From Comamonadaceae bacterium M7527 (lineage in GTDB: Bacteria > Pseudomonadota > Gammaproteobacteria > Burkholderiales > Burkholderiaceae_C), in the NCBI GenBank assembly GCA_021044545.1, contig CP087990.1, positions 2,071,038-2,103,037 on the forward strand: 32,000 nt of DNA. The letters are read 5' to 3'. The notes below the pieces were generated by a model. The model searched no databases and was not told the origin of the DNA. It saw only the letters and a program-made list of their open reading frames with translations. How positions within the stretch are numbered: the first letter of the stretch is position 1; each line of letters begins with the position of its first letter. A program made the position numbers and the translations under genes. Below are positions 1 through 32,000 of this stretch, piece after piece.

Positions 1-1
1 G

Positions 2-459
2 TATTGGTTCAACAAAACCGTACAAACAACGACCCGCGTGAAGCGCTTGGCCTATCAGCCGCTGACCCGTCAGTGGCGTATCAGCTCTAGCACGGGCGTG
101 GACGCATTGGCTGTGGCAGGCAGTGGTGTGGCGCTGCACCAAAACGTAGACGACTTAGACACGGCGCTGGCACTCATTAGCCGCGCCAAGCACTGGCGCA
201 TTGCCAGTGCCAATGCCTTGGATGAGGCGGCGGATGACCCAGCCGACTTGAGCGTGCGTTTTACCTTACGCTTGATTTGTCAGCATTGCCCAGGCCATTT
301 CAGATTGGCGTGAACGACAACCCAGATTGGCAGCTGTCTGTTGACAGTGTGCACAGTGTGCCGGCTATAGATCAAGCGTCAGACAAAGCCACCGTACCAG
401 CATCAGAACCCATTGACGGTGCACTTGTAGCGCCTGTAGATCAAGAGGTTTCGCAATGA
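2..459 (+). pseudogene. DUF4390-like protein gene; 5' end lies outside the window and the reading frame is split by an apparent 1-nt deletion near 272-277
   Basis: The frame is open from the window start to 313 (ends ...LSVRFTLRL). The adjacent frame continues DLSALPRPFQIGVNDNPDWQLS to a stop at 457..459, which overlaps the next gene's ATG as ATGA. Joined, they give LRLDLSALPRPFQ, the C-terminal pattern I associate with DUF4390 proteins found upstream of ntrY in betaproteobacteria. This could be a sequencing indel rather than a real frameshift. Confidence 0.5.
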
Positions 460-2726
460 GTGCCGCCCAAACAGGCCCCAATAAATGGACGCTAGGCGTT
501 GGTGTTGCCTTCGCAATTGCGGTGGGCCTGGTGTTGCTGTTTTTGCTCACCCAAGCCACGGACAACAGCACCTTGTACGAGCGCTACTACGGCGCATTGG
601 TGGGACTCAACATTGCCGCAGCAAGTGCCCTGGGTGTGGTGATTGTGTGGCTGCTGGTGAAGTTGTGGCAGCGGTGGCGTCAGGGTAAGTTTGGCAGCCA
701 GCTGCTGGTCAAGCTGGTGCTAATTTTTGGCTTGCTAGGCCTTATACCCGGCGCACTGATTTATGTGGTGTCGTACCAGTTTGTCACCCGCTCTATTGAG
801 AGTTGGTTTGACGTGCGCGTAGAGGGCGCGCTGAACGCCGGCCTTAACTTGGGCCGCAACACGCTTGACCTACTCAGCTCTGACTTGGGTGCGCGCACCG
901 CCGCGTCTGCCACCGAGCTGGCCAGCCAGCGCGTAGACGTGTACACCTTGCAGCTGGAGCGTTTGCGCGAGCAACTACGCGCCACCGACGTGGCCGTGCT
1001 TTCAGGCACAGGCCAAGTGGTAGCCAGCGCAGGCGCGTCGCAGTTTAGCCTGGGTCTGGGTGCGGCACGCCCCAGCAGCCAAAGGCTTCAAGCCGCGAGG
1101 CAAAACGGCGTCACCACTTGGATAGATGGTTTGGATGACGGCACAGACGCTCAACGTGAGCAACCAGCAGATGCAACAAGCCAGGCATTCATACGCGCCG
1201 TGGCTTGGCTCACCCCCAATGCACTGGCTTTAAAAGACGAGTCACGCTATTTGCAGGTAAGCGTGCCGCTGTCGCCCACTTTGGCGGCTGATGCCTTGGC
1301 CGTGCAGCAAGCCAACCGCGAATACCAAGAGCGTGCTTTGGCCAGAGACGGCTTGCGCAGCATGTACATAGGCACACTCACCCTGGCGCTGGTGCTGACG
1401 GTGTTTGGCGCGGTGTTGGTGGCTGCCTTGCTGGGCAACCAGTTGGCCAAGCCCTTGTTGGTGCTGGCTGCGGGCGTGCGTGATGTAGCCAAGGGCGACC
1501 TTACGCCCAAGCTCATTGTACGTACGCGAGATGAGTTGGGTGGGCTCACACGCTCGTTTGCCGACATGACACAACAGTTGGCCGACGCACGCGCGGCTGT
1601 GCAGCTCAGCGTGTCTGAGCTAGACGCGGCGCGTGCCAGCTTGCAAACCATTTTGGACAACCTTACAGCCGGCGTCATGGTGTTAGACGCAGGCGGCCAC
1701 ATACAAAGCATCAACCCCAGTGCCCAGCGTATTTTGGGTGATGAACTGTTGCAACAAGTGGGGCAGCCTTTGGCAGGTGTTGCTGGCTTGCAAGAGTGGG
1801 CCCACGATGTGGGCCGCCAATTCAAGCGGCTGAGCGATGATCAGGCCGCCACCGAACAAATCACGGCTCAACAGTCGCACTGGCAACACAGCTACGAGCT
1901 ACAAGCCAATGCGCACGGCTTGCAACACGACACCATTACGCTGCTGGCACGCGGTGCCTTGTTGCCCGGCTTGGGCCAGCTGCTGGTGTTTGACGATATT
2001 TCAGACTTGGTGTCTGCCCAGCGCGCCAAGGCCTGGGCTGATGTGGCCAGGCGTTTGGCCCACGAAATCAAAAACCCGCTAACTCCCATACAGCTGTCTG
2101 CCGAGCGCCTGAGCATGAAGCTAGACGGCAAGCTGCAGCCTGCCGAACAGGCCTTGGTGACCAAGTCTGTAAATACCATCGTGGCGCAAGTAGAGGCCAT
2201 GAAGCGCCTGGTCAATGAGTTTAGAGACTACGCGCGTTTGCCTGCGGCGGTGTTGCACCCACTAGACCTGAATGCGGTCGTGCGCGATATTTTGAGCCTG
2301 TACGAAAACGCTGTTGTGCCGGTGCAGTTTGACGCCCAACCCAACATACCGCTGATAGAGGCAGACGACCAGCAACTGCGCCAGGTGATACACAACTTGG
2401 TGCAAAACGCACAAGACGCCAGCCTGGCCAACGAGGCCGTGCGCAAACCACTGGTGGTATTGCGCACACGCCTAAATGAGCAAGGTGACCGATTGCGCCT
2501 GCAGGTGCTGGACAGTGGCGCGGGCTTTACAGACGCCATATTGAAGCGCGCGTTTGAGCCCTACGTCACCACCAAAACCAAAGGTACAGGCTTGGGGCTT
2601 GCCGTGGTCAAAAAAATTGCTGACGAACACCATGCACAGGTACACCTTAAAAACCGCCTGGAAGCTGCACATGGTCAAGACTTGGTTGCGGGTGGGCAAG
2701 TGTCGGTGTCATTCCCGGTGGTATAA
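456..2726 (+). CDS. ntrY: NtrY-like sensor histidine kinase (TM - HAMP - PAS - HisKA - HATPase_c), 756 aa
   Basis: N-terminal hydrophobic helices. HAMP-like segment (RDELGGLTRSFADMTQQL). H-box HEIKNPLTPIQLSAERL. N box QVIHNLVQNAQDA. G boxes DSGAGF and GTGLGLAVVKKI. ATGA overlap with the upstream gene. Confidence 0.85.
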   Translation: MSAAQTGPNKWTLGVGVAFAIAVGLVLLFLLTQATDNSTLYERYYGALVGLNIAAASALGVVIVWLLVKLWQRWRQGKFGSQLLVKLVLIFGLLGLIPGALIYVVSYQFVTRSIESWFDVRVEGALNAGLNLGRNTLDLLSSDLGARTAASATELASQRVDVYTLQLERLREQLRATDVAVLSGTGQVVASAGASQFSLGLGAARPSSQRLQAARQNGVTTWIDGLDDGTDAQREQPADATSQAFIRAVAWLTPNALALKDESRYLQVSVPLSPTLAADALAVQQANREYQERALARDGLRSMYIGTLTLALVLTVFGAVLVAALLGNQLAKPLLVLAAGVRDVAKGDLTPKLIVRTRDELGGLTRSFADMTQQLADARAAVQLSVSELDAARASLQTILDNLTAGVMVLDAGGHIQSINPSAQRILGDELLQQVGQPLAGVAGLQEWAHDVGRQFKRLSDDQAATEQITAQQSHWQHSYELQANAHGLQHDTITLLARGALLPGLGQLLVFDDISDLVSAQRAKAWADVARRLAHEIKNPLTPIQLSAERLSMKLDGKLQPAEQALVTKSVNTIVAQVEAMKRLVNEFRDYARLPAAVLHPLDLNAVVRDILSLYENAVVPVQFDAQPNIPLIEADDQQLRQVIHNLVQNAQDASLANEAVRKPLVVLRTRLNEQGDRLRLQVLDSGAGFTDAILKRAFEPYVTTKTKGTGLGLAVVKKIADEHHAQVHLKNRLEAAHGQDLVAGGQVSVSFPVV

Positions 2727-2782
2727 ATGCAACACATCAACAACACAGTTGAGCACAGGTGAAAACGGAAGCCTAAAGGCCT

Positions 2783-3496
2783 ATGGCAAACATATTGGTA
2801 GTTGACGACGAGCACGGCATACGTGACTTGCTGATAGAAATTTTGGACGACGAAGGTCACAACGTGACCTCGGCGCAAAACGCAGGCGAGGCCAGAGCCG
2901 CGCGCAACAACGCGCGCCCTGACTTGGTGTTGCTGGACATCTGGATGCCAGACACCGACGGCGTGTCGCTGCTTAAAGAGTGGGCCAGCAATGGCCAGCT
3001 GGACATGCCTGTCATCATGATGAGCGGCCACGCCACGATAGAAACAGCGGTAGAAGCCACGCGCATTGGCGCGCTTGCGTTTCTGGAAAAACCCATCACC
3101 ATGCAAAAACTGCTGCAAGCGGTAGAGCTGGGCCTGAACAAGAGCGCTGCCAAAAACACAGCAACCCAAGCCGTGGCTGACAGCACAGCACACCAGCCCG
3201 CGCCAAGTGCTGGCCTGATGCCAGACGCACTGGGACAACAAGCCAGCGCCAGCAGCCACTACCAGCCCTCGCATGCCGCCCACACCAGCGCCAGCGTGCA
3301 ACACTTTGAGCTAGACAAGCCATTACGCGAAGCCCGCGATGACTTTGAGAAAGCCTACTTTGAGTTTCATCTGAGCGCCGAAGGCGGCTCCATGACCCGT
3401 GTGGCGGACAAAACCGGCCTAGAGCGCACCCACCTGTATCGCAAACTGAAGCAACTGGGTATTGATTTGTCAAAAGCCAAAAAAGGCATGCTGTAG
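2783..3496 (+). CDS. ntrX: NtrX-like response regulator (REC domain plus C-terminal Fis-type HTH, no sigma54 AAA+ module), 237 aa
   Basis: ILVVDDE...DLVLLDIWMPDTDG receiver signature. C-terminal GGSMTRVADKTGLERTHLYRKLKQLGI is a Fis-type HTH. Lies directly downstream of the kinase. AAAGG sits 5 nt before the ATG. Confidence 0.8.
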   Translation: MANILVVDDEHGIRDLLIEILDDEGHNVTSAQNAGEARAARNNARPDLVLLDIWMPDTDGVSLLKEWASNGQLDMPVIMMSGHATIETAVEATRIGALAFLEKPITMQKLLQAVELGLNKSAAKNTATQAVADSTAHQPAPSAGLMPDALGQQASASSHYQPSHAAHTSASVQHFELDKPLREARDDFEKAYFEFHLSAEGGSMTRVADKTGLERTHLYRKLKQLGIDLSKAKKGML

Positions 3497-3658
3497 CGCG
3501 GCCCCATGCTGGCAGTCATTTGCCACCAGCAGCTGGCTGCTTTGGCCCAGCCTGCCACACCCAACGTGATTCGGCGTTCACATAACCCCGAGACAAATAT
3601 GAAAAACTCGGCACTCAAGCTCTAACCAGCACTGTTTTGCTGTTAAACTATTTAGCTT

Positions 3659-3734
3659 GGCCCGGTAGCTCAGTTGGTAGAGCAGCGGATTGAAAATCCG
3701 CGTGTCGATGGTTCGATTCCGTCCCAGGCCACCA
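3659..3734 (+). tRNA. tRNA-Phe (anticodon GAA), 76 nt including encoded CCA
   Basis: Cloverleaf folded by hand: acceptor GGCCCGG/CCAGGCC (one C-A mismatch at 5:68), D arm GCTC-AGTTGGTA-GAGC, anticodon arm GCGGA-TTGAAAA-TCCGC, variable loop GTGTC, T arm GATGG-TTCGATT-CCGTC, then ACCA. Very similar to E. coli tRNA-Phe. Confidence 0.93.
3690..3734 (+). repeat. attL: 45-bp core repeat (anticodon loop to CCA of tRNA-Phe)
   Basis: The exact 45-mer ttgaaaatccgcgtgtcgatggttcgattccgtcccaggccacca recurs at 12610..12654 and 21528..21572. Identity stops exactly at the base 5' of ttgaaaa. Confidence 0.9.
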
Positions 3735-3740
3735 AATACT

Positions 3741-3775
3741 CACCGTAGTCTTGCAAAAGGCTACGGTGTTTTTGT
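3741..3775 (+). terminator. Island-borne rho-independent terminator directly after the reconstituted tRNA-Phe
   Basis: Stem caccgtagtc / ggctacggtg (8 Watson-Crick pairs, one G-U, one more pair), loop ttgcaaaa, followed by ttttt. Confidence 0.7.
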
Positions 3776-3812
3776 TTGTGCATCTCATTCTGCTAGTGCT
3801 GTGCAGTAGACG

Positions 3813-5021
3813 ATGCACAAGCTAGCCAACACTCACCATTGCACACCAACCACCACCATTCGCTTGCGTGACGGTGAGCTAGTCATTTACAAACGCAGCC
3901 GCAGCTTGCAGTACCAATGTCGCTACAAGCTAAGCGACGGCACTTGGACAAGAGCTAGCACTGGCAAAGCAGCTCTGGAGCACGCCATTGCTCGCGCATG
4001 TGATATCTACGATGAATCACGCTATCGACAGCGTCTTGGTTTAGCACACCGTGCACACTCTGTTGCACAGATTGCAGCTGTTTGCTGTGCTGAGCTACGG
4101 CAGCAGATAGATGCAAAAGGCAAGAAGACTGCGCTCAACGACTACTTGAGCATCATCGAGCGTTACTTTGTGCCTTACTTTGGCGAACGCTTGCTTGAAT
4201 CATTGACGCACACAGACATACGTGAGTTTGAGCTGTGGCGCGATAGGCCGCTGTCTAGAGCTCCAAAGACAAGCACGCTCAACAATTTCACAAGTGCTTG
4301 GAGCAGATTGACTGCAGTAGCTGTAGAGCGAGGCTACATCAGTGAGCGAGTACCACTGCCAAAGCCCACAAGCAAGGGCATGAAGGGCACTACACGAGCA
4401 GCATTCAGCGGCGACGAGATGACTGCACTGCTAGCGTTTATGGAGCAGTGGTGCAAGCAAGGTGTCAAAGCTGTTCAGCGTGAAATTCGCCCTTTGCTGC
4501 GCGACTATGTAGAGCTGCTGCTGTTTACTGGCATGAGGCACGGCACAGAGGCGATGAACATACGTTGGCGCGACATAGAGTGGCACACAAAGGATGGTGT
4601 GCGCTACTTGCGCATACACGTGAGTGGCAAAACTGGCAGCAGATGGTTGATTGCCAAACACGCAGCCGTCCATGCGCTGCAACGGCTGCACGCTAGACAA
4701 AGGGATGTTTGTGAGATGTCGTTTGAAACCCTGTTTGCAGCGCGAGTGCAACAACTGCTGTTCAGATACAGCGATGGACATCAGCCACACAGCTTGGTTG
4801 GCACGTTTCGCAAGCTGATGCGTGACAGTGGCATGCTCAAGAACACACAAGGGCAGAGTCGCACGCTGTACTCAATACGCCATACCTACGCCACGCTTGC
4901 ACTGTTGGAGGGTAGTGCAGACATACACACACTCAGCAAGCAGCTTGGCAACAGTGCAGCGATGATTGAGAGGCACTACAGCAAGCTCACAGCGACTATG
5001 GCAGCTGAGAAGTTGGCTTGA
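3813..5021 (+). CDS. Tyrosine recombinase / integrase, 402 aa (allele 1)
   Basis: Catalytic signature: Arg in LFTGMRHGTE, H-x-x-R in SIRHTYATLAL, Tyr in MIERHYSKL. Position is immediately next to the tRNA att site. Confidence 0.9.
   Translation: MHKLANTHHCTPTTTIRLRDGELVIYKRSRSLQYQCRYKLSDGTWTRASTGKAALEHAIARACDIYDESRYRQRLGLAHRAHSVAQIAAVCCAELRQQIDAKGKKTALNDYLSIIERYFVPYFGERLLESLTHTDIREFELWRDRPLSRAPKTSTLNNFTSAWSRLTAVAVERGYISERVPLPKPTSKGMKGTTRAAFSGDEMTALLAFMEQWCKQGVKAVQREIRPLLRDYVELLLFTGMRHGTEAMNIRWRDIEWHTKDGVRYLRIHVSGKTGSRWLIAKHAAVHALQRLHARQRDVCEMSFETLFAARVQQLLFRYSDGHQPHSLVGTFRKLMRDSGMLKNTQGQSRTLYSIRHTYATLALLEGSADIHTLSKQLGNSAAMIERHYSKLTATMAAEKLA
4717..4731 (+). promoter_or_regulatory. Motif site M5 (degenerate): tgtcgtttgaaaccc, inside int
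   Basis: 13/15 match to M1. Confidence 0.3.
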
Positions 5022-5024
5022 AGC

Positions 5025-5040
5025 TGTCGTTTAAAACCAC
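5025..5040 (+). promoter_or_regulatory. Motif site M1: tgtcgtttaaaaccac (TGTCGTTTNAAACSAC family)
   Basis: The 17-mer ctgtcgtttaaaaccac is identical at 5024..5040 and 7409..7425. Lies between the stop codons of int and the wHTH gene. Confidence 0.6.
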
Positions 5041-5044
5041 AACT

Positions 5045-5362
5045 CTAAGACGATCCTTCAAGCTGCTTCAAGTACTGGCGCACTTGGATAACACCGCGTT
5101 TGCTCAGACAGTAGTACTTCGCACGCTTGTCATGTCCATGTTGACGCTCTATGAGCTCAAGGCGCTCCAAGCGTTCCACGCTTCGCTTGAGTGTTGGCAA
5201 GGATGATTGGCACATCACATTTAAAGACTTGAGCATGAGCGCAGACGGATGAACGCGAAACAGTTCAAGCAGAACTGTTAACTCGTCACGTCTACTGACT
5301 GCCAAAACGCTTCGTTCAAACGATTGCGCTGACAAAACTCTTGCAGCTGTCTCAAAAAACAT
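5045..5362 (-). CDS. Small winged-helix (MarR/ArsR-like) DNA-binding protein, 105 aa
   Basis: LPTLKRSVERLERLELIERQHGHDKRAKYYCLSKRG looks like a recognition helix plus wing. Convergent with int and divergent from the micropeptide/Wzz-like operon across an AT-rich spacer. Confidence 0.6.
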   Translation of the reverse strand: MFFETAARVLSAQSFERSVLAVSRRDELTVLLELFRVHPSALMLKSLNVMCQSSLPTLKRSVERLERLELIERQHGHDKRAKYYCLSKRGVIQVRQYLKQLEGSS

Positions 5363-5542
5363 GCTGCGATGATGCAGTCATTTCATGGTCAAAGTAAAAA
5401 CTAAATGCAAAAACAGTATTTCAATAAAAAACAAAACGTTAAAAGATTTTTATGCTGATACATCACTGTTTTCGGCGCTAAATATTGCTAGACGCTATGT
5501 TTACGAGCTTACGCTAGGCGCTGTTTTTAGAACGACTTAGCA

Positions 5543-5656
5543 ATGAAAAAAATCAAATTTACCTTTGGAGCAAAGCTCGCTCTTGTGTCTGCTGTTGTTG
5601 GTTTTGGTGCCTCAGTGTTCTTTCTAATAAAAGAGATCACTAGAGGTATGGCATGA
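5543..5656 (+). CDS. 37-aa single-pass membrane micropeptide (MKKIKFTFGAKLALVSAVVGFGASVFFLIKEITRGMA), below the ORF-track size cut-off
   Basis: Translated by hand. Basic N-terminus, roughly 20-residue hydrophobic helix, short polar tail. Its TGA overlaps the ATG of the 514-aa gene (ATGA at 5653..5656). No clear SD, but the upstream region is AT-rich. Confidence 0.5.
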   Translation: MKKIKFTFGAKLALVSAVVGFGASVFFLIKEITRGMA

Positions 5657-7197
5657 ACGAGCAGCGATTTGAGTCTTCAGACGAAATTGATCTAGGTAGG
5701 TTCTTTACTAACCTTTGGAGTAAACGGCTAGTCGTTGTTGTGTTTGTGGTTCTTGGCTTTGCTGTTGGTGGTGTGCAAGGACTCTTTTCGCAAGCAAGCT
5801 CATTCACCAACACGGTTGCTACTGTGCATGTCAAGCTGAACTTCAAAGGTGCAGAGCTTGGCGAGTATCCAAACGGCTCCAAGTACGCACCAACAGATGT
5901 GATTGCGAGCAAAGTGCTCTCAAGGGTGTATCGAGCAAACAGCCTGGATGACTACGACATTGAGTTGGAGGAGTTTGTATCTGCAGTCAACGCTTATCCG
6001 TGGATACCTAACCAAGCTGCAATGGACGCTAAGTACGCGGATCTTTTTAGTGAAAAAAAGCTAAGCGCACTTGATCGTCAAAAATTGGATGAGCAGTATC
6101 AACAAGAAACACGAAACAGCAATGGCAGATTTTTGATGCTGCAGTGGAGTGGAGACTCAGCTGCAAAAGTGTCCAAAGCGGTTGCACAGAAAGTGTTGGC
6201 AGATATTCCTAAGCAGTGGGCTTCTGTGAGTATTCAAGAGTACGGCGTGTTGGATCTTGAGGTTGTAGTGCCAAGCAAGTTGGATCAGTATCTACTTGAT
6301 ACTGCTGAGTACATCGTCGTTGGTGACTACCTACGCGACTTTGCGAGACAATTAAAAGTGGCTGCACTTGCGTTACAGCAAGATGCTGTCGTAGCAGTTT
6401 TAAAAGACGAACAAACTCAAAGCACAGTTGGTGATGTTGGCAAGCTCATACTGAACTTAGAAAACTTTCACTTGAGTACGCTGCAGCGAACGTTCCTCAT
6501 TGCGCCGCCACGATCTAACGCTGAGGCGGCAAGTTTGTACTTGAGCAGTCGACAACGAGAGTTAGAAGAAAAAATTGCAGAAGCCGAGCGCAAGTCTGAC
6601 GTGATCAATCGCGTCTACCGCGAGTACACGGACAGTGCTGAGACGAAGTCGGCGAGTACTCAAAATGCTGCAGACAAAAATGGCAATTTATCGCCTCAAA
6701 TTGGCGACGACTTCTTGACAAAACTTATGCGTATTGGCGACGAACTATCTGATGCGAAGTACAAGCAAGACTTGCTGAAGGAGCGCAAAGAGTTGTCTTT
6801 TGAAGCCGCTGAGCTTGCAACTGAAAAGCAGCGTATTGAAGCTATTGTTGATGCATTGAGCCAGCCGCGCAGCGTGCAAGTTATCAGTAATCGTGAGGCA
6901 CTAGACAAGAGCGTTAGCTACGTGGTGTCTGAGCTCTCAAACTATGCACAGACATTGGACAGAATCAATCTTATGGCACGTGCTGCAAAGCTAGGGAAAG
7001 TTGGCTCGTTGTACGAAGTCATCAGAGCGCCACAAGTGAGCAGTAGCAGCGTTGATGCGCTAAAAGCTGCGGTGAAGAATGCGTTGTTTGGTTTGCTTGG
7101 TGGTTTGTTTCTTGGAATATTCGTAGCGTTTATTCGCGTTGTGTTGCAAGAGGCACGCTCGCCAAAGTCGTCATCAAACCATGTCGTTGCTGTGTAG
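5653..7197 (+). CDS. Wzz / polysaccharide co-polymerase (PCP)-like two-TM protein with a long coiled-coil periplasmic domain, 514 aa
   Basis: N-terminus SSDEIDLGRFFTNLWSKRLVVVVFVVLGFAVGG matches the classic Wzz N-terminal motif plus TM1. C-terminal APQVSSSS...ALFGLLGGLFLGIFVAFIRVVL is a Pro/Ser segment plus Gly-rich TM2. The region between them is rich in E/K/Q heptad-like sequence. AGAGG lies 6 nt before the ATG. Confidence 0.7.
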   Translation: MNEQRFESSDEIDLGRFFTNLWSKRLVVVVFVVLGFAVGGVQGLFSQASSFTNTVATVHVKLNFKGAELGEYPNGSKYAPTDVIASKVLSRVYRANSLDDYDIELEEFVSAVNAYPWIPNQAAMDAKYADLFSEKKLSALDRQKLDEQYQQETRNSNGRFLMLQWSGDSAAKVSKAVAQKVLADIPKQWASVSIQEYGVLDLEVVVPSKLDQYLLDTAEYIVVGDYLRDFARQLKVAALALQQDAVVAVLKDEQTQSTVGDVGKLILNLENFHLSTLQRTFLIAPPRSNAEAASLYLSSRQRELEEKIAEAERKSDVINRVYREYTDSAETKSASTQNAADKNGNLSPQIGDDFLTKLMRIGDELSDAKYKQDLLKERKELSFEAAELATEKQRIEAIVDALSQPRSVQVISNREALDKSVSYVVSELSNYAQTLDRINLMARAAKLGKVGSLYEVIRAPQVSSSSVDALKAAVKNALFGLLGGLFLGIFVAFIRVVLQEARSPKSSSNHVVAV

Positions 7198-7214
7198 CGT
7201 GCCAAAGTCCAAAT

Positions 7215-7248
7215 AAAAAGCCACTAGTGTTGAGCTAGTGGCTTTTTT
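7215..7248. terminator. Bidirectional rho-independent terminator between the convergent Wzz-like and AAA+ genes
   Basis: aaaaagccactag - tgttgag - ctagtggcttttt: a 13-bp perfect stem with A-run and T-run flanks. Confidence 0.8.
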
Positions 7249-7263
7249 GTTGTCTGACTAGGA

Positions 7264-7971
7264 CTACTTGCTAGCAGCTTGTTTGATGCTGTTGAGTGCT
7301 GCTCTCGCAGCTGCATTGCCGCGCTGCACTTTTAGCATCAAACGCTGCAAGCTGAACATCACATTCCTAAACGAGCCATTGTTGCCACTGATGGCAGCTA
7401 ACAGTTGACTGTCGTTTAAAACCACTTCTGCATCGCTTGCCATGCGTCGAGCGATTGGCAAAAACTCAGCATCTGCTGCTGCGTTCATCTCTATCAACAC
7501 GCATCTATCCTTCAAACCCTTGTCTAACGCTGCGATGTTGTTGGTGGTGAGGATGAACACAGCACGCTTGTTGTTGAGCACTGTTTTCATGCTGCCTTGT
7601 GCGAGCTTGCTCAAGTTATCCACCTCATCAAAAATCAAGTAGTGCAAACCACTCGCATTCAAAGATTGCACGTTCATCATCTTTTTCACAGACTCCATAA
7701 TCGTCGTGTTTGTATGCCCTTGCTGACAGCCAAAAAACTCAGCCTCCATTGCCAACGTGTCTTGTGTCTTGCCAAATTCGATAGCAGAAGGTAGCAAGCG
7801 TGCAAGCGTTGTCTTACCACTGCCAAATGTGCCATACAGCAAAATGCCACTCTTGCCTTCGTATGGAAAAGGTAAGCTGCCACTGACAATGTCTTCAATC
7901 AGTTCGCGTGATTCGTCGTTTCCAAAGACAATTTCGTCGATGGTGGTAGGGGTATATTCAAATTTGTTCAT
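7264..7971 (-). CDS. Clamp-loader (RFC small subunit / T4 gp44 / RarA)-like AAA+ ATPase, 235 aa, lacking most of a collar domain
   Basis: YTPTTIDEIVFGNDESRELIEDIV, then Walker A LLYGTFGSGKTTLARLL, Walker B YLIFDEVDNLSKLAQ, sensor-1 FILTTNN, and KDRCVLIEM in the position of the RFC SRC arginine-finger motif. Collinear by eye with T4 gp44. Confidence 0.75.
   Translation of the reverse strand: MNKFEYTPTTIDEIVFGNDESRELIEDIVSGSLPFPYEGKSGILLYGTFGSGKTTLARLLPSAIEFGKTQDTLAMEAEFFGCQQGHTNTTIMESVKKMMNVQSLNASGLHYLIFDEVDNLSKLAQGSMKTVLNNKRAVFILTTNNIAALDKGLKDRCVLIEMNAAADAEFLPIARRMASDAEVVLNDSQLLAAISGNNGSFRNVMFSLQRLMLKVQRGNAAARAALNSIKQAASK
7410..7425 (+). promoter_or_regulatory. Motif site M2: tgtcgtttaaaaccac, inside the AAA+ gene
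   Basis: Exact 17-nt match with M1. Confidence 0.6.
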
Positions 7972-8009
7972 GTTTGTCTTTCGTTTGTTGATTTGTTGGT
8001 TGGTTATGT

Positions 8010-8735
8010 TTAAGCTGCTAGCTTGAAAGCTTCAGCGTTTTCGCTGTACATCGACAGCAGTGCAGCGTTCAGTGCAGTCGCTGAGCGAACGATTGACTTG
8101 ATTGCAAAGCTGCCATCTGCTTGCTGCTCTGCAATCAGCACACACTCTTCGCCAACATAGTTGCTGTCGCTCATTTCACTCAGCTGTTTAGAGCTAACGC
8201 TTCCAAGTATTGGCATGCTTGAGATATGTTCTTGCATCATTTCTGCTTTGATTTTTGGACTGATGTACGTGGCACTCTTTGACAAGCGAACTTCTTGTAT
8301 GCCACCACGCTGTTCAATCCAATCTGCCAAAGCACTTGGCAATACACCTTCCTTCTGTGCACTTCGCAGCACAAGCGAGTACGTGCTAACACGTCGTCTG
8401 TCTACATCGCCAAATACTGCTTTAACGATACGTGTCATCAGTGGACTTTCACGTTTAACGACTAGCTTGCGTTCCTTTAAAAACGCTTGCAGTTCATTGG
8501 CACGCTGCTTCGCAGCAGACACCTCCAAAGGAGCTCCATAAGACAAGCAGTCAGCAAGTACGCTATACAGCTGTTGGTTGCTTGTGCGAAAAGCGTTGTT
8601 TTGCCATTGCGTGCGTTTGTTCTCCATTGCTTGCAGTGAAGCTGCAGCTGTCATGTCAAATGCTGCCTCATTGGTAGCTGTTGCTGAAGTGTGTGTGTCG
8701 TTTGAAACGACAGCTGATTTGGTGGTAACTTGCAT
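8010..8735 (-). CDS. Unknown 241-aa protein, first gene of the operon with the AAA+ ATPase
   Basis: Long ORF with protein-like composition. ATG at 8735 is preceded by GGAG with a 6-nt spacing (the ORF-track start at 8747 is a TTG). There is a 38-nt gap to the ATPase gene. I recognise no family. Confidence 0.65.
   Translation of the reverse strand: MQVTTKSAVVSNDTHTSATATNEAAFDMTAAASLQAMENKRTQWQNNAFRTSNQQLYSVLADCLSYGAPLEVSAAKQRANELQAFLKERKLVVKRESPLMTRIVKAVFGDVDRRRVSTYSLVLRSAQKEGVLPSALADWIEQRGGIQEVRLSKSATYISPKIKAEMMQEHISSMPILGSVSSKQLSEMSDSNYVGEECVLIAEQQADGSFAIKSIVRSATALNAALLSMYSENAEAFKLAA
8696..8712. promoter_or_regulatory. Motif site M4: tgtcgtttgaaacgaca, a perfect 8+1+8 palindrome near the 5' end of the 241-aa gene
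   Basis: Read directly from the sequence. Sits 24-40 nt inside the ORF from the ATG at 8735. Confidence 0.6.
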
Positions 8736-8836
8736 AAAAATCTCCAAAATATCGTGTAAAAAATTATCGTTTGCATTATTGCTTGCGATGTAATAATTAT
8801 ATTAAAATCAACGTTTTACAGCCATAAACGTCTTAC

Positions 8837-9613
8837 GTGCTAGTATTAGATGTTAAGAATATGAGAAGATATTTTTCAGCACCAACTCCACGCTTTGGTA
8901 AGCAAAGCAGTCGTTTGTCGATTGGTAATCAGCAGCGCAGCCCTTACTATTGGTGGTGGCAGTACTTGCGTCGTAACGCTGACTACATAGCGTGCTGTGA
9001 GCGTGGTGGCAAAGGTAAGCTTGCAAAGCTCTACGCTGACTTTGGTGACGTTCGAAACGACAACTTCCACGAGTGGTGGACAAGTAACGATAGGGGAGTA
9101 ACGCTATTCGCTGAGCAACATTTGGCAGTGCGTTTTGGCGAGTTGGCAAGCGCTGAGCAGTGGCAAGCTAGTTGGCACGCTGATGATGTGCTTGTGGTGG
9201 CTGTACCTTTGGAGATGAGCAAGCGTTCTATCAAGTCTGCGTTCGGCAAGCTATTAGATAAACGACACACAGACGTTAAACGTGGACGTCCATCTATTGC
9301 AAAGCTGAAAGAACACAGTACTGCTCTATATGCGCTAGAGCGCAACTACACCATTAATGGTTTGCAAAACACATTGGCTGTTTATGACTTGTGGATAGAC
9401 AATCAAGCACGCAGCAAAGCAGATAAATTGGCACTGTGGCAAATAGCTGCAGAGCTGAAGCTAAACAGAGCTGCAATCAAAGACGCGACGAGTGACGATA
9501 GTGGCGATAGATTGAGTGGACGTAACACGCTTGGGGCTACTGTGCACCGCTATGTCACGCAAGCCAAGCGCATCATTGGCAATACAGCAAAGGGCAAGTT
9601 CCCCTTGTCGTAG
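8837..9613 (+). CDS. 258-aa protein with W-rich xxLRRNxxY motif (transcriptional-regulator-like domain, DUF6499/FseA-like); true start may be the ATG at 8861
   Basis: RSPYYWWWQYLRRNADYIACCE resembles the W-x-EFLRRNP-x-Y signature of the N-terminal domain of FseA-type ICE activators (from memory). Divergent from the 241-aa/AAA+ operon across an AT-rich spacer. The 8837 start is a GTG. Confidence 0.55.
   Translation: MLVLDVKNMRRYFSAPTPRFGKQSSRLSIGNQQRSPYYWWWQYLRRNADYIACCERGGKGKLAKLYADFGDVRNDNFHEWWTSNDRGVTLFAEQHLAVRFGELASAEQWQASWHADDVLVVAVPLEMSKRSIKSAFGKLLDKRHTDVKRGRPSIAKLKEHSTALYALERNYTINGLQNTLAVYDLWIDNQARSKADKLALWQIAAELKLNRAAIKDATSDDSGDRLSGRNTLGATVHRYVTQAKRIIGNTAKGKFPLS
9046..9062. promoter_or_regulatory. 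Motif site M7: tgacgttcgaaacgaca (15/17 match to M4), inside the 258-aa gene
   Basis: Read directly from the sequence. Confidence 0.4.
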
Positions 9614-9616
9614 CTG

Positions 9617-9632
9617 TGTCGTTTTAAACCAC
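9617..9632 (+). promoter_or_regulatory. Motif site M3: tgtcgttttaaaccac, between the 258-aa gene stop and the short recombinase stop
   Basis: 15/16 identical to M1/M2. Lies 3 nt from the recombinase gene's 3' end. Confidence 0.55.
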
Positions 9633-9634
9633 GC

Positions 9635-10207
9635 TCAAACCAACTCGACAGCTCTGCGCTTCACATCATCATTGACAGTGATGTAACGCTGTGTGGTTGC
9701 AATGCTCTTGTGACCAGCAAGTGAAGCAAGCACAAACACGCTGACACCTTGACTTGCGAGTGACGTTAAAAACGTCTTGCGTCCACTGTGACTGCTTGCA
9801 CCTTTGATGCCAGCAGCTTTGAACAACCAGTAAAAGTGCTGTGACAGCACGTTGGCGCTGAATCCCTTGCGTGCACCACTGTAAGTTGTGAACAGTGCTT
9901 GCTCCTCCTCGTACCACTTGCGCGAGTTGATGTAGCACTGCAGTTCCTCTTGCAGTCGTGTGCTCACATACACAGTGCGTGCATGGTTGTGTTTGACGCG
10001 GTGAGCACCTAGATATATTTCTGCTCGAACCGTGCCGTTCGCATCGCGTACATCACACAGCTTCAAGTCTGCCACCTCGCTCACACGCAAACCACTCATC
10101 ACCATCATCAACAGCATCGCTCTATCGCGTGCTGCAAACTTGCGTGTGCTGATGTAGTCGAGTGTGTGCGCAAGTTCCGCGCTGGTTAGTGATTTAGCTG
10201 CAGCCAT
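9635..10207 (-). CDS. Short (190 aa) catalytic-domain-only tyrosine recombinase, FimB/FimE-sized
   Basis: Arg in MSGLRVSEVADL, H-x-x-R in SSHSGRKTFLT, H..Y in LAGHKSIATTQRYITV. GAGGAA SD lies 6 nt before the ATG. Confidence 0.8.
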   Translation of the reverse strand: MAAAKSLTSAELAHTLDYISTRKFAARDRAMLLMMVMSGLRVSEVADLKLCDVRDANGTVRAEIYLGAHRVKHNHARTVYVSTRLQEELQCYINSRKWYEEEQALFTTYSGARKGFSANVLSQHFYWLFKAAGIKGASSHSGRKTFLTSLASQGVSVFVLASLAGHKSIATTQRYITVNDDVKRRAVELV

Positions 10208-10617
10208 TTGTGTTCCTCAAAGATTTTCAGTGTTGTTAGTGTGTTTTCATTGCCAGTGTTTGAGCAACCAAGTCCGTTCAATTTGGCGGTGCTTTGATGA
10301 GTTGTAGGTTTTCAACGCACTAGCACTTGGTTCACGAACTTTGTGTGTTCTCTTTGGCTGTGTATTTAGCTGAACGCTGCTGCGCTCTGCAAGCGTTTTG
10401 ATATATGTGCTGCTGCTCAGCTCTTCATGCACCTCTTTTATGCGCTTAGACGAAGGATTTGACGTGTTTGCGTGTTGTGCTCGCTGTGCTCACAAATTCA
10501 TCTGCAGCTCAAATATTTCTGCTGCGCAAAAAGTTGCGGTGAAGTACTTACAGAAGTGAGGTGGTGATTTGCACTCGGTGCTGTTTGTGAAGTGCTTACA
10601 CTTCATTGGCAAGTAAG

Positions 10618-10635
10618 AGCAAGCAGCTGCTTGCT
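10618..10635. repeat. 18-bp perfect palindrome AGCAAGCAGCTGCTTGCT in the low-coding region
   Basis: Read directly from the sequence. Overlaps a second palindrome, TGCTAGCA. Preceded by the hairpin gaagtg-ctta-cacttc (10589..10604) and the direct repeat gaagtacttaca / gaagtgcttaca (10541 and 10589). Confidence 0.7.
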
Positions 10636-11001
10636 AGCAGTTCGCTCGTCGCTCTCTGCTGTGCTCTTCTGTCTTTTGACATGACTGTTTTGGAAATGTT
10701 TCGAGCAAACGACGGCTATGTCGCACAGTGTGCGAACAGTAGCTGTCGTTGTAGTCTGTTCCGTATAAAGTCCGTCGCAGTACAAGCATGAGTGAGTTTG
10801 ACGGAAGACGTATGTATTAAAACTTCCAAACTGCTTCAGCATTGGTTTGCTTTGCAGATACTCAGCGGCACTCTCGTTCTACACAGCCTTCATGCCAACT
10901 GTGTAGTGATTGCAAAGTCATTAGCCGTCATATTTCCCTTTGCGTTTTTAGCCTTTGATAGCGCAGTGCTTTATCTGCGTGGTGTTGCCTTGGTGTTTGC
11001 C

Positions 11002-11355
11002 TTAGTGTTTGTTCTGTCTGTGCTGCCTGAACAATCGCTTGTTAGCTCGTGTGCAGATGTTGAGCACTTGGTAGGCACGCTTGTCGCTCAGTCGCGCTCG
11101 TTTGCGTTTGTTCTGGATGCACTTGAGGTAGTCGCCGAGTACCGTAGCTTGCTTACTGTCTATAAGCTCAAGCTGCGCATGCTCTGCGTGAATGCCAAGT
11201 GTTCGCTTCGCAGCTGCTTGTGCTTTAAGGAGTAGTGCGTCTGTCGTTGCAAACGTCGCTGCAGCTAAGCCTCTTTGCTTTAGCCACGCATCAGTTGCTT
11301 CAGTGTCACGCAATGCACTTACTCGAATTTGATATTGCTGTTCTTGTTTGTTCAT
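11002..11355 (-). CDS. Possible ribbon-helix-helix-like small DNA-binding protein, 117 aa from the second ATG
   Basis: YQIRVSALRDTEATDAWLKQRGLAAATFATTDALLLKA has a strand-helix-helix pattern, followed by a basic C-terminus. Composition is far more protein-like than the antisense 147-aa ORF. No clear SD. Confidence 0.4.
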   Translation of the reverse strand: MNKQEQQYQIRVSALRDTEATDAWLKQRGLAAATFATTDALLLKAQAAAKRTLGIHAEHAQLELIDSKQATVLGDYLKCIQNKRKRARLSDKRAYQVLNICTRANKRLFRQHRQNKH

Positions 11356-11420
11356 GCAAGTATTTAGCATCTGCCAAACAAAACCTTGGCGAAACTGAAG
11401 CGTTGTTTGGCAATAAGTGC

Positions 11421-11440
11421 TGCAGTGCAGTGCAGTGCAT
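11421..11440. repeat. Pentanucleotide tract (TGCAG)x3 plus TGCAT, flanked by the inverted repeat aagtgc / gcactt (11415..11451)
   Basis: Read directly from the sequence. Lies in the divergent spacer between the RHH-like gene and the 146-aa gene. Confidence 0.7.
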
Positions 11441-11536
11441 GTGTGGCACTTTGACGCTCATCGCCTTTTTCGGTTGCTCAAGTTGTGGTGGTGACAACAC
11501 ACTAGCTGTATTGCAACTGCATAGGAACACAGCAAC

Positions 11537-11977
11537 ATGACAGCAACACTTGGCACTCTAAAGCTCACAGCAGCACAAAAGCCCTCGCACGTAACTCCAA
11601 TACAGCAGCGACGCAACAAACTGGCGAAGCGTTTGTTCGAGCAAGCTGAGTTGGCGAAAGCCCAACAACTCGGCTCAACATACAAACCAATCAAGTTCAA
11701 GACTGTTACGGACGCAGATGGTATGCGAAAGCAAGTGGAGCAGTACAAGACAGTGAAGGCGTGGTGGTTTACGGCAGACAACGGTAAGTTGGCACTGAGC
11801 GTGCGCTACGGTACAAAAGTGCTTGAGCTAGCAAAAGGCAGGTGGAGCGTTGAGGTAGCAAGCACACAAGAGCTTGTGCCAACGTTAGAGCTGATTAAAG
11901 CTGCGGTGCTAAACGGTGAGCTAGATGCTGCAATCGATGTTGCATCAGACAAATTGAAGCTTGGCTTTAAGCGTTGA
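11537..11977 (+). CDS. Hypothetical 146-aa protein
   Basis: Clean ORF with AGGAA 9 nt upstream of the ATG and balanced composition. No family recognised. Confidence 0.6.
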   Translation: MTATLGTLKLTAAQKPSHVTPIQQRRNKLAKRLFEQAELAKAQQLGSTYKPIKFKTVTDADGMRKQVEQYKTVKAWWFTADNGKLALSVRYGTKVLELAKGRWSVEVASTQELVPTLELIKAAVLNGELDAAIDVASDKLKLGFKR

Positions 11978-12038
11978 TGCAAGCGATGCAATCAAAGTCG
12001 CTCTGTAGATTGTCTTGTGCTGCGTTGATAAATACTCC

Positions 12039-12365
12039 ATGCAGTACAAGGAATTCAAAACGACATCACAGAGCGCAGCGCAATCAAAGCCAGCTTCGTC
12101 TAGCAGTGATGCTGCCAGCAACACAAAGCAAGGCAGCAAGCAGCGTGCAGCCAAGCGTGCACGCACTACTGCAAAGACACAAACGCTTGCGCAGATGCGC
12201 ATTCAGCATTTGCAAGACAAAGTCAAACACGCAAAGGCTGAGCTTGCGGCAGAGATTGCAGCGCAGCGTTTGGCGCTATCCAACAAGCAGCGTGAGCAAA
12301 AGCGTAGAGCACTACAGAGGCAGAGTCTGCAAGCTGTACAAGCTGCGAAGCGTGAGCAAGACTAA
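12039..12365 (+). CDS. Basic Lys/Gln/Ala-rich coiled-coil protein, 108 aa from the ATG at 12039
   Basis: QRAAKRARTTAKTQTLAQMRIQHLQDKVKHAKAELAAEIAAQRLALSNKQREQKRRALQRQ. It is the last gene before the att junction. Unit 2 has a 2-bp deletion that removes only the last 4 codons. Confidence 0.5.
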   Translation: MQYKEFKTTSQSAAQSKPASSSSDAASNTKQGSKQRAAKRARTTAKTQTLAQMRIQHLQDKVKHAKAELAAEIAAQRLALSNKQREQKRRALQRQSLQAVQAAKREQD

Positions 12366-12609
12366 GTGTCTTTCAAAACGTCACTTGCACAACCGTAGCA
12401 AAACCGCTGATAGCTGCACAGTTACGCTCAAGCAGCTTGTGCAGCTTAGACACGCTAGTGCAGTGCTGAGAGGCATAGTGCAAATGGTGCGAGCGCAGCA
12501 GCAGTGTGCTAAATGTTTTGTAGAAAAAACGTTGCAGAATTTCGCACACCAATCTGTTCCAAAGCAAAATCCAGTTGAAAAATTTAACTCTTTCGCACTC
12601 TTGTCAGCG

Positions 12610-12654
12610 TTGAAAATCCGCGTGTCGATGGTTCGATTCCGTCCCAGGCCACCA
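12610..12654 (+). repeat. Internal att (attP-like junction): 45-bp partial tRNA-Phe 3' copy between the two units
   Basis: Exact copy of 3690..3734. It lacks the 5' 31 nt of the tRNA, so it is not a functional tRNA gene. Confidence 0.9.
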
Positions 12655-12660
12655 AATATT

Positions 12661-12695
12661 CACCGTAGTCTTGCAAAAGACTACGGTGTTTTTGT
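12661..12695 (+). terminator. Copy of the island-borne terminator; the G-U pair of unit 1 is an A-U pair here
   Basis: caccgtagtc ttgcaaaa gactacggtg ttttt. Confidence 0.65.
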
Positions 12696-12732
12696 TTGTG
12701 CATCTCATTCTGCTAGTGCTGCGCAGTAGACG

Positions 12733-13941
12733 ATGCACAAGCTAGCCAACACTCACCACTGCACACTAACCACCACCATTCGCTTGCGTGATGGTGAGCT
12801 TGTCATCTACAAACGCAGCCGCAGCTTGCAGTACCAATGTCGCTACAAGCTAAGCGACGGAACTTGGACAAGAGCTAGCACTGGCAAAGCAGCTCTAGAA
12901 CATGCCATTGCTCGCGCATGTGATATCTACGATGAATCACGCTATCGACAGCGTCTTGGTTTAGCACACCGTGCACACTCTGTTGCACAGATTGCAGCTG
13001 TTTGCTGTGCTGAGCTGCGGCAGCAGATAGACGCAAAAGGCAAGAAGACTGCGCTCAACGATTACTTGAGCATCATCGAGCGCTACTTTGTGCCGTACTT
13101 TGGCGAACGCTTGTTTGAATCATTGACGCACACAGACATACGCGAGTTTGAGCTGTGGCGAGATAGACGGCTGTCTAGGGCACCAAAGACAAGCACGCTC
13201 AACACTTTCACAAGTGCTTGGAGCAGATTGACTGCAACAGCTGTAGAGCGTGGCTACATCAGTGAGCGAGTACCACTGCCAAAACTCACAAGCAAGGGCA
13301 TGAAGGGCACTACACGAGCAGCATTCAGTGGCGACGAGATGACGGCACTGCTGGCGTTTATGGAGCAGTGGTGCACACAAGGTGTCAAAGCCGTAGAGCG
13401 TGAAATTCGCCCTTTGCTGCGTGACTACGTGGAGCTGCTGCTTTTTACTGGCATGAGGCACGGCACAGAGGCGATGAACATACGTTGGCGCGACATAGAG
13501 TGGCACACAAAGGATGGTGTGCGTTACTTGCGCATACACGTGAGTGGCAAAACTGGCAGCAGATGGTTGATTGCCAAACACGCAGCCGTCCATGCGCTGC
13601 AACGGCTGCACGCTAGACAAAGGGATGTTTGTGAGATGTCGTTTGAAACCCTGTTTGCAGCGCGAGTGCAACAACTGCTGTTCAGATACAGCGATGGACA
13701 TCAGCCACACAGCTTGGTTGGCACGTTTCGCAAGCTGATGCGTGACAGTGGCATGCTCAAGAACACACAAGGGCAGAGTCGCACGCTGTACTCAATACGC
13801 CATACCTACGCCACGCTTGCACTGTTGGAGGGTAGTGCAGACATACACACACTCAGCAAGCAGCTTGGCAACAGTGCAGCGATGATTGAGAGGCACTACA
13901 GCAAGCTCACAGCGACTATGGCAGCTGAGAAGTTGGCTTGA
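12733..13941 (+). CDS. Tyrosine recombinase / integrase, 402 aa (allele 2; 8 amino-acid differences from allele 1, all in the first 221 residues)
   Basis: Same catalytic motifs as allele 1. Differences read from the ORF track: P11L, L128F, P145R, N157T, V168T, P184L, K214T, Q221E. Confidence 0.9.
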   Translation: MHKLANTHHCTLTTTIRLRDGELVIYKRSRSLQYQCRYKLSDGTWTRASTGKAALEHAIARACDIYDESRYRQRLGLAHRAHSVAQIAAVCCAELRQQIDAKGKKTALNDYLSIIERYFVPYFGERLFESLTHTDIREFELWRDRRLSRAPKTSTLNTFTSAWSRLTATAVERGYISERVPLPKLTSKGMKGTTRAAFSGDEMTALLAFMEQWCTQGVKAVEREIRPLLRDYVELLLFTGMRHGTEAMNIRWRDIEWHTKDGVRYLRIHVSGKTGSRWLIAKHAAVHALQRLHARQRDVCEMSFETLFAARVQQLLFRYSDGHQPHSLVGTFRKLMRDSGMLKNTQGQSRTLYSIRHTYATLALLEGSADIHTLSKQLGNSAAMIERHYSKLTATMAAEKLA

Positions 13942-13964
13942 AGCTGTCGTTTAAAACCACAACT

Positions 13965-14282
13965 CTAAGACGATCCTTCAAGCTGCTTCAAGTACTGGCG
14001 CACTTGGATAACACCGCGTTTGCTCAGACAGTAGTACTTCGCACGCTTGTCATGTCCATGTTGACGCTCTATGAGCTCAAGGCGCTCCAAGCGTTCCACG
14101 CTTCGCTTGAGTGTTGGCAAGGATGATTGGCACATCACATTTAAAGACTTGAGCATGAGCGCAGACGGATGAACGCGAAACAGTTCAAGCAGAACTGTTA
14201 ACTCGTCACGTCTACTGACTGCCAAAACGCTTCGTTCAAACGATTGCGCTGACAAAACTCTTGCAGCTGTCTCAAAAAACAT
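13965..14282 (-). CDS. Small winged-helix DNA-binding protein (copy 2)
   Basis: Identical translation to 5045..5362. Confidence 0.6.
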   Translation of the reverse strand: MFFETAARVLSAQSFERSVLAVSRRDELTVLLELFRVHPSALMLKSLNVMCQSSLPTLKRSVERLERLELIERQHGHDKRAKYYCLSKRGVIQVRQYLKQLEGSS

Positions 14283-14462
14283 GCTGCGATGATGCAGTCA
14301 TTTCATGGTCAAAGTAAAAACTAAATGCAAAAACAGTATTTCAATAAAAAACAAAACGTTAAAAGATTTTTATGCTGATACATCACTGTTTTCGGCGCTA
14401 AATATTGCTAGACGCTATGTTTACGAGCTTACGCTAGGCGCTGTTTTTAGAACGACTTAGCA

Positions 14463-14576
14463 ATGAAAAAAATCAAATTTACCTTTGGAGCAAAGCTCGC
14501 TCTTGTGTCTGCTGTTGTTGGTTTTGGTGCCTCAGTGTTCTTTCTAATAAAAGAGATCACTAGAGGTATGGCATGA
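14463..14576 (+). CDS. 37-aa membrane micropeptide (copy 2)
   Basis: Identical sequence to 5543..5656. Confidence 0.5.
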   Translation: MKKIKFTFGAKLALVSAVVGFGASVFFLIKEITRGMA

Positions 14577-16117
14577 ACGAGCAGCGATTTGAGTCTTCAG
14601 ACGAAATTGATCTAGGTAGGTTCTTTACTAACCTTTGGAGTAAACGGCTAGTCGTTGTTGTGTTTGTGGTTCTTGGCTTTGCTGTTGGTGGTGTGCAAGG
14701 ACTCTTTTCGCAAGCAAGCTCATTCACCAACACGGTTGCTACTGTGCATGTCAAGCTGAACTTCAAAGGTGCAGAGCTTGGCGAGTATCCAAACGGCTCC
14801 AAGTACGCACCAACAGATGTGATTGCGAGCAAAGTGCTCTCAAGGGTGTATCGAGCAAACAGCCTGGATGACTACGACATTGAGTTGGAGGAGTTTGTAT
14901 CTGCAGTCAACGCTTATCCGTGGATACCTAACCAAGCTGCAATGGACGCTAAGTACGCGGATCTTTTTAGTGAAAAAAAGCTAAGCGCACTTGATCGTCA
15001 AAAATTGGATGAGCAGTATCAACAAGAAACACGAAACAGCAATGGCAGATTTTTGATGCTGCAGTGGAGTGGAGACTCAGCTGCAAAAGTGTCCAAAGCG
15101 GTTGCACAGAAAGTGTTGGCAGATATTCCTAAGCAGTGGGCTTCTGTGAGTATTCAAGAGTACGGCGTGTTGGATCTTGAGGTTGTAGTGCCAAGCAAGT
15201 TGGATCAGTATCTACTTGATACTGCTGAGTACATCGTCGTTGGTGACTACCTACGCGACTTTGCGAGACAATTAAAAGTGGCTGCACTTGCGTTACAGCA
15301 AGATGCTGTCGTAGCAGTTTTAAAAGACGAACAAACTCAAAGCACAGTTGGTGATGTTGGCAAGCTCATACTGAACTTAGAAAACTTTCACTTGAGTACG
15401 CTGCAGCGAACGTTCCTCATTGCGCCGCCACGATCTAACGCTGAGGCGGCAAGTTTGTACTTGAGCAGTCGACAACGAGAGTTAGAAGAAAAAATTGCAG
15501 AAGCCGAGCGCAAGTCTGACGTGATCAATCGCGTCTACCGCGAGTACACGGACAGTGCTGAGACGAAGTCGGCGAGTACTCAAAATGCTGCAGACAAAAA
15601 TGGCAATTTATCGCCTCAAATTGGCGACGACTTCTTGACAAAACTTATGCGTATTGGCGACGAACTATCTGATGCGAAGTACAAGCAAGACTTGCTGAAG
15701 GAGCGCAAAGAGTTGTCTTTTGAAGCCGCTGAGCTTGCAACTGAAAAGCAGCGTATTGAAGCTATTGTTGATGCATTGAGCCAGCCGCGCAGCGTGCAAG
15801 TTATCAGTAATCGTGAGGCACTAGACAAGAGCGTTAGCTACGTGGTGTCTGAGCTCTCAAACTATGCACAGACATTGGACAGAATCAATCTTATGGCACG
15901 TGCTGCAAAGCTAGGGAAAGTTGGCTCGTTGTACGAAGTCATCAGAGCGCCACAAGTGAGCAGTAGCAGCGTTGATGCGCTAAAAGCTGCGGTGAAGAAT
16001 GCGTTGTTTGGTTTGCTTGGTGGTTTGTTTCTTGGAATATTCGTAGCGTTTATTCGCGTTGTGTTGCAAGAGGCACGCTCGCCAAAGTCGTCATCAAACC
16101 ATGTCGTTGCTGTGTAG
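14573..16117 (+). CDS. Wzz/PCP-like two-TM protein (copy 2)
   Basis: Identical translation to 5653..7197. Confidence 0.7.
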   Translation: MNEQRFESSDEIDLGRFFTNLWSKRLVVVVFVVLGFAVGGVQGLFSQASSFTNTVATVHVKLNFKGAELGEYPNGSKYAPTDVIASKVLSRVYRANSLDDYDIELEEFVSAVNAYPWIPNQAAMDAKYADLFSEKKLSALDRQKLDEQYQQETRNSNGRFLMLQWSGDSAAKVSKAVAQKVLADIPKQWASVSIQEYGVLDLEVVVPSKLDQYLLDTAEYIVVGDYLRDFARQLKVAALALQQDAVVAVLKDEQTQSTVGDVGKLILNLENFHLSTLQRTFLIAPPRSNAEAASLYLSSRQRELEEKIAEAERKSDVINRVYREYTDSAETKSASTQNAADKNGNLSPQIGDDFLTKLMRIGDELSDAKYKQDLLKERKELSFEAAELATEKQRIEAIVDALSQPRSVQVISNREALDKSVSYVVSELSNYAQTLDRINLMARAAKLGKVGSLYEVIRAPQVSSSSVDALKAAVKNALFGLLGGLFLGIFVAFIRVVLQEARSPKSSSNHVVAV

Positions 16118-16134
16118 CGTGCCAAAGTCCAAAT

Positions 16135-16168
16135 AAAAAGCCACTAGTGTTGAGCTAGTGGCTTTTTT
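16135..16168. terminator. Bidirectional terminator (copy 2)
   Basis: Identical to 7215..7248. Confidence 0.8.
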
Positions 16169-16183
16169 GTTGTCTGACTAGGA

Positions 16184-16891
16184 CTACTTGCTAGCAGCTT
16201 GTTTGATGCTGTTGAGTGCTGCTCTCGCAGCTGCATTGCCGCGCTGCACTTTTAGCATCAAACGCTGCAAGCTGAACATCACATTCCTAAACGAGCCATT
16301 GTTGCCACTGATGGCAGCTAACAGTTGACTGTCGTTTAAAACCACTTCTGCATCGCTTGCCATGCGTCGAGCGATTGGCAAAAACTCAGCATCTGCTGCT
16401 GCGTTCATCTCTATCAACACGCATCTATCCTTCAAACCCTTGTCTAACGCTGCGATGTTGTTGGTGGTGAGGATGAACACAGCACGCTTGTTGTTGAGCA
16501 CTGTTTTCATGCTGCCTTGTGCGAGCTTGCTCAAGTTATCCACCTCATCAAAAATCAAGTAGTGCAAACCACTCGCATTCAAAGATTGCACGTTCATCAT
16601 CTTTTTCACAGACTCCATAATCGTCGTGTTTGTATGCCCTTGCTGACAGCCAAAAAACTCAGCCTCCATTGCCAACGTGTCTTGTGTCTTGCCAAATTCG
16701 ATAGCAGAAGGTAGCAAGCGTGCAAGCGTTGTCTTACCACTGCCAAATGTGCCATACAGCAAAATGCCACTCTTGCCTTCGTATGGAAAAGGTAAGCTGC
16801 CACTGACAATGTCTTCAATCAGTTCGCGTGATTCGTCGTTTCCAAAGACAATTTCGTCGATGGTGGTAGGGGTATATTCAAATTTGTTCAT
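16184..16891 (-). CDS. Clamp-loader-like AAA+ ATPase (copy 2)
   Basis: Identical translation to 7264..7971. Confidence 0.75.
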   Translation of the reverse strand: MNKFEYTPTTIDEIVFGNDESRELIEDIVSGSLPFPYEGKSGILLYGTFGSGKTTLARLLPSAIEFGKTQDTLAMEAEFFGCQQGHTNTTIMESVKKMMNVQSLNASGLHYLIFDEVDNLSKLAQGSMKTVLNNKRAVFILTTNNIAALDKGLKDRCVLIEMNAAADAEFLPIARRMASDAEVVLNDSQLLAAISGNNGSFRNVMFSLQRLMLKVQRGNAAARAALNSIKQAASK

Positions 16892-16929
16892 GTTTGTCTT
16901 TCGTTTGTTGATTTGTTGGTTGGTTATGT

Positions 16930-17655
16930 TTAAGCTGCTAGCTTGAAAGCTTCAGCGTTTTCGCTGTACATCGACAGCAGTGCAGCGTTCAGTGCAGTCG
17001 CTGAGCGAACGATTGACTTGATTGCAAAGCTGCCATCTGCTTGCTGCTCTGCAATCAGCACACACTCTTCGCCAACATAGTTGCTGTCGCTCATTTCACT
17101 CAGCTGTTTAGAGCTAACGCTTCCAAGTATTGGCATGCTTGAGATATGTTCTTGCATCATTTCTGCTTTGATTTTTGGACTGATGTACGTGGCACTCTTT
17201 GACAAGCGAACTTCTTGTATGCCACCACGCTGTTCAATCCAATCTGCCAAAGCACTTGGCAATACACCTTCCTTCTGTGCACTTCGCAGCACAAGCGAGT
17301 ACGTGCTAACACGTCGTCTGTCTACATCGCCAAATACTGCTTTAACGATACGTGTCATCAGTGGACTTTCACGTTTAACGACTAGCTTGCGTTCCTTTAA
17401 AAACGCTTGCAGTTCATTGGCACGCTGCTTCGCAGCAGACACCTCCAAAGGAGCTCCATAAGACAAGCAGTCAGCAAGTACGCTATACAGCTGTTGGTTG
17501 CTTGTGCGAAAAGCGTTGTTTTGCCATTGCGTGCGTTTGTTCTCCATTGCTTGCAGTGAAGCTGCAGCTGTCATGTCAAATGCTGCCTCATTGGTAGCTG
17601 TTGCTGAAGTGTGTGTGTCGTTTGAAACGACAGCTGATTTGGTGGTAACTTGCAT
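16930..17655 (-). CDS. Unknown 241-aa protein (copy 2)
   Basis: Identical translation to 8010..8735. Confidence 0.65.
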   Translation of the reverse strand: MQVTTKSAVVSNDTHTSATATNEAAFDMTAAASLQAMENKRTQWQNNAFRTSNQQLYSVLADCLSYGAPLEVSAAKQRANELQAFLKERKLVVKRESPLMTRIVKAVFGDVDRRRVSTYSLVLRSAQKEGVLPSALADWIEQRGGIQEVRLSKSATYISPKIKAEMMQEHISSMPILGSVSSKQLSEMSDSNYVGEECVLIAEQQADGSFAIKSIVRSATALNAALLSMYSENAEAFKLAA

Positions 17656-17756
17656 AAAAATCTCCAAAATATCGTGTAAAAAATTATCGTTTGCATTATT
17701 GCTTGCGATGTAATAATTATATTAAAATCAACGTTTTACAGCCATAAACGTCTTAC

Positions 17757-18533
17757 GTGCTAGTATTAGATGTTAAGAATATGAGAAGATATTTTTCAGC
17801 ACCAACTCCACGCTTTGGTAAGCAAAGCAGTCGTTTGTCGATTGGTAATCAGCAGCGCAGCCCTTACTATTGGTGGTGGCAGTACTTGCGTCGTAACGCT
17901 GACTACATAGCGTGCTGTGAGCGTGGTGGCAAAGGTAAGCTTGCAAAGCTCTACGCTGACTTTGGTGACGTTCGAAACGACAACTTCCACGAGTGGTGGA
18001 CAAGTAACGATAGGGGAGTAACGCTATTCGCTGAGCAACATTTGGCAGTGCGTTTTGGCGAGTTGGCAAGCGCTGAGCAGTGGCAAGCTAGTTGGCACGC
18101 TGATGATGTGCTTGTGGTGGCTGTACCTTTGGAGATGAGCAAGCGTTCTATCAAGTCTGCGTTCGGCAAGCTATTAGATAAACGACACACAGACGTTAAA
18201 CGTGGACGTCCATCTATTGCAAAGCTGAAAGAACACAGTACTGCTCTATATGCGCTAGAGCGCAACTACACCATTAATGGTTTGCAAAACACATTGGCTG
18301 TTTATGACTTGTGGATAGACAATCAAGCACGCAGCAAAGCAGATAAATTGGCACTGTGGCAAATAGCTGCAGAGCTGAAGCTAAACAGAGCTGCAATCAA
18401 AGACGCGACGAGTGACGATAGTGGCGATAGATTGAGTGGACGTAACACGCTTGGGGCTACTGTGCACCGCTATGTCACGCAAGCCAAGCGCATCATTGGC
18501 AATACAGCAAAGGGCAAGTTCCCCTTGTCGTAG
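17757..18533 (+). CDS. FseA/DUF6499-like W-rich motif protein (copy 2)
   Basis: Identical translation to 8837..9613. Confidence 0.55.
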   Translation: MLVLDVKNMRRYFSAPTPRFGKQSSRLSIGNQQRSPYYWWWQYLRRNADYIACCERGGKGKLAKLYADFGDVRNDNFHEWWTSNDRGVTLFAEQHLAVRFGELASAEQWQASWHADDVLVVAVPLEMSKRSIKSAFGKLLDKRHTDVKRGRPSIAKLKEHSTALYALERNYTINGLQNTLAVYDLWIDNQARSKADKLALWQIAAELKLNRAAIKDATSDDSGDRLSGRNTLGATVHRYVTQAKRIIGNTAKGKFPLS

Positions 18534-18554
18534 CTGTGTCGTTTTAAACCACGC

Positions 18555-19127
18555 TCAAACCAACTCGACAGCTCTGCGCTTCACATCATCATTGACAGTG
18601 ATGTAACGCTGTGTGGTTGCAATGCTCTTGTGACCAGCAAGTGAAGCAAGCACAAACACGCTGACACCTTGACTTGCGAGTGACGTTAAAAACGTCTTGC
18701 GTCCACTGTGACTGCTTGCACCTTTGATGCCAGCAGCTTTGAACAACCAGTAAAAGTGCTGTGACAGCACGTTGGCGCTGAATCCCTTGCGTGCACCACT
18801 GTAAGTTGTGAACAGTGCTTGCTCCTCCTCGTACCACTTGCGCGAGTTGATGTAGCACTGCAGTTCCTCTTGCAGTCGTGTGCTCACATACACAGTGCGT
18901 GCATGGTTGTGTTTGACGCGGTGAGCACCTAGATATATTTCTGCTCGAACCGTGCCGTTCGCATCGCGTACATCACACAGCTTCAAGTCTGCCACCTCGC
19001 TCACACGCAAACCACTCATCACCATCATCAACAGCATCGCTCTATCGCGTGCTGCAAACTTGCGTGTGCTGATGTAGTCGAGTGTGTGCGCAAGTTCCGC
19101 GCTGGTTAGTGATTTAGCTGCAGCCAT
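18555..19127 (-). CDS. Short tyrosine recombinase (copy 2)
   Basis: Identical translation to 9635..10207. Confidence 0.8.
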   Translation of the reverse strand: MAAAKSLTSAELAHTLDYISTRKFAARDRAMLLMMVMSGLRVSEVADLKLCDVRDANGTVRAEIYLGAHRVKHNHARTVYVSTRLQEELQCYINSRKWYEEEQALFTTYSGARKGFSANVLSQHFYWLFKAAGIKGASSHSGRKTFLTSLASQGVSVFVLASLAGHKSIATTQRYITVNDDVKRRAVELV

Positions 19128-19921
19128 TTGTGTTCCTCAAAGATTTTCAGTGTTGTTAGTGTGTTTTCATTGCCAGTGTTTGAGCAACCAAGTCCGTTCA
19201 ATTTGGCGGTGCTTTGATGAGTTGTAGGTTTTCAACGCACTAGCACTTGGTTCACGAACTTTGTGTGTTCTCTTTGGCTGTGTATTTAGCTGAACGCTGC
19301 TGCGCTCTGCAAGCGTTTTGATATATGTGCTGCTGCTCAGCTCTTCATGCACCTCTTTTATGCGCTTAGACGAAGGATTTGACGTGTTTGCGTGTTGTGC
19401 TCGCTGTGCTCACAAATTCATCTGCAGCTCAAATATTTCTGCTGCGCAAAAAGTTGCGGTGAAGTACTTACAGAAGTGAGGTGGTGATTTGCACTCGGTG
19501 CTGTTTGTGAAGTGCTTACACTTCATTGGCAAGTAAGAGCAAGCAGCTGCTTGCTAGCAGTTCGCTCGTCGCTCTCTGCTGTGCTCTTCTGTCTTTTGAC
19601 ATGACTGTTTTGGAAATGTTTCGAGCAAACGACGGCTATGTCGCACAGTGTGCGAACAGTAGCTGTCGTTGTAGTCTGTTCCGTATAAAGTCCGTCGCAG
19701 TACAAGCATGAGTGAGTTTGACGGAAGACGTATGTATTAAAACTTCCAAACTGCTTCAGCATTGGTTTGCTTTGCAGATACTCAGCGGCACTCTCGTTCT
19801 ACACAGCCTTCATGCCAACTGTGTAGTGATTGCAAAGTCATTAGCCGTCATATTTCCCTTTGCGTTTTTAGCCTTTGATAGCGCAGTGCTTTATCTGCGT
19901 GGTGTTGCCTTGGTGTTTGCC

Positions 19922-20275
19922 TTAGTGTTTGTTCTGTCTGTGCTGCCTGAACAATCGCTTGTTAGCTCGTGTGCAGATGTTGAGCACTTGGTAGGCACGC
20001 TTGTCGCTCAGTCGCGCTCGTTTGCGTTTGTTCTGGATGCACTTGAGGTAGTCGCCGAGTACCGTAGCTTGCTTACTGTCTATAAGCTCAAGCTGCGCAT
20101 GCTCTGCGTGAATGCCAAGTGTTCGCTTCGCAGCTGCTTGTGCTTTAAGGAGTAGTGCGTCTGTCGTTGCAAACGTCGCTGCAGCTAAGCCTCTTTGCTT
20201 TAGCCACGCATCAGTTGCTTCAGTGTCACGCAATGCACTTACTCGAATTTGATATTGCTGTTCTTGTTTGTTCAT
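19922..20275 (-). CDS. Possible RHH-like protein (copy 2)
   Basis: Identical translation to 11002..11355. Confidence 0.4.
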   Translation of the reverse strand: MNKQEQQYQIRVSALRDTEATDAWLKQRGLAAATFATTDALLLKAQAAAKRTLGIHAEHAQLELIDSKQATVLGDYLKCIQNKRKRARLSDKRAYQVLNICTRANKRLFRQHRQNKH

Positions 20276-20456
20276 GCAAGTATTTAGCATCTGCCAAACA
20301 AAACCTTGGCGAAACTGAAGCGTTGTTTGGCAATAAGTGCTGCAGTGCAGTGCAGTGCATGTGTGGCACTTTGACGCTCATCGCCTTTTTCGGTTGCTCA
20401 AGTTGTGGTGGTGACAACACACTAGCTGTATTGCAACTGCATAGGAACACAGCAAC

Positions 20457-20897
20457 ATGACAGCAACACTTGGCACTCTAAAGCTCACAGCAGCACAAAA
20501 GCCCTCGCACGTAACTCCAATACAGCAGCGACGCAACAAACTGGCGAAGCGTTTGTTCGAGCAAGCTGAGTTGGCGAAAGCCCAACAACTCGGCTCAACA
20601 TACAAACCAATCAAGTTCAAGACTGTTACGGACGCAGATGGTATGCGAAAGCAAGTGGAGCAGTACAAGACAGTGAAGGCGTGGTGGTTTACGGCAGACA
20701 ACGGTAAGTTGGCACTGAGCGTGCGCTACGGTACAAAAGTGCTTGAGCTAGCAAAAGGCAGGTGGAGCGTTGAGGTAGCAAGCACACAAGAGCTTGTGCC
20801 AACGTTAGAGCTGATTAAAGCTGCGGTGCTAAACGGTGAGCTAGATGCTGCAATCGATGTTGCATCAGACAAATTGAAGCTTGGCTTTAAGCGTTGA
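20457..20897 (+). CDS. Hypothetical 146-aa protein (copy 2)
   Basis: Identical translation to 11537..11977. Confidence 0.6.
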   Translation: MTATLGTLKLTAAQKPSHVTPIQQRRNKLAKRLFEQAELAKAQQLGSTYKPIKFKTVTDADGMRKQVEQYKTVKAWWFTADNGKLALSVRYGTKVLELAKGRWSVEVASTQELVPTLELIKAAVLNGELDAAIDVASDKLKLGFKR

Positions 20898-20958
20898 TGC
20901 AAGCGATGCAATCAAAGTCGCTCTGTAGATTGTCTTGTGCTGCGTTGATAAATACTCC

Positions 20959-21273
20959 ATGCAGTACAAGGAATTCAAAACGACATCACAGAGCGCAGCG
21001 CAATCAAAGCCAGCTTCGTCTAGCAGTGATGCTGCCAGCAACACAAAGCAAGGCAGCAAGCAGCGTGCAGCCAAGCGTGCACGCACTACTGCAAAGACAC
21101 AAACGCTTGCGCAGATGCGCATTCAGCATTTGCAAGACAAAGTCAAACACGCAAAGGCTGAGCTTGCGGCAGAGATTGCAGCGCAGCGTTTGGCGCTATC
21201 CAACAAGCAGCGTGAGCAAAAGCGTAGAGCACTACAGAGGCAGAGTCTGCAAGCTGTACAAGCTGCGAAGTGA
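20959..21273 (+). CDS. Basic coiled-coil protein (copy 2), 4 residues shorter because of the 2-bp deletion
   Basis: Ends ...QAVQAAK, versus ...QAVQAAKREQD in unit 1. Confidence 0.5.
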   Translation: MQYKEFKTTSQSAAQSKPASSSSDAASNTKQGSKQRAAKRARTTAKTQTLAQMRIQHLQDKVKHAKAELAAEIAAQRLALSNKQREQKRRALQRQSLQAVQAAK

Positions 21274-21527
21274 GCAAGACTAAGTGTCTTTCAAAACGTC
21301 ACTTGCACAACCGTAGCAAAACCGCTGATAGCTGCACAGTTACGCTCAAGCAGCTTGTGCAGCTTAGACACGCTAGTGCAGTGCTGAGAGGCATAGTGCA
21401 AATGGTGCGAGCGCAGCAGCAGTGTGCTAAATGTTTTGTAGAAAAAACGTTGCAGAATTTCGCACACCAATCTGTTCCAAAGCAAAATCCAGTTGAAAAA
21501 TTTAACTCTTTCGCACTCTTGTCAGCG

Positions 21528-21572
21528 TTGAAAATCCGCGTGTCGATGGTTCGATTCCGTCCCAGGCCACCA
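21528..21572 (+). repeat. attR: 45-bp partial tRNA-Phe 3' copy, followed by native flanking DNA
   Basis: Exact copy of 3690..3734. The sequence after CCA (agttcaaaagcccc...) differs from the island sequence (aatactcaccg...). Confidence 0.9.
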
Positions 21573-21577
21573 AGTTC

Positions 21578-21612
21578 AAAAGCCCCAATCAGCGATGGTT
21601 GGGGCTTTTTCG
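21578..21612 (+). terminator. Probable original tRNA-Phe terminator, now displaced about 17.8 kb from the gene
   Basis: aaaagccccaa - tcagcgatgg - ttggggctttt: an 11-bp perfect stem followed by a T-run. Confidence 0.75.
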
Positions 21613-21640
21613 TTAGCGCCTTGTTCGTTTTGCAAAGTAC

Positions 21641-22048
21641 TCACGGTATGTGCAAGTTGTTGAGTGCTTGCACTAGCCGATGGCTGGCAAGTTCGGCCTG
21701 GTTTAGTAATTGATTCCAGTCGTCAGGTGGGTGGCCGGTCTCGAGCATCTTTCGAAAGACGCGGTAAGCGTCATCGCTGCTCTCGTAGGCGCGCTTGGTG
21801 TCGTCATCATTGACCCAGGCGTAGACGATCACCTTAGCGCCCGCGTGGTACCGAAAAAACAGGCGGTACTGCTGAAAGAACTTGGCGCGGAACCAGTGCT
21901 TTCGATCTGCGCCCAGTGTTGCGCCCTAACGGTATTCCGCCCGGGAGGGGTCTTGTGGGATCACATCAAACGCCAGCTTGGCAATGGCCGCCAGTCGTTT
22001 GGTGGCGTTTTTCTTGACGTACCCGGCGAAGGCCTTATTGCAAATGAA
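21641..22048 (-). pseudogene. YhaV-family toxin remnant: N-terminal ~45 codons missing, plus an in-frame TAG
   Basis: Hand translation gives ...NKAFAGYVKKNATKRLAAIAKLAFDVIPQDPSRAEYR*GATLGADRKHWFRAKFFQQYRLFFRYHAGAKVIVYAWVNDDDTKRAYESSDDAYRVFRKMLETGHPPDDW. This is collinear with E. coli YhaV residues ~45-150. The frame begins right at the pldA stop, and no prlF-like antitoxin gene is present. Confidence 0.7.
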
Positions 22049-23221
22049 TCACCAGTCCACCAAGCTCAACCCCACCCTGAGTGCCGTGCGTTTGTGGTTG
22101 TAGCTGGTCAGGCTGTCGCCGTAGCCGCTAAACAGTTGCACGTGGTAGCGCAGGCCAGATGCGGCACCCAGTTGTGTGGCCTGGTTGCTGGGTTGTTTAA
22201 ACCAGTCGAGTTGTACAGCGCCTTTGGCGCCAGCGCTTAGGCCATGGCGTGCGGTGATGCCAAGCGATGTTTTGGGTGACAGGGCCCATAAGGCGCTGAC
22301 TTCACCCTTGCCCATGAATGTGCTGATGTCGGGGTTGTCGTCGTGGGCCGGGTTCTCACGCAGGCGGCGCCACAGCTTGGCTTCAATGCGTGAGCCGTTG
22401 GGGTGGTCTATGCCGGCCATCAAAACAGCACGGTTCCAGCTGCGGCTTAGCGGTTGCGTTTGGCCGTTGGATTGGTGGTTGACAGACAAGCCCGCGTAGC
22501 GCCAGCTCCAACCACTGCCCAAGTCGTAGTTGATGGGGTAGATGTACATGATCTCGGGCTCATGGTCGGTGGCCCTGAAGGGGCGCGACAGTTCAGCGTT
22601 GAACAACTGCCAAAACGACTTTTGCGTATAGCCAAACCACAGCGCGTCTTTGCGCACACCGTCACTAACCAGCAAGCCTTTGGCCACCTTCGTACGCACG
22701 CTCAGTTGAATGAGGTTTTCGTAGTTTTGGTAGGGCTGTGCGACAGCTGCCGTGTGGCCTGTTTGGGGTGAGCTGGGCTGTTTGTTCACGTCGGTGGCGG
22801 TAGACCACATGAGGCTTAGCGGTTTGTACCCACGCAGGCCAAACGTGTCGCAATCGGTTTGTGGCGTAAGTTCCCAAAAGCGCTGCAAGGCTGAGGCATT
22901 GTGCTCTGGGTTGTTACTGTCGCAGTTGGTGGCTGGGTTTGGCGCTGCTAAGGCTTTTTCAGCTTGAGCTGTCGCCGGTGTTGCTGTTTTTGTTGGCGTG
23001 ACGGCCGTTGCAGTGGGCGTTAAAACCGTTTGCGCCCAAGCTTGAAAGCAGGCCAGTTGCGCGGCATCGTCGCCCGCATTGAGGCAGGCAGCGCCTATTT
23101 GGCTTGTCGTGCTAGCGGTTGGTGTGGCAGTGGCGGCGTCAACAGGTGCGGCCGATAGGGCCAACACAGTCGTCAACAAAAATGCTGCGACCGCAGTTGG
23201 CACATTGGGTTGTTTTGACAT
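22049..23221 (-). CDS. pldA: Outer-membrane phospholipase A, 390 aa from the ATG at 23221
   Basis: Signal peptide MSKQPNVPTAVAAFLLTTVLALSAAPVDA. YTQKSFWQ and catalytic LSVNHQSNGQTQPLSRSWNR (HxSNG...SRSWNR as in E. coli PldA). GAGGAGG SD upstream. The longer ORF-track start would overlap the rep gene. Confidence 0.85.
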   Translation of the reverse strand: MSKQPNVPTAVAAFLLTTVLALSAAPVDAATATPTASTTSQIGAACLNAGDDAAQLACFQAWAQTVLTPTATAVTPTKTATPATAQAEKALAAPNPATNCDSNNPEHNASALQRFWELTPQTDCDTFGLRGYKPLSLMWSTATDVNKQPSSPQTGHTAAVAQPYQNYENLIQLSVRTKVAKGLLVSDGVRKDALWFGYTQKSFWQLFNAELSRPFRATDHEPEIMYIYPINYDLGSGWSWRYAGLSVNHQSNGQTQPLSRSWNRAVLMAGIDHPNGSRIEAKLWRRLRENPAHDDNPDISTFMGKGEVSALWALSPKTSLGITARHGLSAGAKGAVQLDWFKQPSNQATQLGAASGLRYHVQLFSGYGDSLTSYNHKRTALRVGLSLVDW

Positions 23222-23234
23222 GGTGTGGGCCTCC

Positions 23235-25292
23235 TCAAGTTGCGTCAGCCGCATCCGCCGTGCGTTGGGCTTTGGCCGCAAACTCGGCGCGCAGTGCGCG
23301 TAGTTTTTCTCGCGGGTCTTCGCGTACGGTGGCTTGGTCCAATGCCATCTCGGCAATAAAACGGCTGGGCTTGCCCGCAACGGTTTCGCGCCCTTTTTTG
23401 CGGCGCATCAGCCAGCTCACCGCCAGTGTGCGCTGCGCCCGCGTGATGCCTACGTACATCAAGCGGCGTTCTTCTTGCAAGCGCAGTGCCAAGGCGTCAG
23501 GCGTGAGGCTGTCGTCGTCTGTTTTAAACGGCAGCAAGCCTTCGTTAACACCCGCCAGCACCACGTGCGGCCACTCCAGGCCTTTGGCGGCATGCAGCGT
23601 TGACAGCGTGACCATGTCCTGGTCTTTTTCTCGCTCGGAAATAGTCGACAGCAGGGCAATGGTTTGCACCACCTCAAGCAGCGTTTTGGTGTCGCTGCCC
23701 ATTGTTACGCCTGCCGTGTCGTCCAGTTCACCGCCACAGCGCTGGGCCATCCAGTCTATGAAGTCCAGCACGTTGCTCCAGCGCGTGGCAGCGGCTTTTT
23801 CGTTGTCTTCGCCTTCTAGCAAATACTGCTCGTAGCCAATGTCTTTGAGCCACTCCATCAAAAACGCTTTGGCGTCTTCTTTGCCCAAGGTTTGGCGCGC
23901 GCGGTACTCCAGGTCGTTGATGTAGCGGCCAAACTCATGCAGGCCAGCCACCGCGCGCGCGGGTAAGGCGCTACCTATAGAGTTGGCAAACAAGGCCTCA
24001 AACAAGCTGAACTTGTGGCTGGTGGCAAACTGCCCCAGTTGGGCCAAGCTTTGGTGACCAATGCCGCGCTTGGGTGTGGTGATGGCGCGCAAAAAGGCGG
24101 GGTCGTCGTCGTTGTTGACCAGCAAGCGCAGCCAGGCACACAAGTCTTTGATTTCTGCGCGGTCAAAAAAGCTTTGTCCACCAGATACCTTGTACGGAAT
24201 TTGCGCTTTGCGCAGTGCCTTCTCCAGCACACGGGCTTGGTGGTTGGCGCGGTACAAAATGGCAAAGTCTTTAAACGCCTTGTGTTGCGAACTTGAGCGC
24301 AGGCTTTGGATACGCGCCACGGCGCGCTCGGCTTCGTGGTCTTCGGCGTCGCAGGCAATCACGCGCACCGGCTCGCCATCGCCCAGGTCACTCCACAGTG
24401 TTTTGGGGTAGAGCTTGGGGTTGGGCCCTATGACGTTGTTGGCCGCGTTCAAAATGGCTGAGGTGGAGCGGTAGTTTTGTTCCAGCTTGATAACCCGCAG
24501 CGCCGGAAAGTCCACAGGCAGCTTTTTCAGGTTGTCCAGCGTGGCACCGCGCCAGCCGTAAATCGACTGGTCGTCGTCGCCTACAGCGGTGAGGCGTGCG
24601 CGCTCGCCCACGAGTAGTTTCAGCAACTCGTATTGCGTGGCATTGGTGTCCTGGTACTCGTCTACCAGTACGTGGCCCAGCTGCTGCTGGTAGTGTTGGC
24701 GCACCACCTCATGGTTGTTGAGTAGTTTTAGTGGCAGGCTGATGAGGTCGTCAAAGTCAACGCTTTGGTAGGCGGCCAAGCGCTCTTCGTAGCGCGCCAT
24801 GATGGTGGCGGCCACGCGCTGGTCTTCGTCTGCCGCTACTGCCAGGGCCTGCTCGGCGTTCAAGCCTGCGTTTTTCCAGGCACTGATGGTCCATTGCCAT
24901 TGGCGGGCTGTTGCGAGGTCTGTAGAGCCGCCGCAGTCTTTCATTATTTTGGTGACGTCGTCACTGTCCAAAATGGAAAACTGCTCTTTAAGCCCGACAT
25001 AGCTGCCAAACTGGCGCAACATGCGCACACCCAGCGCGTGGAATGTGCATATCAGAACATCGCCAGCGGCTTTGCCCGCCAGTTGCCTGGCGCGCTCACG
25101 CATCTCGGCGGCGGCCTTGTTGGTAAATGTAATGGCTGCGATGTGACTGGCACCCAGCCCGCCCTCCAGCAAGTAGGCGATTTTGTGCGTAATCACCCGC
25201 GTCTTGCCCGAGCCCGCCCCTGCCAGTACAAGGCTGGGCCCGCTCACGTGGTGAACGGCTTCTAACTGAGCGGTATTGAGGCCTGCGGACAT
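23235..25292 (-). CDS. rep: Rep/UvrD-family SF1 DNA helicase, 685 aa from the ATG at 25292
   Basis: MSAGLNTAQLEAVHHVSGPSLVLAGAGSGKTRVITHKIAYLL parallels the E. coli Rep N-terminus. Also VDEYQDTN, TFHALG, TLHAAKGLEW and VGITRA motifs. Rep versus UvrD cannot be settled by eye. Confidence 0.8.
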   Translation of the reverse strand: MSAGLNTAQLEAVHHVSGPSLVLAGAGSGKTRVITHKIAYLLEGGLGASHIAAITFTNKAAAEMRERARQLAGKAAGDVLICTFHALGVRMLRQFGSYVGLKEQFSILDSDDVTKIMKDCGGSTDLATARQWQWTISAWKNAGLNAEQALAVAADEDQRVAATIMARYEERLAAYQSVDFDDLISLPLKLLNNHEVVRQHYQQQLGHVLVDEYQDTNATQYELLKLLVGERARLTAVGDDDQSIYGWRGATLDNLKKLPVDFPALRVIKLEQNYRSTSAILNAANNVIGPNPKLYPKTLWSDLGDGEPVRVIACDAEDHEAERAVARIQSLRSSSQHKAFKDFAILYRANHQARVLEKALRKAQIPYKVSGGQSFFDRAEIKDLCAWLRLLVNNDDDPAFLRAITTPKRGIGHQSLAQLGQFATSHKFSLFEALFANSIGSALPARAVAGLHEFGRYINDLEYRARQTLGKEDAKAFLMEWLKDIGYEQYLLEGEDNEKAAATRWSNVLDFIDWMAQRCGGELDDTAGVTMGSDTKTLLEVVQTIALLSTISEREKDQDMVTLSTLHAAKGLEWPHVVLAGVNEGLLPFKTDDDSLTPDALALRLQEERRLMYVGITRAQRTLAVSWLMRRKKGRETVAGKPSRFIAEMALDQATVREDPREKLRALRAEFAAKAQRTADAADAT

Positions 25293-25406
25293 AAATGAGA
25301 CGGGAGTAAGGCCAGTGTTTGGCAAAGCCTTTGATGATAACGGGTGGGGCACCTCGTTGACAGCCTGGTACAGCGCGCGCTGCAATACCCTGCCAAAATA
25401 CCGGCC

Positions 25407-26360
25407 ATGCTCAACGTCTTACTTGTCACATTTCCGTTTTTTGCCTTGGTGCTGGCAGGCTTTATGGCCACTTACAAAGGGTGGCTGGCACTGCCCGCCA
25501 TTCCCGGCATGAACGGTTTTGTGCTGTATTTCGCCTTGCCGTGCATGTTGTACCGTTTTGGTGCCACCACACCCATTGCGCAGCTGTTCAACCCCGTTGT
25601 GTTTGGCCTGTATTTAAGCGTGGCCTTGGTGATGGTGGCACTGGCCATTGCCATTACCAAGCGCGGCGGCATGGGCTGGAACGATGCCTCGCTGGGCGCC
25701 TTGGTAGCGGCGTTTCCCAACACGGGTTTCATGGGTGTGCCGTTGTTGGCGACTATTTTGGGGGCGGCCAGTGCGGGCCCGGTGATTGCCACCATTCTCA
25801 TAGACATGGTGATCACCAGTTCGTTGTGCGTGGCCTTGTCACGGCTGGATGGTGCGGGCGTGGCAGGCGCAGGGCGTGCGGCCAAGCAAGCGCTAAAAGG
25901 CGTTGCCAGCAACCCTATGCCGTGGGCTATTTTGTTGGGTGCGCTGGCCAGTGCCTATCAAATTGAATTGCCCAAGCCCGTTGATCAAACCGTGCAATTG
26001 CTGGCCAATGCCGCATCGCCAGTGGCCTTGTTCACCATAGGTGCGGTATTGGCCCGCTCACAAATGACCAGCGCTCACCCCATGCCCTTGTCGCACTACG
26101 CACCAGTCGCTGGGTTAAAGCTGTTGGTGCACCCAGCGCTGATATTACTGGGTGGCGTTACAGCCCGCGCGCTGGGCCTGGAGTTGGATGGATTTACGCT
26201 GACTTGCTTGCTGCTGGTGGCCTCATTGCCCAGCGCCAGCAACGTGTCGTTACTGGCCGAGCGTTTTGGCGCAGACAATGGACGCATTGCCCGCATTATT
26301 TTGGTCACCACGACGGTGTCGTTTGTGAGCTTCTCCGCGATGGTGAGCTGGCGGGTTTAA
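25407..26360 (+). CDS. AEC (auxin efflux carrier) family permease, 317 aa from the ATG at 25407
   Basis: About 10 hydrophobic segments. N-terminus MLNVLLVTFPFFALVLAGF and LPCMLY..., typical of AEC/MdcF-like transporters. Confidence 0.7.
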   Translation: MLNVLLVTFPFFALVLAGFMATYKGWLALPAIPGMNGFVLYFALPCMLYRFGATTPIAQLFNPVVFGLYLSVALVMVALAIAITKRGGMGWNDASLGALVAAFPNTGFMGVPLLATILGAASAGPVIATILIDMVITSSLCVALSRLDGAGVAGAGRAAKQALKGVASNPMPWAILLGALASAYQIELPKPVDQTVQLLANAASPVALFTIGAVLARSQMTSAHPMPLSHYAPVAGLKLLVHPALILLGGVTARALGLELDGFTLTCLLLVASLPSASNVSLLAERFGADNGRIARIILVTTTVSFVSFSAMVSWRV

Positions 26361-26460
26361 AGAGGCTGTCGCAGCAGACCCAATGTGTTGTGCGCGGTGG
26401 TGCAAGGTGTGACACAGCTGTTGGGCTGGAGTCTGGCCAATGATTGCACGCCACCACCCA

Positions 26461-28567
26461 TCAAATCGTGAGCGGATCCACATCAATTGCCCAGCGAATA
26501 ATGGCTTTGCCTGCGGGCGTGGTGCGTTGCTGGTGCAAGGTGGCTTGCCATTGCGCTAAAAACTTTTGCAGTGCGGCGCGGTTGGCACATTCCACCAGCA
26601 TTTGTGCGCGCTCTACATTGGCCACGCGTGCAATGGTCAGCGGCACGGCGGGGTAGATGCCCACGCCCATTTGCTCGGCCAGTTCATTGGCGGCGTCTTT
26701 GGCCTGGTTTAAAAACGTTTGTGCAGCTGCCTGGCTTTTGGCGTCTGCGCGCAGCAGCGCTTGCGAGGCAAATGGCGGCAGCATGGCGGATTCGCGCTCA
26801 GTGAGCTCGGTGGTGGCAAAGCCGGGGTAATCGTGCTTGGCCAGGGCCGCAAACAAGGGGTGAGTGGGGTGCCATGTTTGCACCCACAGCTGCGCGCCTT
26901 GCCCACCGTTTTCACCCTGTTGCTGCATAAAAGCCGCGTCGCGGCCCGCTCGGCCAGCGGCTTGCATCAGCAGGGCAAACAAGCGCTCGGGCGCTCTAAA
27001 GTCACTGGCAAACAAAGCGCCGTCTGGGTTGATTGCGGCTACCAGCGTAATGCCTCTAAAGTCATGGCCTTTGGCCACCATTTGTGTGCCCACCAACACG
27101 TCTACCTCGCCCGCATGCATGGCCGCCAGTTGAGCGGTGAGCTCGCCTTTGTTGCGCGTGGTGTCGGCGTCCAGCCTGGCTACCTTTAACGCGTGACCAT
27201 CTGCGCGCAAATGCCTGGCCAGTTTGTCAGCCAGAAGTTCTTCCAGTTGCTCGGTGCCCCGGCCCACTGTCTGTATGTCCACGTTGCCGCAGTCTGGACA
27301 GGCGCGGGGCACGCGCTCTGTCAGGCCGCAGTGGTGGCAGCGCAGTGTGCGGTCTATTTTGTGAAACACGCGGTGTGCGCTGCAATGCGGGCATTGGCTT
27401 TTCCAGCCGCAGTCGCCGCAGCTCAGCACCGGCGCGTAGCCGCGGCGGTTGAGCAGCAGCAGGCTTTGCTCGCCACGTTGGGCACGCTGGGCTATGGCGT
27501 CCAGCAAGCTTTGAGCAATAACGGTTTGCTTGGGCTGCTTGGCCATGTCTACCAGTTGCAACTTGGGCAGGGCTGCGCCGCCTATGCGGCTAGGCATATC
27601 AAGCCGCTGGTAGCGCCCGGTTTGTGCCGCGTGCCAGGTCTCAAGCGAGGGTGTGGCTGAGCCCAGCAGTACTTGGCAGCCTGGCGTGGCATGGGCGCGG
27701 TATACCGCCAAGTCGCGCGCAGAGTAGCGCGCACCCTCTTGGCTTTTGTAGCTGGGGTCGTGCTCTTCGTCCACCACAATGAGGCGCAGCGTGGGCAGGC
27801 TTGCAAACACAGCCATGCGTGTGCCCAACACAATGCGGGCGTGGCCCAGGTGGGCGCTTAGCCAGTTTTGTAAACGTTGCGCAGGCGTGAGGCCACTGTG
27901 CAGTGCTGCTACGCCAAAGTGGGCAAAACGCTGGGCAAAGCGCGCTTCAAGCTGTGGCGTGAGATTGATTTCTGGCACCAGCACCAGCACCTGGGCGTCG
28001 GGTTGCTCAGCCAGCAGCTTGGCCGCAGTCTGCAGGTAAACCTCGGTTTTGCCGCTGCCTGTTGTGCCGAATAGCAGCGTGGGTTGCGTGGCGCCGACAA
28101 TACGCTCAAGCGCCAGCGCCTGCTCGGGGCTGGCAGTTAATGTCGTGCTTGTTGCGGTGGTCAATGCGCCAGCTTGCTCAGGCGTATTGCTTTTGGCATT
28201 GCGCTTTAAGCGTCTGGCCAGTTGTGTGGGGTCTAGCTTGCGCAGCTCTGGTGGCAGGGCCGCCAAGGCCACGCCTGCCTGCGCTGCGCTGGTAATAGCT
28301 GGCGGCAAAGCGCACCAGTTGCAGCCAGTGCGTATCCAGTGGCGGCAAACCGCTTAGTACCTCACTGATGGGTTTGATGTTGGCGGGTGACACACCTTGA
28401 GGCAACTCAGTATCGCAATGGGCCACAATGCCCAGCGTGTCGCGCTTGCCTAGCGGTACCCGCACCAATGTGCCCGGTGTAAGTGCTTGCACACATGCAT
28501 AGCTCAGCGCATGGCCAAGCTGCGAGTGGGCGGGGGTGGCAACAATAACGGCAGGCCAGTGCGCCAT
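26461..28567 (-). pseudogene. priA: Primosomal replication restart helicase PriA, split by a +1 frameshift in the overlap 28178..28308 (or an assembly error)
   Basis: N-terminal ORF ...VRVPLGKRDTLGIV...LVRFAASYYQRSAG, then out of frame. C-terminal ORF ...VALAALPPELRKL..., Walker A LLFGTTGSGKTEVYL, DEEHD, and the Cys-rich zinc region CGDCGWKSQCPHCSAHRVFH...CHHCG...CPDCG. Removing one unit of the tandem GCCT GCCT at 28273..28280 restores a single frame. Confidence 0.8.
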
Positions 28568-28653
28568 GGTTTAGGCAGTATTGCTCATTTAATGTGGCGG
28601 TAAAGTGGCTAAGTGCTTGATTTGGAATGAGACTTCAAGTTGTCCAAAATTTC

Positions 28654-28662
28654 TGTGGATAA
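28654..28662 (-). promoter_or_regulatory. Perfect consensus DnaA box (TTATCCACA on the minus strand) in the hemE-priA spacer
   Basis: tgtggataa read on the plus strand. Only one perfect box is seen. Two 2-mismatch candidates: ttgtccaaa at 28640 and tgtgcacaa at 28841. Confidence 0.35.
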
Positions 28663-28897
28663 CTTTGTTTATAACTGCTTTTGTGACGGTGTATGTCACA
28701 TAAAAACGGGCGTTTGCTTAGATTGCTTAAAAATTAAGCAATTACAAATTCACTTTAAAATCAACAACTTGCGAGATATGCGCTGTCAAAAAACAAGCGA
28801 CGTGATCGCCTCCAAGCCTGATGGCAGCTTGCCCCACTTCTGTGCACAAGTAGGGCAGTTAATCGCCAACGAGACTGTTGCAAGCGCCATTTTTGTG

Positions 28898-29983
28898 CTA
28901 AGCACGCATGGCTTTTGAGTGGCTATGCACCGCCTCTACCAGCGCTGCCACGCTTTCTGGTGGTGTGAACTGGTTAATGCCATGACCCAGGTTGAAAATA
29001 TGGGTGGGGCCAGTGCCCTCGCCGGTGTGTGGCTTGCCAAAACTGTCTAGTACGTCACGGCCCAGCTGTGCCACACGTTCAGGTGCTGCAAACAAAGAGT
29101 TGGGGTCCAGGTTGCCTTGCAAGGCGTGGGTGTTGCCCAGTTTTGCGCGCGCATGGGCCAGGTTGACCGTCCAGTCCATACCCAGCACATCACATGGCAG
29201 TTGGCCCATGTCGTCCAGCCACATGCCGCCGCCCTTGGTAAACACAATGCGTGGAATACGCACACCCTCGTACTCGGTGTGTACCAGCTCTAGCACGCGG
29301 CGGGTGTAGGCCATGCTGAACTGCTGAAACATACCGTCGGCCAACACACCGCCCCAGCTGTCAAAAATCATGGCGGCCTGTGCGCCTGCTTCGATTTGGG
29401 TGTTGAGATACTGCGCCACAGATTGCGCGTTGATGTCCAAGATGCGGTGCATCAGGTCTGGGCGCTGGTACATCAGCGTTTTAACCAGGCGGTAGTCGCT
29501 GGAGCCGCCGCCCTCAACCATGTAGCAAGCCAACGTCCATGGGCTGCCTGAAAAGCCTATCAGCGGTACGCGCCCGTTGAGCGCTTTGCGAATGGATGTC
29601 ACCGCGTCAAATACGTATTGCAGCTTGGCCATGTCTGGCACAGCCAAGGCGTTGACAGCGGCTTCATCGCGCACGGTTTTGGCAAATTTGGGGCCCTCGC
29701 CAATGGCAAAGCTAAGCCCCAGGCCCATGGCGTCTGGCACCGTAAGAATGTCCGAGAACAAAATCGCCGCGTCCAGATCGAAGCGCTCAAGCGGCTGCAG
29801 CGTGACCTCTGTGGCGTAGTCGGTGTTGGTGGCCAAGCCCATAAAACTGCCTGCTTTGGCCCGCGTGTCGCGGTATTCAGATAGGTAGCGCCCAGCTTGG
29901 CGCATGAGCCAAATGGGGGTATGGGTGGTGGACTGGCGCAAGCAAGCGCGTATGAAGGTGTCGTTTTGTAGTGGAGCAAACAT
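28898..29983 (-). CDS. hemE: Uroporphyrinogen decarboxylase, 361 aa
   Basis: N-terminus [32 protein letters not shown] and ...[12 protein letters not shown]..., hallmark HemE motifs. Confidence 0.92.
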
Positions 29984-30052
29984 GGGCTTAATTGTCGCAG
30001 TTTGTTGGGGCTGTTTGGGCGTGGCTTGGCCAGACCGGTGGCAGGCCAGGAA

Positions 30053-32000
30053 TCAGCGGCTCACGGCGGCAATTACCTCGGCAGGGCTTGGTATTTCGGT
30101 GAGCACCACAGGCGCCGCGCCTGCGCGGTAGACCGCATAGGTGGGCACGCCGCTGCGGCCCAAGGCGTTGAGCGCCGCCGTAATAGCAGGGTCGCGCTTG
30201 GTCCAGTCGGCTTGTAGCAAGGCCACGTTATTGGCCTCAAAGGCTTGCAACACGTCGGTGCTGGCCAGTGTGGTGAGCTTATTCACTTGGCAGGTTACGC
30301 ACCACGCGGCGGTGAAGTCTACAAAGACCAGTTGGCCTTGGGCCAGGTGTTGTTCGACGGCGGTGGGCGTCCACGGTTGCCAACCTGCTGCGCTGTTACT
30401 GCTGCTGGTGGTTGACGTAGTTGCGGTGTTTAAGACCGTTGTGGCAGGCGCCCAAAATGCCCAAACGATCACCGCGAGAAGACCTGCAGCGATTGCACGC
30501 CATACCCGTGTTGCCCTGGGGTTTGCGCCTCGTTGCCAAGCCCATACCGCAAAGGCCAGCGCCAGCATGACGAGCAGCAGGGCTGCTGCGCCATTCATGC
30601 TGGTTTGCTGGCCCAGCACCCATACCAGCCACACCACAGTGGCCAGCATGGGGAAGGCCATGAGTGTTTTAAAAGTGGCCATCCAGGGCCCTGGCCGGGG
30701 TAGACGCTTGGCTAGCCCTGGCAGCCAGCTGGCCAGCAAGTAAGGCGCGGCCATGCCCAGGCCCAGTGCGAAACACAGCCAGCGCCTGACCTGTAGGCCA
30801 CACAATGGCCAAGCCCAATGACGCGCCCATAAAGGGTGCCGTGCAAGGCGAGGCCACAGCCGTGGCCAGCACGCCAGACAAAAACGCATCCAGGCTTGGG
30901 TTGTGCGCGCGGGCATTCAATACCCGCTGTGGCAGCAGGTTGCCGAACTCAAACACGCCAAACAAGTTCAGTGCAATCAGCACAAACAACAATGCCAGCG
31001 CGGCCACCACCACTGGGTTTTGCAGTTGAAAACCCCAGCCCAAGGCCTCACCCGCAGCGCGCAGCGACAGCAGCAAACCGCCCAACGCCACAAACGACAA
31101 CACCACACCGGCGGTATAGGCCAGGCCCGAGCGTTTGTGGCTGGCATGGCTTTGGCTGGGCTGTGCAAACGCCAATACTTTCAGCGCCAATACCGGAAAT
31201 ACGCAGGGCATGAGGTTTAGCAACAAGCCGCCTAGCATGGCCGCTGCCAAGGTGAGCACCAGGGTGGTGGCTTCAGCGCCGTTGTTGACCGCTGTATTGG
31301 TGCTTGCTTTGGCGGCAGAGGCATCTAGAGCGCTTTGCAGTGCAGGGCTAACCGCCGCAGGCTGGGCCACCGCTGGCCATGCGCCGTTAAGTGCCACCTG
31401 TACCAGTACGCCCGCATCTGAGGGCTGCTCTTTGATTTGTGCCGCCAGCGCCAATACAGTCGCAACACGCTGGGGCGCGTCTGCCCTGAACGCGTGCTGC
31501 GGCACTTGTGCTGTCCATACGGCCTGGCCATTGTCTGAGCTCCAAGCCTGTGTCCAGGGCGCACCCGGCGCAATAAGGCCTGTGACCTCTGGAAACAACT
31601 CTATTTGTTGGCCCACCCATTGCGCGGGCAGTCCGGCAACACGCCAAGTGGTGTCAGTAGCCGTGGGTATCAGTGTGGCTTGCGCCTCAATCGCCTTGGG
31701 TGCGCGGCTGAATGTGTCGTCAAACAAGGCTTTGTGCTTTGTGAGTGGCGTATGGGTGCCCAGTGCGATGTCAAGCTCGGCGTCTTCGGGAATGCACTCT
31801 GTTTTGCACGCCAGCCAGCTGGCCTCCAGGCGCACGGTGTTGCTGCTGTCCAGTTGGGCGGGCAGCAGCACAGGCGTGGCCAGCAGAACGTGGCCGTCAA
31901 AGCCGTAGTTGGCCAAGGGACCTAGTGGAAATTTTTTGGGCGTAGGCCAGGCCAACTCGCCCGCTTGCCAGCCATTGGGTAACTGCCAGCTTAATGTGGT
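30053..32000 (-). pseudogene. dsbD: Thiol:disulfide interchange protein DsbD (N-terminal domain - CcdA-like TM domain - C-terminal thioredoxin); 5' end outside the window; frameshift near 30766..30776 (or an assembly error)
   Basis: Upstream frame: ...LMPCVFPVLALKV...SPCTAPFMGASLGLAI...GQALAVF. Downstream frame: ALGLGMAAPYLLASWLPGLAKRLPRPGPWM ... FTAAWCVTCQVN (thioredoxin CxxC). The usual AVFLALGLG motif is broken at gtgtttcgcactg. The frame stays open to position 32000. Confidence 0.8.

Follow-up and report, generated by a model that had tools for sequence, protein, structure and literature searches.

The window analysed here, a stretch of 32,000 nucleotides from Comamonadaceae bacterium M7527 (contig CP087990.1), contains one intact tRNA-Phe(GAA) gene (3659..3734, forward strand), which was found by both ARAGORN and Rfam (tRNA model, 67.4 bits). 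The 3' 45 nt of this gene (att1, 3690-3734, forward strand) form part of a direct repeat: the 45-mer TTGAAAATCCGCGTGTCGATGGTTCGATTCCGTCCCAGGCCACCA occurs exactly three times, with starts at 3690, 12610 and 21528. The block of identity begins with the first loop base of the anticodon arm and runs through to the tRNA 3' end, and its last 25 nt give three matches even when 3 mismatches are allowed (0.00 expected from shuffles). Together with att1, the copies att2 (12610..12654, forward strand) and att3 (21528..21572, forward strand) delimit two head-to-tail units of 8920 and 8918 bp that align end to end with 99.5% identity, in agreement with a preliminary description that had reported three exact copies at tRNA-Phe and these unit lengths. 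The edges of the repeat coincide with the att copies, as the sequences to the left of att1 and att2 have 0 bases in common and the match continues for only 1 bp past att3. Since the period of the repeat equals the distance from att to att, a random segmental duplication is not expected to have generated it.

The island has a GC content of 48% against 58–59% in the flanks, which encode an NtrY-like kinase (456-2726) and an NtrX-like regulator (2783-3496) on the left and PldA (22049-23380, reverse strand) on the right. The names first given to the NtrX-like regulator and PldA hold, but the neighbor called yhaV is only a pseudogene remnant. The island reads as attL (tRNA 5' half, att1 as core, P' arm), unit 1, an attP-like junction (P arm, att2 as core, P' arm), unit 2 and attR (P arm, att3 as core, native tRNA terminator). 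An intact attP-like junction is thus retained in the array, as previously proposed, and this segment aligns colinearly and gap-free, at 96% identity, with the corresponding junction of a metagenome contig of independent origin (L089), an indirect sign that the element may excise and integrate. A terminator scan of the sequence located a hairpin followed by a T-run of element-borne type in the P' arm of unit 1 (3741..3778, forward strand) and its copy in unit 2 (12661-12698); a different, GC-rich hairpin with a T-run stands after att3 (about 21580-21611) and is read as the native tRNA-Phe terminator. At the tRNA-Phe gene itself the native terminator has been replaced by the element-borne one. 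The arrangement shows the hallmarks of a tRNA-gene genomic island with an anticodon-loop attP (Williams 2002 class; Islander): the tRNA gene is intact where the island begins, its 3' part recurs as a direct repeat where the island ends, and a tyrosine integrase gene lies inside, adjoining the tDNA; moreover, each unit has an integrase gene and a tDNA fragment of its own, as in tandems of the Islander type.

The integrase of each unit is a 402-aa protein encoded on the forward strand (3813..5021 in unit 1; 12733..13941 in unit 2). Both int genes are intact, each lies beside its own att copy, and their products differ by 8 aa. The protein matches the phrog_1 integrase family (E=4e-31) and a XerA-like family (E=3.6e-8), the matches to XerA and XerS being weak; its homologues carry PF00589, and the Pfam Phage_integrase model did not reach E<=0.01 on the 402-aa integrase. 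The reverse strand then encodes a 105-aa winged-helix protein (5045..5362; unit 2, 13965-14282) with a weak MarR/HTH_27 match, which is a possible regulator. It is followed on the forward strand by a 514-aa protein (5653..7197; unit 2, 14573-16117) with a weak Wzz-like N-terminus (Pfam Wzz E=0.003, 18.3 bits, below the cut-off of 25.5) and hydrophobic stretches close to both termini. Two related loci (L087 and L089) carry clearer Wzz/GNVR genes in the position of the 514-aa gene, and no significant similarity was detected between the 514-aa protein and these genes; the protein is putatively a polysaccharide co-polymerase.

Next comes a three-gene cassette (7264..9613; unit 2, 16184-18533) comprising a clamp-loader-like AAA ATPase (7264-7971, reverse strand), p245 (8010-8747, reverse strand) and p258 (8837-9613, forward strand, likely start at 8861). 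The cassette is also present in four related loci (L006, L030, L052, and L075) and, without the ATPase, at a contig end in L077. The predicted model of p258 (pLDDT 84.6) gave no fold match. The remaining genes include a tyrosine recombinase of 190 aa that consists of the catalytic domain only (9635..10207, reverse strand; unit 2, 18555-19127; Pfam Phage_integrase E=1e-26), a core gene of the family that adjoins DUF6641 in about 30 related loci; the conserved core protein p122 (11002..11370, reverse strand; unit 2, 19922-20290), whose reading frame is kept in 52 related loci; the family marker DUF6641, a protein of 146 aa (11537..11977, forward strand; unit 2, 20457-20897; Pfam DUF6641 E=4e-15) that is represented by 1839 protein clusters; and a basic protein rich in Lys, Ala, and Gln (12015..12365, forward strand, 116 aa, or 108 aa if the ATG at 12040 is the start; unit 2, 20935-21273). 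Three of the four differences between the reading frame of this basic protein and that of L089 fall at third codon positions. The unit also holds an inverted repeat (10237-10269 and 11472-11504), conserved in L011, each arm of which precedes a start codon by about 30 bp, the position expected of shared operators. An inversion switch of the FimB/FimE type operated by the 190-aa recombinase was considered and rejected on account of this placement and of p122, which lies between the arms and has the same orientation in all 9 loci in which it was detected. No excisionase was identified in the island. No cargo ORF is disrupted in either unit, and every cargo gene is therefore indeed doubled, and the higher gene dose may be of benefit. 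Most ORFs pair between the units as first described; the exceptions are a spurious ORF that runs through att2 and the last gene, in which a 2-bp indel leaves unit 2 with a product of 112 aa against 116 aa in unit 1.

This element is a member of an abundant and unnamed aquatic family, the core of which is made up of the integrase, the 190-aa tyrosine recombinase and DUF6641. In 9 of the 23 informative loci the end of an element is directly followed by another int gene, although four of these nine junctions (L023, L060, L065, and L089) come from short contigs and might represent excised circles instead of arrays. The isolate Limnohabitans sp. 2KL-51 (L003) has an intact element beside the tRNA and a decayed element distal to it, the two being 70–75% identical; the three att copies of this array each have their own, differing and internally complementary T-stem, a pattern that requires a crossover 5' of the T arm. 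For the island described here, the extent of the identity block likewise suggests a crossover at the anticodon loop, 5' of the T arm. The units of two other arrays (L029 and L011) are 89–93% identical, and the integrases of a further one (L066) are only 40% identical.

The two units of the window differ by 43 substitutions and one 2-bp indel in total. All 43 substitutions are confined to 866 bp (3739..4604, forward strand, in unit 1, allele a; 12659-13524 in unit 2, allele b) within the first 915 bp of the unit, a patch that covers the P' arm and int codons 9-264. To its right follows a block of 7745 bp (4605..12349 and 13525-21269) that is 100% identical. The indel is a GC dinucleotide present in unit 1 (12350..12351, forward strand) and missing from unit 2 (between 21269 and 21270); as L089 has the GC, its loss from unit 2 is derived. 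Of the 38 int codons that differ between the alleles, 30 are changed synonymously and 8 non-synonymously, which, with both int genes intact, indicates selected alleles and not sequencing errors. Each allele is about 5% distant from L087, L089, and L090 and shares polymorphisms with them in a mosaic pattern, and the a-b distance (about 5%) matches that among alleles of other genomes and metagenomes. As the copies are themselves mosaic, with about 5% divergence over 0.9 kb and identity over 7.7 kb, their history includes homologous recombination in addition to recombination at att. The earlier proposal that the tandem arose by att recombination agrees with the attL/attP-like/attR anatomy and is in this respect incomplete.

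This pattern of differences bears on whether the array exists in the cell. A simple duplication by the assembler or a misjoined circle is an unlikely source, since a single copy collapsed or misjoined in this way gives identical copies, contrary to what is observed. A more elaborate artefact would start from two strains, each with a single copy (allele a plus the GC in one, allele b plus the 2-bp deletion in the other), and from excised circles, all threaded by a long-read assembler into one path: left flank, allele a, shared body, circle junction, allele b, shared body, right flank. The private markers at both ends of each unit do look like two haplotypes placed end to end, several int alleles exist in the population, molecules containing the junction exist (L089), and the contigs of the family are mostly short in metagenome assemblies. 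We nevertheless regard this origin as unlikely: outside the patch other members of the population differ by 2–8%, and two strains should do so over the remaining 7.7 kb, where the units have 0 substitutions in 7745 bp. Furthermore, the flanks bear no sign of a second haplotype, and real arrays of related units are documented by an isolate genome (L003) and by short-read contigs in which the units can be told apart (L029 and L011). The perfect identity over 7.7 kb could in part be a product of consensus polishing with multi-mapping reads.

The locus is probably a genuine tandem dimer of a small integrase-bearing island in tRNA-Phe, in a Limnohabitans-like freshwater host (Comamonadaceae). The array would be a recent duplicate or double integrant whose integrase end has been exchanged by homologous recombination. 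According to this scheme, the tyrosine integrase of the element, which we infer to be active, would recombine attP with the tRNA gene, which is rebuilt because the element brings along a tRNA 3' half and a terminator. As attL holds all of attB (the tRNA 5' half and the 45-nt core), it stays a full target, and a second copy, either an excised circle that re-integrates or one from a sister cell, could enter attL and displace the resident from the tRNA. Unit 1 would then be the newer copy, as far as one genome can indicate. The perfect identity over 7.7 kb implies that the units share a very recent ancestor, and the 0.9-kb patch with about 5% divergence (P' arm and the 5' two-thirds of int) would derive from a homologous exchange with another int allele present in the population, at a time before or after formation of the array. 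Unit 2 would subsequently have lost 2 bp near the end of the last gene. Three att sites in the array are usable, and excision could release the dimer or one of the two monomers.

The same dimer could in principle have formed in situ in the absence of integrase, by unequal RecA exchange between attL and attR (45–49 bp of identity) on sister chromatids, which would give an identical dimer; later, DNA imported from a related strain would have overwritten 0.9 kb at the left of one unit and perhaps the adjoining chromosomal flank as well. Such a product is indistinguishable from a dimer made by the integrase, the 7.7-kb identity fits a very recent duplication, and the start of the divergent patch lies directly to the right of att. 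However, an identity of 45–49 bp is a poor substrate for RecA, and the arrays with integrases 40% identical (L066) or units 70–75% identical (L003) share little beyond att. Such arrays cannot arise by homology and indicate that site-specific insertion is the usual route of the family; we regard an integrase-free origin of the present dimer as improbable.

Equally improbable, in our estimation, is a heterodimer homogenised later, in which two elements with about 5% divergence over their full length integrated in turn and gene conversion or unequal exchange then erased the differences to the right of 4604. Heterologous arrays with units 89–93% identical do exist (L029 and L011), and tandem SXT/R391 arrays are described as recombining into hybrids (PMC5812530). 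Homogenisation would, however, need a single conversion tract of at least 7.7 kb ending exactly at the end of the unit, and the last 258 bp, where L089 differs at 4 positions, retain no leftover substitution.

A broader reading concerns the family rather than this single dimer. Head-to-tail arrays might be the normal state, and not an accident, of an unnamed family of 6–10 kb elements in freshwater and marine Proteobacteria, serving either as a workbench for the homologous swapping of integrase and cargo modules or representing re-integrated concatemeric intermediates of replication or packaging; we hold this idea to be somewhat doubtful. The core of the family, as drawn for that reading, comprises the integrase, the 190-aa recombinase, p122, DUF6641, and a basic coiled-coil protein. 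A conserved 17-bp palindrome is scattered across the element.

If the array is real, it offers a very recent view of the growth and shuffling of tRNA-gene islands, with an exchanged integrase end and an attP-like junction able to release monomers or dimers. The locus also draws attention to a family of small elements, widespread among planktonic bacteria and uncharacterised, with a cargo that includes Wzz-like envelope proteins and a three-gene cassette without known function. At the same time, the array is a spot in the genome where assembly and polishing warrant a check against the reads.

With regard to known classes of mobile elements, an integrative and conjugative element (ICE) was rejected because searches with Pfam, NCBIfam, and PHROG gave no match to a relaxase, coupling protein or type IV secretion component in any ORF of the unit, and a unit of 8.9 kb is too small. 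Phage satellites (PICI, P4-like, PICMI) were likewise rejected, as no primase, terminase or capsid match was found in the unit; DUF6641 had no match among viral contigs or phage genomes, and the remaining proteins of no assigned function leave some room for a cryptic satellite. Of the features of tycheposons, tRNA targeting is present, and no helicase or primase match was found in the unit.

Tandem accretion at tRNA genes is already well known (Islander, SXT/R391, clc, tycheposons). Arrays of SXT/R391 are reported to give hybrid ICEs made by RecA or Bet/Exo (Hochhut 2001; Burrus and Waldor 2004; PMC5812530). They resemble the present case in that related elements using a single attachment site build up chromosomal arrays and give rise to mosaics by homologous recombination, although they are conjugative, about 100 kb long and inserted in prfC, whereas the island described here is 8.9 kb long, has no detectable conjugation genes and occupies a tRNA gene. 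The tandem amplification of clc (ICEclc) in Pseudomonas putida F1, described as selected for chlorocatechol degradation (Ravatn 1998, PMC5812530), also yields identical head-to-tail copies of an integrase-bearing element and a raised cargo dose; it was obtained under experimental selection, and a selective agent is known for clc only and not for this island. The streptococcal ICESt1/CIME system is presented as site-specific tandem accretion (Pavlovic 2004, PMC5812530) and likewise enlarges islands at one att site, but it joins unlike elements, some of them cis-mobilisable remnants without integrase. Tycheposons of Prochlorococcus and other aquatic bacteria differ in host lineage and target tRNA and have helicase, primase or packaging modules that were not found here; they are similarly small, cargo-bearing elements with a tyrosine recombinase in tRNA genes of planktonic hosts, neighboring copies occasionally stand side by side, parted only by a partial tRNA, and newer arrivals displace older ones from the tRNA (Hackl et al., 10.1101/2020.12.28.424599). 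Finally, Islander lists 125 tandems among 3919 islands (Hudson, Lau and Williams, PMC4383910), in which, as in the present array, one end has an intact tDNA, 3' tDNA fragments in direct orientation separate the units and follow the last one, each unit has a tyrosine integrase, and attP is centered on the anticodon loop; what sets the present case apart is that its members are 99.5% identical and that its family shows such junctions in 9 of 23 informative loci.

The only tRNA gene that ARAGORN detects in the window is a tRNA-Phe(GAA) at 3659–3734, in agreement with Rfam (67 bits). The 45-nt stretch from the first base of its anticodon loop through the CCA end has exactly three copies, at 3690 (att1), 12610 (att2) and 21528 (att3), and the last 25 nt of this core are present at the same three sites only, even when up to three mismatches are allowed (0.00 expected from shuffled sequences). 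The att-to-att intervals measure 8920 bp (unit 1) and 8918 bp (unit 2) and align end to end with 99.5% identity; thus, the exact 45-mer triplet bounding two units of these lengths, proposed in the preliminary description, is borne out by both the alignment and the att counts. The sequences left of att1 and att2 have no base in common, and beyond att3 the match continues for a single base. Since the repeat halts at the att copies, its period is the att-to-att distance, and a random segmental duplication is ruled out because the ends of the repeat deviate from the att cores by no more than 1 bp. The G+C content is 48% in the island and 58–59% in the flanks.

Alignment of the three att copies reveals an attL/attP-like/attR architecture. 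att1 is preceded by the 5′ half of the tRNA gene and followed by the P′ arm of the element (attL), att2 joins the right end of the element (P arm) to a second P′ arm (attP-like junction), and att3 separates the P arm from the chromosomal sequence to its right (attR). According to a terminator scan, the P′ arm opens with a hairpin (12-bp stem) and a T-run, at 3741–3778 and 12661–12698, so that the element provides a terminator for the reconstituted tRNA gene. Another hairpin and T-run, distinct from these and GC-rich, lie 3′ of att3 (~21580–21611) and are read as the native tRNA-Phe terminator.

The two units form a mosaic. All 43 substitutions between them fall within 3739–4604 of unit 1, which comprises the P′ arm and integrase codons 9–264, while the next 7745 bp are identical (4605–12349 vs. 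13525–21269) and the sole further difference is a GC dinucleotide at 12350–12351 that is absent from unit 2. This dinucleotide is present in the metagenome sequence L089, hence the 2-bp loss, which trims the last gene of unit 2 by four codons, is derived. The substitutions change 38 integrase codons, 30 of them synonymously, and both genes are intact; judged by their sequences, the alleles of unit 1 (a) and unit 2 (b) are products of divergence under purifying selection and not sequencing errors. If the assembler had collapsed a repeat, duplicated the unit or misjoined an excised circle, the copies would be identical, contrary to the data. It is also unlikely that two strains (allele a plus the GC dinucleotide in one, allele b plus the deletion in the other) were threaded into one path together with circle-junction reads: two independent strains would be expected to differ over the other 7.7 kb, where there are no differences, although polishing with multi-mapping reads would be able to erase them.

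Close integrase genes were found in three other places, namely the genome of a related species (L087), with a chromosome only 85–88% identical to the window but an integrase gene ~95% identical, and two metagenome sequences (L089 and L090). Alleles a and b differ by ~5% from each other and by ~5% each from these three, with which they have a patchwork of polymorphisms in common; over the rest of the element, population members are 2–8% different from the window. From the distance between the alleles and their patchwork, set against this divergence elsewhere, it follows at the sequence level that the two units drew their left 0.9 kb independently from a recombining population and that the remaining 7.7 kb are very recent copies of each other. 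A heterodimer later homogenized by gene conversion is an improbable origin for this pattern.

Tyrosine integrases are well known to target tRNA genes and, on the basis of this behavior, the crossover would take place within the anticodon loop, where the 45-nt block of identity has its left boundary. With a crossover at this position attL would keep both halves of attB and remain fully usable as a target. A circle, whether incoming or re-integrating, would then insert beside the tRNA and displace the resident copy, in which case unit 1 would be the newer of the two. The 0.9-kb patch may have arisen by homologous exchange with another allele, either before or after formation of the array. Unequal exchange at att mediated by RecA only, as another route to the array, is considered improbable.

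Each unit encodes a tyrosine integrase (402 aa; phrog_1, E = 4e-31), a winged-helix protein (105 aa), a protein of 514 aa (hydrophobic stretches close to either end; weak match to Wzz at the N-terminus), one clamp-loader-like AAA ATPase, two proteins without assigned function (p245 and p258, of 245 and 258 aa), a tyrosine recombinase consisting of the catalytic domain only (190 aa; Pfam E = 1e-26), a conserved protein of 122 aa, one DUF6641 protein and a basic protein (108/116 aa). Genes for relaxase, secretion, primase, terminase or capsid proteins were not detected in either unit, a PADLOC scan for defense systems gave weak AAA matches only, and Rfam found no RNA family besides the tRNA between 3000 and 22500. 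The DUF6641 protein has no relatives among viral contigs or phage genomes, and its mediocre structural model (pLDDT 69) had no match in a PDB fold search. The model of p258 is confident (pLDDT 84.6, pTM 0.79) and predicts an all-helical fold with no PDB or BFVD match at E ≤ 0.001; PDB sequence searches with p245, p258 and the 514-aa protein gave either no matches or spurious ones. The WWWQYLRRNADY motif of p258 resembles DUF6499/DUF2285 regulators of ICE excision; a relationship with these families was dropped, as Pfam gave no match even at E ≤ 10. Literature searches on DUF6641 and on freshwater tRNA-Phe islands found none.

The AAA ATPase, p245 and p258 genes (7264–9613) move together as a cassette, which also occurs in the related loci L006, L030, L052 and L075 and, without the ATPase, at a contig end in L077; one cassette-bearing family member is integrated at tRNA-Cys. 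A metagenome contig, L091 (JGI Ga0597497_0035223), aligns with 7829–10291 at 92% DNA identity overall and 99% identity in the p258 protein, a contrast that argues further for segment exchange among family members.

TGTCGTTTNAAAC, a 13-mer that makes up half of the palindrome TGTCGTTTNAAACGACA, is located at 4717, 5025, 7410, 8696, 9050, 9617 and 11242 in unit 1 (+8920 in unit 2); with one mismatch allowed it has 18 matches in the two units vs. 1 in the 14-kb flanks (0.21 expected by chance). In L006 it is found at 10860, 14468, 16245 and 16798, that is, as in the window, in the integrase and AAA ATPase genes, in p258 and between p258 and the recombinase gene, with DNA only ~70% identical. The 13-mer and its palindrome are probably a binding site of an element protein. 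An imperfect inverted repeat of 33 nt (10237–10269/11472–11504) encloses 1.2 kb between the DUF6641 gene and that of the 190-aa recombinase, with an arm ~30 bp upstream of each of the two start codons, and a homologous repeat occurs in the marine relative L011 (2526–2568 and 3849–3891). Flipping of the enclosed segment by the 190-aa recombinase was rejected because no inverted variant was found, and for this reason a role of the arms as operators common to divergent operons is more probable than one in inversion. The region 10616–11064 shows ~73% DNA conservation with L003 and L006 and no convincing long ORF; several reading frames appear “conserved,” as a non-coding functional region (origin, RNA or regulatory site) would, and Rfam gave no match over it.

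The left flank encodes an NtrY-like kinase and an NtrX-like regulator, and the right flank contains a yhaV remnant, pldA and a Rep/UvrD helicase gene. The order ntrYX, tRNA-Phe, integrase is also found in Limnohabitans and Polaromonas genomes (integrases 70–81% identical), which points to a Limnohabitans-like member of the Comamonadaceae as the host. Neither integrase allele, nor the 190-aa recombinase or NtrX, had an exact match in the collection searched. The yhaV toxin pseudogene (21641–22045, minus strand) matches Pfam Toxin_YhaV over its C-terminal 46 residues (E = 2e-20), has an internal TAG, lacks the N-terminus and abuts the pldA stop codon, with no antitoxin gene evident; it may be a relic of an earlier island at the tRNA-Phe site. 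L006 (CALQKH020000010.1) is labeled as an Akkermansia muciniphila MAG, yet it has the Comamonadaceae ntrX/tRNA-Phe order and its integrase is of the Limnohabitans type (named Limnohabitans sp. Rim8); it is probably mis-binned.

Relatives of DUF6641 comprise 1839 protein clusters and 140 metagenome loci, 80 of which were fetched. In ~30 loci (at least 7 kb long, with enough upstream sequence) the 190-aa recombinase is encoded a few kb upstream of DUF6641, with an integrase at the far end and variable cargo between; some family members use tRNA-Cys instead of tRNA-Phe as their site. Arrays recur in this family. Among loci with visible sequence downstream of DUF6641, nine have a second integrase gene on the same strand within 3 kb, whereas 14 show at least 2.5 kb without an integrase gene. 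At least five of the nine are recognizable as true arrays of distinguishable units: L003 (isolate Limnohabitans sp. 2KL-51), with three att copies, an intact element adjoining the tRNA and a decayed distal element (split integrase gene and IS transposase); L029 and L011, with units 90–93% and 89–90% identical, respectively; and L066 and L061, in which the integrases differ between units. The others (L023, L060, L065, and L089), on short contigs, could be circles. The T-stem differs in each att copy of L003 and is internally complementary, which places the crossover 5′ of the T arm and implies that each element carries its own tRNA 3′ half.

The same tRNA-Phe in L087 (GCA_052726975.1) bears a degenerate island without attR (9878–12750), composed of a 97% identical integrase, a gene resembling Wzz/GNVR and part of an IS transposase. 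The Wzz-like gene shares 91% identity with that of L089, so envelope chain-length genes recur as integrase-proximal cargo.

Tandem islands at tRNA genes are an already catalogued phenomenon: Islander records 125 tandems for 3919 islands and recognizes an anticodon-centered attP class (PMC4383910). The clc element undergoes tandem amplification, and SXT/R391 arrays are unstable and produce hybrids, a process that the exchange proposed for the 0.9-kb patch would parallel (PMC5812530). Tycheposons are at times adjacent with only a partial tRNA between them, and newcomers displace older ones from the tRNA (10.1101/2020.12.28.424599). By its defining features the window qualifies as a tRNA-gene island and as an Islander-type tandem, but not as an ICE, a prophage or any known satellite. 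What sets the array apart is that its copies are nearly identical, that the mosaic has a sharp boundary and that junctions of this kind make up a high share in its unnamed family.

Follow-up and report, generated by a model that had tools for sequence, protein, structure and literature searches.

A tandemly repeated integrative island at a tRNA-Phe gene of Comamonadaceae bacterium M7527, probably one of a family of small hitch-hiking elements

What kind of element occupies the 3′ end of a tRNA-Phe gene in Comamonadaceae bacterium M7527? The window analysed here, a stretch of 32,000 nucleotides of contig CP087990.1, contains a compact island that the initial annotation had described as either a hitch-hiking element or an undescribed cargo system, possibly for defence. 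The island is real. A unit of 8920 bp (3735-12654) is inserted at the 3′ end of the tRNA gene, is bounded by att repeats of 51-53 nt identical to that end, and has a GC content of 0.479, compared with 0.577 and 0.590 in the flanks. The bounds of the unit hold, but it is not single: a second copy follows head to tail (12655-21573), ending in a third att copy (21523-21573). Together, the two 8.9-kb copies form a tandem array of one small mobile island driven by its integrase (Table 1).

Table 1. Features of the first island copy and its boundaries (positions in the window)
Feature	Position	Strand	Basis
tRNA-Phe (GAA), integration target	3659..3734	+	ARAGORN; Rfam tRNA, 67 bits
attL, tRNA-Phe 3′ end, first of three direct att copies	3683..3735	+	self-BLAST, alignment
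12-bp-stem hairpin and T-run, just inside island	3741..3768	+	terminator scan
int, 402-aa divergent tyrosine integrase, allele 1	3813..5021	+	phrog_1, 4e-31
105-aa winged-helix (wHTH, MarR-like) protein, variable slot	5045..5362	-	HTH_27 at 4e-4, below cut-off
51-aa ORF, putative gene	5385..5540	+	weak PHROG match only (0.0027)
514-aa Wzz/PCP-like inner-membrane protein, true cargo	5653..7197	+	two TM, sub-threshold Pfam Wzz
14-bp-stem hairpin between convergent Wzz-like and AAA+ genes, bidirectional terminator	7215..7247	+	terminator scan
235-aa clamp-loader-clade AAA+ ATPase lacking collar domain, backbone	7264..7971	-	phrog_168, 1.5e-23; RFC3 (PDB), 3.7e-7
245-aa backbone protein, always upstream of AAA+ gene	8010..8747	-	401 homologues
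15-bp palindrome GTCGTT-N3-AACGAC, one of about 9 copies per unit	8697..8711	.	motif count
250-aa backbone protein, invariant SPYYWWW.YLRRN motif	8861..9613	+	412 homologues
190-aa tyrosine recombinase, catalytic domain only, Xer-like	9635..10207	-	Phage_integrase, 1e-26; XerA/C/D models
32-nt conserved element AGTGTGTT-N14-TTGAGCAACC, promoter-like	10238..10269	+	2 copies per unit vs 0 expected
61-aa conserved small ORF	10247..10432	-	tblastn: 70% L031; 59-62% L004, L032
79-aa conserved small ORF	10603..10842	-	tblastn matches in 9 or more loci
122-aa conserved small ORF	11002..11370	-	tblastn: 74% L031 (1.95e-56)
Twin of 32-nt promoter-like element, inverted	11472..11503	-	same motif
146-aa DUF6641 protein, backbone	11537..11977	+	PF20346, 4e-15; phrog_31551, 2e-20
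116-aa Lys/Arg/Gln-rich protein	12015..12365	+	49% identical homologue in L031
Internal att, attP-type junction joining both copies	12605..12655	+	self-BLAST, alignment
Second tandem copy, whole unit, ends in attR 21523-21573	12655..21573	+	99.5% identity

Short reads assemble poorly across two nearly identical copies of 8.9 kb, and the array could in principle be a mis-assembled duplication, or the island a decaying, inactive leftover; we consider this very improbable. All 43 copy-to-copy mismatches are confined to about 870 bp (3739-4604 versus 12659-13524), and this confinement, together with a bias towards third codon positions, argues for two real int alleles. Both alleles are under purifying selection: they differ at 40 positions, 31 of them third codon positions, with only 8 amino-acid changes. 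All three att copies are intact, as are the ORFs of both units with one exception: towards its end, the small gene for the Lys/Arg/Gln-rich protein differs by an indel of 2 bp, so that the product has 116 aa in copy 1 and 112 aa in copy 2. Relatives independently show the same arrangement, with adjacent or tandem elements in L009, L133, L173, L184, L190 and L191 and an attP-type junction in the independent contig L031. Such a junction is indistinguishable from a tandem array. Terminal overlaps were found in none of about 110 contigs, and no excised circle was observed among them.

About 110 related loci from many genera share the same backbone in a fixed order, which was read from 19 loci in genomes, 80 in metagenomes and additional look-ups. 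The backbone consists of the DUF6641 and K/R-rich proteins, three small ORFs, the 190-aa recombinase, the 250-aa protein, and the 245-aa protein with its RFC-like AAA+ ATPase. Most of what had been taken for cargo (the ATPase and the protein paired with it, the small recombinase, DUF6641 and the 250-aa protein) is conserved backbone, and about half of the loci hold nothing else. The elements are small, about 6.4-12 kb, and their freshwater betaproteobacterial hosts include Polynucleobacter, Dechloromonas, Rubrivivax and Oxalobacteraceae. Their att sites vary (tRNA-Phe, tRNA-Met or non-tRNA). Homologues of int (43-79% identity) are located at the end of related islands, and the Dechloromonas elements carry a different integrase.

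Each element has one variable slot, between the AAA+ ATPase gene and int, which ranges from 5 bp to 5.7 kb and is empty in about half of the elements (e.g. L011, L013, L019, L179 and L186). True cargo is limited here to what this slot contains: the 51-aa ORF and the genes for the wHTH protein and the Wzz-like membrane protein. The predicted wHTH protein is present, although its HTH_27 match is sub-threshold; no homologue was found in related loci, and it is probably a local regulator of the cargo. The supposed micropeptide of 51 aa is a doubtful ORF, with a homologue in none of the fetched loci. For the Wzz-like protein, the topology fits the earlier naming, with two TM segments (about 26-46 and 476-498) enclosing about 430 helix-rich periplasmic residues as in Wzz/PCP-1 proteins. 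The N-terminal Wzz Pfam region was matched in seven of eight family members, but in these the match is sub-threshold, with Pfam/NCBIfam scores all under the curated cut-offs (18.3 versus 25.5 bits); the protein is also longer than a typical Wzz, and a profile search gave no match to Wzz in the PDB. Only nine homologues were found in 5.8 billion proteins, and a distant one adjoins a glycosyltransferase cluster.

Envelope-related cargo, such as a porin, surface-glycan genes and secreted proteins, is frequent in the relatives (Porin_4, UbiA/GtrA/FAD-oxidase/SDR, an ABC exporter and signal-peptide proteins). A Type III restriction-modification system lies beside the element in one relative. The cargo-system or defence alternative finds no support in this unit, for which PADLOC gave no meaningful match; in view of the relatives, an exclusion function, as had been suggested, is plausible at most.

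The description of the AAA+ ATPase as clamp-loader-like was borne out by its profile matches. Its best matches are RFC small subunits, T4 gp44 and DnaX, and the match to RFC3 spans residues 5-210. The family shows no variation in Walker A, Walker B, sensor 1, sensor 2 or the SRC-like arginine finger 'DRC'. The collar domain holds clamp-loader pentamers together; here this C-terminal domain is missing (235 aa versus about 320-340 aa), and the conserved 245-aa partner is unlike gp62 or delta subunits. Homologues of the partner fall into 1006 clusters at 50% identity. Searches of Pfam, PDB and viral folds returned no match for it, and AF2 predicts a helical core whose best Foldseek PDB hit has an E value of 0.84. 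The 250-aa protein, whose listed ORF begins at 8837 although its homologues are 250 aa long, has an AF2 model with a pLDDT of 81 and no match in Pfam, PDB or BFVD. It had been called FseA-like, an identity for which there is no support: none of 28 family members matched DUF6499 or DUF2285, even at E<=1.

As had been claimed, the unit carries two integrase-family genes (int and the 190-aa recombinase). The latter was found in all complete loci and, among relatives generally, wherever the corresponding stretch was recovered. It is 35% identical to plasmid proteins of 185-195 aa, and recombinases of this size beside plasmid rep/par genes are thought to resolve multimers. In Legionella pLELO, for example, a small recombinase of this type adjoins RepB/ParB/ParA, whereas the gene described here belongs to an integrative element of the chromosome in which rep/par genes are not recognisable.

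Between this gene and DUF6641, the roughly 1 kb that had been described as structured and low-coding (10207-11537) encodes three minus-strand ORFs conserved in relatives, and an Rfam search of it returned no family. The 122-aa ORF was found by tblastn in more than 10 loci in all, with 28-43% identity in 9 loci other than L031, and is predicted by gene callers in L031 and L039. The two 32-nt elements precede the small recombinase gene (by about 35 nt) and DUF6641 (by about 33 nt); they are conserved family-wide and have the appearance of a sigma-70-like promoter. The DUF6641 protein itself is conserved in relatives at 45-79% identity. A 15-bp palindrome is scattered through the unit, with further copies starting at 5026, 7411, 7915, 9047, 9618, 9762, 11243 and 12368. 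The window contains 32 strand-matches to it where 0.56 would be expected, none of them in the host flanks, and its number and position are conserved among related islands.

Domain and PADLOC searches upheld the reported lack of transfer, replication, packaging and named defence genes. No unit protein matched a relaxase, T4SS, primase/Rep, terminase or capsid protein, or a restriction-modification or toxin-antitoxin component, and no named defence system was matched. The unit has a site-specific integrase and att sites, with no transfer, packaging or recognisable replication genes, and the same backbone recurs in many genera at several att sites, with repeated tandem and attP-type junctions. 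These observations agree with the hitch-hiking alternative of the initial annotation. We consider it probable that the unit represents, in complete form, a large and hitherto uncharacterised family of small non-autonomous integrative elements, and the best reading is that these elements must hitch-hike.

We hypothesize that int both releases the element in circular form and inserts it again, and that re-integration into the att of a resident copy would generate tandem arrays. While the element is episomal, the 245-aa and 250-aa proteins and the AAA+ ATPase may constitute its own maintenance or replication module, and the small Xer-like recombinase could resolve multimers. Against a replication role, the ATPase lacks the collar domain on which clamp loaders depend, and the 245-aa partner has no detectable similarity to anything. 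Because the 245-aa/AAA+ module is not universal, being absent from L119 and from the second unit of L009, it could be a very common accessory rather than core machinery. Transcripts of the recombinase and of DUF6641 would be regulated jointly by the two similar promoter-like elements, which face outward. To move between cells, the element would need outside means, such as phage capsids taking concatemers, vesicles or transformation, or a conjugative helper. The wHTH-regulated Wzz-like protein, from its sub-threshold similarity, most likely alters surface-polysaccharide chain length and may thereby affect recognition by phages or grazers.

Among known systems, a comparison can be made with the tycheposons of Prochlorococcus, whose hallmark genes include an excisionase and a primase, helicase or other gene for replication (bioRxiv 10.1101/2020.12.28.424599). 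Both are tyrosine-recombinase elements at tRNA genes of streamlined planktonic bacteria, carry niche cargo, pile up at one tRNA to form islands, and have no transfer apparatus of their own. The tycheposon hallmark genes are not detectable here, however, and the backbone consists of other families that have no Pfam domain.

The strongest competitor, which we nevertheless judge unlikely, is a phage satellite that excises after helper infection or induction and whose concatemers are headful-packaged in helper capsids, the tandem array being a footprint of concatemer or dimer integration. The PICMIs of Vibrionaceae, whose defining genes are int, alpA and a primase and which integrate beside fis (PMC10803314), are comparable: very small integrase-bearing islands (about 6 kb) with few genes, aquatic hosts, no capsid-remodelling or packaging genes, and packaging as concatemers. 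The size of 6-12 kb, the minimal gene set, the recurrent tandem and attP-type junctions, the streamlined planktonic hosts, the PHROG family of DUF6641, and a tRNA-Phe variant directly adjoining lambda-like tail genes are all consistent with this. Yet AlpA, primase, Rep, terS, capsid and other satellite hallmarks were not found, and the element has a second recombinase, an RFC-like AAA+ module and a tRNA-Phe site. No helper was identified: phage and plasmid collections did not contain the backbone, IMG/VR held its proteins only as one integrated copy that includes the host tRNA, and no IMG/VR phage had multiple copies of the palindrome.

An integrative mobilisable element is less probable still. 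In such an element the 190-aa recombinase would be an atypical relaxase like MpsA of SGI1, TcpM or MobK, a small upstream ORF would, like MpsB, contribute the DNA-binding domain that the recombinase lacks, the 32-nt element would be part of oriT, and a co-resident conjugative element would provide the pore. No backbone gene is retained more universally than that of the recombinase, and a non-coding element conserved family-wide lies just upstream of it. Likewise, helper-dependent SGI1 has, besides its integrase, the tyrosine-recombinase-like relaxase MpsA (predicted catalytic Tyr Y319) with the small N-domain-like MpsB adjoining oriT (PMC6414798), and many islands are oriT-only hitchers (bioRxiv 10.64898/2026.01.13.699239). 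MpsA, however, is longer and has low identity to canonical recombinases, whereas the catalytic domain of the 190-aa protein is canonical and strongly matches Xer and integrase models. The SGI1 oriT, tra-gene mimicry and IncC-type helper context have no counterpart here; the 32-nt element resembles a sigma-70 promoter and has a twin before DUF6641; and the 61-, 79- and 122-aa ORFs gave no SAM-like or integrase N-domain match. The plasmid proteins closest to the recombinase bear no annotation beyond 'site-specific integrase', the one context examined has rep/par neighbours rather than transfer genes, and conjugative genes were seen near none of the loci. We assign an equally low probability to a defence or exclusion island, in which the 250-aa, 245-aa and AAA+ trio would be a new anti-phage system and the main payload, int and the small recombinase a minimal vehicle, and the Wzz-like protein an added surface exclusion. 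Defence systems commonly include an AAA+ ATPase whose partner is unknown, and the trio behaves as a swappable module in L119 and the second L009 unit, which keep int, the small recombinase and DUF6641; the Type III system of one relative and the envelope-enriched cargo would also fit. But the trio's position and orientation are fixed in about 110 elements across genera, even those with no other genes, a constancy more typical of core machinery. Nuclease, protease, TIR, SIR2 and pore-forming effector domains are not detectable, and PADLOC gave only generic AAA+ similarity (best TRIP13, 2e-5).

The terminator scan gave two hairpins in the unit. The one just inside the island recurs at 12661-12688 and is probably a terminator for the tRNA. 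The other, downstream of the Wzz-like gene, is covered by a weak Rfam Thr_leader match (7211-7327; 27 bits versus a cut-off of 55).

The 8,920-bp island at positions 3735-12654 of the window belongs, as a complete member, to a large and uncharacterised family of small elements driven by an integrase, and is found here as an array of two copies at tRNA-Phe. The unit delimited in the initial annotation is real, yet it is one of two head-to-tail copies rather than a single insertion: in a self-comparison, 3683-12655 and 12605-21573 are 99.5% identical. The int gene adjoins the tRNA gene, starting 78 nt past att, and direct repeats of the tRNA 3′ end lie at both ends, as in tRNA-inserted tyrosine-integrase islands; the atypical composition and varied genomic contexts of such islands are also found. 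The GC content is 0.479 across 3735-21573, compared with 0.577 and 0.590 in the flanks, whose genes encode NtrY/NtrX-like two-component proteins on the left and phospholipase A, Rep helicase, PriA, HemE and DsbD on the right; this gene content points to a betaproteobacterial host. A hairpin with a 12-bp stem and a T-run directly follows each island-proximal att copy, and the same hairpin occurs in L031, a related element on an independent metagenome contig. The island thus probably provides a terminator for the tRNA gene that it interrupts.

Features of the tandem array and of related loci (L-numbers: loci from genome, metagenome or IMG/VR collections). Positions refer to the window or, where a locus is named, to that locus; those of the ATPase are residues.
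Feature	Position	Description
tRNA-Phe	3659-3734	integration target
att copies	3683-3735, 12605-12655, 21523-21573	last 51-53 nt of the tRNA; flank and separate both copies
Hairpin with T-run	3741-3768, 12661-12688	
Twin 32-nt elements	10238-10269, 11472-11503	inverted
Palindrome starts	5026, 7411, 7915, 8697, 9047, 9618, 9762, 11243, 12368	each also at +8920
ATPase Walker A	G50-x-G-K-T54	
ATPase Walker B	D115-E116	
ATPase sensor 1	T142-T143-N144	
ATPase D155-R156-C157	155-157	sits where the clamp-loader SRC arginine finger does; C157 in at least 90% of members
ATPase sensor 2	N198-G-S-x-R202	
L004 slot cargo	11609-17163	525-aa unknown, short-chain dehydrogenase, FAD_binding_4 oxidase, GtrA-like, UbiA prenyltransferase; tRNA-Met-inserted relative
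L006 slot cargo		ABC exporter and unknowns
L021, L023 slot cargo		signal-peptide proteins
L009 slot cargo		Porin_4 genes
L009 tandem series	3500-20100	Dechloromonas sp. ZS-1
L119 variant island	134-15193	IMGVR_UViG_3300037863_000413
L025 Type III R-M pair	1803-6658	
L027 ATPase gene	10573-12252	
L002 second integrase	6468-7730	Arm-DNA-bind_3

All 43 substitutions between the copies fall in 3739-4604 and its counterpart 12659-13524, the att-proximal 870 bp, which take in the sequence upstream of int and two-thirds of the gene from its 5′ end; across the other 8 kb the copies match except for a 2-bp indel at 12350. The int alleles differ at 40 positions, 31 of them third codon positions, with eight amino acid changes, which marks the two genes as diverged, functional alleles rather than errors. 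The array is therefore neither a simple duplication nor a mis-assembly, and since the substitutions are confined to the int end, one copy has swapped its att-proximal segment with a related element by recombination. The indel, the sole difference outside the int region, is a GC dinucleotide (12350-12351) missing in copy 2 (21269/21270); it changes a K/R-rich small protein from 116 aa to 112 aa and alters its last residues.

Junctions in other loci resemble those in the window. The L031 element is 84.5% identical to that of the window over the backbone, and its int 5′ end is joined through a 46-nt att core to the DUF6641 end, an attP-type junction whose source could be a circle or a tandem array. 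Terminal overlaps marking circular contigs were found in none of 80 metagenome contigs. Second elements adjoin the first in L009, L133, L173, L184, L190 and L191, L009 comprising three related units. Every element of the L009 series ends in a Porin_4 paralogue, and the junctions repeat the porin 3′ end with its terminator. The Dechloromonas elements, L009 included, use a different type of integrase, which has SAM-like N-domains together with DUF4160. This suggests that L009-type elements insert at a porin gene and replace it.

Related loci were collected by context look-ups, a scan of 185,579 species genomes (19 loci), a JGI metagenome scan (at least 199 confirmed loci, 80 of which were kept for comparison) and tblastn of all window proteins. 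The gene order is fixed across all four sources: DUF6641(-), small ORFs(+), 190-aa recombinase(+), 250-aa protein(-), 245-aa protein(+), AAA+ ATPase(+), a variable slot, and int(-). Measured from the AAA+ stop to the int stop, the slot is between 5 bp and 4.1 kb long among the metagenome loci and 5.7 kb long in L004, and about half of the elements have slots under 0.5 kb and are cargo-free. The fixed order and the cargo-free members therefore define the 245-aa protein, the ATPase, the 250-aa protein, the small recombinase, the small ORFs and DUF6641 as the backbone. Most of what the initial annotation had called wholly uncharacterised cargo is thus conserved backbone, and the term cargo holds for the slot genes, a winged helix-turn-helix (wHTH) gene, a 51-aa ORF and a Wzz-like gene, which have no counterparts in other members. 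That these loci form an integrative element family with a backbone and a slot is, in our judgement, very probable; we place each single functional assignment well below that level. The named hosts are Polynucleobacter (many loci), Dechloromonas, Rubrivivax, Oxalobacteraceae and other Burkholderiales metagenome-assembled genomes; a few such assembled genomes are evidently mis-binned, and the samples are mostly from lakes. Integration sites vary, and include tRNA-Phe (the window, L021, L023 and L119), tRNA-Met (L004) and non-tRNA sites. In a subset (L022, L154, L158, L166, L171 and L191), int lies at the DUF6641 end instead.

Several early assignments hold up in family scans. The expected divergent tyrosine integrase is the 402-aa int (phrog_1, 4e-31), and the clamp-loader-like AAA+ protein is the 235-aa ATPase (phrog_168, 1.5e-23; RFC3 in the PDB, 3.7e-7). 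The second, FimB-sized integrase-family gene encodes a 190-aa tyrosine recombinase that comprises just a catalytic domain (Phage_integrase, 1e-26), for which the XerA, XerC and XerD models score highest. The wHTH call also stands, with matches below threshold, for a 105-aa MarR-like protein. The scans also find a DUF6641 protein encoded in the unit. The region at 10207-11537, previously taken for about 1 kb of structured low-coding DNA, instead carries three conserved minus-strand ORFs of 61, 79 and 122 aa. Its plus strand is T-rich, like that of minus-strand genes, no Rfam family matches there, and the 122-aa ORF, called by independent gene callers, has counterparts of 74% identity in L031 (E = 1.95e-56) and of 28-43% identity in nine further loci (tblastn). 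No homologue of the supposed 51-aa micropeptide was found by tblastn in any related locus.

The Wzz-like designation of the 514-aa slot protein is partly sustained. Its hydropathy peaks at residues 20-48 and 472-501 only, and two transmembrane helices (approximately 26-46 and 476-498) enclose a large periplasmic helical domain, the Wzz/PCP-1 co-polymerase topology; its Pfam Wzz match, at 18.3 bits, lies below the gathering score of 25.5. Sub-threshold Wzz matches occur in seven of eight family members, the best among relatives reaching 4.7e-4. This family has nine members among 5.8 billion proteins. The gene for one relative, 25% identical, lies at the margin of a gene cluster for glycosyltransferase, asparagine-synthase and methyltransferase functions; another, 54% identical, is a lone chromosomal gene. 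In the L004 slot, the last four cargo genes form what we take to resemble a DprE1/DprE2-type set for decaprenyl-phospho-sugar (surface glycan) modification.

The motifs of a clamp-loader AAA+ module are invariant or nearly so in an alignment of ten divergent ATPases of the family (35-89% identity), and the 235-aa ATPase carries the arginine finger and sensors of the module found in RFC, gp44 and DnaX. The alignment with RFC3 stops at residue 210 of 235 in the ATPase and at residue 214 of 340 in RFC3; the ATPase ends about 25 residues past the lid domain and therefore lacks a collar. Neither a C-terminal collar nor a delta- or gp62-like partner was recognised, and the 245-aa partner has no fold match to any clamp-loader subunit. 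This partner has 401 homologues (52-95% identity), all unnamed and lacking a Pfam domain, and a profile search of 1.84 billion representatives returned 1006 clusters at 50% identity. Nearly all homologues are stand-alone proteins of about 250-300 aa, so domain fusions offer no functional clue. AlphaFold2 (AF2) predicts a confident helical core at residues 40-155 (pLDDT about 90) for the 245-aa protein, and a model with pLDDT 81 for the 250-aa protein. Foldseek searches with these models, of both proteins against the PDB and of the 250-aa protein also against BFVD, gave no match at E < 0.8 (best, 0.84-2.2), and PDB searches with single sequences or profiles of the 245-aa, 250-aa and Wzz-like proteins returned nothing meaningful. 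The 250-aa protein has 412 homologues, from which the true start of its listed 258-aa ORF is probably at 8861. The earlier label of this ORF as FseA-like does not survive, as none of 28 family members matched DUF6499/DUF2285 at E ≤ 1; the resemblance is presumably limited to a short W..YLRRN..Y motif.

Plasmids often carry small recombinases with about 35% identity to the 190-aa protein (810 records), and in Legionella pLELO one adjoins RepB, ParB and ParA. A small recombinase beside rep/par genes is an arrangement typical of multimer-resolution recombinases, and by this association the 190-aa recombinase may act in multimer resolution. A FimB/FimE-type role was also considered, in which the recombinase would invert a 1.2-kb segment. 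The size of about 200 aa fits, and the segment is bounded by an inverted pair of a 32-nt element, AGTGTGTT-N14-TTGAGCAACC, which occurs exactly twice per unit where 0 are expected. However, the invertase NCBIfam models score the protein at 26-37 bits against cut-offs of 221-222. An invertible switch is unlikely, as the segment keeps one orientation at every locus with detected ORFs (more than 15) and the elements fit a -35/-10 promoter layout. They lie 33-37 nt upstream of the start codons of the small recombinase and DUF6641, with the same polarity as each gene, throughout the family, and their pattern, TTGCTC followed after about 18 nt by CATACT, TAAATT or CACACT, fits a promoter of the sigma-70 type. 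On this layout we read them as two related outward-facing promoters rather than as ends of an invertible segment.

A second DNA signal is the 15-bp palindrome GTCGTTTNAAACGAC (GTCGTT-N3-AACGAC), present about nine times per unit and giving 32 strand-matches in the window against 0.56 expected; none falls in 14 kb of host flank in the window. It occurs three to ten times in most related islands, including those of other genera, and often at matching positions. A copy 45 nt into the 245-aa ORF encodes V-V-x-N-D, the sole conserved residues of an otherwise disordered N-terminus. In the metagenome loci (mostly from lakes), its density is 0.65 per kb within islands compared with 0.20 per kb in flanks, and in the five Polynucleobacter/Burkholderiaceae genome loci whose matches were placed, the flank copies are all intergenic and mostly near gene ends. 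The palindrome therefore looks host-wide in the lake and Polynucleobacter loci, with islands enriched. Its restriction to the island in the window fits the low GC content and suggests a recent arrival from a lineage of that kind. L019 carries a variant, GTCCTT-N3-AAGGAC, in both island and flanks. In IMG/VR the exact palindrome gave 72 single, chance-level matches and no phage with multiple copies. We regard it as a candidate binding site, recombination site or uptake-type signal. A role as att was rejected: the repeats flanking L019 and L024 are the palindrome, but the motif is common in the intergenic DNA of those hosts, which confounds the repeat search.

The unit was initially reported to lack transfer, replication, packaging, restriction-modification, toxin-antitoxin and defence genes, and Pfam, PHROGs, NCBIfam and PADLOC scans agree, with no match among the candidate proteins to a relaxase, T4SS, primase/Rep, terminase, capsid, restriction-modification or toxin-antitoxin family. 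We rate the unit as a hitch-hiking integrative element with a novel backbone. We hypothesize that int excises the element and re-integrates it, and that the array would grow by integration into a resident att. The AAA+ trio (the ATPase with the 245-aa and 250-aa proteins) may support an episomal phase, the small recombinase would resolve multimers, and a helper or particles could give passive transfer. Taken as a whole, the description of the family and this proposed mechanism seem to us reasonably probable. That the backbone, with its Xer-like recombinase, W-rich 250-aa protein, 245-aa protein, collar-less ATPase and dispersed palindromes that constrain even coding sequence, is a new mobility and maintenance machine, defining a new class of hitch-hiker for streamlined freshwater bacteria that is neither a PICI/P4/PLE/PICMI-type satellite nor a relaxase-based integrative mobilisable element (IME), is a speculation that we hold to be rather unlikely. 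In such a machine the ATPase pair might, for example, bring the host replisome to the circle once excised, with the palindromes as signals for recombination, uptake or packaging.

Three other explanations overlap this hitch-hiker reading in all but how the element is transferred or what the trio does. The unit may be a phage satellite packaged as a concatemer. Pfam, PHROGs and NCBIfam searches of 13 proteins found none of the hallmarks of P4-like elements, PICI, cfPICI, PLE or PICMI (an AlpA/Stl-type regulator, primase/Rep and, PICMI excepted, genes for capsid size, terS or packaging). A PICMI needs a primase and alpA besides int (PMC10803314), and the unit has neither of the first two. The 245-aa protein had no tblastn match in phage and plasmid collections, nor DUF6641 in the phage collection, and IMG/VR scans with the 245-aa and 250-aa profiles returned nothing; the backbone is absent from IMG/VR but for one integrated copy adjoining tail genes (L119). 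Tycheposons combine a tyrosine recombinase and a tRNA target with a hallmark primase/helicase (bioRxiv 10.1101/2020.12.28.424599); the unit shares the first two, but the primase/helicase was not found in it. On this comparison, the element would act as a minimalist satellite does, or as an island builder of the tycheposon type, yet belong to neither group.

An IME with a tyrosine-recombinase-type relaxase would instead move by mobilisation. No canonical relaxase is present in the unit, so the usual definition of an IME does not apply; the 190-aa tyrosine recombinase could be a putative atypical relaxase, a type with precedent in MpsA/MpsB of SGI1 (PMC6414798). The conserved 32-nt element upstream of its gene, where an oriT might be sought, resembles a promoter. 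Finally, the trio may be a defence payload. No protein matched a component of a system model in PADLOC-DB 2.0: the best hit is a generic AAA+ similarity (TRIP13, 2.2e-5 over 78 residues), and the others are at 4e-4 (the wHTH protein, to a CARF-associated HTH model), worse, or without a match. In L119 and the second unit of L009 the trio is missing, although int, DUF6641, the small recombinase and the small ORFs are all retained. Very common as it is, the trio is thus not indispensable and may be a favoured payload.

Genomic islands vary greatly in streamlined freshwater plankton such as Polynucleobacter, but plasmids and integrative conjugative elements (ICEs) are few. How such plankton exchange genes is a standing question, and the family is a candidate vehicle by which their islands are built and their surfaces diversified, because its members are tiny, have a defined slot often holding envelope or surface genes, and stack in tandem at att. 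It is also abundant, with more than 400 protein clusters at 90% identity and about 1000 at 50%, besides the confirmed metagenome loci. Two abundant backbone proteins without Pfam domains or PDB or viral fold matches, together with a collar-less ATPase, are targets in the search for a new replication, excision or hijacking mechanism. The literature that was searched yielded no paper on DUF6641 and, for Polynucleobacter islands, no description of the backbone.

Some relatives depart from the common layout. L119, the sole IMG/VR match, is a variant island at tRNA-Phe with an int of 71% identity, in which three phrog_8741 paralogues replace the AAA+ trio. Immediately beyond the island come genes for a large serine recombinase and for tail proteins like those of lambda, namely minor tail proteins and tail fibre J. 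L026 and L027, the most distant members at about 34% identity, have an ATPase of 559 aa that contains two AAA+ modules; they lack DUF6641 and keep an integrase along with the 245-aa protein and the small recombinase. L025, another distant member, has a Type III restriction-modification pair directly past its DUF6641 end, an N6_N4 methylase of 714 aa and a ResIII helicase-endonuclease of 903 aa. In L002, a second, unrelated integrase lies about 1.6 kb past the int end, and the site appears to be an integration hotspot for more than one island.

Follow-up and report, generated by a model that had tools for sequence, protein, structure and literature searches.

In the stretch of DNA analysed here (32,000 bp of contig CP087990.1 from Comamonadaceae bacterium M7527, called the window), two units of about 8.9 kb stand side by side at a tRNA-Phe gene. 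They are the same almost throughout, but in the part next to the attachment site they carry two distinct versions of the integrase gene int. How did two copies of one element come to differ in this one place only? We compared the two units with each other and with 81 related loci (L001–L081), most of which come from Limnohabitans and other Burkholderiales, and from metagenomes.

Results

Layout of the array

At this locus, two copies of a single 8.9-kb integrative island, with tRNA-Phe as its target, are arranged head to tail. The order is tRNA/attL, unit 1, att, unit 2 and attR (Table 1). An intact tRNA-Phe is found at one end, and its 3' part is directly repeated at the other, as is the case for tRNA islands. 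The 45-bp att is present as exact copies at 3690, 12610 and 21528 and nowhere else in the window (chance expectation 0). The GC content of the unit is 0.48 compared to 0.58–0.59 in the flanks, which is the foreign composition expected of an island. A tyrosine recombinase with the catalytic motifs R242, K273, R356 and Y389 lies next to att, again as in known islands.

Each unit supplies a terminator-like hairpin. The copy in unit 2 (12661–12688) has a perfect 12-bp stem, and the substitution at 3760 gives a G-U pair in copy 1. The host's own tRNA terminator hairpin is located downstream of attR, at about 21577–21611. The left flank encodes NtrY and NtrX, and the right flank encodes phospholipase A1 (PLA1), a UvrD-family helicase, PriA, HemE and DsbD. 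The gene order NtrY, NtrX, tRNA-Phe ... PLA1, UvrD, PriA, HemE is kept in a related genome (L007). Between attR and the PLA1 gene there is a remnant of a YhaV-family toxin gene (PF11663, E = 4e-50; 21641–22048, minus strand). The remnant has no N-terminus, contains an in-frame stop at 21926–21928 and is absent at the matching place in L007.

Table 1. Features of the tandem island in the window (positions in bp from the first letter of the window).
Feature	Position	Strand	Description
tRNA-Phe(GAA)	3659–3734	+	Intact, integration target; ARAGORN; Rfam RF00005, 67 bits
attL	3690–3734	+	3' 45 nt of tRNA-Phe, from the anticodon loop to CCA; start of the repeat
Unit 1	3690–12609	+	8,920 bp: att, int, variable cargo, backbone (small recombinase, DUF6641, p116)
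Divergent tract, copy 1	3739–4604	+	att–int spacer and int codons 1–264; 43 substitutions against 12659–13524
Hairpin and T run	3741–3768	+	Terminator-like, element-supplied, directly after the restored tRNA
int allele 1	3813–5021	+	402-aa tyrosine recombinase, UFS56095.1; Arg242, Lys273, Arg356, Tyr389
Difference-free block	4605–12350	+	Equals 13525–21270; from the 3' 417 bp of int through most of p116
Winged-helix (wHTH) regulator	5045–5362	minus	
514-aa membrane protein	5653–7197		
Clamp-loader-like AAA+ ATPase	7264–7971	minus	235 aa
p245	8010–8747	minus	245 aa, no assigned function
p258	8837–9613		258 aa, no assigned function
190-aa tyrosine recombinase	9635–10207 (and 18555–19127)	minus	Catalytic domain only
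p122	11002–11370	minus	
DUF6641	11537–11977		
p116	12015–12365	+	116 aa in unit 1; 112 aa in unit 2 (20935–21273)
Middle att	12610–12654	+	45-bp copy of the tRNA 3' part at the unit 1/unit 2 junction
Unit 2	12610–21527	+	8,918 bp
Divergent tract, copy 2	12659–13524	+	
int allele 2	12733–13941	+	Open 402-codon ORF
attR	21528–21572	+	Third 45-bp copy

Differences between the two units

The units were compared without gaps at an offset of 8920, and at an offset of 8918 past a single indel. At the offset of 8920, identity is at chance level up to 3689, rises to 92–99% per 100 bp over 3701–4700 and is 100% to 12300. Unit 1 and unit 2 differ by 43 substitutions, all of them within 3739–4604, and there are zero differences between 4605–12350 and 13525–21270. 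The remaining difference is one 2-bp indel (CG at 12351–12352, missing from unit 2 after 21270), past which the identity is unbroken up to 12655/21573. An earlier note on this DNA had given the same count, the same first and last substitutions and the same uninterrupted identity from 4605 to the indel, and the exact comparison agrees with it on each of these. The differences are not evenly spread along the unit. If 43 differences were placed uniformly, they would all fall in 866 of the 8,661 bp with a probability of 4e-41. At the rate seen in the tract, the final 417 bp of int would be free of differences with a probability of 7e-10.

The two units share a very recent common ancestor, since 7,746 bp are free of substitutions; either the element was duplicated or it integrated twice. 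The att-adjacent 0.87 kb of one copy, whichever of the two it is, has a different ancestry and represents an allele of the same integrase family that is about 5% diverged.

The indel alters the end of p116. L010 carries the undeleted 116-aa state, and the deletion in unit 2 is therefore either derived or a sequencing error. The 258 bp from the indel to att are identical in both units, where about 10 differences would be expected of a 5% diverged patch that reached the indel. Thus, the patch probably stops short of the indel, which we take to be an independent event.

Gene content of the element

No genes for a relaxase, a coupling protein or type IV secretion were found in the ten ORFs using Pfam, NCBIfam and PHROGs. 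The AAA+ protein gave a match to TrwB_AAD_bind (20.8 bits with a cut-off of 20.5; E = 2e-4), which we read as P-loop noise and rejected, as no matched stretch passed on its own. Matches to phage families are limited to the integrase, the clamp-loader-like AAA+ protein and two families of unknown function. There was no DNA match among 50,697 phage records, and the plasmid records searched gave a single trivial match. The gene content does not correspond to that of an ICE, a phage satellite (PICI or P4-like) or a prophage. PADLOC recognised no known defence system in the cargo and gave only weak AAA matches on the 235-aa ATPase (best E = 2e-5, TRIP13). The 514-aa protein has no relative in IMG/VR. 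The DUF6641 model has a pLDDT of 68 with no fold match in the PDB, and DUF6641 is not mentioned in the literature searched.

The 190-aa recombinase is the most widely retained backbone gene after int (about 30 loci), and the protein is 67–70% identical in most relatives. A putative role in the resolution of dimers or arrays is one possibility. The DNA at 10616–11064 is about 73% identical in L003 and L006, and the small ORFs p79, p147 and p122 are poorly conserved as proteins. This stretch could serve as an origin, as a transfer origin or in regulation. Many family members conserve the 250 bp on the left side of att, where arm sites may be located. A 251-codon ORF (11974–12729), which begins at the right end of unit 1, crosses att and stops 3 bp short of the int start, is probably not a gene. 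Compared to L010, the substitutions fall at its second codon positions, which are third positions of the overlapping p116 frame, and its matches elsewhere are mostly conserved att DNA.

The island family and its site

The related loci share a common plan: tRNA-Phe, int, variable cargo, the 190-aa recombinase, DUF6641 and att, with a size of about 6.5–10 kb. The family members have the same att and backbone, and their int proteins are 67–97% identical to those in the window. No empty tRNA-Phe site was found, and a family int follows the whole tRNA-Phe in 13 of the 13 distinct related loci that could be read. The site is occupied in L007 and eleven others, and probably in L012, whose contig ends about 180 bp past the tRNA; the short readable stretch is similar to the beginning of a family island. 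In L053, L055 and L063, integrases with about 68% identity to those in the window adjoin tRNA-Lys instead, which looks like a change of target within the family. A family island at tRNA-Phe is also present in L006 (CALQKH020000010.1), a contig labelled as an Akkermansia muciniphila MAG that is probably in the wrong bin.

Arrays of unlike members anchored at the tRNA are seen in L003 (an isolate genome) and L044. Contigs that join unlike members are L014, L025 and probably L034. Junctions in which DUF6641 is followed by a partial att and int are present in L010, L046, L064 and L070, and the contigs of L010, L046 and L064 could be circles or arrays. Where the DNA upstream of a family int gene can be read, a partial att, and not the whole tRNA-Phe, precedes the gene in about half of the cases (L027, L032, L052, L058, L061 and L062, and the junction contigs L010, L014, L025, L046, L064 and L070); arrays or circular forms are therefore very common. 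The upstream element has no family backbone genes in L052, L061 and L062.

We compared five other arrays and found no near-identical units and no exchanged or homogenised tracts in them. The int genes of those arrays are only 66–79% identical and are probably too diverged for recombination. Near-identical units were found only in the array of the window. The searches gave no genome of the same species; L012 and L007 have the nearest host flanks, with identities of 91.6% and 87–88%, respectively.

The two int alleles

Both copies of int encode a full-length integrase. GenBank lists copy 2 as a 291-aa protein (UFS56105.1, residues 112–402), but the full 402-codon ORF is open and conserved, and the shorter call is only a different choice of start codon. 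The integrase matches phrog_1 (integrase, E = 4e-31) and a XerA-type NCBIfam model over residues 105–392. PF00589 is on record for its relatives, and Pfam gives only a weak SAM-like match on the protein in the window itself. No PDB chain matches it in sequence. A 32-mer that is invariant in five int alleles had no match in the JGI metagenomes.

Three of the substitutions (3739, 3760 and 3802) are intergenic and lie in the att–int spacer. The other 40 are in int nucleotides 27–792 (codons 9–264), and 31 of them are at third codon positions. The exact alignment gave a dN/dS of 0.08 (Nei–Gojobori) and a dS of 0.19 in codons 1–264, with a binomial P of 6e-13 for the synonymous excess. Eight residues differ (12, 128, 146, 158, 169, 185, 215 and 222). 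The earlier note had the right number of amino acid changes, but its range of 11–221 was off by one.

At 19 of the 43 sites, both states are found in independent public alleles (n=3). When two further alleles are included, long stretches of allele 2 are seen to recur in related loci. L080 differs from it at one of 78 sites over 3735–3812 and at eight of 400 over 4001–4400, and L007 at three of 204 over 4401–4604. Since both states recur in this way, the variants are real alleles and not noise. Taken together, the sequence data point to two intact int copies that are under purifying selection, which bears out the proposal that the mostly synonymous pattern reflects functional alleles rather than sequencing noise.

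A recombination boundary inside int

The substitution at 4604 is isolated: it lies 81 bp after the one at 4523 and is private to copy 2. The maximum chi-square breakpoint is therefore at 4523, and the exchange point is placed between 4524 and just past 4604. The junction is located between the catalytic residues Arg242 and Lys273.

The 3' part of int is not intrinsically invariant, as it differs by 4–7% from the window in other alleles. Beyond 4604 there are 42 polymorphic sites among five alleles, and the two copies in the window agree at all 42. Upstream of 4604, they disagree at 43 of the 102 polymorphic sites. By our own arithmetic, agreement at all 42 by chance has a probability of 0.58^42, or about 1e-10. 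The public int alleles of this tRNA-Phe island family are about 5% apart and strongly mosaic. The five int alleles have 43 informative sites with 508 incompatible site pairs and an Rmin of 16; exchange within int is therefore routine in the family. With this mosaic pool behind it, the suggestion that the sharp switch to identity marks a recombination boundary within int holds. The narrower suggestion, that only the arm-binding and core-binding part had been swapped, is slightly imprecise: all eight residue changes end at 222, but the tract itself passes Arg242 and continues to codon 264, before Lys273.

L007, L009 and L010 carry the three closest alleles that extend as far as the int stop codon. 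Their similarity to the window breaks off there, to within a few bp, and each has different cargo beyond this point. In L014–L022, it extends from int into shared cargo. In the comparisons with L007, L009 and L010, int behaves as a module with att and its own stop codon as limits. The 514-aa cargo is also present, at about 90% identity, on eight contigs (L015–L022) that come from several metagenomes. Each of these begins inside the 3' third of int (4540–4976), and seven of the eight cease to resemble the window at 7365, within the AAA+ gene (L022 earlier, at 7243). Such ends are the pattern expected if assembly graphs branch where the int 5' parts or the cargo differ.

Discussion

Proposed origin of the chimeric integrase gene

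We favour a very recent duplication of a single element together with one homologous exchange with a diverged int allele, and give this reading a probability of roughly 0.6. RecA-type homologous recombination between int genes would have joined the two ancestries. One end of the exchange would be the junction inside int, and the other would lie either at att or in the host DNA on its left, which is present only once and so offers no comparison. At the start, a relative would already have occupied the tRNA-Phe site, as in all 13 readable related loci. A new element would then integrate beside the resident to give an array, followed by a crossover between the resident int and the incoming int, by a conversion patch, or by imported DNA that spans the tRNA, leaving a chimeric int in one copy.

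There are two routes by which this could proceed. In route (a), the new element integrates twice beyond the resident, and a crossover between the int genes deletes the body of the resident. In route (b), a dimer of the element receives a conversion patch, the donor being a related circle or imported chromosomal DNA that spans the tRNA. Taken jointly, the two routes make an exchange in the lineage's own array somewhat more probable than all other readings combined. A patch or import onto an existing dimer would account for the larger share of this, and a deletion between the resident and incoming int genes for a somewhat smaller one. The favoured reading calls for at least three events in a time too short for one substitution in 7.7 kb, which counts against it, as do the arrays of unlike members elsewhere, in which no exchanged tracts are apparent. 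The window is compatible with an exchange in this genome or before the second integration, and with the chimera in either copy.

The most serious competitor, to which we give less than half the weight of the favoured reading, moves the exchange to another cell (route (c)). Two variants of the element, alike in all but the patch around attP and of which the hybrid had been made earlier elsewhere, would have entered the site sequentially, through Int-mediated integration or because a circle recombined with a resident copy in a Campbell-type homologous crossover. No recombination in this genome would have generated the hybrid. Family members readily stack at this att, and alleles and cargo are reshuffled across samples. 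Furthermore, on a circular map the indel and the int tract flank attP, so that circles differing in one region would fit. However, this sequence of events requires that an element in which no transfer or packaging genes were detected moved horizontally one more time, and this move must fit into the time that left 7.7 kb without a substitution. The identity of the 258 bp between the indel and att also speaks against a single 5% diverged region that includes the indel, as about 10 differences are predicted there. A further alternative would start from two related elements in tandem, about 5% diverged along their whole length, homogenised from int codon 265 to the right end by a single conversion tract of at least 7.7 kb. 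Conversion can act on tandem direct repeats and would leave a single sharp boundary. The tract would, however, be about 8 kb and would have to end at or near the unit boundary. Moreover, close int alleles elsewhere carry different cargo and not 5% diverged versions of it, the nearest relatives of the window's cargo are 88–91% identical, and a homogenised tract is seen in zero of the five other arrays. We regard it as improbable and as the least economical of the three scenarios in the earlier note.

The remaining explanations take the difference to be either an error or a local accident. An exact repeat of 8.9 kb is hard to assemble, the sole indel is of an error type seen in long reads, and the annotation of the two int copies in GenBank differs. 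On this view, an assembly or consensus error would have made a tandem out of a single integrated copy together with a circle or a second subpopulation. A duplication error would give identical copies or scattered errors, and not 43 mostly synonymous natural polymorphisms in one block. Even then, both alleles must physically exist in the culture, and arrays of this family are present in independent assemblies. We consider such an artefact slightly less probable still than long-tract homogenisation. Mutation in place, by targeted hypermutation or by relaxed constraint on the int 5' part after duplication, would explain why the differences are limited to one segment. It is at odds with the low dN/dS, with the presence of both states at 19 of the 43 sites in unrelated samples and with the recurrence of allele 2 stretches in L080 and L007. 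We rejected it on the shared polymorphisms and give it hardly any weight.

What the locus may tell

The window provides a clean natural snapshot of how a small integrative island diversifies, with a step from 5% divergence to full identity within the integrase gene. It also offers a concrete chimera, in which one allele contributes the N-terminal, core-binding and early catalytic parts and another allele the remainder, and which could be used to test which parts of an integrase must co-evolve with the arm sites. The island family itself, with int, the 190-aa recombinase and DUF6641, is widespread and has no match in the annotated phage and plasmid records searched. As a more tentative and doubtful generalisation for these small tRNA-Phe islands of freshwater-type Comamonadaceae, stacking may be normal at an att that is nearly always occupied, and the shared int may serve as portable homology that reshuffles the cargo and the N-terminal DNA-binding half. 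The chimera in the window would then be seen essentially at birth, with zero substitutions since. This generalisation could also account for the partial att, in place of the whole tRNA, before about half of the int genes.

Comparison with known systems

Repeated integration of the same or a sibling element into head-to-tail copies is known for multiple lysogens and for CTXphi/RS1. The head-to-tail copies at one site are alike, but those elements are phages that carry structural or replication genes, with CTXphi relying on XerCD, whereas no phage genes or phage DNA similarity were found for the islands in the window. Tandem or accreted tRNA islands are known from pheV/pheU in enterobacteria and from island-mapping surveys. 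The window shares with them the intact tRNA at one end, the 3' fragment at every junction and the integrase beside att. The reported tandem arrays usually consist of unlike islands, whereas the array described here is a dimer of near-identical units, with differences confined to the 5' two-thirds of int (plus the spacer and the indel).

The closest parallel is the SXT/R391 family, in which related elements lie head to tail at one att, and homologous recombination gives hybrids and mosaic genomes. The same arrangement, with a boundary between two ancestries, is present in the window. For SXT/R391, recA-dependent formation of hybrids between tandem elements at one att has been shown experimentally (PMC2786100), and it also depends on the elements' own Bet/Exo genes (PMC2786100; Garriss, Waldor, Burrus 2009). 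Those elements are conjugative, roughly 100 kb in size, integrate in prfC and carry Bet/Exo. The islands in the window measure 8.9 kb, are located at tRNA-Phe and have no detected conjugation or recombination genes, and the junction lies inside the integrase gene itself. The event belongs to a type already known, comparable to the SXT/R391 hybrids, and reveals no new mechanism. If the more tentative generalisation above holds, the array in the window would be a non-conjugative counterpart to SXT/R391 hybrid formation.

Follow-up and report, generated by a model that had tools for sequence, protein, structure and literature searches.

Palindromes at gene-block borders in tandem tRNA-Phe islands point to a putative new gene-shuffling system

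Two tandem islands at a tRNA-Phe gene

The window, a 32,000-nucleotide stretch of Comamonadaceae bacterium M7527 DNA, contains two tandem island units at a tRNA-Phe gene, with an offset of 8920 nt between them (Table 1). Sequence identity between attL and attR begins in the anticodon loop at 3690, and a palindrome scan found the anticodon arm, GCGGA-TTGAAAA-TCCGC (3685-3701), to be a 5+7+5 dyad itself. The integrase copy of unit 2 (12733-13941) shows 5% divergence over its 5' two-thirds. The units belong to a widespread but undescribed group of small, mobile tRNA-integrating islands of freshwater Burkholderiales (Polynucleobacter, Limnohabitans, Dechloromonas and others), for which 40 related loci, designated by L numbers, define a core of integrase, AAA+ ATPase, p241, p250, short recombinase (srec) and DUF6641 genes.

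The AAA+ protein was assigned on matches to Pfam AAA (2e-8), PHROG 168 (1.5e-23) and NCBIfam RFC (1e-12), and its gene always adjoins that of p241. Matches to Pfam Phage_integrase (1e-26) and Xer-like proteins in PDB identify srec, which is 41–65% conserved across the family. Neither p241 (260 homologues; 1012 clusters at 50% identity) nor p250 (412 homologues) has a recognizable DNA-binding fold: p241 had no match in Pfam, PDB or BFVD, and p250 had none in Pfam or, by sequence and fold, in PDB. The p250 gene had initially been labeled FseA-like, a label we dropped after finding no DUF6499/DUF2285 or other Pfam match in 25 homologues. It had also been taken as the far end of a 4.6-kb cargo block starting at the wHTH gene, yet the AAA+, 241-aa and 250-aa genes proved to be conserved family core, leaving only the segment at about 5041-7260 variable. 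Of the 40 related loci, the window alone has the cargo genes of this segment, and L072 diverges from the window beyond 7215.

Table 1. Genes, att cores and dyad sites of the islands, in window coordinates.
Feature	Position	Strand	Remarks
tRNA-Phe(GAA)	3659..3734	+	integration target; ARAGORN, Rfam
attL core	3690..3735	+	46-bp 3' half of tRNA-Phe; repeats at 12610-12655, 21528-21573
Tyrosine integrase, 402 aa	3813..5021	+	core; PHROG integrase 4e-31; homologues in related loci
Site 1 TGTCGTTTGAAACCCTG	4717..4733	+	within integrase gene; left half perfect, right half weak
Site 2 TGTCGTTTAAAACCACA	5025..5041	+	4 nt past integrase stop, between convergent integrase and wHTH genes
Variable cargo	5045..7260	.	
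wHTH, 105 aa	5045-5362	-	variable cargo
Transmembrane peptide, 37 aa	5544-5657		variable cargo
514-aa protein	5653-7197		variable cargo; weak Wzz N-terminal match (Pfam)
Bidirectional terminator	7215-7247		terminator scan
AAA+ ATPase, 235 aa	7264..7971	-	core; clamp-loader/RFC-like
Site 3 TGTCGTTTAAAACCACT	7410..7426	+	codons 183-187 (VVLND) of AAA+ gene
Site 4 TGTCTTTGGAAACGACG	7914..7930	-	minus-strand reading; codons ~15-19 (VFGND) of AAA+ gene
p241, 241 aa	8010..8735	-	core; no known domain
Site 5 TGTCGTTTGAAACGACA	8696..8712	.	codons ~10-14 (VVSND) of p241
p250, 250 aa	8861..9613	+	core; no known domain
Site 6 TGACGTTCGAAACGACA	9046..9062	+	codons 63-67 (DVRND) of p250
Site 7 TGTCGTTTTAAACCACG	9617..9633	+	convergent spacer, 4 nt past p250 stop, 2 nt before recombinase stop
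srec, tyrosine recombinase, 190 aa	9635..10207	-	core; catalytic domain only
Site 8 TGACGTTAAAAACGTCT	9761..9777	+	weak; 3' part of recombinase gene
Small protein, 122 aa (about 117 aa)	11002..11370	-	basic C-terminus; conserved in L072
Site 9 TGTCGTTGCAAACGTCG	11242..11258	+	weak; within 122-aa small-protein gene
DUF6641 protein, 146 aa	11537..11977	+	core; Pfam 4e-15; in 28 loci
Site 10 TGTCTTTCAAAACGTCA	12367..12383	+	weak; 227 bp before att core
att core, unit 1-unit 2 junction	12610..12655	+	
Unit 2 sites 1-9, 17 bp each	13637, 13945, 16330, 16834, 17616, 17966, 18537, 18681, 20162		offset 8920
Unit 2 site 10, 17 bp	21285 (to 21301)		offset 8918
attR core, right end of unit 2	21528..21573	+	

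A 17-bp dyad specific to the islands

A 17-bp dyad, TGTCGTTTNAAACGACA, of the general form nGTC-N9-GACn, occurs about ten times per 8.9-kb island, and the tandem arrangement doubles every site. The initial annotation had described at least six dispersed copies per unit; all of its sites were found at their positions, those at 9617-9632, 9046-9062 and 4717-4731 reading as described, and the count rises to ten with the weaker copies. A search with the pattern TGTCGTTTNAAACSAC, allowing at most 2 mismatches, yielded 26 strand-matches in the window, every one within the two units; shuffles gave an expectation of 0.23 and never more than 3. No match at this threshold was found in the 14 kb of host flanks, where the initial annotation had not noticed the motif either. 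A set of 80 related Comamonadaceae/Burkholderiales loci, 861 kb in total, was likewise free of it, against 8 positions in one island unit; outside the islands the exact 17-mer occurs as chance-level singletons only. The sites are specific to the islands. A chance repeat or a generic host motif, equally frequent genome-wide, would have only the short length of the motif in its favor; it is refuted by the match counts, is further opposed by the conservation of site positions in the 40 related loci, and retains a negligible probability.

Across the family, the motif recurs as a dyad of the form nGTC-N9-GACn with an A/T-rich center, of which the window's islands carry their own version. Related islands carry 4–11 dyads per locus at conserved positions, in lineage-specific variants A–F that all keep GTC-N9-GAC, and the perfect class-A palindrome was found in more than 120 stretches, mostly from Polynucleobacter and often with 2–3 copies per 8 kb. 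In the window, the copy at 8696-8712 is a perfect palindrome. The 17-mer CTGTCGTTTAAAACCAC is identical at 5024-5040 and 7409-7425, and these direct repeats flank the window's only variable segment, site 2 forming its left border. The asymmetric CCAC sites share one direction, as had been proposed, and keep their asymmetry in relatives 84–91% identical. Many positions are filled in other loci as well: the one past the integrase stop (site 2) in L041, L042 and L038, the codon position of site 3 in L043, L051 and L072, and the p250 stop (site 7) in L032, L038, L041-L047, L049, L051, L053 and L068. The offset of site 6 is also filled in L046, this site being retained in L072-L073 and L202, while site 10, located downstream of the final island gene's stop codon (unit 2 reading), has counterparts past the last core gene in L036, L043, L050 and L051.

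Selection, gene borders and homology breakpoints

Comparison with relatives 84–91% identical indicates that the sites are under selection as DNA. Three intragenic sites together accumulated 1/408 substitutions against a background of 12.5%, with 1/68 positions diverged at site 3 and 0/170 substitutions in close relatives at each of sites 4 and 5. Site 5, located 165 bp upstream of the p250 ATG, keeps its position across site classes in the unconserved N-terminal tail of p241, and the peptide shifts in step with the local palindrome variant (VVLND, VVQND, VLLKD, VQQLD, IVFHD); a peptide that varies over DNA that remains palindromic shows that the DNA is what selection acts on.

Family-wide, the sites lie mainly at gene or operon borders. 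Intergenic positions account for 86% of 256 sites, against 23% non-coding DNA, so that the initial description of the motif as mostly intragenic holds for the window (7/10 sites) but not for the family. Gene 3' ends and convergent spacers are favored over promoters: the rate per spacer is 58/103 for convergent, 98/325 for tandem and 11/103 for divergent spacers, and many sites fall 0–20 nt past a stop codon, whereas at distances below 10 nt ahead of a start there are none. This placement would suit small hairpins recognized by structure, either in single-stranded DNA, as attC-like folded sites during transfer or replication, or in RNA, as 3'-end stem-loops that stabilize or terminate transcripts. 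Class differences are indeed compensatory on both arms (e.g. G5/C13 to C5/G13), and perfect copies form a stem of modest stability (-8 to -10.5 kcal/mol, z -1.5 to -2.9). However, the window's three strongest sites, CCAC variants, show no folding advantage over shuffles (-2.1 to -4.6 kcal/mol, z ~0) and are nevertheless conserved in relatives. Sites are not followed by a U-tract and look quite different from the true terminators nearby (7215-7247 and the att-adjacent hairpins), an Rfam search returned no family match, and a structure-only signal would not require the sites of a locus to share one sequence class. We consider the hairpin explanation improbable.

In comparisons between related islands, the sites are the points where homology begins and ends. 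Among HSPs of at least 300 bp and at least 80% identity, 26 ends fell in the 4-bp bin at +8..+11, the outer edge of the palindrome, against 0.95 expected; these represent about 14 distinct junction pairs, and the counts include non-independent loci. For example, L145 and L184 are 99% identical up to a site and unrelated beyond it, and L186 and L195 are 98% identical up to a site. A single site in L144 joins two modules that each have other partners elsewhere, and L091 and L123 have in common a 427-bp module with sites on both sides. Variant bases within the palindrome segregate with their own flank in L096/L144 and L186/L195, which places the exchange near the center. Depending on the locus, the srec-DUF6641 module precedes or follows the AAA-p241-p250 block, and sites mark the joints; the p241-p250 junction is never broken despite the site in between. 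Indels between close relatives start exactly at a site, with a site at one end only, and the relatives provided no clean case of an empty site in one and site-insert-site in another. The island itself showed no circle, deletion or inversion, its only additional metagenome contig being collinear. Overall, palindromes at the borders of seemingly swapped blocks point to a new gene-shuffling system.

Candidate roles and closest known systems

The distribution of sites follows two core genes: of 26 loci that have p241 and the AAA+ gene, 21 contain sites, and none of the 8 loci lacking both does, although these eight retain p250, srec and DUF6641. Such co-occurrence would fit an operator set, the main rival reading, bound by a dimeric DNA-binding protein that the island encodes, p241 being the likeliest. 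It would act as a global regulator in the manner of KorA/KorB, control its own gene through the site near the start of its coding sequence and, at operon ends, serve as roadblock or insulator; breakpoints at sites would then be by-products of rare homologous or illegitimate exchange between short identical repeats. In every class the whole half-sites are palindromic, with GTC and GAC 12 bp apart, and the copy 23–39 nt inside the p241 gene is conserved and adjoins a divergent AT-rich promoter region. Core-associated sites within a locus are of one class (B in L036, A in L041), and among the core proteins of these two loci p241 has diverged the most (58.7% identical). On the other hand, the sites avoid promoter-type locations and often directly follow stops, they are abundant in cargo far from the core genes, p241 shows no detectable HTH, RHH or ParB domain, and Pfam identified no ParB/KorB-type protein among the island proteins. 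The sharp pile-up at the palindrome edge and single sites common to two modules also speak against operators. The KorB-like role put forward initially accordingly keeps its dyad, its p241 copy and its co-occurrence, loses ground on the 3'-end bias and the missing protein family, and is possible but doubtful.

The same annotation had offered a dispersed centromere or parS-like set and replication iterons. Centromere-like (parS-type) or replication-origin sites would serve the excised circular island with the AAA+ protein and p241 as partition or initiator pair. Palindromes scattered in this way, some of them within genes, are reminiscent of KorB OB sites or chromosomal parS, the AAA+ protein resembles clamp loaders and initiators, and the perfect palindrome adjoins a very AT-rich stretch (8748-8860). 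Nevertheless, no ParA, ParB or Rep domain was found in the island proteins, the sites as a set are neither clustered nor direct repeats and run through kilobases of cargo in tandem arrays, and the breakpoints would be left unexplained. We regard this role as highly unlikely, and iterons do not fit dispersed palindromes and an island with no Rep protein.

Recombination sites, used by srec to delete or swap the cargo block, had also been suggested. The cargo block did not stand, and srec as the enzyme is called into question by L033, L034 and L052, which have srec and no sites, and by L068, which has sites and no srec; that srec and sites each occur apart from the other speaks against a recombination reading. 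Recombination sites as such are supported because homology breaks at the palindromes and modules with differing neighbors share a single site, and we give roughly an even chance to the sites being crossover or joining points at which a recombination system encoded by the island shuffles gene modules. Such a site-specific system would swap, insert, delete and invert modules, its sites working like attC in integrons or pdif in the dif modules of Acinetobacter. The geometry would fit the core site of a tyrosine recombinase, with 5-bp arms containing the invariant GTC/GAC and a 7-bp A/T-rich center, a layout seen also in the integrase target, and lineage-specific centers (TTTWAAA, ATTWAAT, TGTTACA, AGTTGCT and others) may define heterospecific site classes. 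With its catalytic domain only, srec would be the most likely catalyst; p241, by its co-occurrence with the sites the best candidate for the site-binding factor, would with its AAA+ partner be the likeliest to recognize or assemble the sites, and the copy in the 5' end of its gene may also serve autoregulation. Further observations run counter to recombination: the island showed no recombination product, the relatives gave no clean empty-site pair and have indels with a site at one end only, and the p241-p250 junction stays intact. Neither p241 nor p250 has a recognizable DNA-binding fold, and p241 identity does not track site class cleanly, the L041 and L043 proteins being only 55% identical though both loci are class A. 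In addition, palindromic symmetry of the full 8-bp half-sites is a need of a dimeric DNA-binding protein and not of a crossover region, and 17-bp identical repeats could seed rare homologous or illegitimate exchange without a dedicated enzyme.

Four known systems come closest to the island sites. IncP-1 plasmids carry KorB/KorA operator sets, with 12 OB sites (13-bp palindromes), read by an element-encoded protein with a partner. The islands likewise have an element-specific short palindrome dispersed along their entire length, with some copies intragenic and others far from promoters, but lack a KorB/ParB-family protein, and their sites favor gene 3' ends over promoters and coincide with mosaic junctions. 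The att cores that tyrosine integrases use in tRNA arms resemble the dyads in their 5-bp inverted arms and 7-bp center, which is anticodon-arm geometry, and this island's integrase uses the anticodon arm; the arms differ (TGTCG versus GCGGA), however, and the dyads are island-internal rather than terminal, with no evident arm-type sites around them. Integrons shuffle gene cassettes between attI and attC sites by means of a platform-encoded tyrosine recombinase, IntI; attC sites are imperfect palindromes of 57–141 bp recognized as folded single strands, and the cassettes are co-oriented and promoterless. Sites at gene 3' ends and a platform-encoded tyrosine recombinase are common to both, and in Polynucleobacter islands a composite site adjoins the platform end with solitary sites farther along. 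In contrast to integrons, island sites are 17-bp double-strand-type dyads, genes occur in both orientations, and the recombinase lacks IntI-specific features (34 bits against a cut-off of 265 for the integron-integrase model). Island sites have no similarity to dif.

Finally, Acinetobacter plasmids harbor dif modules bounded by pdif (XerC/XerD) sites (PMC13141974, PMC6449649). The pdif site is 28 bp long (11+6+11) and the island site 17 bp (about 5+7+5), dif modules reside on plasmids and rely on host XerCD, and the islands are tRNA-integrated and chromosomal and encode their own short recombinase and two novel proteins. In both systems, nevertheless, many short dyad-like sites are scattered along a mobile replicon where accessory modules begin and end, one module can recur in different contexts via a single shared site, and modules lie in either orientation, a likeness in which recombination of the islands is inferred from sequence comparison.

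Motif and island structure in the window

Every site of the 17-bp palindromic motif (nGTC-N9-GACn) listed in the initial annotation was recovered at its position, and ten sites are present per island unit when weaker copies are counted. Searching with TGTCGTTTNAAACSAC and allowing up to 2 mismatches, we obtained 26 strand-matches in the window against 0.23 expected, all within the islands. None were found in 14 kb of window flanks or in 861 kb surrounding the homologue of the flanking gene, taken from 80 related genomes of Comamonadaceae/Burkholderiales. These counts show a real motif that is far above chance and island-specific; a chance repeat is excluded, as is a host motif equally frequent genome-wide, which the initial annotation had allowed for. 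The exact 17-mer CTGTCGTTTAAAACCAC occurred only as chance singletons in 185k genomes, a collection without the window's own species, and a search for the spacing variants N8, N10, N11 and N12 returned essentially none.

The two islands (8.9 kb each) stand in tandem downstream of a tRNA-Phe gene, with a G+C content of 0.45-0.50 versus 0.58-0.62 in the flanks. Each has genes for an integrase (402 aa), a clamp-loader-like AAA+ ATPase (235 aa), p241 (241 aa), the divergent p250 (250 aa), srec (190 aa; a tyrosine recombinase reduced to its catalytic domain) and a DUF6641 protein, together with a variable segment, small genes and one further small gene that comes last. The variable segment is the sole variable cargo, and no defence system was matched in it by PADLOC. 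Identity between units is complete over 4605-12350 (7.7 kb), while approximately 40 positions (5%) differ between 3739-4604 and 12659-13524, a stretch that takes in the att-proximal region and the integrase gene's 5' two-thirds. The boundary of this divergence (~4604) does not coincide with any site. A 2-bp indel also converts the last gene of unit 2 into a longer read-through ORF in unit 1. The pattern suggests either tandem integration of two related elements followed by homogenisation, or a recombinant.

Four intragenic sites, distributed over three proteins, all encode V/D-x-x-N-D, indicating that GTC...AAC GAC was repeatedly fitted into one reading frame. One of the small genes encodes a protein of ~117 aa with a strongly basic C-terminus, which could be a further DNA-binding candidate; it is kept in an 84%-identical relative (L072) and weakly in three other loci (L046, L057 and L063), and is not conserved in Polynucleobacter islands.

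Coordinates and sequences of features in the window and in related loci (L numbers)
Feature	Locus	Position	Detail
tRNA-Phe gene	window	3659-3734	followed by two tandem island copies
tRNA-Phe anticodon arm	window	3685-3701	GCGGATTGAAAATCCGC (GCGGA-TTGAAAA-TCCGC)
46-bp 3' half of tRNA	window	3690-3735; 12610-12655; 21528-21573	three copies bounding the islands
Integrase gene	window	3813-5021 (+)	402 aa
Variable cargo	window	5045-7260	105-aa winged-helix (wHTH) protein; 37-aa transmembrane peptide; 514-aa protein with weak Wzz-like N-terminal transmembrane segment
Strong bidirectional terminator	window	7215-7247	in variable cargo
AAA+ ATPase gene	window	7264-7971 (-)	235 aa
p241 gene	window	8010-8735 (-)	241 aa
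p250 gene	window	8861-9613 (+)	250 aa
srec gene	window	9635-10207 (-)	190 aa
Small basic-protein gene	window	11002-11370 (-)	~117 aa
Last gene, unit 1	window	11974-12729	251-aa read-through ORF
2-bp indel	window	12351-12357	
Last gene, unit 2	window	20894-21283	129 aa
Intragenic site, p241	window	8696-8712	VVSND
Intragenic sites, AAA+	window	7410-7426; 7914-7930	VVLND and VFGND
Intragenic site, p250	window	9046-9062	DVRND
Class A site			TGTCGTTTWAAACGACA
Class B site			YGTCCTTTWAAAGGACR
Class C site			CGTCGATTWAATCGACG
Class D site			CGTCCAGTTGCTGGACG
Class E site			TGTCGTGTTACACGACA
Class F site			GCGTCSAWAAAATCGACGC; A-rich centre, Limnohabitans-type islands
p241 N-tail VVLND			GTCGTTTTAAACGAC
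p241 N-tail VVQND			GTCGTTCAAAACGAC
p241 N-tail VLLKD			GTCCTTTTAAAGGAC
p241 N-tail VQQLD			GTCCAGCAACTGGAC
p241 N-tail IVFHD	L068		
Composite element	L036	14032-14094	
Composite element	L041	3119-3181	
Composite element	L043	5614-5676	
Composite element	L044	2821-2883	
Composite element	L045	11117-11221; 16978-17092; 20455-20569	
Composite element	L050	~1890-1960	
Composite element	L054	11337-11399	
tRNA-Phe 3' fragments with hairpin	L036	17380-20150	
tRNA-Phe 3' fragments with hairpin	L043	4223-5545; 14673-15540	
tRNA-Phe 3' fragments with hairpin	L050	1781-1839; 12742-12800; 13795-13853	

A family of freshwater islands and its site classes

In abundant freshwater bacteria such as Polynucleobacter, Limnohabitans and other Comamonadaceae, much of the diversity between strains has a main source in additive genomic islands beside tRNA genes. 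Homologues of p250 (n = 412) and p241 (n = 260) came nearly all from freshwater metagenomes, and the p241 family comprises ~1000 clusters at 50% identity. A locus search with the single p250 sequence returned nothing and an alignment query was required; with it we found 40 loci in Polynucleobacter, Limnohabitans, Polaromonas, Dechloromonas, Methylococcaceae, Oxalobacteraceae and others. The integrase, AAA+, p241, p250, srec and DUF6641 genes form the common core, and the wHTH and Wzz-like genes are found in the window only. The 4.6 kb from the wHTH gene to p250, initially annotated as a cargo block, thus consists mostly of conserved core. Nor did the initial label of p250 as FseA-like hold, as neither DUF6499, DUF2285 nor any other Pfam family matched the window protein or 24 homologues at E-values up to 1.

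Related loci carry 4-11 copies of the dyad in lineage-specific variants, which we grouped into classes A-F, so that the original observation is confirmed and generalised to an island family. Perfect class-A palindromes occur in >120 stretches of the 185k-genome collection, mostly in Polynucleobacter and often as 2-3 copies per 8 kb, and many of these stretches are cargo regions with no core gene within the same 8 kb. Sites in such cargo arrays would be left unexplained if the motif served as a centromere or origin, and the island encodes no ParA, ParB or Rep protein. Phages gave no match to the whole island by megablast, and p241 matched neither phages nor plasmids by tblastn. Searching the literature for DUF6641, the motif and Polynucleobacter islands, we found no description of the island family, the site, p241, p250 or DUF6641.

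Polynucleobacter loci contain repeated 3' fragments of tRNA-Phe, and an identical terminator hairpin follows each of them, indicating that these loci are long ("additive") series of islands and their remnants in tandem. Polynucleobacter islands also contain a conserved composite element, absent from the window, in which a conserved 29-bp spacer (AATCAATTAGACATCCCTGCGTCAGTCGA) separates a class-B palindrome from the class-A palindrome that follows it, sometimes with a class-C palindrome in between. Wherever att could be located (L041, L043, L045, L050 and L054), the element lies 70-150 bp inside a tRNA-Phe att fragment, where a tandem-array unit begins; it is possibly a docking site similar to attI, or belongs to the att arm. 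In another locus (L202, 1-7730; p241 62% identical), p250, p241 and AAA+ genes stand beside a different integrase (420 aa, Arm-DNA-bind_3) and a 110-aa gene adjoins p250 in place of srec, indicating that the core block is able to travel with other integration modules.

Site placement and breakpoints

Sites recur at the same positions across loci: just past the integrase stop, at or just past the AAA+ 3' end, inside the p241 5' end, just past the p250 stop and after DUF6641 or the last gene. Intergenic sites make up 86% of the total of 256 (at most 1 mismatch, in loci with two or more sites), against a non-coding share of only 23% of the DNA by the same ORF call. Convergent spacers harbor a site most often (58/103), followed by tandem (98/325) and divergent spacers (11/103); many sites lie 0-20 nt past a stop codon and none lies <10 nt ahead of a start. 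Placement is biased toward gene 3' ends and module borders, with no promoter bias and no polarity of the centre base relative to neighbouring genes. Hairpins or terminators are a weak explanation, intrinsic terminators being stable G+C-rich hairpins with a U-tract behind them: folding energies of the window's three strongest (CCAC) sites are -2.1 to -4.6 kcal/mol (z ~0), no better than those of shuffles, the sites have no U-tract or T-run, nearby true terminators differ, and a terminator scan picks other elements. An Rfam scan returned the tRNA only.

The p241 site allows a separate view of selection. In the p241 alignment, the first ~35 residues are unconserved except V10 and N12, which are kept because the palindrome falls in this N-tail, and the encoded peptide varies in step with the local palindrome class. 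Among ten metagenome contigs 84-91% identical to the window, substitutions numbered 0/170 and 1/68 in the AAA+ gene sites and 0/170 in the p241 site versus 12.5% outside sites, figures that are descriptive given the non-independence of the contigs. Contigs L072-L081 derive from the ENA ERZ2731xxxx set and JGI 3300025513. Selection on the sites acts on the DNA.

Breakpoints of homology were mapped by all-against-all blastn of ~170 loci (HSPs of at least 300 bp and at least 80% identity). HSP ends pile up at the outer edge of the palindrome, with 26 breakpoints (after collapsing) between +8 and +11 bp of the site centre, where 0.95 are expected, corresponding to about 14 distinct junction pairs. 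For example, L145 and L184 show 99% identity as far as the far edge of the palindrome and are unrelated right beyond it, and L186 and L195 (98% identical up to the site) follow the same pattern. In L144, one site connects a left module shared with L096 and L114 and a right module shared with L106 and L189, and L091 and L123 have in common a 427-bp module with sites at both ends in both genomes. Sharing of one site by two modules is predicted by exchange within the site and not by a private regulatory element per module. In the L096/L144 and L186/L195 pairs, variant palindrome bases go with their own flank, placing exchange near the palindrome centre. Indels between close relatives start exactly at a site, as in the 1004-bp insert that L053 has, relative to L049, right after the p250-stop site. 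Relative to the AAA-p241-p250 block, the srec-DUF6641 module can lie to the left or the right and in either orientation in different species, with sites at the joints; two orientations within one population were not seen. Pairs of an empty site and a site-insert-site arrangement were not found, and a metagenome scan with the AAA-internal site and its flank returned one collinear contig and no recombinant, so that no recombination product of the window island was seen. Two of the ten window-lineage contigs stop within 3 bp of the AAA-internal site (L073 at window position 7412, L080 at 7429). Breaks of this sort are common in assembly graphs when alternative joins coexist in a population, but the count is too small for significance.

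The main rival explanation is an operator set for p241. It accounts for the full-length dyad symmetry, the site within p241's own 5' end and the co-occurrence of sites with p241, but leaves the 3'-end bias and the breakpoint pile-up unexplained unless 17-bp repeats seed incidental exchange. The initial interpretation is partly supported: recombination at the sites, the best supported of the three roles proposed in the initial annotation, is the reading that we prefer on these comparative data, with an inferred mechanism. The block boundaries drawn there did not stand, and srec is a candidate enzyme.

Candidate machinery and comparison with known systems

Presence and absence of genes point to p241 and the AAA+ ATPase as the candidate site reader. 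Multi-copy dyads occur in 21/26 loci with both genes and in 0/8 adequately flanked loci without them, though p250, srec and DUF6641 are kept (e.g. L033, L034 and L052). Between L036 (class B) and L041 (class A), p241 is the most diverged core protein (58.7% identity, versus 79.8% for AAA+, 75.4% for p250, 80.7% for the integrase and 93.6% for srec). In L040, which has no A- or B-class sites, p250 and srec are of L036 type whereas p241 and AAA+ are of L049 type; the junction of this swap is not exactly at a site. Such co-variation of site class with p241 identity is suggestive and not clean; as L041 and L043 are both class A with p241 only 55% identical, we retain p241 as a candidate binder. 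No DNA-binding fold or domain was found in p241 or p250: AlphaFold models (pLDDT 71 and 82, respectively) had no Foldseek match in PDB or BFVD, PDB profile searches and Pfam scans of all alignment members gave nothing, and a HMMER search with p241 of 1.8 billion representatives returned single-domain relatives only.

As catalyst, the island encodes its own Xer-like catalytic domain in srec, which maintains 41-65% identity across all site classes. Some loci have srec without sites, and L068 has sites without srec. A conserved recombinase contacting the invariant GTC/GAC arms would reconcile these facts, and the class-specific centre would be a crossover region requiring a match between partner sites, or be read by p241. 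The integrase's own target offers a resemblance: the tRNA-Phe anticodon arm is a perfect 5+7+5 dyad, and the 17-mer can be read in the same geometry, as 5-bp arms around a 7-bp A/T-rich centre. Since attL/attR identity begins in the anticodon loop (3690), the integrase crossover region has the geometry of the dispersed motif, so that, by this analogy, 17 bp would not be too short for a tyrosine-recombinase core site.

We tentatively propose, as a possibility we hold to be rather unlikely in its full form, a gene-shuffling platform in tRNA-linked additive islands of freshwater Burkholderiales. Modules bounded by GTC-N9-GAC palindromes, whose 9-bp centres would define mutually heterospecific classes A-F, would be exchanged by a three-part machine in which a catalytic-domain-only tyrosine recombinase acts together with p241, as a novel site reader, and with the clamp-loader-like AAA+ ATPase. 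If true, this would be a previously unrecognised functional parallel to integrons and dif modules with a mechanism distinct from both. A short searchable site marking module borders would offer a handle for delimiting cassettes, a testable recombination mechanism and candidate functions for three large protein families without annotation; heterospecific site classes and a compact recombinase, if confirmed, could become genetic tools.

Several known systems bear comparison. Replication iterons are clustered direct repeats by a Rep gene and were rejected, since the sites are palindromic, spread over the whole 8.9 kb and unaccompanied by a Rep domain. KorB/ParB-type sets are similarly short, element-specific palindromes dispersed over the element, but KorB-type operator sets differ in site positions and in proteins; none of the ten island proteins matched the ParB/KorB family, which has a ParB N-terminal domain plus an HTH, in Pfam, PHROG or NCBIfam, and p241 and p250 had no fold match. 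FimB/FimE-type invertases (~200 aa), whose switch is a segment that inverts between inverted sites, resemble srec in size, and srec scored below the cut-offs of both models (NF007370, 36.7 bits versus 221; NF007371, 25.7 bits versus 222). Closest in function are integron cassettes and the dif modules of Acinetobacter plasmids (PMC13141974, PMC6449649). Integron attC sites measure ~57-141 bp, contain R''-L''/L'-R' boxes and mark the 3' ends of cassettes that share one orientation, whereas island sites are 17-bp dyads with neighbouring genes in both orientations; srec scored far below integron-integrase models (TIGR02249, 34.3 bits versus a cut-off of 265; NF011946, 15.8 versus 435) and has no N-terminal half altogether. 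The dif site spans 28 bp (11-bp XerC and XerD arms, 6-bp spacer), unlike the 17-bp GTC-N9-GAC site without dif-like arms; dif modules are recombined by host XerC/XerD. Site length, architecture and recombinase type thus rule out membership of either system. As with dif modules, the same module is found in different contexts with homology stopping at the site (L145/L184, L186/L195, L096/L144/L114 and L091/L123), and the sites are candidate module- or cassette-junction sites.

Follow-up and report, generated by a model that had tools for sequence, protein, structure and literature searches.

A candidate micropeptide and co-polymerase-like protein pair on a tRNA-Phe island of Comamonadaceae bacterium M7527

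Organisation of the locus

The stretch of DNA analysed (the window; 32,000 nt of contig CP087990.1 of Comamonadaceae bacterium M7527) includes a tRNA-Phe (GAA) gene at positions 3659..3734 of the forward strand, which was identified by ARAGORN and Rfam. The 3′ 45 nt of this gene (3690-3734) are repeated at 12610-12654 and 21528-21572, and the repeat and junction sequences mark them as the attachment repeat of an island. The gene for the island tyrosine integrase of 402 aa lies at 3813..5021 on the forward strand (PHROG 1 integrase, E 4e-31; Xer-like by NCBIfam), and the G+C content of the island is 48%, as compared with 58-59% in the host flanks. The tRNA gene, the integrase and the base composition bear out the location on a tRNA island that had been proposed in a first-pass annotation of this DNA. 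Unless stated otherwise, positions refer to the first of two tandem copies of the island.

The module under study consists of a gene for a 37-aa micropeptide with a single transmembrane (TM) segment (5543..5656, forward strand) and a gene for a 514-aa inner-membrane protein (5653..7197, forward strand) that resembles the polysaccharide co-polymerases (PCP) and lacks a kinase domain. It is preceded by an AT-rich intergenic control region (5363..5542; 36% G+C), in which a scan for the sigma-70 consensus gave no match, as did an Rfam scan of the leader. The promoter-distal part of this region varies, and the ~55 nt preceding the peptide start are kept in L010, a 95%-identical relative.

Divergent from the module is a gene for a 105-aa MarR-like winged-helix (wHTH) regulator (5045..5362, reverse strand). 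The wHTH gene postulated at this flank is present, but its assignment is based on matches that all fall under the gathering score (HTH_27, E 4e-4; MarR_2, E 0.015). A gene in the equivalent position is found in L007 and L010 and was not found at the L001-type loci, and the island regulator showed no homology on testing to the MarR-like genes that adjoin PCP relatives in L019 and L023.

Downstream, a hairpin terminator at 7215..7247 (14-bp stem, dG -25.5 kcal/mol, z -4.6) is preceded by an A-run and followed by a T-run and should therefore work in both directions, in agreement with its original description as strong and bidirectional. It is shared with a convergent AAA ATPase gene (7264-7971, reverse strand), the product of which is clamp-loader-like and not MinD/BY-kinase-like. 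The further proposal that the module, with the regulator gene and the terminator at its flanks, looks like a self-contained unit needs qualification. Both flanking elements belong to the island setting, and loci of another chromosome type (L001, L011-L013) have the peptide-PCP pair and neither of the two; in the L001 type, benE and a TP_methylase gene flank the pair, which stands alone.

The probable micropeptide gene

The 37-codon open reading frame (ORF) begins with ATG and was found both in the ORF list and in the raw sequence, as was its overlap with the 514-aa ORF, so that the initial reading of this junction was correct. The encoded peptide, MKKIKFTFGAKLALVSAVVGFGASVFFLIKEITRGMA, has a basic N-terminus and a single hydrophobic stretch at residues 11-29 with a mean Kyte-Doolittle value of 2.1, as had been claimed, and its topology is predicted to be N-in. 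The TGA stop codon overlaps the ATG of the 514-aa ORF (ATGA, 4 nt); in L007 and the L001 type, the overlap is 8 nt. The AGAGG Shine-Dalgarno sequence of the PCP gene sits within the peptide ORF, and the conserved C-terminal Gly codons of the peptide coincide with SD-like GGTGG/AGAGG. Given the overlap and the position of this Shine-Dalgarno sequence, translational coupling of the two genes is likely. No Shine-Dalgarno sequence was found upstream of the peptide start in any lineage.

As the window has dozens of ORFs of at least 30 aa, a 37-codon ORF by itself is not beyond chance, and it is conservation that raises this one above chance. Three lineages with PCPs 52-55% identical to that of the window retain the peptide ORF, and in every case it overlaps the PCP start. 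At a peptide identity of just 27-43% across lineages, the frame, the TM helix and the overlap of stop and start codons are all preserved. Residues T7, A10, G20, F21, A23 and S24 are invariant, and with them a GFxAS motif of the small-xxx-small type (GxxxS). Substitutions in the peptide ORF are skewed to the third codon position, and dN/dS was 0.19 for the window versus L010, 0.08 for L001 versus L011, and 0.36-0.44 for L007 versus the L001 type. In contrast, the adjoining 51-codon ORF at 5385-5540 is not among the listed upstream ORFs of L010.

Intact variants of the peptide were found on >20 metagenome contigs. Lineages differ in the N-terminal length of the peptide (37 vs 47 aa). In a single metagenome copy, L018, the ORF is interrupted by a stop at codon 7. 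Judged by these sequence comparisons, the micropeptide is probably a genuine gene, and the data support its behaviour as a conserved gene under purifying selection that would be translationally coupled to the PCP gene. To this extent, the coupled peptide gene put forward in the first-pass annotation is supported.

The 514-aa protein

The 514-aa protein begins with SSDEIDLGRFFTNLWSKR, followed by TM1 at about residues 26-44, and has a Gly-rich TM2, LFGLLGGLFLGIF, at about 480-498. A periplasmic domain of ~415 aa lies between the two TM helices. As just about 15 residues follow TM2, and no P-loop is present, the protein is without a kinase domain, as had been stated at the outset.

In the AF2 model, an alpha/beta base carries long helical hairpins. 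Strands are at 54-62, 112-116, 160-167, and 454-464; the helices are 35-50 residues long, with long helices at 290-340, 353-403, and 414-447, and those covering the TM segments extend over 25-48 and 466-502. The second AF2 model had a pLDDT of 89.2 and a pTM of 0.72. A Foldseek search, suggested earlier as a check, found the PCP fold: ranks 1-10 among PDB matches were all Wzc or WzzB (E 2e-5 to 3e-2, probability 0.9-1.0), WzzE was at ranks 14 and 16, and the first AF2 model gave the same outcome. The TM-scores were low at 0.2-0.3; therefore, the likeness is one of topology and local 3Di pattern and does not extend to a rigid fit of the whole structures.

A profile search of PDB sequences with nine sequences returned designed coiled coils alone, so that a deeper profile was needed. 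The family profile gave Wzc, WzzE and FepE at the top, matched at their N-termini with E about 3e-3; the part of Wzc that aligned with the final strand and TM2 was its GNVR-TM2 region. Pfam Wzz (PF02706) matched residues 10-54 only, at 18.3 bits and E 0.003, which is under the gathering score of 25.5; TIGR01006 matched with E 0.003, and Pfam GNVR did not match. For the peptide and the PCP gene, nothing informative was matched in scans with PADLOC, PHROGs and NCBIfam. The proposed Wzz/PCP identity stands with respect to architecture and fold, and the match to the Pfam Wzz family itself is sub-threshold. Within TM2, GLLGGLFLG is conserved, with G484 invariant in alignment A1 and G480, G484 and G488 in alignment A4, and the proline-rich motif that precedes TM2, as read from the sequence, is reduced to a single Pro.

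The modelled fold places the 514-aa protein in the PCP superfamily as a divergent member. The best structural matches are to E. coli Wzc (PDB 7nib, 9r62; PCP-2a), with E 2e-5 and probability 1.0 in Foldseek. The two proteins have in common TM1 and a periplasmic domain of similar size and appear to share the N-terminal motif, and the final beta-strand and TM2 of the 514-aa protein align with GNVR-TM2. However, the sequence identity is about 10% with the low TM-scores given above, and the C-terminal cytoplasmic BY-kinase domain with its Tyr cluster is missing. No separate BY-kinase gene was found near the 514-aa gene, nor a Wza/OPX partner in the window. The protein has the same 2-TM topology as Wzz proteins of the PCP-1 class and, probably, their DEIDL-type motif at the N-terminus, and WzzB (6rbg) and WzzE (8p3p, 8bhw) are among the fold matches; it differs in being about 150 residues longer and in the loss of all but one Pro before TM2. 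The periplasmic domain fits Wzc better than Wzz.

Relatives of the protein and their gene neighbourhoods

The 514-aa protein belongs to a family of >1,500 clusters that has no Pfam model. Nearly all members are 500-550 aa (about 520), and the length that was at first taken as unusual, though in excess of that of Wzz, is ordinary in this family. Most members are annotated as hypothetical proteins in source databases, where two are named 'Chain length determinant protein' and 'LPS biosynthesis protein'. Pfam Wzz was the sole recurrent family among the relatives (17/73, best E 2e-6). The family signature is F-x-G-A-x-x-G-x-YPNG, in which YPNG is invariant and which is not known as a Wzz feature. 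The genome collection search gave only two relatives, and hardly anything was gained when the 73-sequence profile was used in a word-indexed protein search.

Distant family members sit in or beside polysaccharide biosynthesis loci, some with a Wzx flippase. The L020 relative follows a MurJ/MatE-type flippase gene and precedes a second PCP paralogue, and rml and GT2 genes lie downstream; the L023 relative lies within a cluster of Wzx, epimerase and aminotransferase genes; the L002 relative adjoins a GT/AsnB cluster that includes a 9-TM protein; the L005-type relative comes immediately after a CapD/WbpM-like gene (Polysacc_synt_2, E 1.6e-119); and the L019 relative is near rml genes. The L009/L024 (trmB-PCP-hns) and L021 relatives are among housekeeping genes, outside glycan loci. 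The 451-aa gene after the L020 relative was considered as a candidate Wzy and was ruled out, being the second 2-TM PCP paralogue.

The peptide-bearing PCPs form one clade, which was found exclusively in foreign DNA of low G+C content; no peptide accompanies those resident relatives that were examined. In the window, the G+C content is 39% for the peptide gene and 47% for the PCP gene, as compared with 58-59% for the host; in the L001-type chromosome, it is 47-49% for the pair versus 55-56%. Searches of plasmid and phage collections and IMG/VR viral contigs by tblastn with the PCP, and of BFVD structures, gave no relatives, and thus no evidence was obtained for a phage- or plasmid-borne PCP elsewhere.

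Comparison with known systems

Judged by layout, the Salmonella enterica opvAB operon (STM2209-STM2208) is the closest precedent for the module. It is a low-GC bicistronic operon in which a gene for a 34-aa TM peptide lies 1 nt upstream of that for a 2-TM Wzz-like protein. The two products interact, OpvA abolishes the resident modality and OpvB sets 3-8 repeat units, and opvAB makes the surface glycan chains shorter and confers resistance to phages P22, 9NA and Det7 (PMC3350482, PMC4652898). Like opvAB, the island module is bicistronic, low in G+C content and horizontally acquired, and a gene for a ~35-aa single-TM peptide lies directly upstream of, and co-oriented with, a gene for a 2-TM protein of the Wzz superfamily. 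The genes overlap by 4-8 nt in the island-type module and are 1 nt apart in opvAB. OpvB has 221 aa and no coiled-coil periplasmic domain, whereas the island protein has a Wzc-sized helical periplasmic domain and belongs to a different, Pfam-less family. opvAB is phase-variable via four GATC/OxyR sites, whereas the island control region (5363-5542) has no GATC site and is adjoined by the divergent MarR-like gene. The TM segments of OpvA and OpvB are reported to be without GxxxG-type motifs; in contrast, the island peptide has GxxxS and TM2 of its PCP has GxxxG. Finally, opvAB is a fixed chromosomal islet and the island pair is carried by an integrative island at tRNA-Phe. The opvAB operon was not cited in the first-pass annotation.

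Mobile or second-copy Wzz genes, such as fepE and wzz of pHS-2, reset O-antigen modality. The island micropeptide also resembles Iap of phage D3 in being a small TM peptide encoded on a mobile element. Iap is paired with a polymerase (Wzy-beta), whereas the island peptide is paired with a co-polymerase and no polymerase is present on the island. The 31-aa Iap interferes with the resident Wzy/Wzz, so that the incoming enzyme takes over (PMC4815439, PMC12004945). The original statement that Iap is reported to mimic the first TM segment of Wzz is at variance with a 2025 review that names the second, and sources differ on which segment is mimicked.

Mimicry of TM segments of the partner protein was tested by local alignment against 2,000 shuffles. 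For the peptide and TM1 of its own partner, p was 0.63 in the window, 0.013 in L007, and 0.22 in L001; for TM2, the values were 0.63, 0.48, and 0.037, respectively. As p ranged inconsistently from 0.01 to 0.63 across the lineages, no claim is made that the peptide mimics TM1 or TM2 of its partner.

Proposed function and alternative explanations

By analogy with OpvA/OpvB, the module would likely take over surface-glycan chain length; the surface remodelling or superinfection exclusion suggested in the first-pass annotation is likewise proposed by analogy. The PCP would oligomerise in the inner membrane and engage a host Wzy-type polymerase, so as to dictate the chain length of a surface glycan, which may be O-antigen, capsule or EPS. 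The peptide would pack against TM helices via GxxxS and either neutralise or displace the resident co-polymerase or stabilise the incoming one. The altered cell surface would then change phage adsorption, grazing or other interactions, to the benefit of island and host. The window has no glycan genes and no Wzy, Wzx or resident PCP that could serve as the target of the module. The explanation as a whole is given an even chance. The same balanced estimate covers, jointly with the proposed takeover, the description of the module as a horizontally mobile two-gene operon that encodes a 37-47-aa single-pass inner-membrane peptide and a kinase-less PCP, the latter from a large branch of the Wzz/Wzc superfamily that is uncharacterised and has no Pfam model.

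Alternatively, the 37-codon ORF might be a chance ORF in an AT-rich leader, with the 514-aa gene encoding a stand-alone hypothetical membrane protein. The abundance of ORFs of this size in the window and the missing Shine-Dalgarno sequence would fit, as would the absence of the peptide under the NCBI accessions for the M7527 genome. Chance is nevertheless very improbable in view of the retention of frame, helix and overlap at such low peptide identity and of the third-position bias, features set against the neighbouring 51-codon ORF that is unlisted in L010. A somewhat better, though still low, probability attaches to a functional chain-length regulator preceded by a mere translated leader (uORF) that sets PCP expression by coupling. 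The overlap, the internal Shine-Dalgarno sequence, the coincidence of the C-terminal Gly codons with SD-like sequences, the variable N-terminal length and the early stop in L018 are all compatible with such a role. However, conservation extends to positions of the TM core (GFxAS, T7, A10) and is not confined to the 3′ end. In addition, dN/dS is well under 1 over the core, and a hydrophobic helix is retained in all lineages; the low dN/dS and retained helix point to selection on the peptide product. Moreover, the peptide of the analogous opvAB has its own phenotype.

With a probability similar to that of the leader, and well below that of chain-length takeover, the pair could be a membrane-anchored phage-exclusion or abortive-infection module that acts independently of glycan chain length. 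The PCP-like oligomer would serve as a periplasm-spanning scaffold or sensor, and the peptide as an effector or regulator that, for example, blocks DNA entry or depolarises the membrane. On mobile elements, small basic peptides with a TM segment frequently act as toxins or exclusion factors, the pair is carried by a small integrative island and is mobile as a low-GC unit of its own, and some PCP relatives are outside glycan loci. On the other hand, no PADLOC-DB 2.0 model was matched (the best was PbeC with E 0.037, over the coiled coil only, and the peptide had zero matches), no recognisable defence genes surround the pair, and no relatives on phages, plasmids or viral contigs were found in the collections searched. 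The only consistent signals from fold, profile and context lead to polysaccharide co-polymerases.

Implications

If the analogy with opvAB is true, the takeover module would be a second pairing of a peptide with a co-polymerase, in a host lineage far removed from the first and perhaps with a separate origin. It would then be found outside Enterobacteria and on a bona fide integrative island, and opvAB would turn from a Salmonella curiosity into a general way in which mobile DNA rewrites surface-glycan length and phage receptor access. A more far-reaching and doubtful suggestion is that a micropeptide with an invading co-polymerase forms a hijack kit that is general among mobile elements and has evolved repeatedly, in which the peptide knocks out the host chain-length machinery and the imported PCP resets glycan length. 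The Comamonadaceae/Methylophilaceae-type module would then represent an OpvAB strategy that arose independently outside the enterobacteria and makes use of a PCP family not recognised before. On a still more radical reading, the PCP scaffold would have been repurposed for glycan-independent phage exclusion.

The analysis also flags a large family of ~520-aa PCP-like proteins without a curated model, many members of which are in polysaccharide loci. As it comprises two genes, has GxxxS and GxxxG as conserved motifs, and exists in natural forms that either carry or lack the peptide, the module offers a compact test system for small TM peptides that modulate Wzy/Wzz.

Tandem duplication of the island

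The entire 8.9-kb island is present as two tandem copies at the tRNA-Phe gene of this marine Comamonadaceae genome. The segment 4605-12350 and its copy at an offset of 8920 nt have zero mismatches. The second copy includes the integrase gene at 12733-13941 and an identical module at 14463..16117 of the forward strand (micropeptide, 14463-14576; PCP-like gene, 14573-16117; 100% identity by tblastn). The duplication of the module in the window is a point absent from the first-pass annotation. In NCBI, the same PCP-like protein appears under two accessions.

Organisation of the module

All the features that the first-pass annotation had listed inside the element were found again. A gene for a MarR-like winged-helix (wHTH) protein of 105 aa (5045–5362, minus strand; sub-threshold match to HTH_27, E 4e-4) is followed, after a 180-nt intergenic region of 36% G+C, by a 37-codon ORF (5543–5656) that encodes MKKIKFTFGAKLALVSAVVGFGASVFFLIKEITRGMA. 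The ATG of the 514-codon ORF (5653–7197) overlaps the TGA of the peptide ORF (ATGA), and the Shine-Dalgarno sequence of the larger gene, AGAGG, sits within the peptide ORF. A hairpin terminator (7215–7247; 14-bp stem, dG −25.5 kcal/mol, z −4.6) with an A-run and a T-run at its sides parts the operon from a convergent gene for a clamp-loader-like AAA ATPase. The 514-aa protein is identical to UFS56097.1 and UFS56107.1, both 'hypothetical protein' of Comamonadaceae bacterium M7527 at NCBI. The exact 37-aa peptide has no entry in the searched protein collection, as would be expected if the M7527 annotation omits it.

Family and fold of the 514-aa protein

The 514-aa protein had been proposed to be Wzz-like, i.e. 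a polysaccharide co-polymerase (PCP). Membership of the PCP superfamily is well supported by fold, topology and genomic context, and not by curated sequence thresholds: the protein scored 18.3 bits against Pfam Wzz, over residues 10–54 only and below the gathering score of 25.5. The match to TIGR01006 had an E of 0.003, and PADLOC and PHROGs scans gave no useful match. As had been noted earlier, there is no kinase domain. Only 9 relatives were found by a word-indexed search, and 1,508 representative clusters reached E ≤ 1e-3 in an exhaustive profile search (599 of them E ≤ 1e-30). Almost every member of this family is 500–550 aa long, so 514 aa is the usual size there and not the unusual length that it seemed to be by comparison with typical Wzz proteins (~325–380 aa). 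Wzz was the only recurrent Pfam family among 73 members (17 of them, best E 2e-6), and two family members carry the source names 'Chain length determinant protein' and 'LPS biosynthesis protein'. Comparison of a 106-sequence profile with PDB sequences gave Wzc, WzzE and FepE as the best matches (E about 3e-3), and in a second stretch the final strand and second transmembrane helix (TM2) aligned to the GNVR-TM2 region of Wzc.

The AF2 model built from the 106-sequence alignment (pLDDT 89.2, pTM 0.72) consists of TM1, a four-stranded alpha/beta base, three helices of 35–50 residues, a return strand and TM2. Foldseek ranks 1–10 were Wzc/WzzB chains only (best E 2e-5, probability 1.0). WzzE took ranks 14 and 16, and the outcome was unchanged with a shallower first model. 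The TM-scores are low (0.2–0.3), which is taken to mean that the topology is shared while the helix geometry of the monomer model differs; the match is not a rigid one.

Just past TM1, residues 64–78 form the motif F-x-G-A-x-x-G-x-Y-P-N-G-x-x-F. In two family alignments (A2 and A3; >100 members, ~20% identity) P73 is invariant and F64, Y72, N74, G75 and F78 are conserved in ≥90%. This motif is a candidate functional site that would define a Pfam-less PCP family.

The gene neighbourhoods of distant members support a glycan-related role of the family. In locus L020, the relative lies between a MurJ/MatE-type flippase gene and a second PCP paralogue, and rml and GT2 genes come further downstream; in L023, it lies within a cluster of Wzx, epimerase and aminotransferase genes; in L002, it adjoins a glycosyltransferase and AsnB cluster that also encodes a 9-TM protein. 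The L005-type relative directly follows a CapD/WbpM-like gene, and in L019 rml and UDP-sugar genes lie within about 5 kb. In L021 and in L009 and L024 (Marinomonas-type loci; trmB-PCP-hns), on the other hand, the PCP gene stands alone amid housekeeping genes.

Tandem PCP-like paralogues occur in some distant members (L020, 2461–5306; L022, 151–2150). The L020 pair (497 and 451 aa) both have two TM helices and an F-x-G...NP-x-GG/YPNG-type motif, and the region directly upstream of the L022 member encodes the C-terminal end of another PCP. Hetero-oligomeric co-polymerases are a possibility in such loci.

Conservation of the micropeptide

An upstream single-TM ORF overlapping the PCP start was found in three lineages, the PCPs of which are 52–55% identical to the window protein. 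The first comprises the window and L010, the locus of a 95%-identical relative (37 aa, ATGA overlap). In L007 and in L001, L011, L012 and L013, which form the other two, the peptide is 47 aa long and an 8-nt overlap reads ATGTCTGA or GTGTCTGA. Peptide identity across the lineages falls to 27–43%; all nevertheless share T7, A10, G20, F21, A23, S24 and G35 and retain the hydrophobic helix. Substitutions in the peptide ORF are skewed to the third codon position, and dN/dS (Nei-Gojobori) is 0.19 for the window versus L010 (6 synonymous and 4 non-synonymous changes), 0.08 for L001 versus L011 and 0.36–0.44 for L007 versus the L001 type. Intact variants are present in >20 metagenome contigs. The earlier proposal that the unannotated ORF is a real gene is supported by the conserved overlap, TM helix and dN/dS, and its product is probably a co-translated membrane partner of the PCP. 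With the same data, a chance ORF is very improbable; a neighbouring 51-codon ORF is missing from the upstream ORFs listed for L010.

It would be more plausible, if still unlikely, that the ORF is an upstream reading frame acting as a leader only. The evidence for the peptide carries three caveats. No Shine-Dalgarno sequence precedes the peptide start in the three lineages (window 5517–5542; L007 1385–1410; L001 9845–9870), the leaders being AT-rich in all of them, and GGTGG or AGAGG for the downstream PCP gene is always present inside the peptide ORF. The conserved C-terminal Gly codons of the peptide coincide with this site; the invariant residues from T7 to S24 include the helix motif described below. 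Translation of the peptide may start without need of a Shine-Dalgarno sequence. In an L001-type metagenome contig (L018, 4485–4628), TAA replaces GAA at codon 7 of the peptide, and the stretch up to the TM segment offers no other start. The stop may mark a pseudogene, reflect a sequencing error or indicate that the N-terminal extension is dispensable.

Small-xxx-small packing motifs are present in the peptide (G20-x-x-x-S24, invariant) and in TM2 (G484-x-x-x-G488), from which we infer that the two helices may interact. TM mimicry by the peptide is not claimed: shuffle tests for resemblance to either TM of its own partner were inconsistent (p 0.01 to 0.63).

Distribution and predicted function

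In a neighbour-joining tree the peptide-bearing PCPs form one clade, the sister of which is the CapD-adjacent L005 type, which has no peptide. Every peptide-bearing copy examined is in foreign DNA, some on the tRNA-Phe island; L007 is of the same island type and likewise has the AAA ATPase gene and a divergent gene for a wHTH protein. In the L001-type chromosome (55–56% G+C) there is a bare two-gene insert of 47–49% G+C between benE and a TP_methylase gene, without wHTH, integrase or ATPase genes, and a comparable small TM ORF is absent upstream of all 10 resident relatives that were scanned. Therefore, the unit is the pair and not the island, and the wHTH gene and terminator, previously included in a self-contained module, are local context. 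This distribution argues for a takeover function of the pair.

The closest precedent is Salmonella opvAB, a horizontally acquired, low-GC bicistronic operon with ORFs 1 nt apart for OpvA, a 34-aa single-TM peptide, and OpvB, a 221-aa 2-TM Wzz-superfamily protein, which interact in a two-hybrid assay (PMC3350482, PMC4652898). OpvA by itself abolishes modality and OpvB by itself is a poor competitor of WzzST; together they impose 3–8 repeat units and confer resistance to P22, 9NA and Det7 (PMC3350482, PMC4652898). The module resembles opvAB in architecture and foreign origin. However, its PCP is from a different family, much larger (514 aa), Wzc-like and helical, and the module has GxxxG-type motifs, lacks a GATC/OxyR switch and is on an integrative island. 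A looser analogue is Iap of phage D3, a peptide that pairs with a polymerase; according to a 2025 review it mimics the second Wzz TM, whereas the first had been named earlier.

By this analogy, the module would most likely act in an OpvAB-like manner, resetting how long the chains of a Wzy-dependent surface glycan become, and so affect interactions with phages or grazers, a reading held with middling confidence. Exclusion independent of glycans is considered improbable.

In L024 (CP047694.1, Marinomonas mediterranea), the annotated order is dsbB-rsd-WD40-DUF423-trmB-PCP-hns-tex, the H-NS gene directly adjoining the PCP-like gene. L009 (NZ_JBHTMN010000009.1, labelled Rhodanobacter aciditrophus JCM 30774) matches M. 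mediterranea in the order and sizes of the ORFs around the PCP-like gene. Its G+C content of about 43–48% is odd for Rhodanobacter and suggests a possible mislabelling of the record.

The island and its tandem copies

The low-GC element (8.9 kb, 48% G+C versus 58–59% in the flanks) follows tRNA-Phe (3659–3734) and begins with the gene for a 402-aa tyrosine integrase (3813–5021); two-component, UvrD, PriA and hemE genes of the host flank the island. There are two tandem copies of the whole island, delimited by 45-nt att repeats of the tRNA 3' end (3690–3734, 12610–12654 and 21528–21572), and therefore also two of the module (second peptide gene 14463–14576, second PCP gene 14573–16117). The copies do not differ over 4605–12350, and their 50 substitutions all lie within 3739–4604 (att-proximal region and 5' part of the integrase gene). 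A 2-bp (GC) indel (12350–12351 versus 21270) separates a single 251-aa ORF in copy 1 (11974–12729, extending into the att repeat) from split ORFs in copy 2 (20894–21283 and 21270–21713), and the gene, which has only a weak match to PHROG 10773, is therefore frameshifted in one copy. Identity over 4605–12350 with substitutions confined to 3739–4604 points to the tandem integration of two related elements, or to recombination involving a third variant, more than to an assembly artefact; NCBI holds two separate accessions for the same 514-aa protein.

In addition to the 402-aa integrase, a 190-aa XerA/XerC-like tyrosine recombinase consisting of the catalytic domain only is encoded at 9635–10207 (minus strand; copy at 18555–19127; Phage_integrase E 1e-26). 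The clamp-loader/RFC-like AAA ATPase gene and an adjoining gene of ~245–255 aa, for which no family match was found, occupy 7264–8747 (minus strand), convergent with the PCP operon. The ATPase (235 aa) matches PHROG 168 (E 1.5e-23) and is ~28% identical to phage clamp loaders. A 235-aa ORF followed by a further ORF occupies the same position in L007 (3166–4517; AAA Pfam on record) and L010 (2232–3745), and the two genes look like island backbone, possibly with replication functions.

Follow-up and report, generated by a model that had tools for sequence, protein, structure and literature searches.

AAA+ ATPases of the clamp-loader type are known from pentameric clamp-loading machines, with subunits such as T4 gp44, the small subunits of archaeal and eukaryotic RFC, and bacterial gamma/tau. 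In other systems, a protein that recognises a specific DNA site works with a second protein, as in the initiator-loader pair lambda O-P; in lambdoid replication modules, the second gene is exchangeable. Small AAA+ proteins also serve DDE transposases, as MuB, TnsC and IstB do. In Acinetobacter pdif modules and in integron cassettes, cargo is bounded by short inverted-repeat sites that resemble recombinase cores. Among islands with small conserved modules, tycheposons carry hallmark replication genes, namely primases, helicases and polymerases (bioRxiv 10.1101/2020.12.28.424599).

The operon described here couples a collar-less ATPase of the clamp-loader clade to a protein of unmatched fold, a pair without counterpart among described systems. 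We propose that the operon is the site-recognition and ATPase core of an undescribed kind of small, cargo-carrying integrative island in freshwater Betaproteobacteria, site recognition being the most likely role of the first protein. Within the window, that is, the whole 32,000-nucleotide stretch of DNA that was analysed, an 8.9-kb island is present twice in tandem at a tRNA-Phe gene. The two copies are offset by 8920 bp, with zero mismatches from 4605 to 12350. Since the island sits twice in tandem, the operon recurs at 16184-17655. The features are as follows.

3659-3734: tRNA-Phe gene, adjoining the island integrase
3690-3735, plus strand: attL, the 3' 46 nt of tRNA-Phe, with repeats at 12610-12655 and 21528-21573
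3813-5021, plus strand: island integrase, a 402-aa tyrosine recombinase (phrog_1 integrase, E=4e-31)
5653-7197, plus strand: Wzz-like cargo gene, 514 aa, with a weak Wzz N-terminal match
7215-7247, no strand assigned: bidirectional intrinsic terminator, 14-bp stem with A and T runs at its flanks
7264-7971, minus strand: ATPase gene, 235 aa, ATG start
7972-8009, minus strand: intergenic gap inside the operon, 38 nt
8010-8735, minus strand: partner gene, 241 aa from the ATG at 8735; mostly helical product, unmatched fold, putative palindrome binder
8736-8836, no strand assigned: AT-rich divergent control region separating the partner operon from orf258
8837-9613, plus strand: orf258, divergent from the partner operon; a highly variable backbone gene
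9635-10207, minus strand: short tyrosine recombinase, 190 aa, catalytic domain only (Pfam Phage_integrase, E=1.1e-26, residues 6-180)
11537-11977, plus strand: DUF6641 backbone gene (Pfam, E=4.1e-15)
16184-16891 and 16930-17655, minus strand: identical second copy of the ATPase and partner genes, respectively, in the tandem island copy

A sequence-only reading of this DNA had proposed a two-gene operon with a 38-nt gap between a 241-aa and a 235-aa gene. The ORF listing and a direct reading of the sequence bear this out: both ORFs are on the minus strand where they were placed, and 38 nt separate the partner stop from the ATPase ATG. A GGAGA Shine-Dalgarno sequence precedes the partner ATG at 8735; the ORF listing extends the gene to a TTG at 8747 (245 aa). 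A search between the two genes gave no terminator-like site, and the terminator at 7215-7247 closes both the pair operon and the convergent cargo gene. The control region at 8736-8836 includes a promoter-like site for orf258 at 8770-8797.

By sequence and predicted fold, the 235-aa protein is a clamp-loader-clade (RFC/gp44-type) AAA+ module consisting of domains I and II only. Among PHROG profiles, it matches phrog_168, ‘clamp loader of DNA polymerase’, with E=1.5e-23; the NCBIfam profiles for the large and small RFC subunits match at E about 1e-12, far below the family cut-offs, and a PDB profile search recovers RFC5, RFCS, gp44 and gamma. The AF2 model (pLDDT 85.9) points to the same clade, with all of the best 50 Foldseek matches in the PDB being RFC, gamma or gp44 subunits (top match 8dr0_C, E=1.6e-12). 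Alignment to T4 gp44 by hhalign (probability 96.3%; residues 2-207 on 11-210 of 319) shows that the YxPxTIDE box, Walker A and B, sensor-1 and DRC motifs of the earlier reading are real: YTPTTIDEIV pairs with YRPSTIDECI of gp44 (RFC box II), LTTNN with ITANN (sensor 1), and KDRC with QSRC, D taking the place of S in the SRC motif. Walker A (G47..GKT54), Walker B (D115/E116), sensor 1 (T142-N145), the arginine finger R156 of the DRC motif and sensor 2 (R202, in the lid) are invariant across 30 homologues. The protein is therefore predicted to be catalytically intact, active and oligomer-dependent.

The C-terminus differs from that of clamp loaders. The ATPase ends in a single long helix (201-233) after the lid, as had been anticipated from its early stop, whereas gp44 and RFC continue into the collar (domain III), through which clamp-loader pentamers are kept assembled; this domain is absent, the gp44 alignment ending at 210 of 319. 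Nearly all of the best 120 homologues listed are 231-262 aa long. Searches of the island with Pfam, NCBIfam and PHROG profiles found no clamp, no polymerase (the earlier reading had likewise seen neither) and no subunit of the gp62, delta or delta-prime type beside the ATPase. A search of the plasmid collection with the ATPase found nothing.

Other identities for the ATPase were considered and rejected. The best sequence, profile and fold matches are to clamp loaders, which sets it apart from IstB, DnaC and TniB, the families that the earlier reading had named as competing assignments. IstB_IS21 and DnaC appear neither in Pfam to E=0.1 nor among the best 25 NCBIfam matches listed at that limit; for TniB/TnsC, PADLOC gives TnsC only at E=0.02, and the backbone has no DDE transposase. 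Pfam AAA_22 reaches 24.3 bits, short of its cut-off of 27. Many homologues are labelled RarA/MgsA by JGI. A RarA/MgsA identity is not borne out here: nothing is left after the lid for a tetramerisation domain, Pfam gives no RarA or MgsA_C match, and the sole NCBIfam match of this kind is PRK13341, named ‘AAA family ATPase’, at E=0.009. The best PADLOC match is TRIP13 (E=2e-5, P-loop region only), and similarity to lambda P is absent.

The partner had been described as belonging to no recognisable family, and this stands: Pfam, NCBIfam, PHROG and PADLOC give zero matches, as does a PDB sequence search, and ten distant relatives find nothing in Pfam. The AF2 model has a pLDDT of 70.8 overall and about 85-90 in its core (31-180); searched against PDB and BFVD, it has no match with E below 0.05. 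The family nevertheless comprises 1019 clusters at 50% identity. Its best-conserved segment, FG..DRRRVSTYSLVLR, occupies two successive helices (99-108 and 113-128). Searches of 50,697 phage records, 72,556 plasmid records and IMG/VR did not find the partner. A sliding clamp is rejected on account of the largely helical model, gp62 on an hhalign probability of 0.05%, and a lambda O-type initiator on one of 0.7%. Nor does the gene resemble a lambda O-type origin: its 5' coding region holds only one palindrome and no clustered iterons, and no AT-rich unwinding element, iteron cluster or DnaA-box enrichment was found nearby.

This single palindrome belongs to a motif, GTCGTT-N3-AACGAC, that is dispersed over the island. 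The copies most relevant here, none of which is assigned a strand, are these.

5026-5040: motif copy just past the integrase stop, with a site there in about 25 loci
7411-7425: motif copy with 1 mismatch, in ATPase codons 183-187 (VVLND)
7915-7929: weak motif copy with 2 mismatches, in ATPase codons 15-19 (VFGND)
8697-8711: perfect palindrome GTCGTTTGAAACGAC, which occupies partner codons 9-13 (VVSND); it is the site present in nearly all of the family and the one that the earlier reading had located in the partner's 5' coding region
9618-9632: motif copy flanked by the stop codons of orf258 and the short recombinase, which converge here, with a site at this position in about 45 loci

With at most 1 mismatch allowed, the window contains 25 occurrences of the 12-mer core where 0.55 would be expected, all but one of them (24 of 25) inside the two island copies. 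Sites occur singly, scattered at about 1 per kb, in positions that are conserved across loci: one opens the partner operon at its 5' end, and others follow the stops of the genes for integrase, ATPase, orf258, short recombinase and DUF6641 by 12-40 bp. The half-sites are fixed and the spacer triplet varies between sites. The copies at 5026-5040 and 7411-7425 bracket the cargo as identical 17-mers, CTGTCGTTTAAAACCAC. In the partner gene, 60 of 63 unique loci have the palindrome at this same place, as do 88 of 89 loci when scored by position class; the L099 and L100 lineages are missing a site from the operon 5' region altogether.

The palindrome in partner codons 9-13 is under selection at the DNA level. 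This follows from its codon usage, which is fixed there (GTC 51/56, GTT 51/52, AAC 55/56, GAC 49/50) and mixed wherever else in the gene an invariant V, N or D is encoded. Within the ATPase gene, the site at codons 183-187 is present in 32 loci with partial codon fixation (GTT 40/41 at codon 184), and that at codons 15-19 is present in 28 loci with biased codons (GTC 32/37, GAC 33/34). Two familiar kinds of repeat were rejected. LexA boxes have a spacing unlike that of the motif, and a DNA-uptake sequence is contradicted by the host flanks, which hold one near-match in about 14 kb.

The motif is not the same in all islands, and its variation offers a view of what reads it. In the variant GTCCTT-N3-AAGGAC, both arms are altered symmetrically, and all sites of an island switch together. 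Four lineage-specific variants of the motif track partner residues 150 and 213, a co-variation drawn from a few independent lineages. Where half-site base 4 is G, residue 150 is K or R (75 of 75 islands), and where it is C, residue 150 is T or S (14 of 14); residue 213 is K or R in 74 of 75 G-class islands versus Y or H in the C class. A lineage about 30% identical, with GTCCTT-N4-AAGGAC, has S at 150 and N at 213, and one with GTCGGT-N3-ACCGAC has R at both positions. Motif class predicted from the partner protein alone held in two additional loci, L101 and L102. The ATPase has zero columns that discriminate motif class, and its phylogeny is discordant with it; motif class co-segregates with the integrase and partner, not with the ATPase gene between them. 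Because the variants track residues 150 and 213 and the prediction held, the partner most likely binds the motif. For the same reason, namely that the partner co-varies with the motif, an ATPase pair acting together with the dispersed motif is the best fit among the three roles that the sequence-only reading had offered; the other two were a sensor-effector defence pair and the capture or loading of the host beta-clamp.

The pairing of the two genes is obligate. In all related loci that extend far enough to decide (74 of 74), the gene immediately downstream of the partner, on its strand, is the ATPase, and the arrangement persists in relatives whose partner is only about 30% identical; co-occurrence, which the earlier reading had wanted checked, thus extends well beyond the M7527 element. 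In L099 and L101, a 530-aa protein takes the place of the ATPase. A polymerase identity for this substitute is not supported, as it has no Pfam, NCBIfam, PHROG or PDB match and hhalign comparison with T7 RNAP, T7 DNAP, T7 primase and T4 gp43 stays below 1%.

The pair also belongs to the island backbone and not to its cargo, because the same gene set flanks a variable slot. This set consists of the integrase, ATPase, partner, an orf258-family gene, the short recombinase and DUF6641. This slot separates integrase from ATPase; L007, L009 and L010 have nothing in it, and other islands have different genes there, including defence-type cargo such as type III R-M in L100 and SIR2 in L102. A recognisable orf258 homologue is found divergently upstream in 64 of 78 loci, the other loci examined having distant relatives with shared motifs; orf258 itself and six family members gave nothing when searched against Pfam. 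In 50 of 51 loci the short recombinase is encoded upstream of the partner, in the same orientation, and the DUF6641 gene is present in 15 of 17 loci with room. Literature searches returned nothing relevant on this island family or gene pairing, and no paper mentioning DUF6641.

How might such a pair work? We infer the ATPase to be an ATP switch or loader that is brought to the palindromes. The partner would bind GTCGTT-N3-AACGAC, probably as a dimer, and would probably also control its own operon, since one site lies within its own first 13 codons. Once on the DNA, it would recruit the ATPase physically to the palindromes, where the latter, in its ATP state, would assemble through its arginine finger and load something onto island DNA or remodel it; ATP hydrolysis would then reset it. 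The purpose would most likely be to start or maintain replication of the excised island. Taken as a whole, this proposal is tentative, although it is the one we prefer. Its logic is that of an initiator and a loader, as in lambda O-P or in papillomavirus, where E2 recruits E1 to palindromic sites.

Several observations count for the replication role. The ATPase is homologous to a replication ATPase, and the backbone has no other replication candidate; the second gene of the pair can be exchanged, as with the 530-aa protein of L099 and L101; and tycheposons, which the island resembles in its construction, carry a small replication module. Against it stand the absence of helicase, primase, polymerase and clamp genes from the island and the single, dispersed sites, which form no origin-like cluster. 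To our knowledge, clamp-loader-clade AAA+ proteins do not act as initiators or helicase loaders. Circular contigs, sought as an excised, replicating form of the island, were not found. Finally, the motif occurs at island ends and module junctions, which counts against replication and points to recombination.

This last point leads to an explanation that we consider rather unlikely, yet next in line: the palindromes may be core sites for the tyrosine recombinases of the island, marked by the partner, with the AAA+ ATPase, as a matchmaker or regulator that depends on ATP, passing them on to a recombinase. The most plausible candidate for that recombinase is the neighbouring 190-aa enzyme, and the sites would double as junctions of cassettes and islands. 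The ATPase would then play, for a tyrosine recombinase, the part that MuB, TnsC and IstB play for DDE transposases. As read from its sequence, the 190-aa enzyme keeps R41, H149, R152, H175 and Y183. It resembles the MOB_M relaxases MobK, MpsA and TcpM in having a catalytic domain without arm- or core-binding domains. The three are tyrosine-recombinase-like relaxases without DNA-binding domains, and the catalytic-only MpsA needs a separate DNA-binding helper, MpsB (PMC8152469); the short recombinase, comparable in this respect, accompanies the pair in the 50 of 51 loci noted above. An Azospirillum plasmid context of the short recombinase was set aside, its neighbours there (481 aa and 253 aa) being unrelated to the pair and to orf258.

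Several junctions count for recombination. In the L010 clade, island homology ends exactly at the motif on both sides, and the right end is a 25-bp perfect palindrome, GAAACGTCC-TTTTAAA-GGACGTTTC, an arm-spacer-arm arrangement like a tyrosine-recombinase core site. In L001, C-terminal fragments of the ATPase start exactly at the motif and abut C-terminal fragments of the integrase, which is the remnant expected of a deletion between motif copies of tandem islands; such junctions were seen in this one locus only. More generally, 45 of 494 homology-block ends fall within 15 bp of a motif versus 8.7 expected, with clusters past the integrase stop, upstream of the integrase gene and past the short recombinase. 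The identical motif-containing 17-mers around the window's cargo, and a motif class that follows integrase and partner but not the intervening ATPase gene, fit as well. However, a motif that is simply a conserved element ending backbone blocks would equally give block ends at its edge. Of about 170 intragenic sites, none falls at a homology breakpoint; the mosaic boundary inside the ATPase gene is at codon 160-165, away from the codon-185 motif site, which argues for ordinary homologous recombination. Differences in the spacer triplet from site to site would hinder strand exchange, and tRNA-targeting islands such as that of the window carry no motif at their ends. We also know of no AAA+ protein that works with a tyrosine recombinase.

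A bolder form of this idea, which we regard as distinctly unlikely, takes the four-gene core of short recombinase, orf258, partner and ATPase for a new site-specific recombination machine, in which the ATPase and a separate recognition subunit would direct a tyrosine recombinase to palindromes bounding cassettes and island ends. If true, this would make it a cassette platform, integron-like or pdif-like, whose matchmaker is driven by ATP; until now such a combination has been known only from DDE transposons.

It is improbable, in our judgement, that the partner is instead a KorB/ParB-like regulator, insulator or centromere binder acting on about 8 operators, with the ATPase modulating its binding or spreading; it would silence or insulate transcription of backbone and cargo, or serve as a centromere system. 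Single sites at conserved positions about 1 per kb are what such a protein would use, the near-universal site just inside the partner's own operon is as autoregulation predicts, and fixed half-sites with a variable spacer suggest a dimeric DNA-binding protein. Yet repressors do not need an AAA+ ATPase, Pfam and fold searches give the partner no ParB or KorB signal, and the L099 and L100 lineages have no site in the operon 5' region. As for partition, the ATPases known to us are of the ParA, ParM or TubZ types, none of them AAA+.

Very improbable, finally, is an anti-phage function, either as a truncated gp44-like subunit that poisons or hijacks a T4-like clamp loader or clamp, or as the NTPase sensor-effector defence pair suggested by the sequence-only reading and disfavoured here: the nearest ATPase profile is indeed the phage family phrog_168, the phage collection yields matches to genuine phage clamp loaders only (tblastn, 26-30% identity) and islands of the family carry defence-type cargo elsewhere (L100, L102), but the pair is invariant backbone whereas defence genes occupy the variable slot, PADLOC matches are weak and at P-loop level only for the ATPase and none for the partner, the ATPase keeps all its catalytic residues and is tied to a putative DNA binder with island-specific sites, and the phage, plasmid and IMG/VR records searched lack the partner.

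Should the preferred reading of a partner-recruited ATPase hold, it would represent a new use of the clamp-loader motor, as a collar-less, stand-alone gene kept over long evolution and tied to a protein of unmatched fold that apparently reads a 15-bp palindrome. The recognition code would be traceable, in that K/R versus S/T at residue 150 tracks G versus C at half-site base 4, and partner and motif would make a simple, testable protein-DNA specificity pair. The pair is also the conserved core of a widespread, undescribed island family that moves cell-surface and defence genes among abundant, streamlined freshwater bacteria (Polynucleobacter, Comamonadaceae), in which routes of gene transfer are poorly understood.

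Compared with clamp-loader subunits, the ATPase shares fold, clade and motifs with T4 gp44, the RFC small subunits and gamma/tau; they have the collar, whereas it has neither a collar nor a clamp, polymerase or gp62/delta-type neighbour, its obligate neighbour being instead an apparent binder of a specific DNA site. Lambda O-P, DnaA-DnaC and papillomavirus E2-E1 likewise combine a site-specific binder with a second protein acting at its sites, as we propose here. Exchange of the second gene between lineages is a further shared feature, and the lambda ori iterons are annotated within the O coding sequence as the motif lies within that of the partner. Lambda O and P nevertheless have no sequence similarity to the pair, the ATPase belongs to the clamp-loader clade and not to DnaC or SF3, and the island sites, single and dispersed, form no cluster at an origin.

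TnsC with TnsD/TniQ, MuB, IstB and TniB likewise place a small AAA+ protein beside recombination genes and a site-recognising protein; those systems use DDE transposases, however, while the island recombinases are tyrosine recombinases and the ATPase matches none of these proteins. KorB-OB and ParB-parS offer a short palindrome present about 8 times per element, partly intragenic and, as appears to be the case here, bound by a protein of the element, but the partner has no ParB/KorB homology or fold match and its companion is AAA+, not ParA-type. In pdif modules and integron cassettes, as in the island, homology blocks begin and end at the sites; the island sites are also found in frame inside backbone genes, its recombinases are element-encoded, and recombination at them is putative. 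Overall architecture resembles that of tycheposons, with which the island shares an inward-facing tyrosine integrase at a tRNA end, partial repeats of the tRNA, an arrangement in tandem arrays, a small conserved module with variable cargo, and streamlined planktonic hosts; the difference is in the module itself, as by Pfam, NCBIfam and PHROG profiles the island backbone is without primase, helicase or polymerase.

The ATPase gene and that of its partner, the 241-aa protein encoded directly upstream, were taken in the sequence-only reading to form a two-gene operon. This holds: both are minus-strand ORFs separated by 38 nt, with no terminator-like site between the two genes, and a strong bidirectional hairpin ends the operon. 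The partner is counted here from an ATG preceded by GGAGA; a mechanical ORF listing runs further, to a TTG at 8747. The island that carries the operon is 8.9 kb long, has about 46% G+C (host about 59%) and is inserted at the 3′ end of a tRNA-Phe gene. Two copies of the island stand in tandem (window 3690-21573), and the operon therefore recurs. The copies show no differences from 4605 to 12350 (7.7 kb); 43 differing positions all fall within 3739-4604 (integrase codons 1-264), and in copy 2 the last island gene is broken in two (20894-21283 and 21270-21713) by a 2-bp indel near 12351.

Features of the island in the window
3659-3734, tRNA-Phe gene, its 3′ end being the insertion site
3690-3735, 12610-12655 and 21528-21573, three copies of a 46-nt tRNA (att) segment
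5024-5040 and 7409-7425, identical 17-mers CTGTCGTTTAAAACCAC bracketing the cargo
5653-7197, cargo of the variable slot, a Wzz-like gene
7215-7247, strong bidirectional hairpin
7971..7264, minus strand, ATPase, 235 aa, ATG start
8735..8010, minus strand, partner, 241 aa
8837-9613, plus strand, orf258, divergent from the partner
9635-10207 (copy 18555-19127), minus strand, short tyrosine recombinase (R41, H149, R152, H175, Y183)
16184..17655, minus strand, second copy of the operon

An AAA family ATPase of Comamonadaceae bacterium M7527 is 100% identical to the window ATPase. The alignment with clamp-loader subunits, originally made by eye, is confirmed by several kinds of search. In PHROGs the protein matches 'clamp loader of DNA polymerase' (E=1.5e-23, residues 5-215); the top NCBIfam matches are RFC large and small subunits and DnaX, all far under the family cut-offs; and a profile built from 30 homologues matches RFC5, RFCS, gp44 and gamma among PDB sequences. 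For the AlphaFold model (pLDDT 85.9), all of the 50 best PDB fold matches are clamp-loader subunits, headed by yeast RFC3 (E=1.6e-12) and including 'RFC domains 1 and 2', E. coli gamma and T4 gp44. Both sequence and fold place the ATPase in the clamp-loader clade. Walker A, Walker B, sensor 1, sensor 2 and the arginine of the DRC motif (equivalent to SRC) are invariant across its family. The suspected truncation is also real: one long helix follows the lid and the chain then stops, so that the collar which assembles clamp-loader pentamers is absent, and hhalign pairs residues 2-207 with residues 11-210 of the 319 in T4 gp44 (96.3% probability). Such a length is typical of the family: among the 120 best homologues, nearly all are listed at 231-262 aa. 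What emerges is an intact, arginine-finger-dependent ATPase of clamp-loader type without a collar. Profile searches (Pfam, NCBIfam, PADLOC) ruled out IstB, DnaC, TniB/TnsC and RarA; IstB, DnaC and TniB had been named beforehand as families that would point to a different role.

Among 73 loci the ATPase gene (window equivalent 7264-7971) is a mosaic. Of 52 significant pairwise change-points, 37 place a jump in identity at codons 160-165, where the AAA+ core meets the lid; between loci L013 and L009, for example, it is 71% before the boundary and 97% after. The lid seems to have been exchanged separately from the core.

The partner had been assigned to no recognised family, and it still has none: Pfam, NCBIfam, PHROG, PADLOC and PDB sequences gave no match, and its structure model (helical core of residues 31-180 confident, pLDDT about 85-90; overall 70.8) gave no fold match in PDB or BFVD. 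The family is large all the same, with 260 proteins in a word-indexed search and 1019 clusters at 50% identity in a full HMMER scan; ten distant members contain no Pfam domains. The best-conserved segment, FG..DRRRVSTYSLVLR.A, covers helices 99-108 and 113-128, which follow one another, and persists down to 25-30% identity. The N-terminal 30 residues are disordered and unalignable, with the exception of a V-V-x-N-D peptide. In P0320, a protein of 3311 aa, 21 separate stretches match the partner profile, all to residues about 32-79, suggesting a helical hairpin able to serve as a repeat unit.

Relatives of the island were collected from look-ups and GTDB genomes (13 loci) and from metagenomes (80 loci). 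The pair co-occurs well outside the window's element, the ATPase gene lying directly downstream of the partner gene and on the same strand in 74/74 loci with room to judge. A 190-aa, catalytic-domain-only tyrosine recombinase is encoded upstream of the pair in 50 of 51 loci, and the backbone gene DUF6641 was found in 15 of 17. With tblastn, 64 of 78 loci show a divergent gene recognisably of the orf258 family; those examined among the remainder have more distant relatives in the same position, with shared motifs (Y..W..L..SP.Y, FGD...F..WW, A.NAARG.FP). This is a single, very fast-evolving family (230-337 aa; 21-27% identity between groups) without a match in Pfam. A full-length integrase sits on the far side of the variable slot, which is empty in the smallest islands (L007, L009, L010) and elsewhere holds varying cargo, genes for the cell surface or for defence.

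Slot cargo in three further loci
L096, 11609-17163, glycan-modification cluster (GtrA/UbiA/FAD-oxidase/short-chain-dehydrogenase)
L100, 3032-7775, type III restriction-modification
L102, 908-2284, SIR2-domain protein

Because the same genes accompany the pair across loci while slot content varies, the pair is part of the mobile-element backbone and not cargo. The loci come from freshwater Betaproteobacteria (Polynucleobacter, Rubrivivax, Burkholderiales MAGs) and also from one Methylococcaceae MAG and one Akkermansia-labelled bin; insertion targets include tRNA-Phe, tRNA-Met and non-tRNA sites. Phage, plasmid and IMG/VR collections do not contain the partner, and literature searches brought up no account of the island or the gene pair. 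The short recombinase resembles in build the tyrosine-recombinase-like conjugative relaxases MobK, MpsA and TcpM (MOB_M; PMC8152469), and for this reason the island could be a mobilisable element.

The dispersed motif consists of half-sites GTCGTT and AACGAC around a variable triplet. The window has 25 occurrences of its core (0.55 expected), 24 of them within the island copies; over 797 kb of related loci the density is 0.5 per kb. The palindrome noticed in the partner's 5′ coding region occupies codons 9-13 and is kept in 60 of 63 unique loci, with fixed codons (GTC 51/56, GTT 51/52, AAC 55/56, GAC 49/50), whereas other invariant V, N and D positions of the gene are encoded by mixed codons (N53, AAC 46 and AAT 35; D190, 41 and 41; V107, four codons). 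Fourteen loci have GTCCTT-N3-AAGGAC instead, a symmetric change in both arms; every site within an island switches together, and the partner peptide is recoded as V-L-x-K-D. Since the motif codons are fixed and the arms switch symmetrically, altering the peptide, the motif is conserved at the DNA level. Further copies are conserved at the following positions.

ATPase codons 17 and 185; integrase codon about 303
12-40 bp past the stops of integrase, ATPase, orf258, short recombinase and DUF6641
about 160 bp upstream of the integrase

One CTGTCGTTTAAAACCAC copy lies directly past the integrase stop and the other in ATPase codons 183-187; both share the imperfect right arm AACCAC.

Backbone proteins were compared column by column between islands with G and with C at base 4 of the half-site (GTCG- and GTCC-class). 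Partner residue 150 is K/R in 75/75 GTCG-class islands and T/S in 14/14 of the GTCC class; residue 213 is K/R in 74/75 versus Y/H. No ATPase column separates the classes. Many integrase columns do, as a clade effect. The two GTCC groups are sisters in the partner tree and have in common an integrase 99% identical; the ATPase and DUF6641 of each group are closer to GTCG-class islands. Two partner relatives of about 30% identity extend the comparison, L099 with GTCCTT-N4-AAGGAC, S150 and N213, and L100 with GTCGGT-N3-ACCGAC, R150 and R213. Predictions from protein sequence alone, C-type for L101 and G-type for L102, both held, although these loci are of the same lineages as L099 and L100 respectively. 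The orf258 family is too variable to read a constant motif. As residues 150 and 213 track motif class and ATPase columns do not, the partner is probably the motif-binding protein. The operon is an obligate one, joining the ATPase to a protein whose residues co-vary with a palindrome under selection. One partner lineage has, in place of the ATPase, a 529-532-aa protein (L099 10041-11630, L101 8071-9669; 59.5% identical to each other) that lacks a conserved Walker A and matches nothing in Pfam, NCBIfam, PHROGs or PDB sequences, nor the T7 or T4 replication proteins.

In the mechanism proposed, the partner would bind the palindromes, probably as a dimer, and recruit the ATPase, which would act on island DNA as an ATP switch or loader. 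As to purpose, replicating or maintaining the excised island is ranked first because the ATPase is homologous to a replication ATPase, the backbone offers no other replication candidate, and the second gene can be exchanged for another, as happens in lambdoid O-P modules, its substitute of about 530 aa matching nothing in any searched library. The statement as a whole is put forward tentatively, at somewhat less than an even chance, because no origin-like architecture was found at the partner region.

A close rival, though itself rather unlikely, is that the pair controls tyrosine-recombinase reactions at motif sites. In the L010 clade, island homology stops exactly at motif copies on both sides (5726 and 12760-12784), and the right end is a 25-bp perfect palindrome, GAAACGTCCTTTTAAAGGACGTTTC, with the build of a recombinase core site; its integrase clade (L010, L081, L086, L087, L089, L093) has no tRNA target, and in these islands the motif itself may serve as attachment site. 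Blocks common to loci L057 and L080 begin or end at motif edges, and 45 of 494 internal homology-block ends fall within 15 bp of motifs (8.7 expected), an enrichment limited to intergenic copies. In locus L001, an integrase C-terminal fragment meets an ATPase C-terminal fragment exactly at the motif (junctions 16162, 17907, 19316); the array looks like deletions between tandem islands that left only cargo cassettes, and the window's tandem pair is the kind of substrate whose deletion would yield such junctions. Three observations speak against frequent site-specific exchange: such junctions occur in L001 only, no breakpoint falls at any of about 170 intragenic motif copies, and the mosaic boundary of the ATPase gene lies where core meets lid (codons 160-165) and not at codon 185. 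For the four-gene core to be a tyrosine-recombinase cassette system of a categorically new, AAA+-assisted kind is unlikely, yet a real chance. A KorB-like regulatory or insulating role for the pair is more doubtful still, and a defence role, with no ATPase match above P-loop level among the PADLOC models, is very improbable.

The ATPase shares clade, by sequence and fold, with clamp loaders but does not pass as a functional clamp-loader subunit, having no collar, clamp or gp62/delta partner. In overall build the island is similar to tycheposons (bioRxiv 10.1101/2020.12.28.424599), but lacks their hallmark primase, helicase and polymerase. Although not a member of any of them, the pair resembles the adaptor-plus-AAA+ modules of mobile elements, namely O-P, E2-E1 and TnsD-TnsC.
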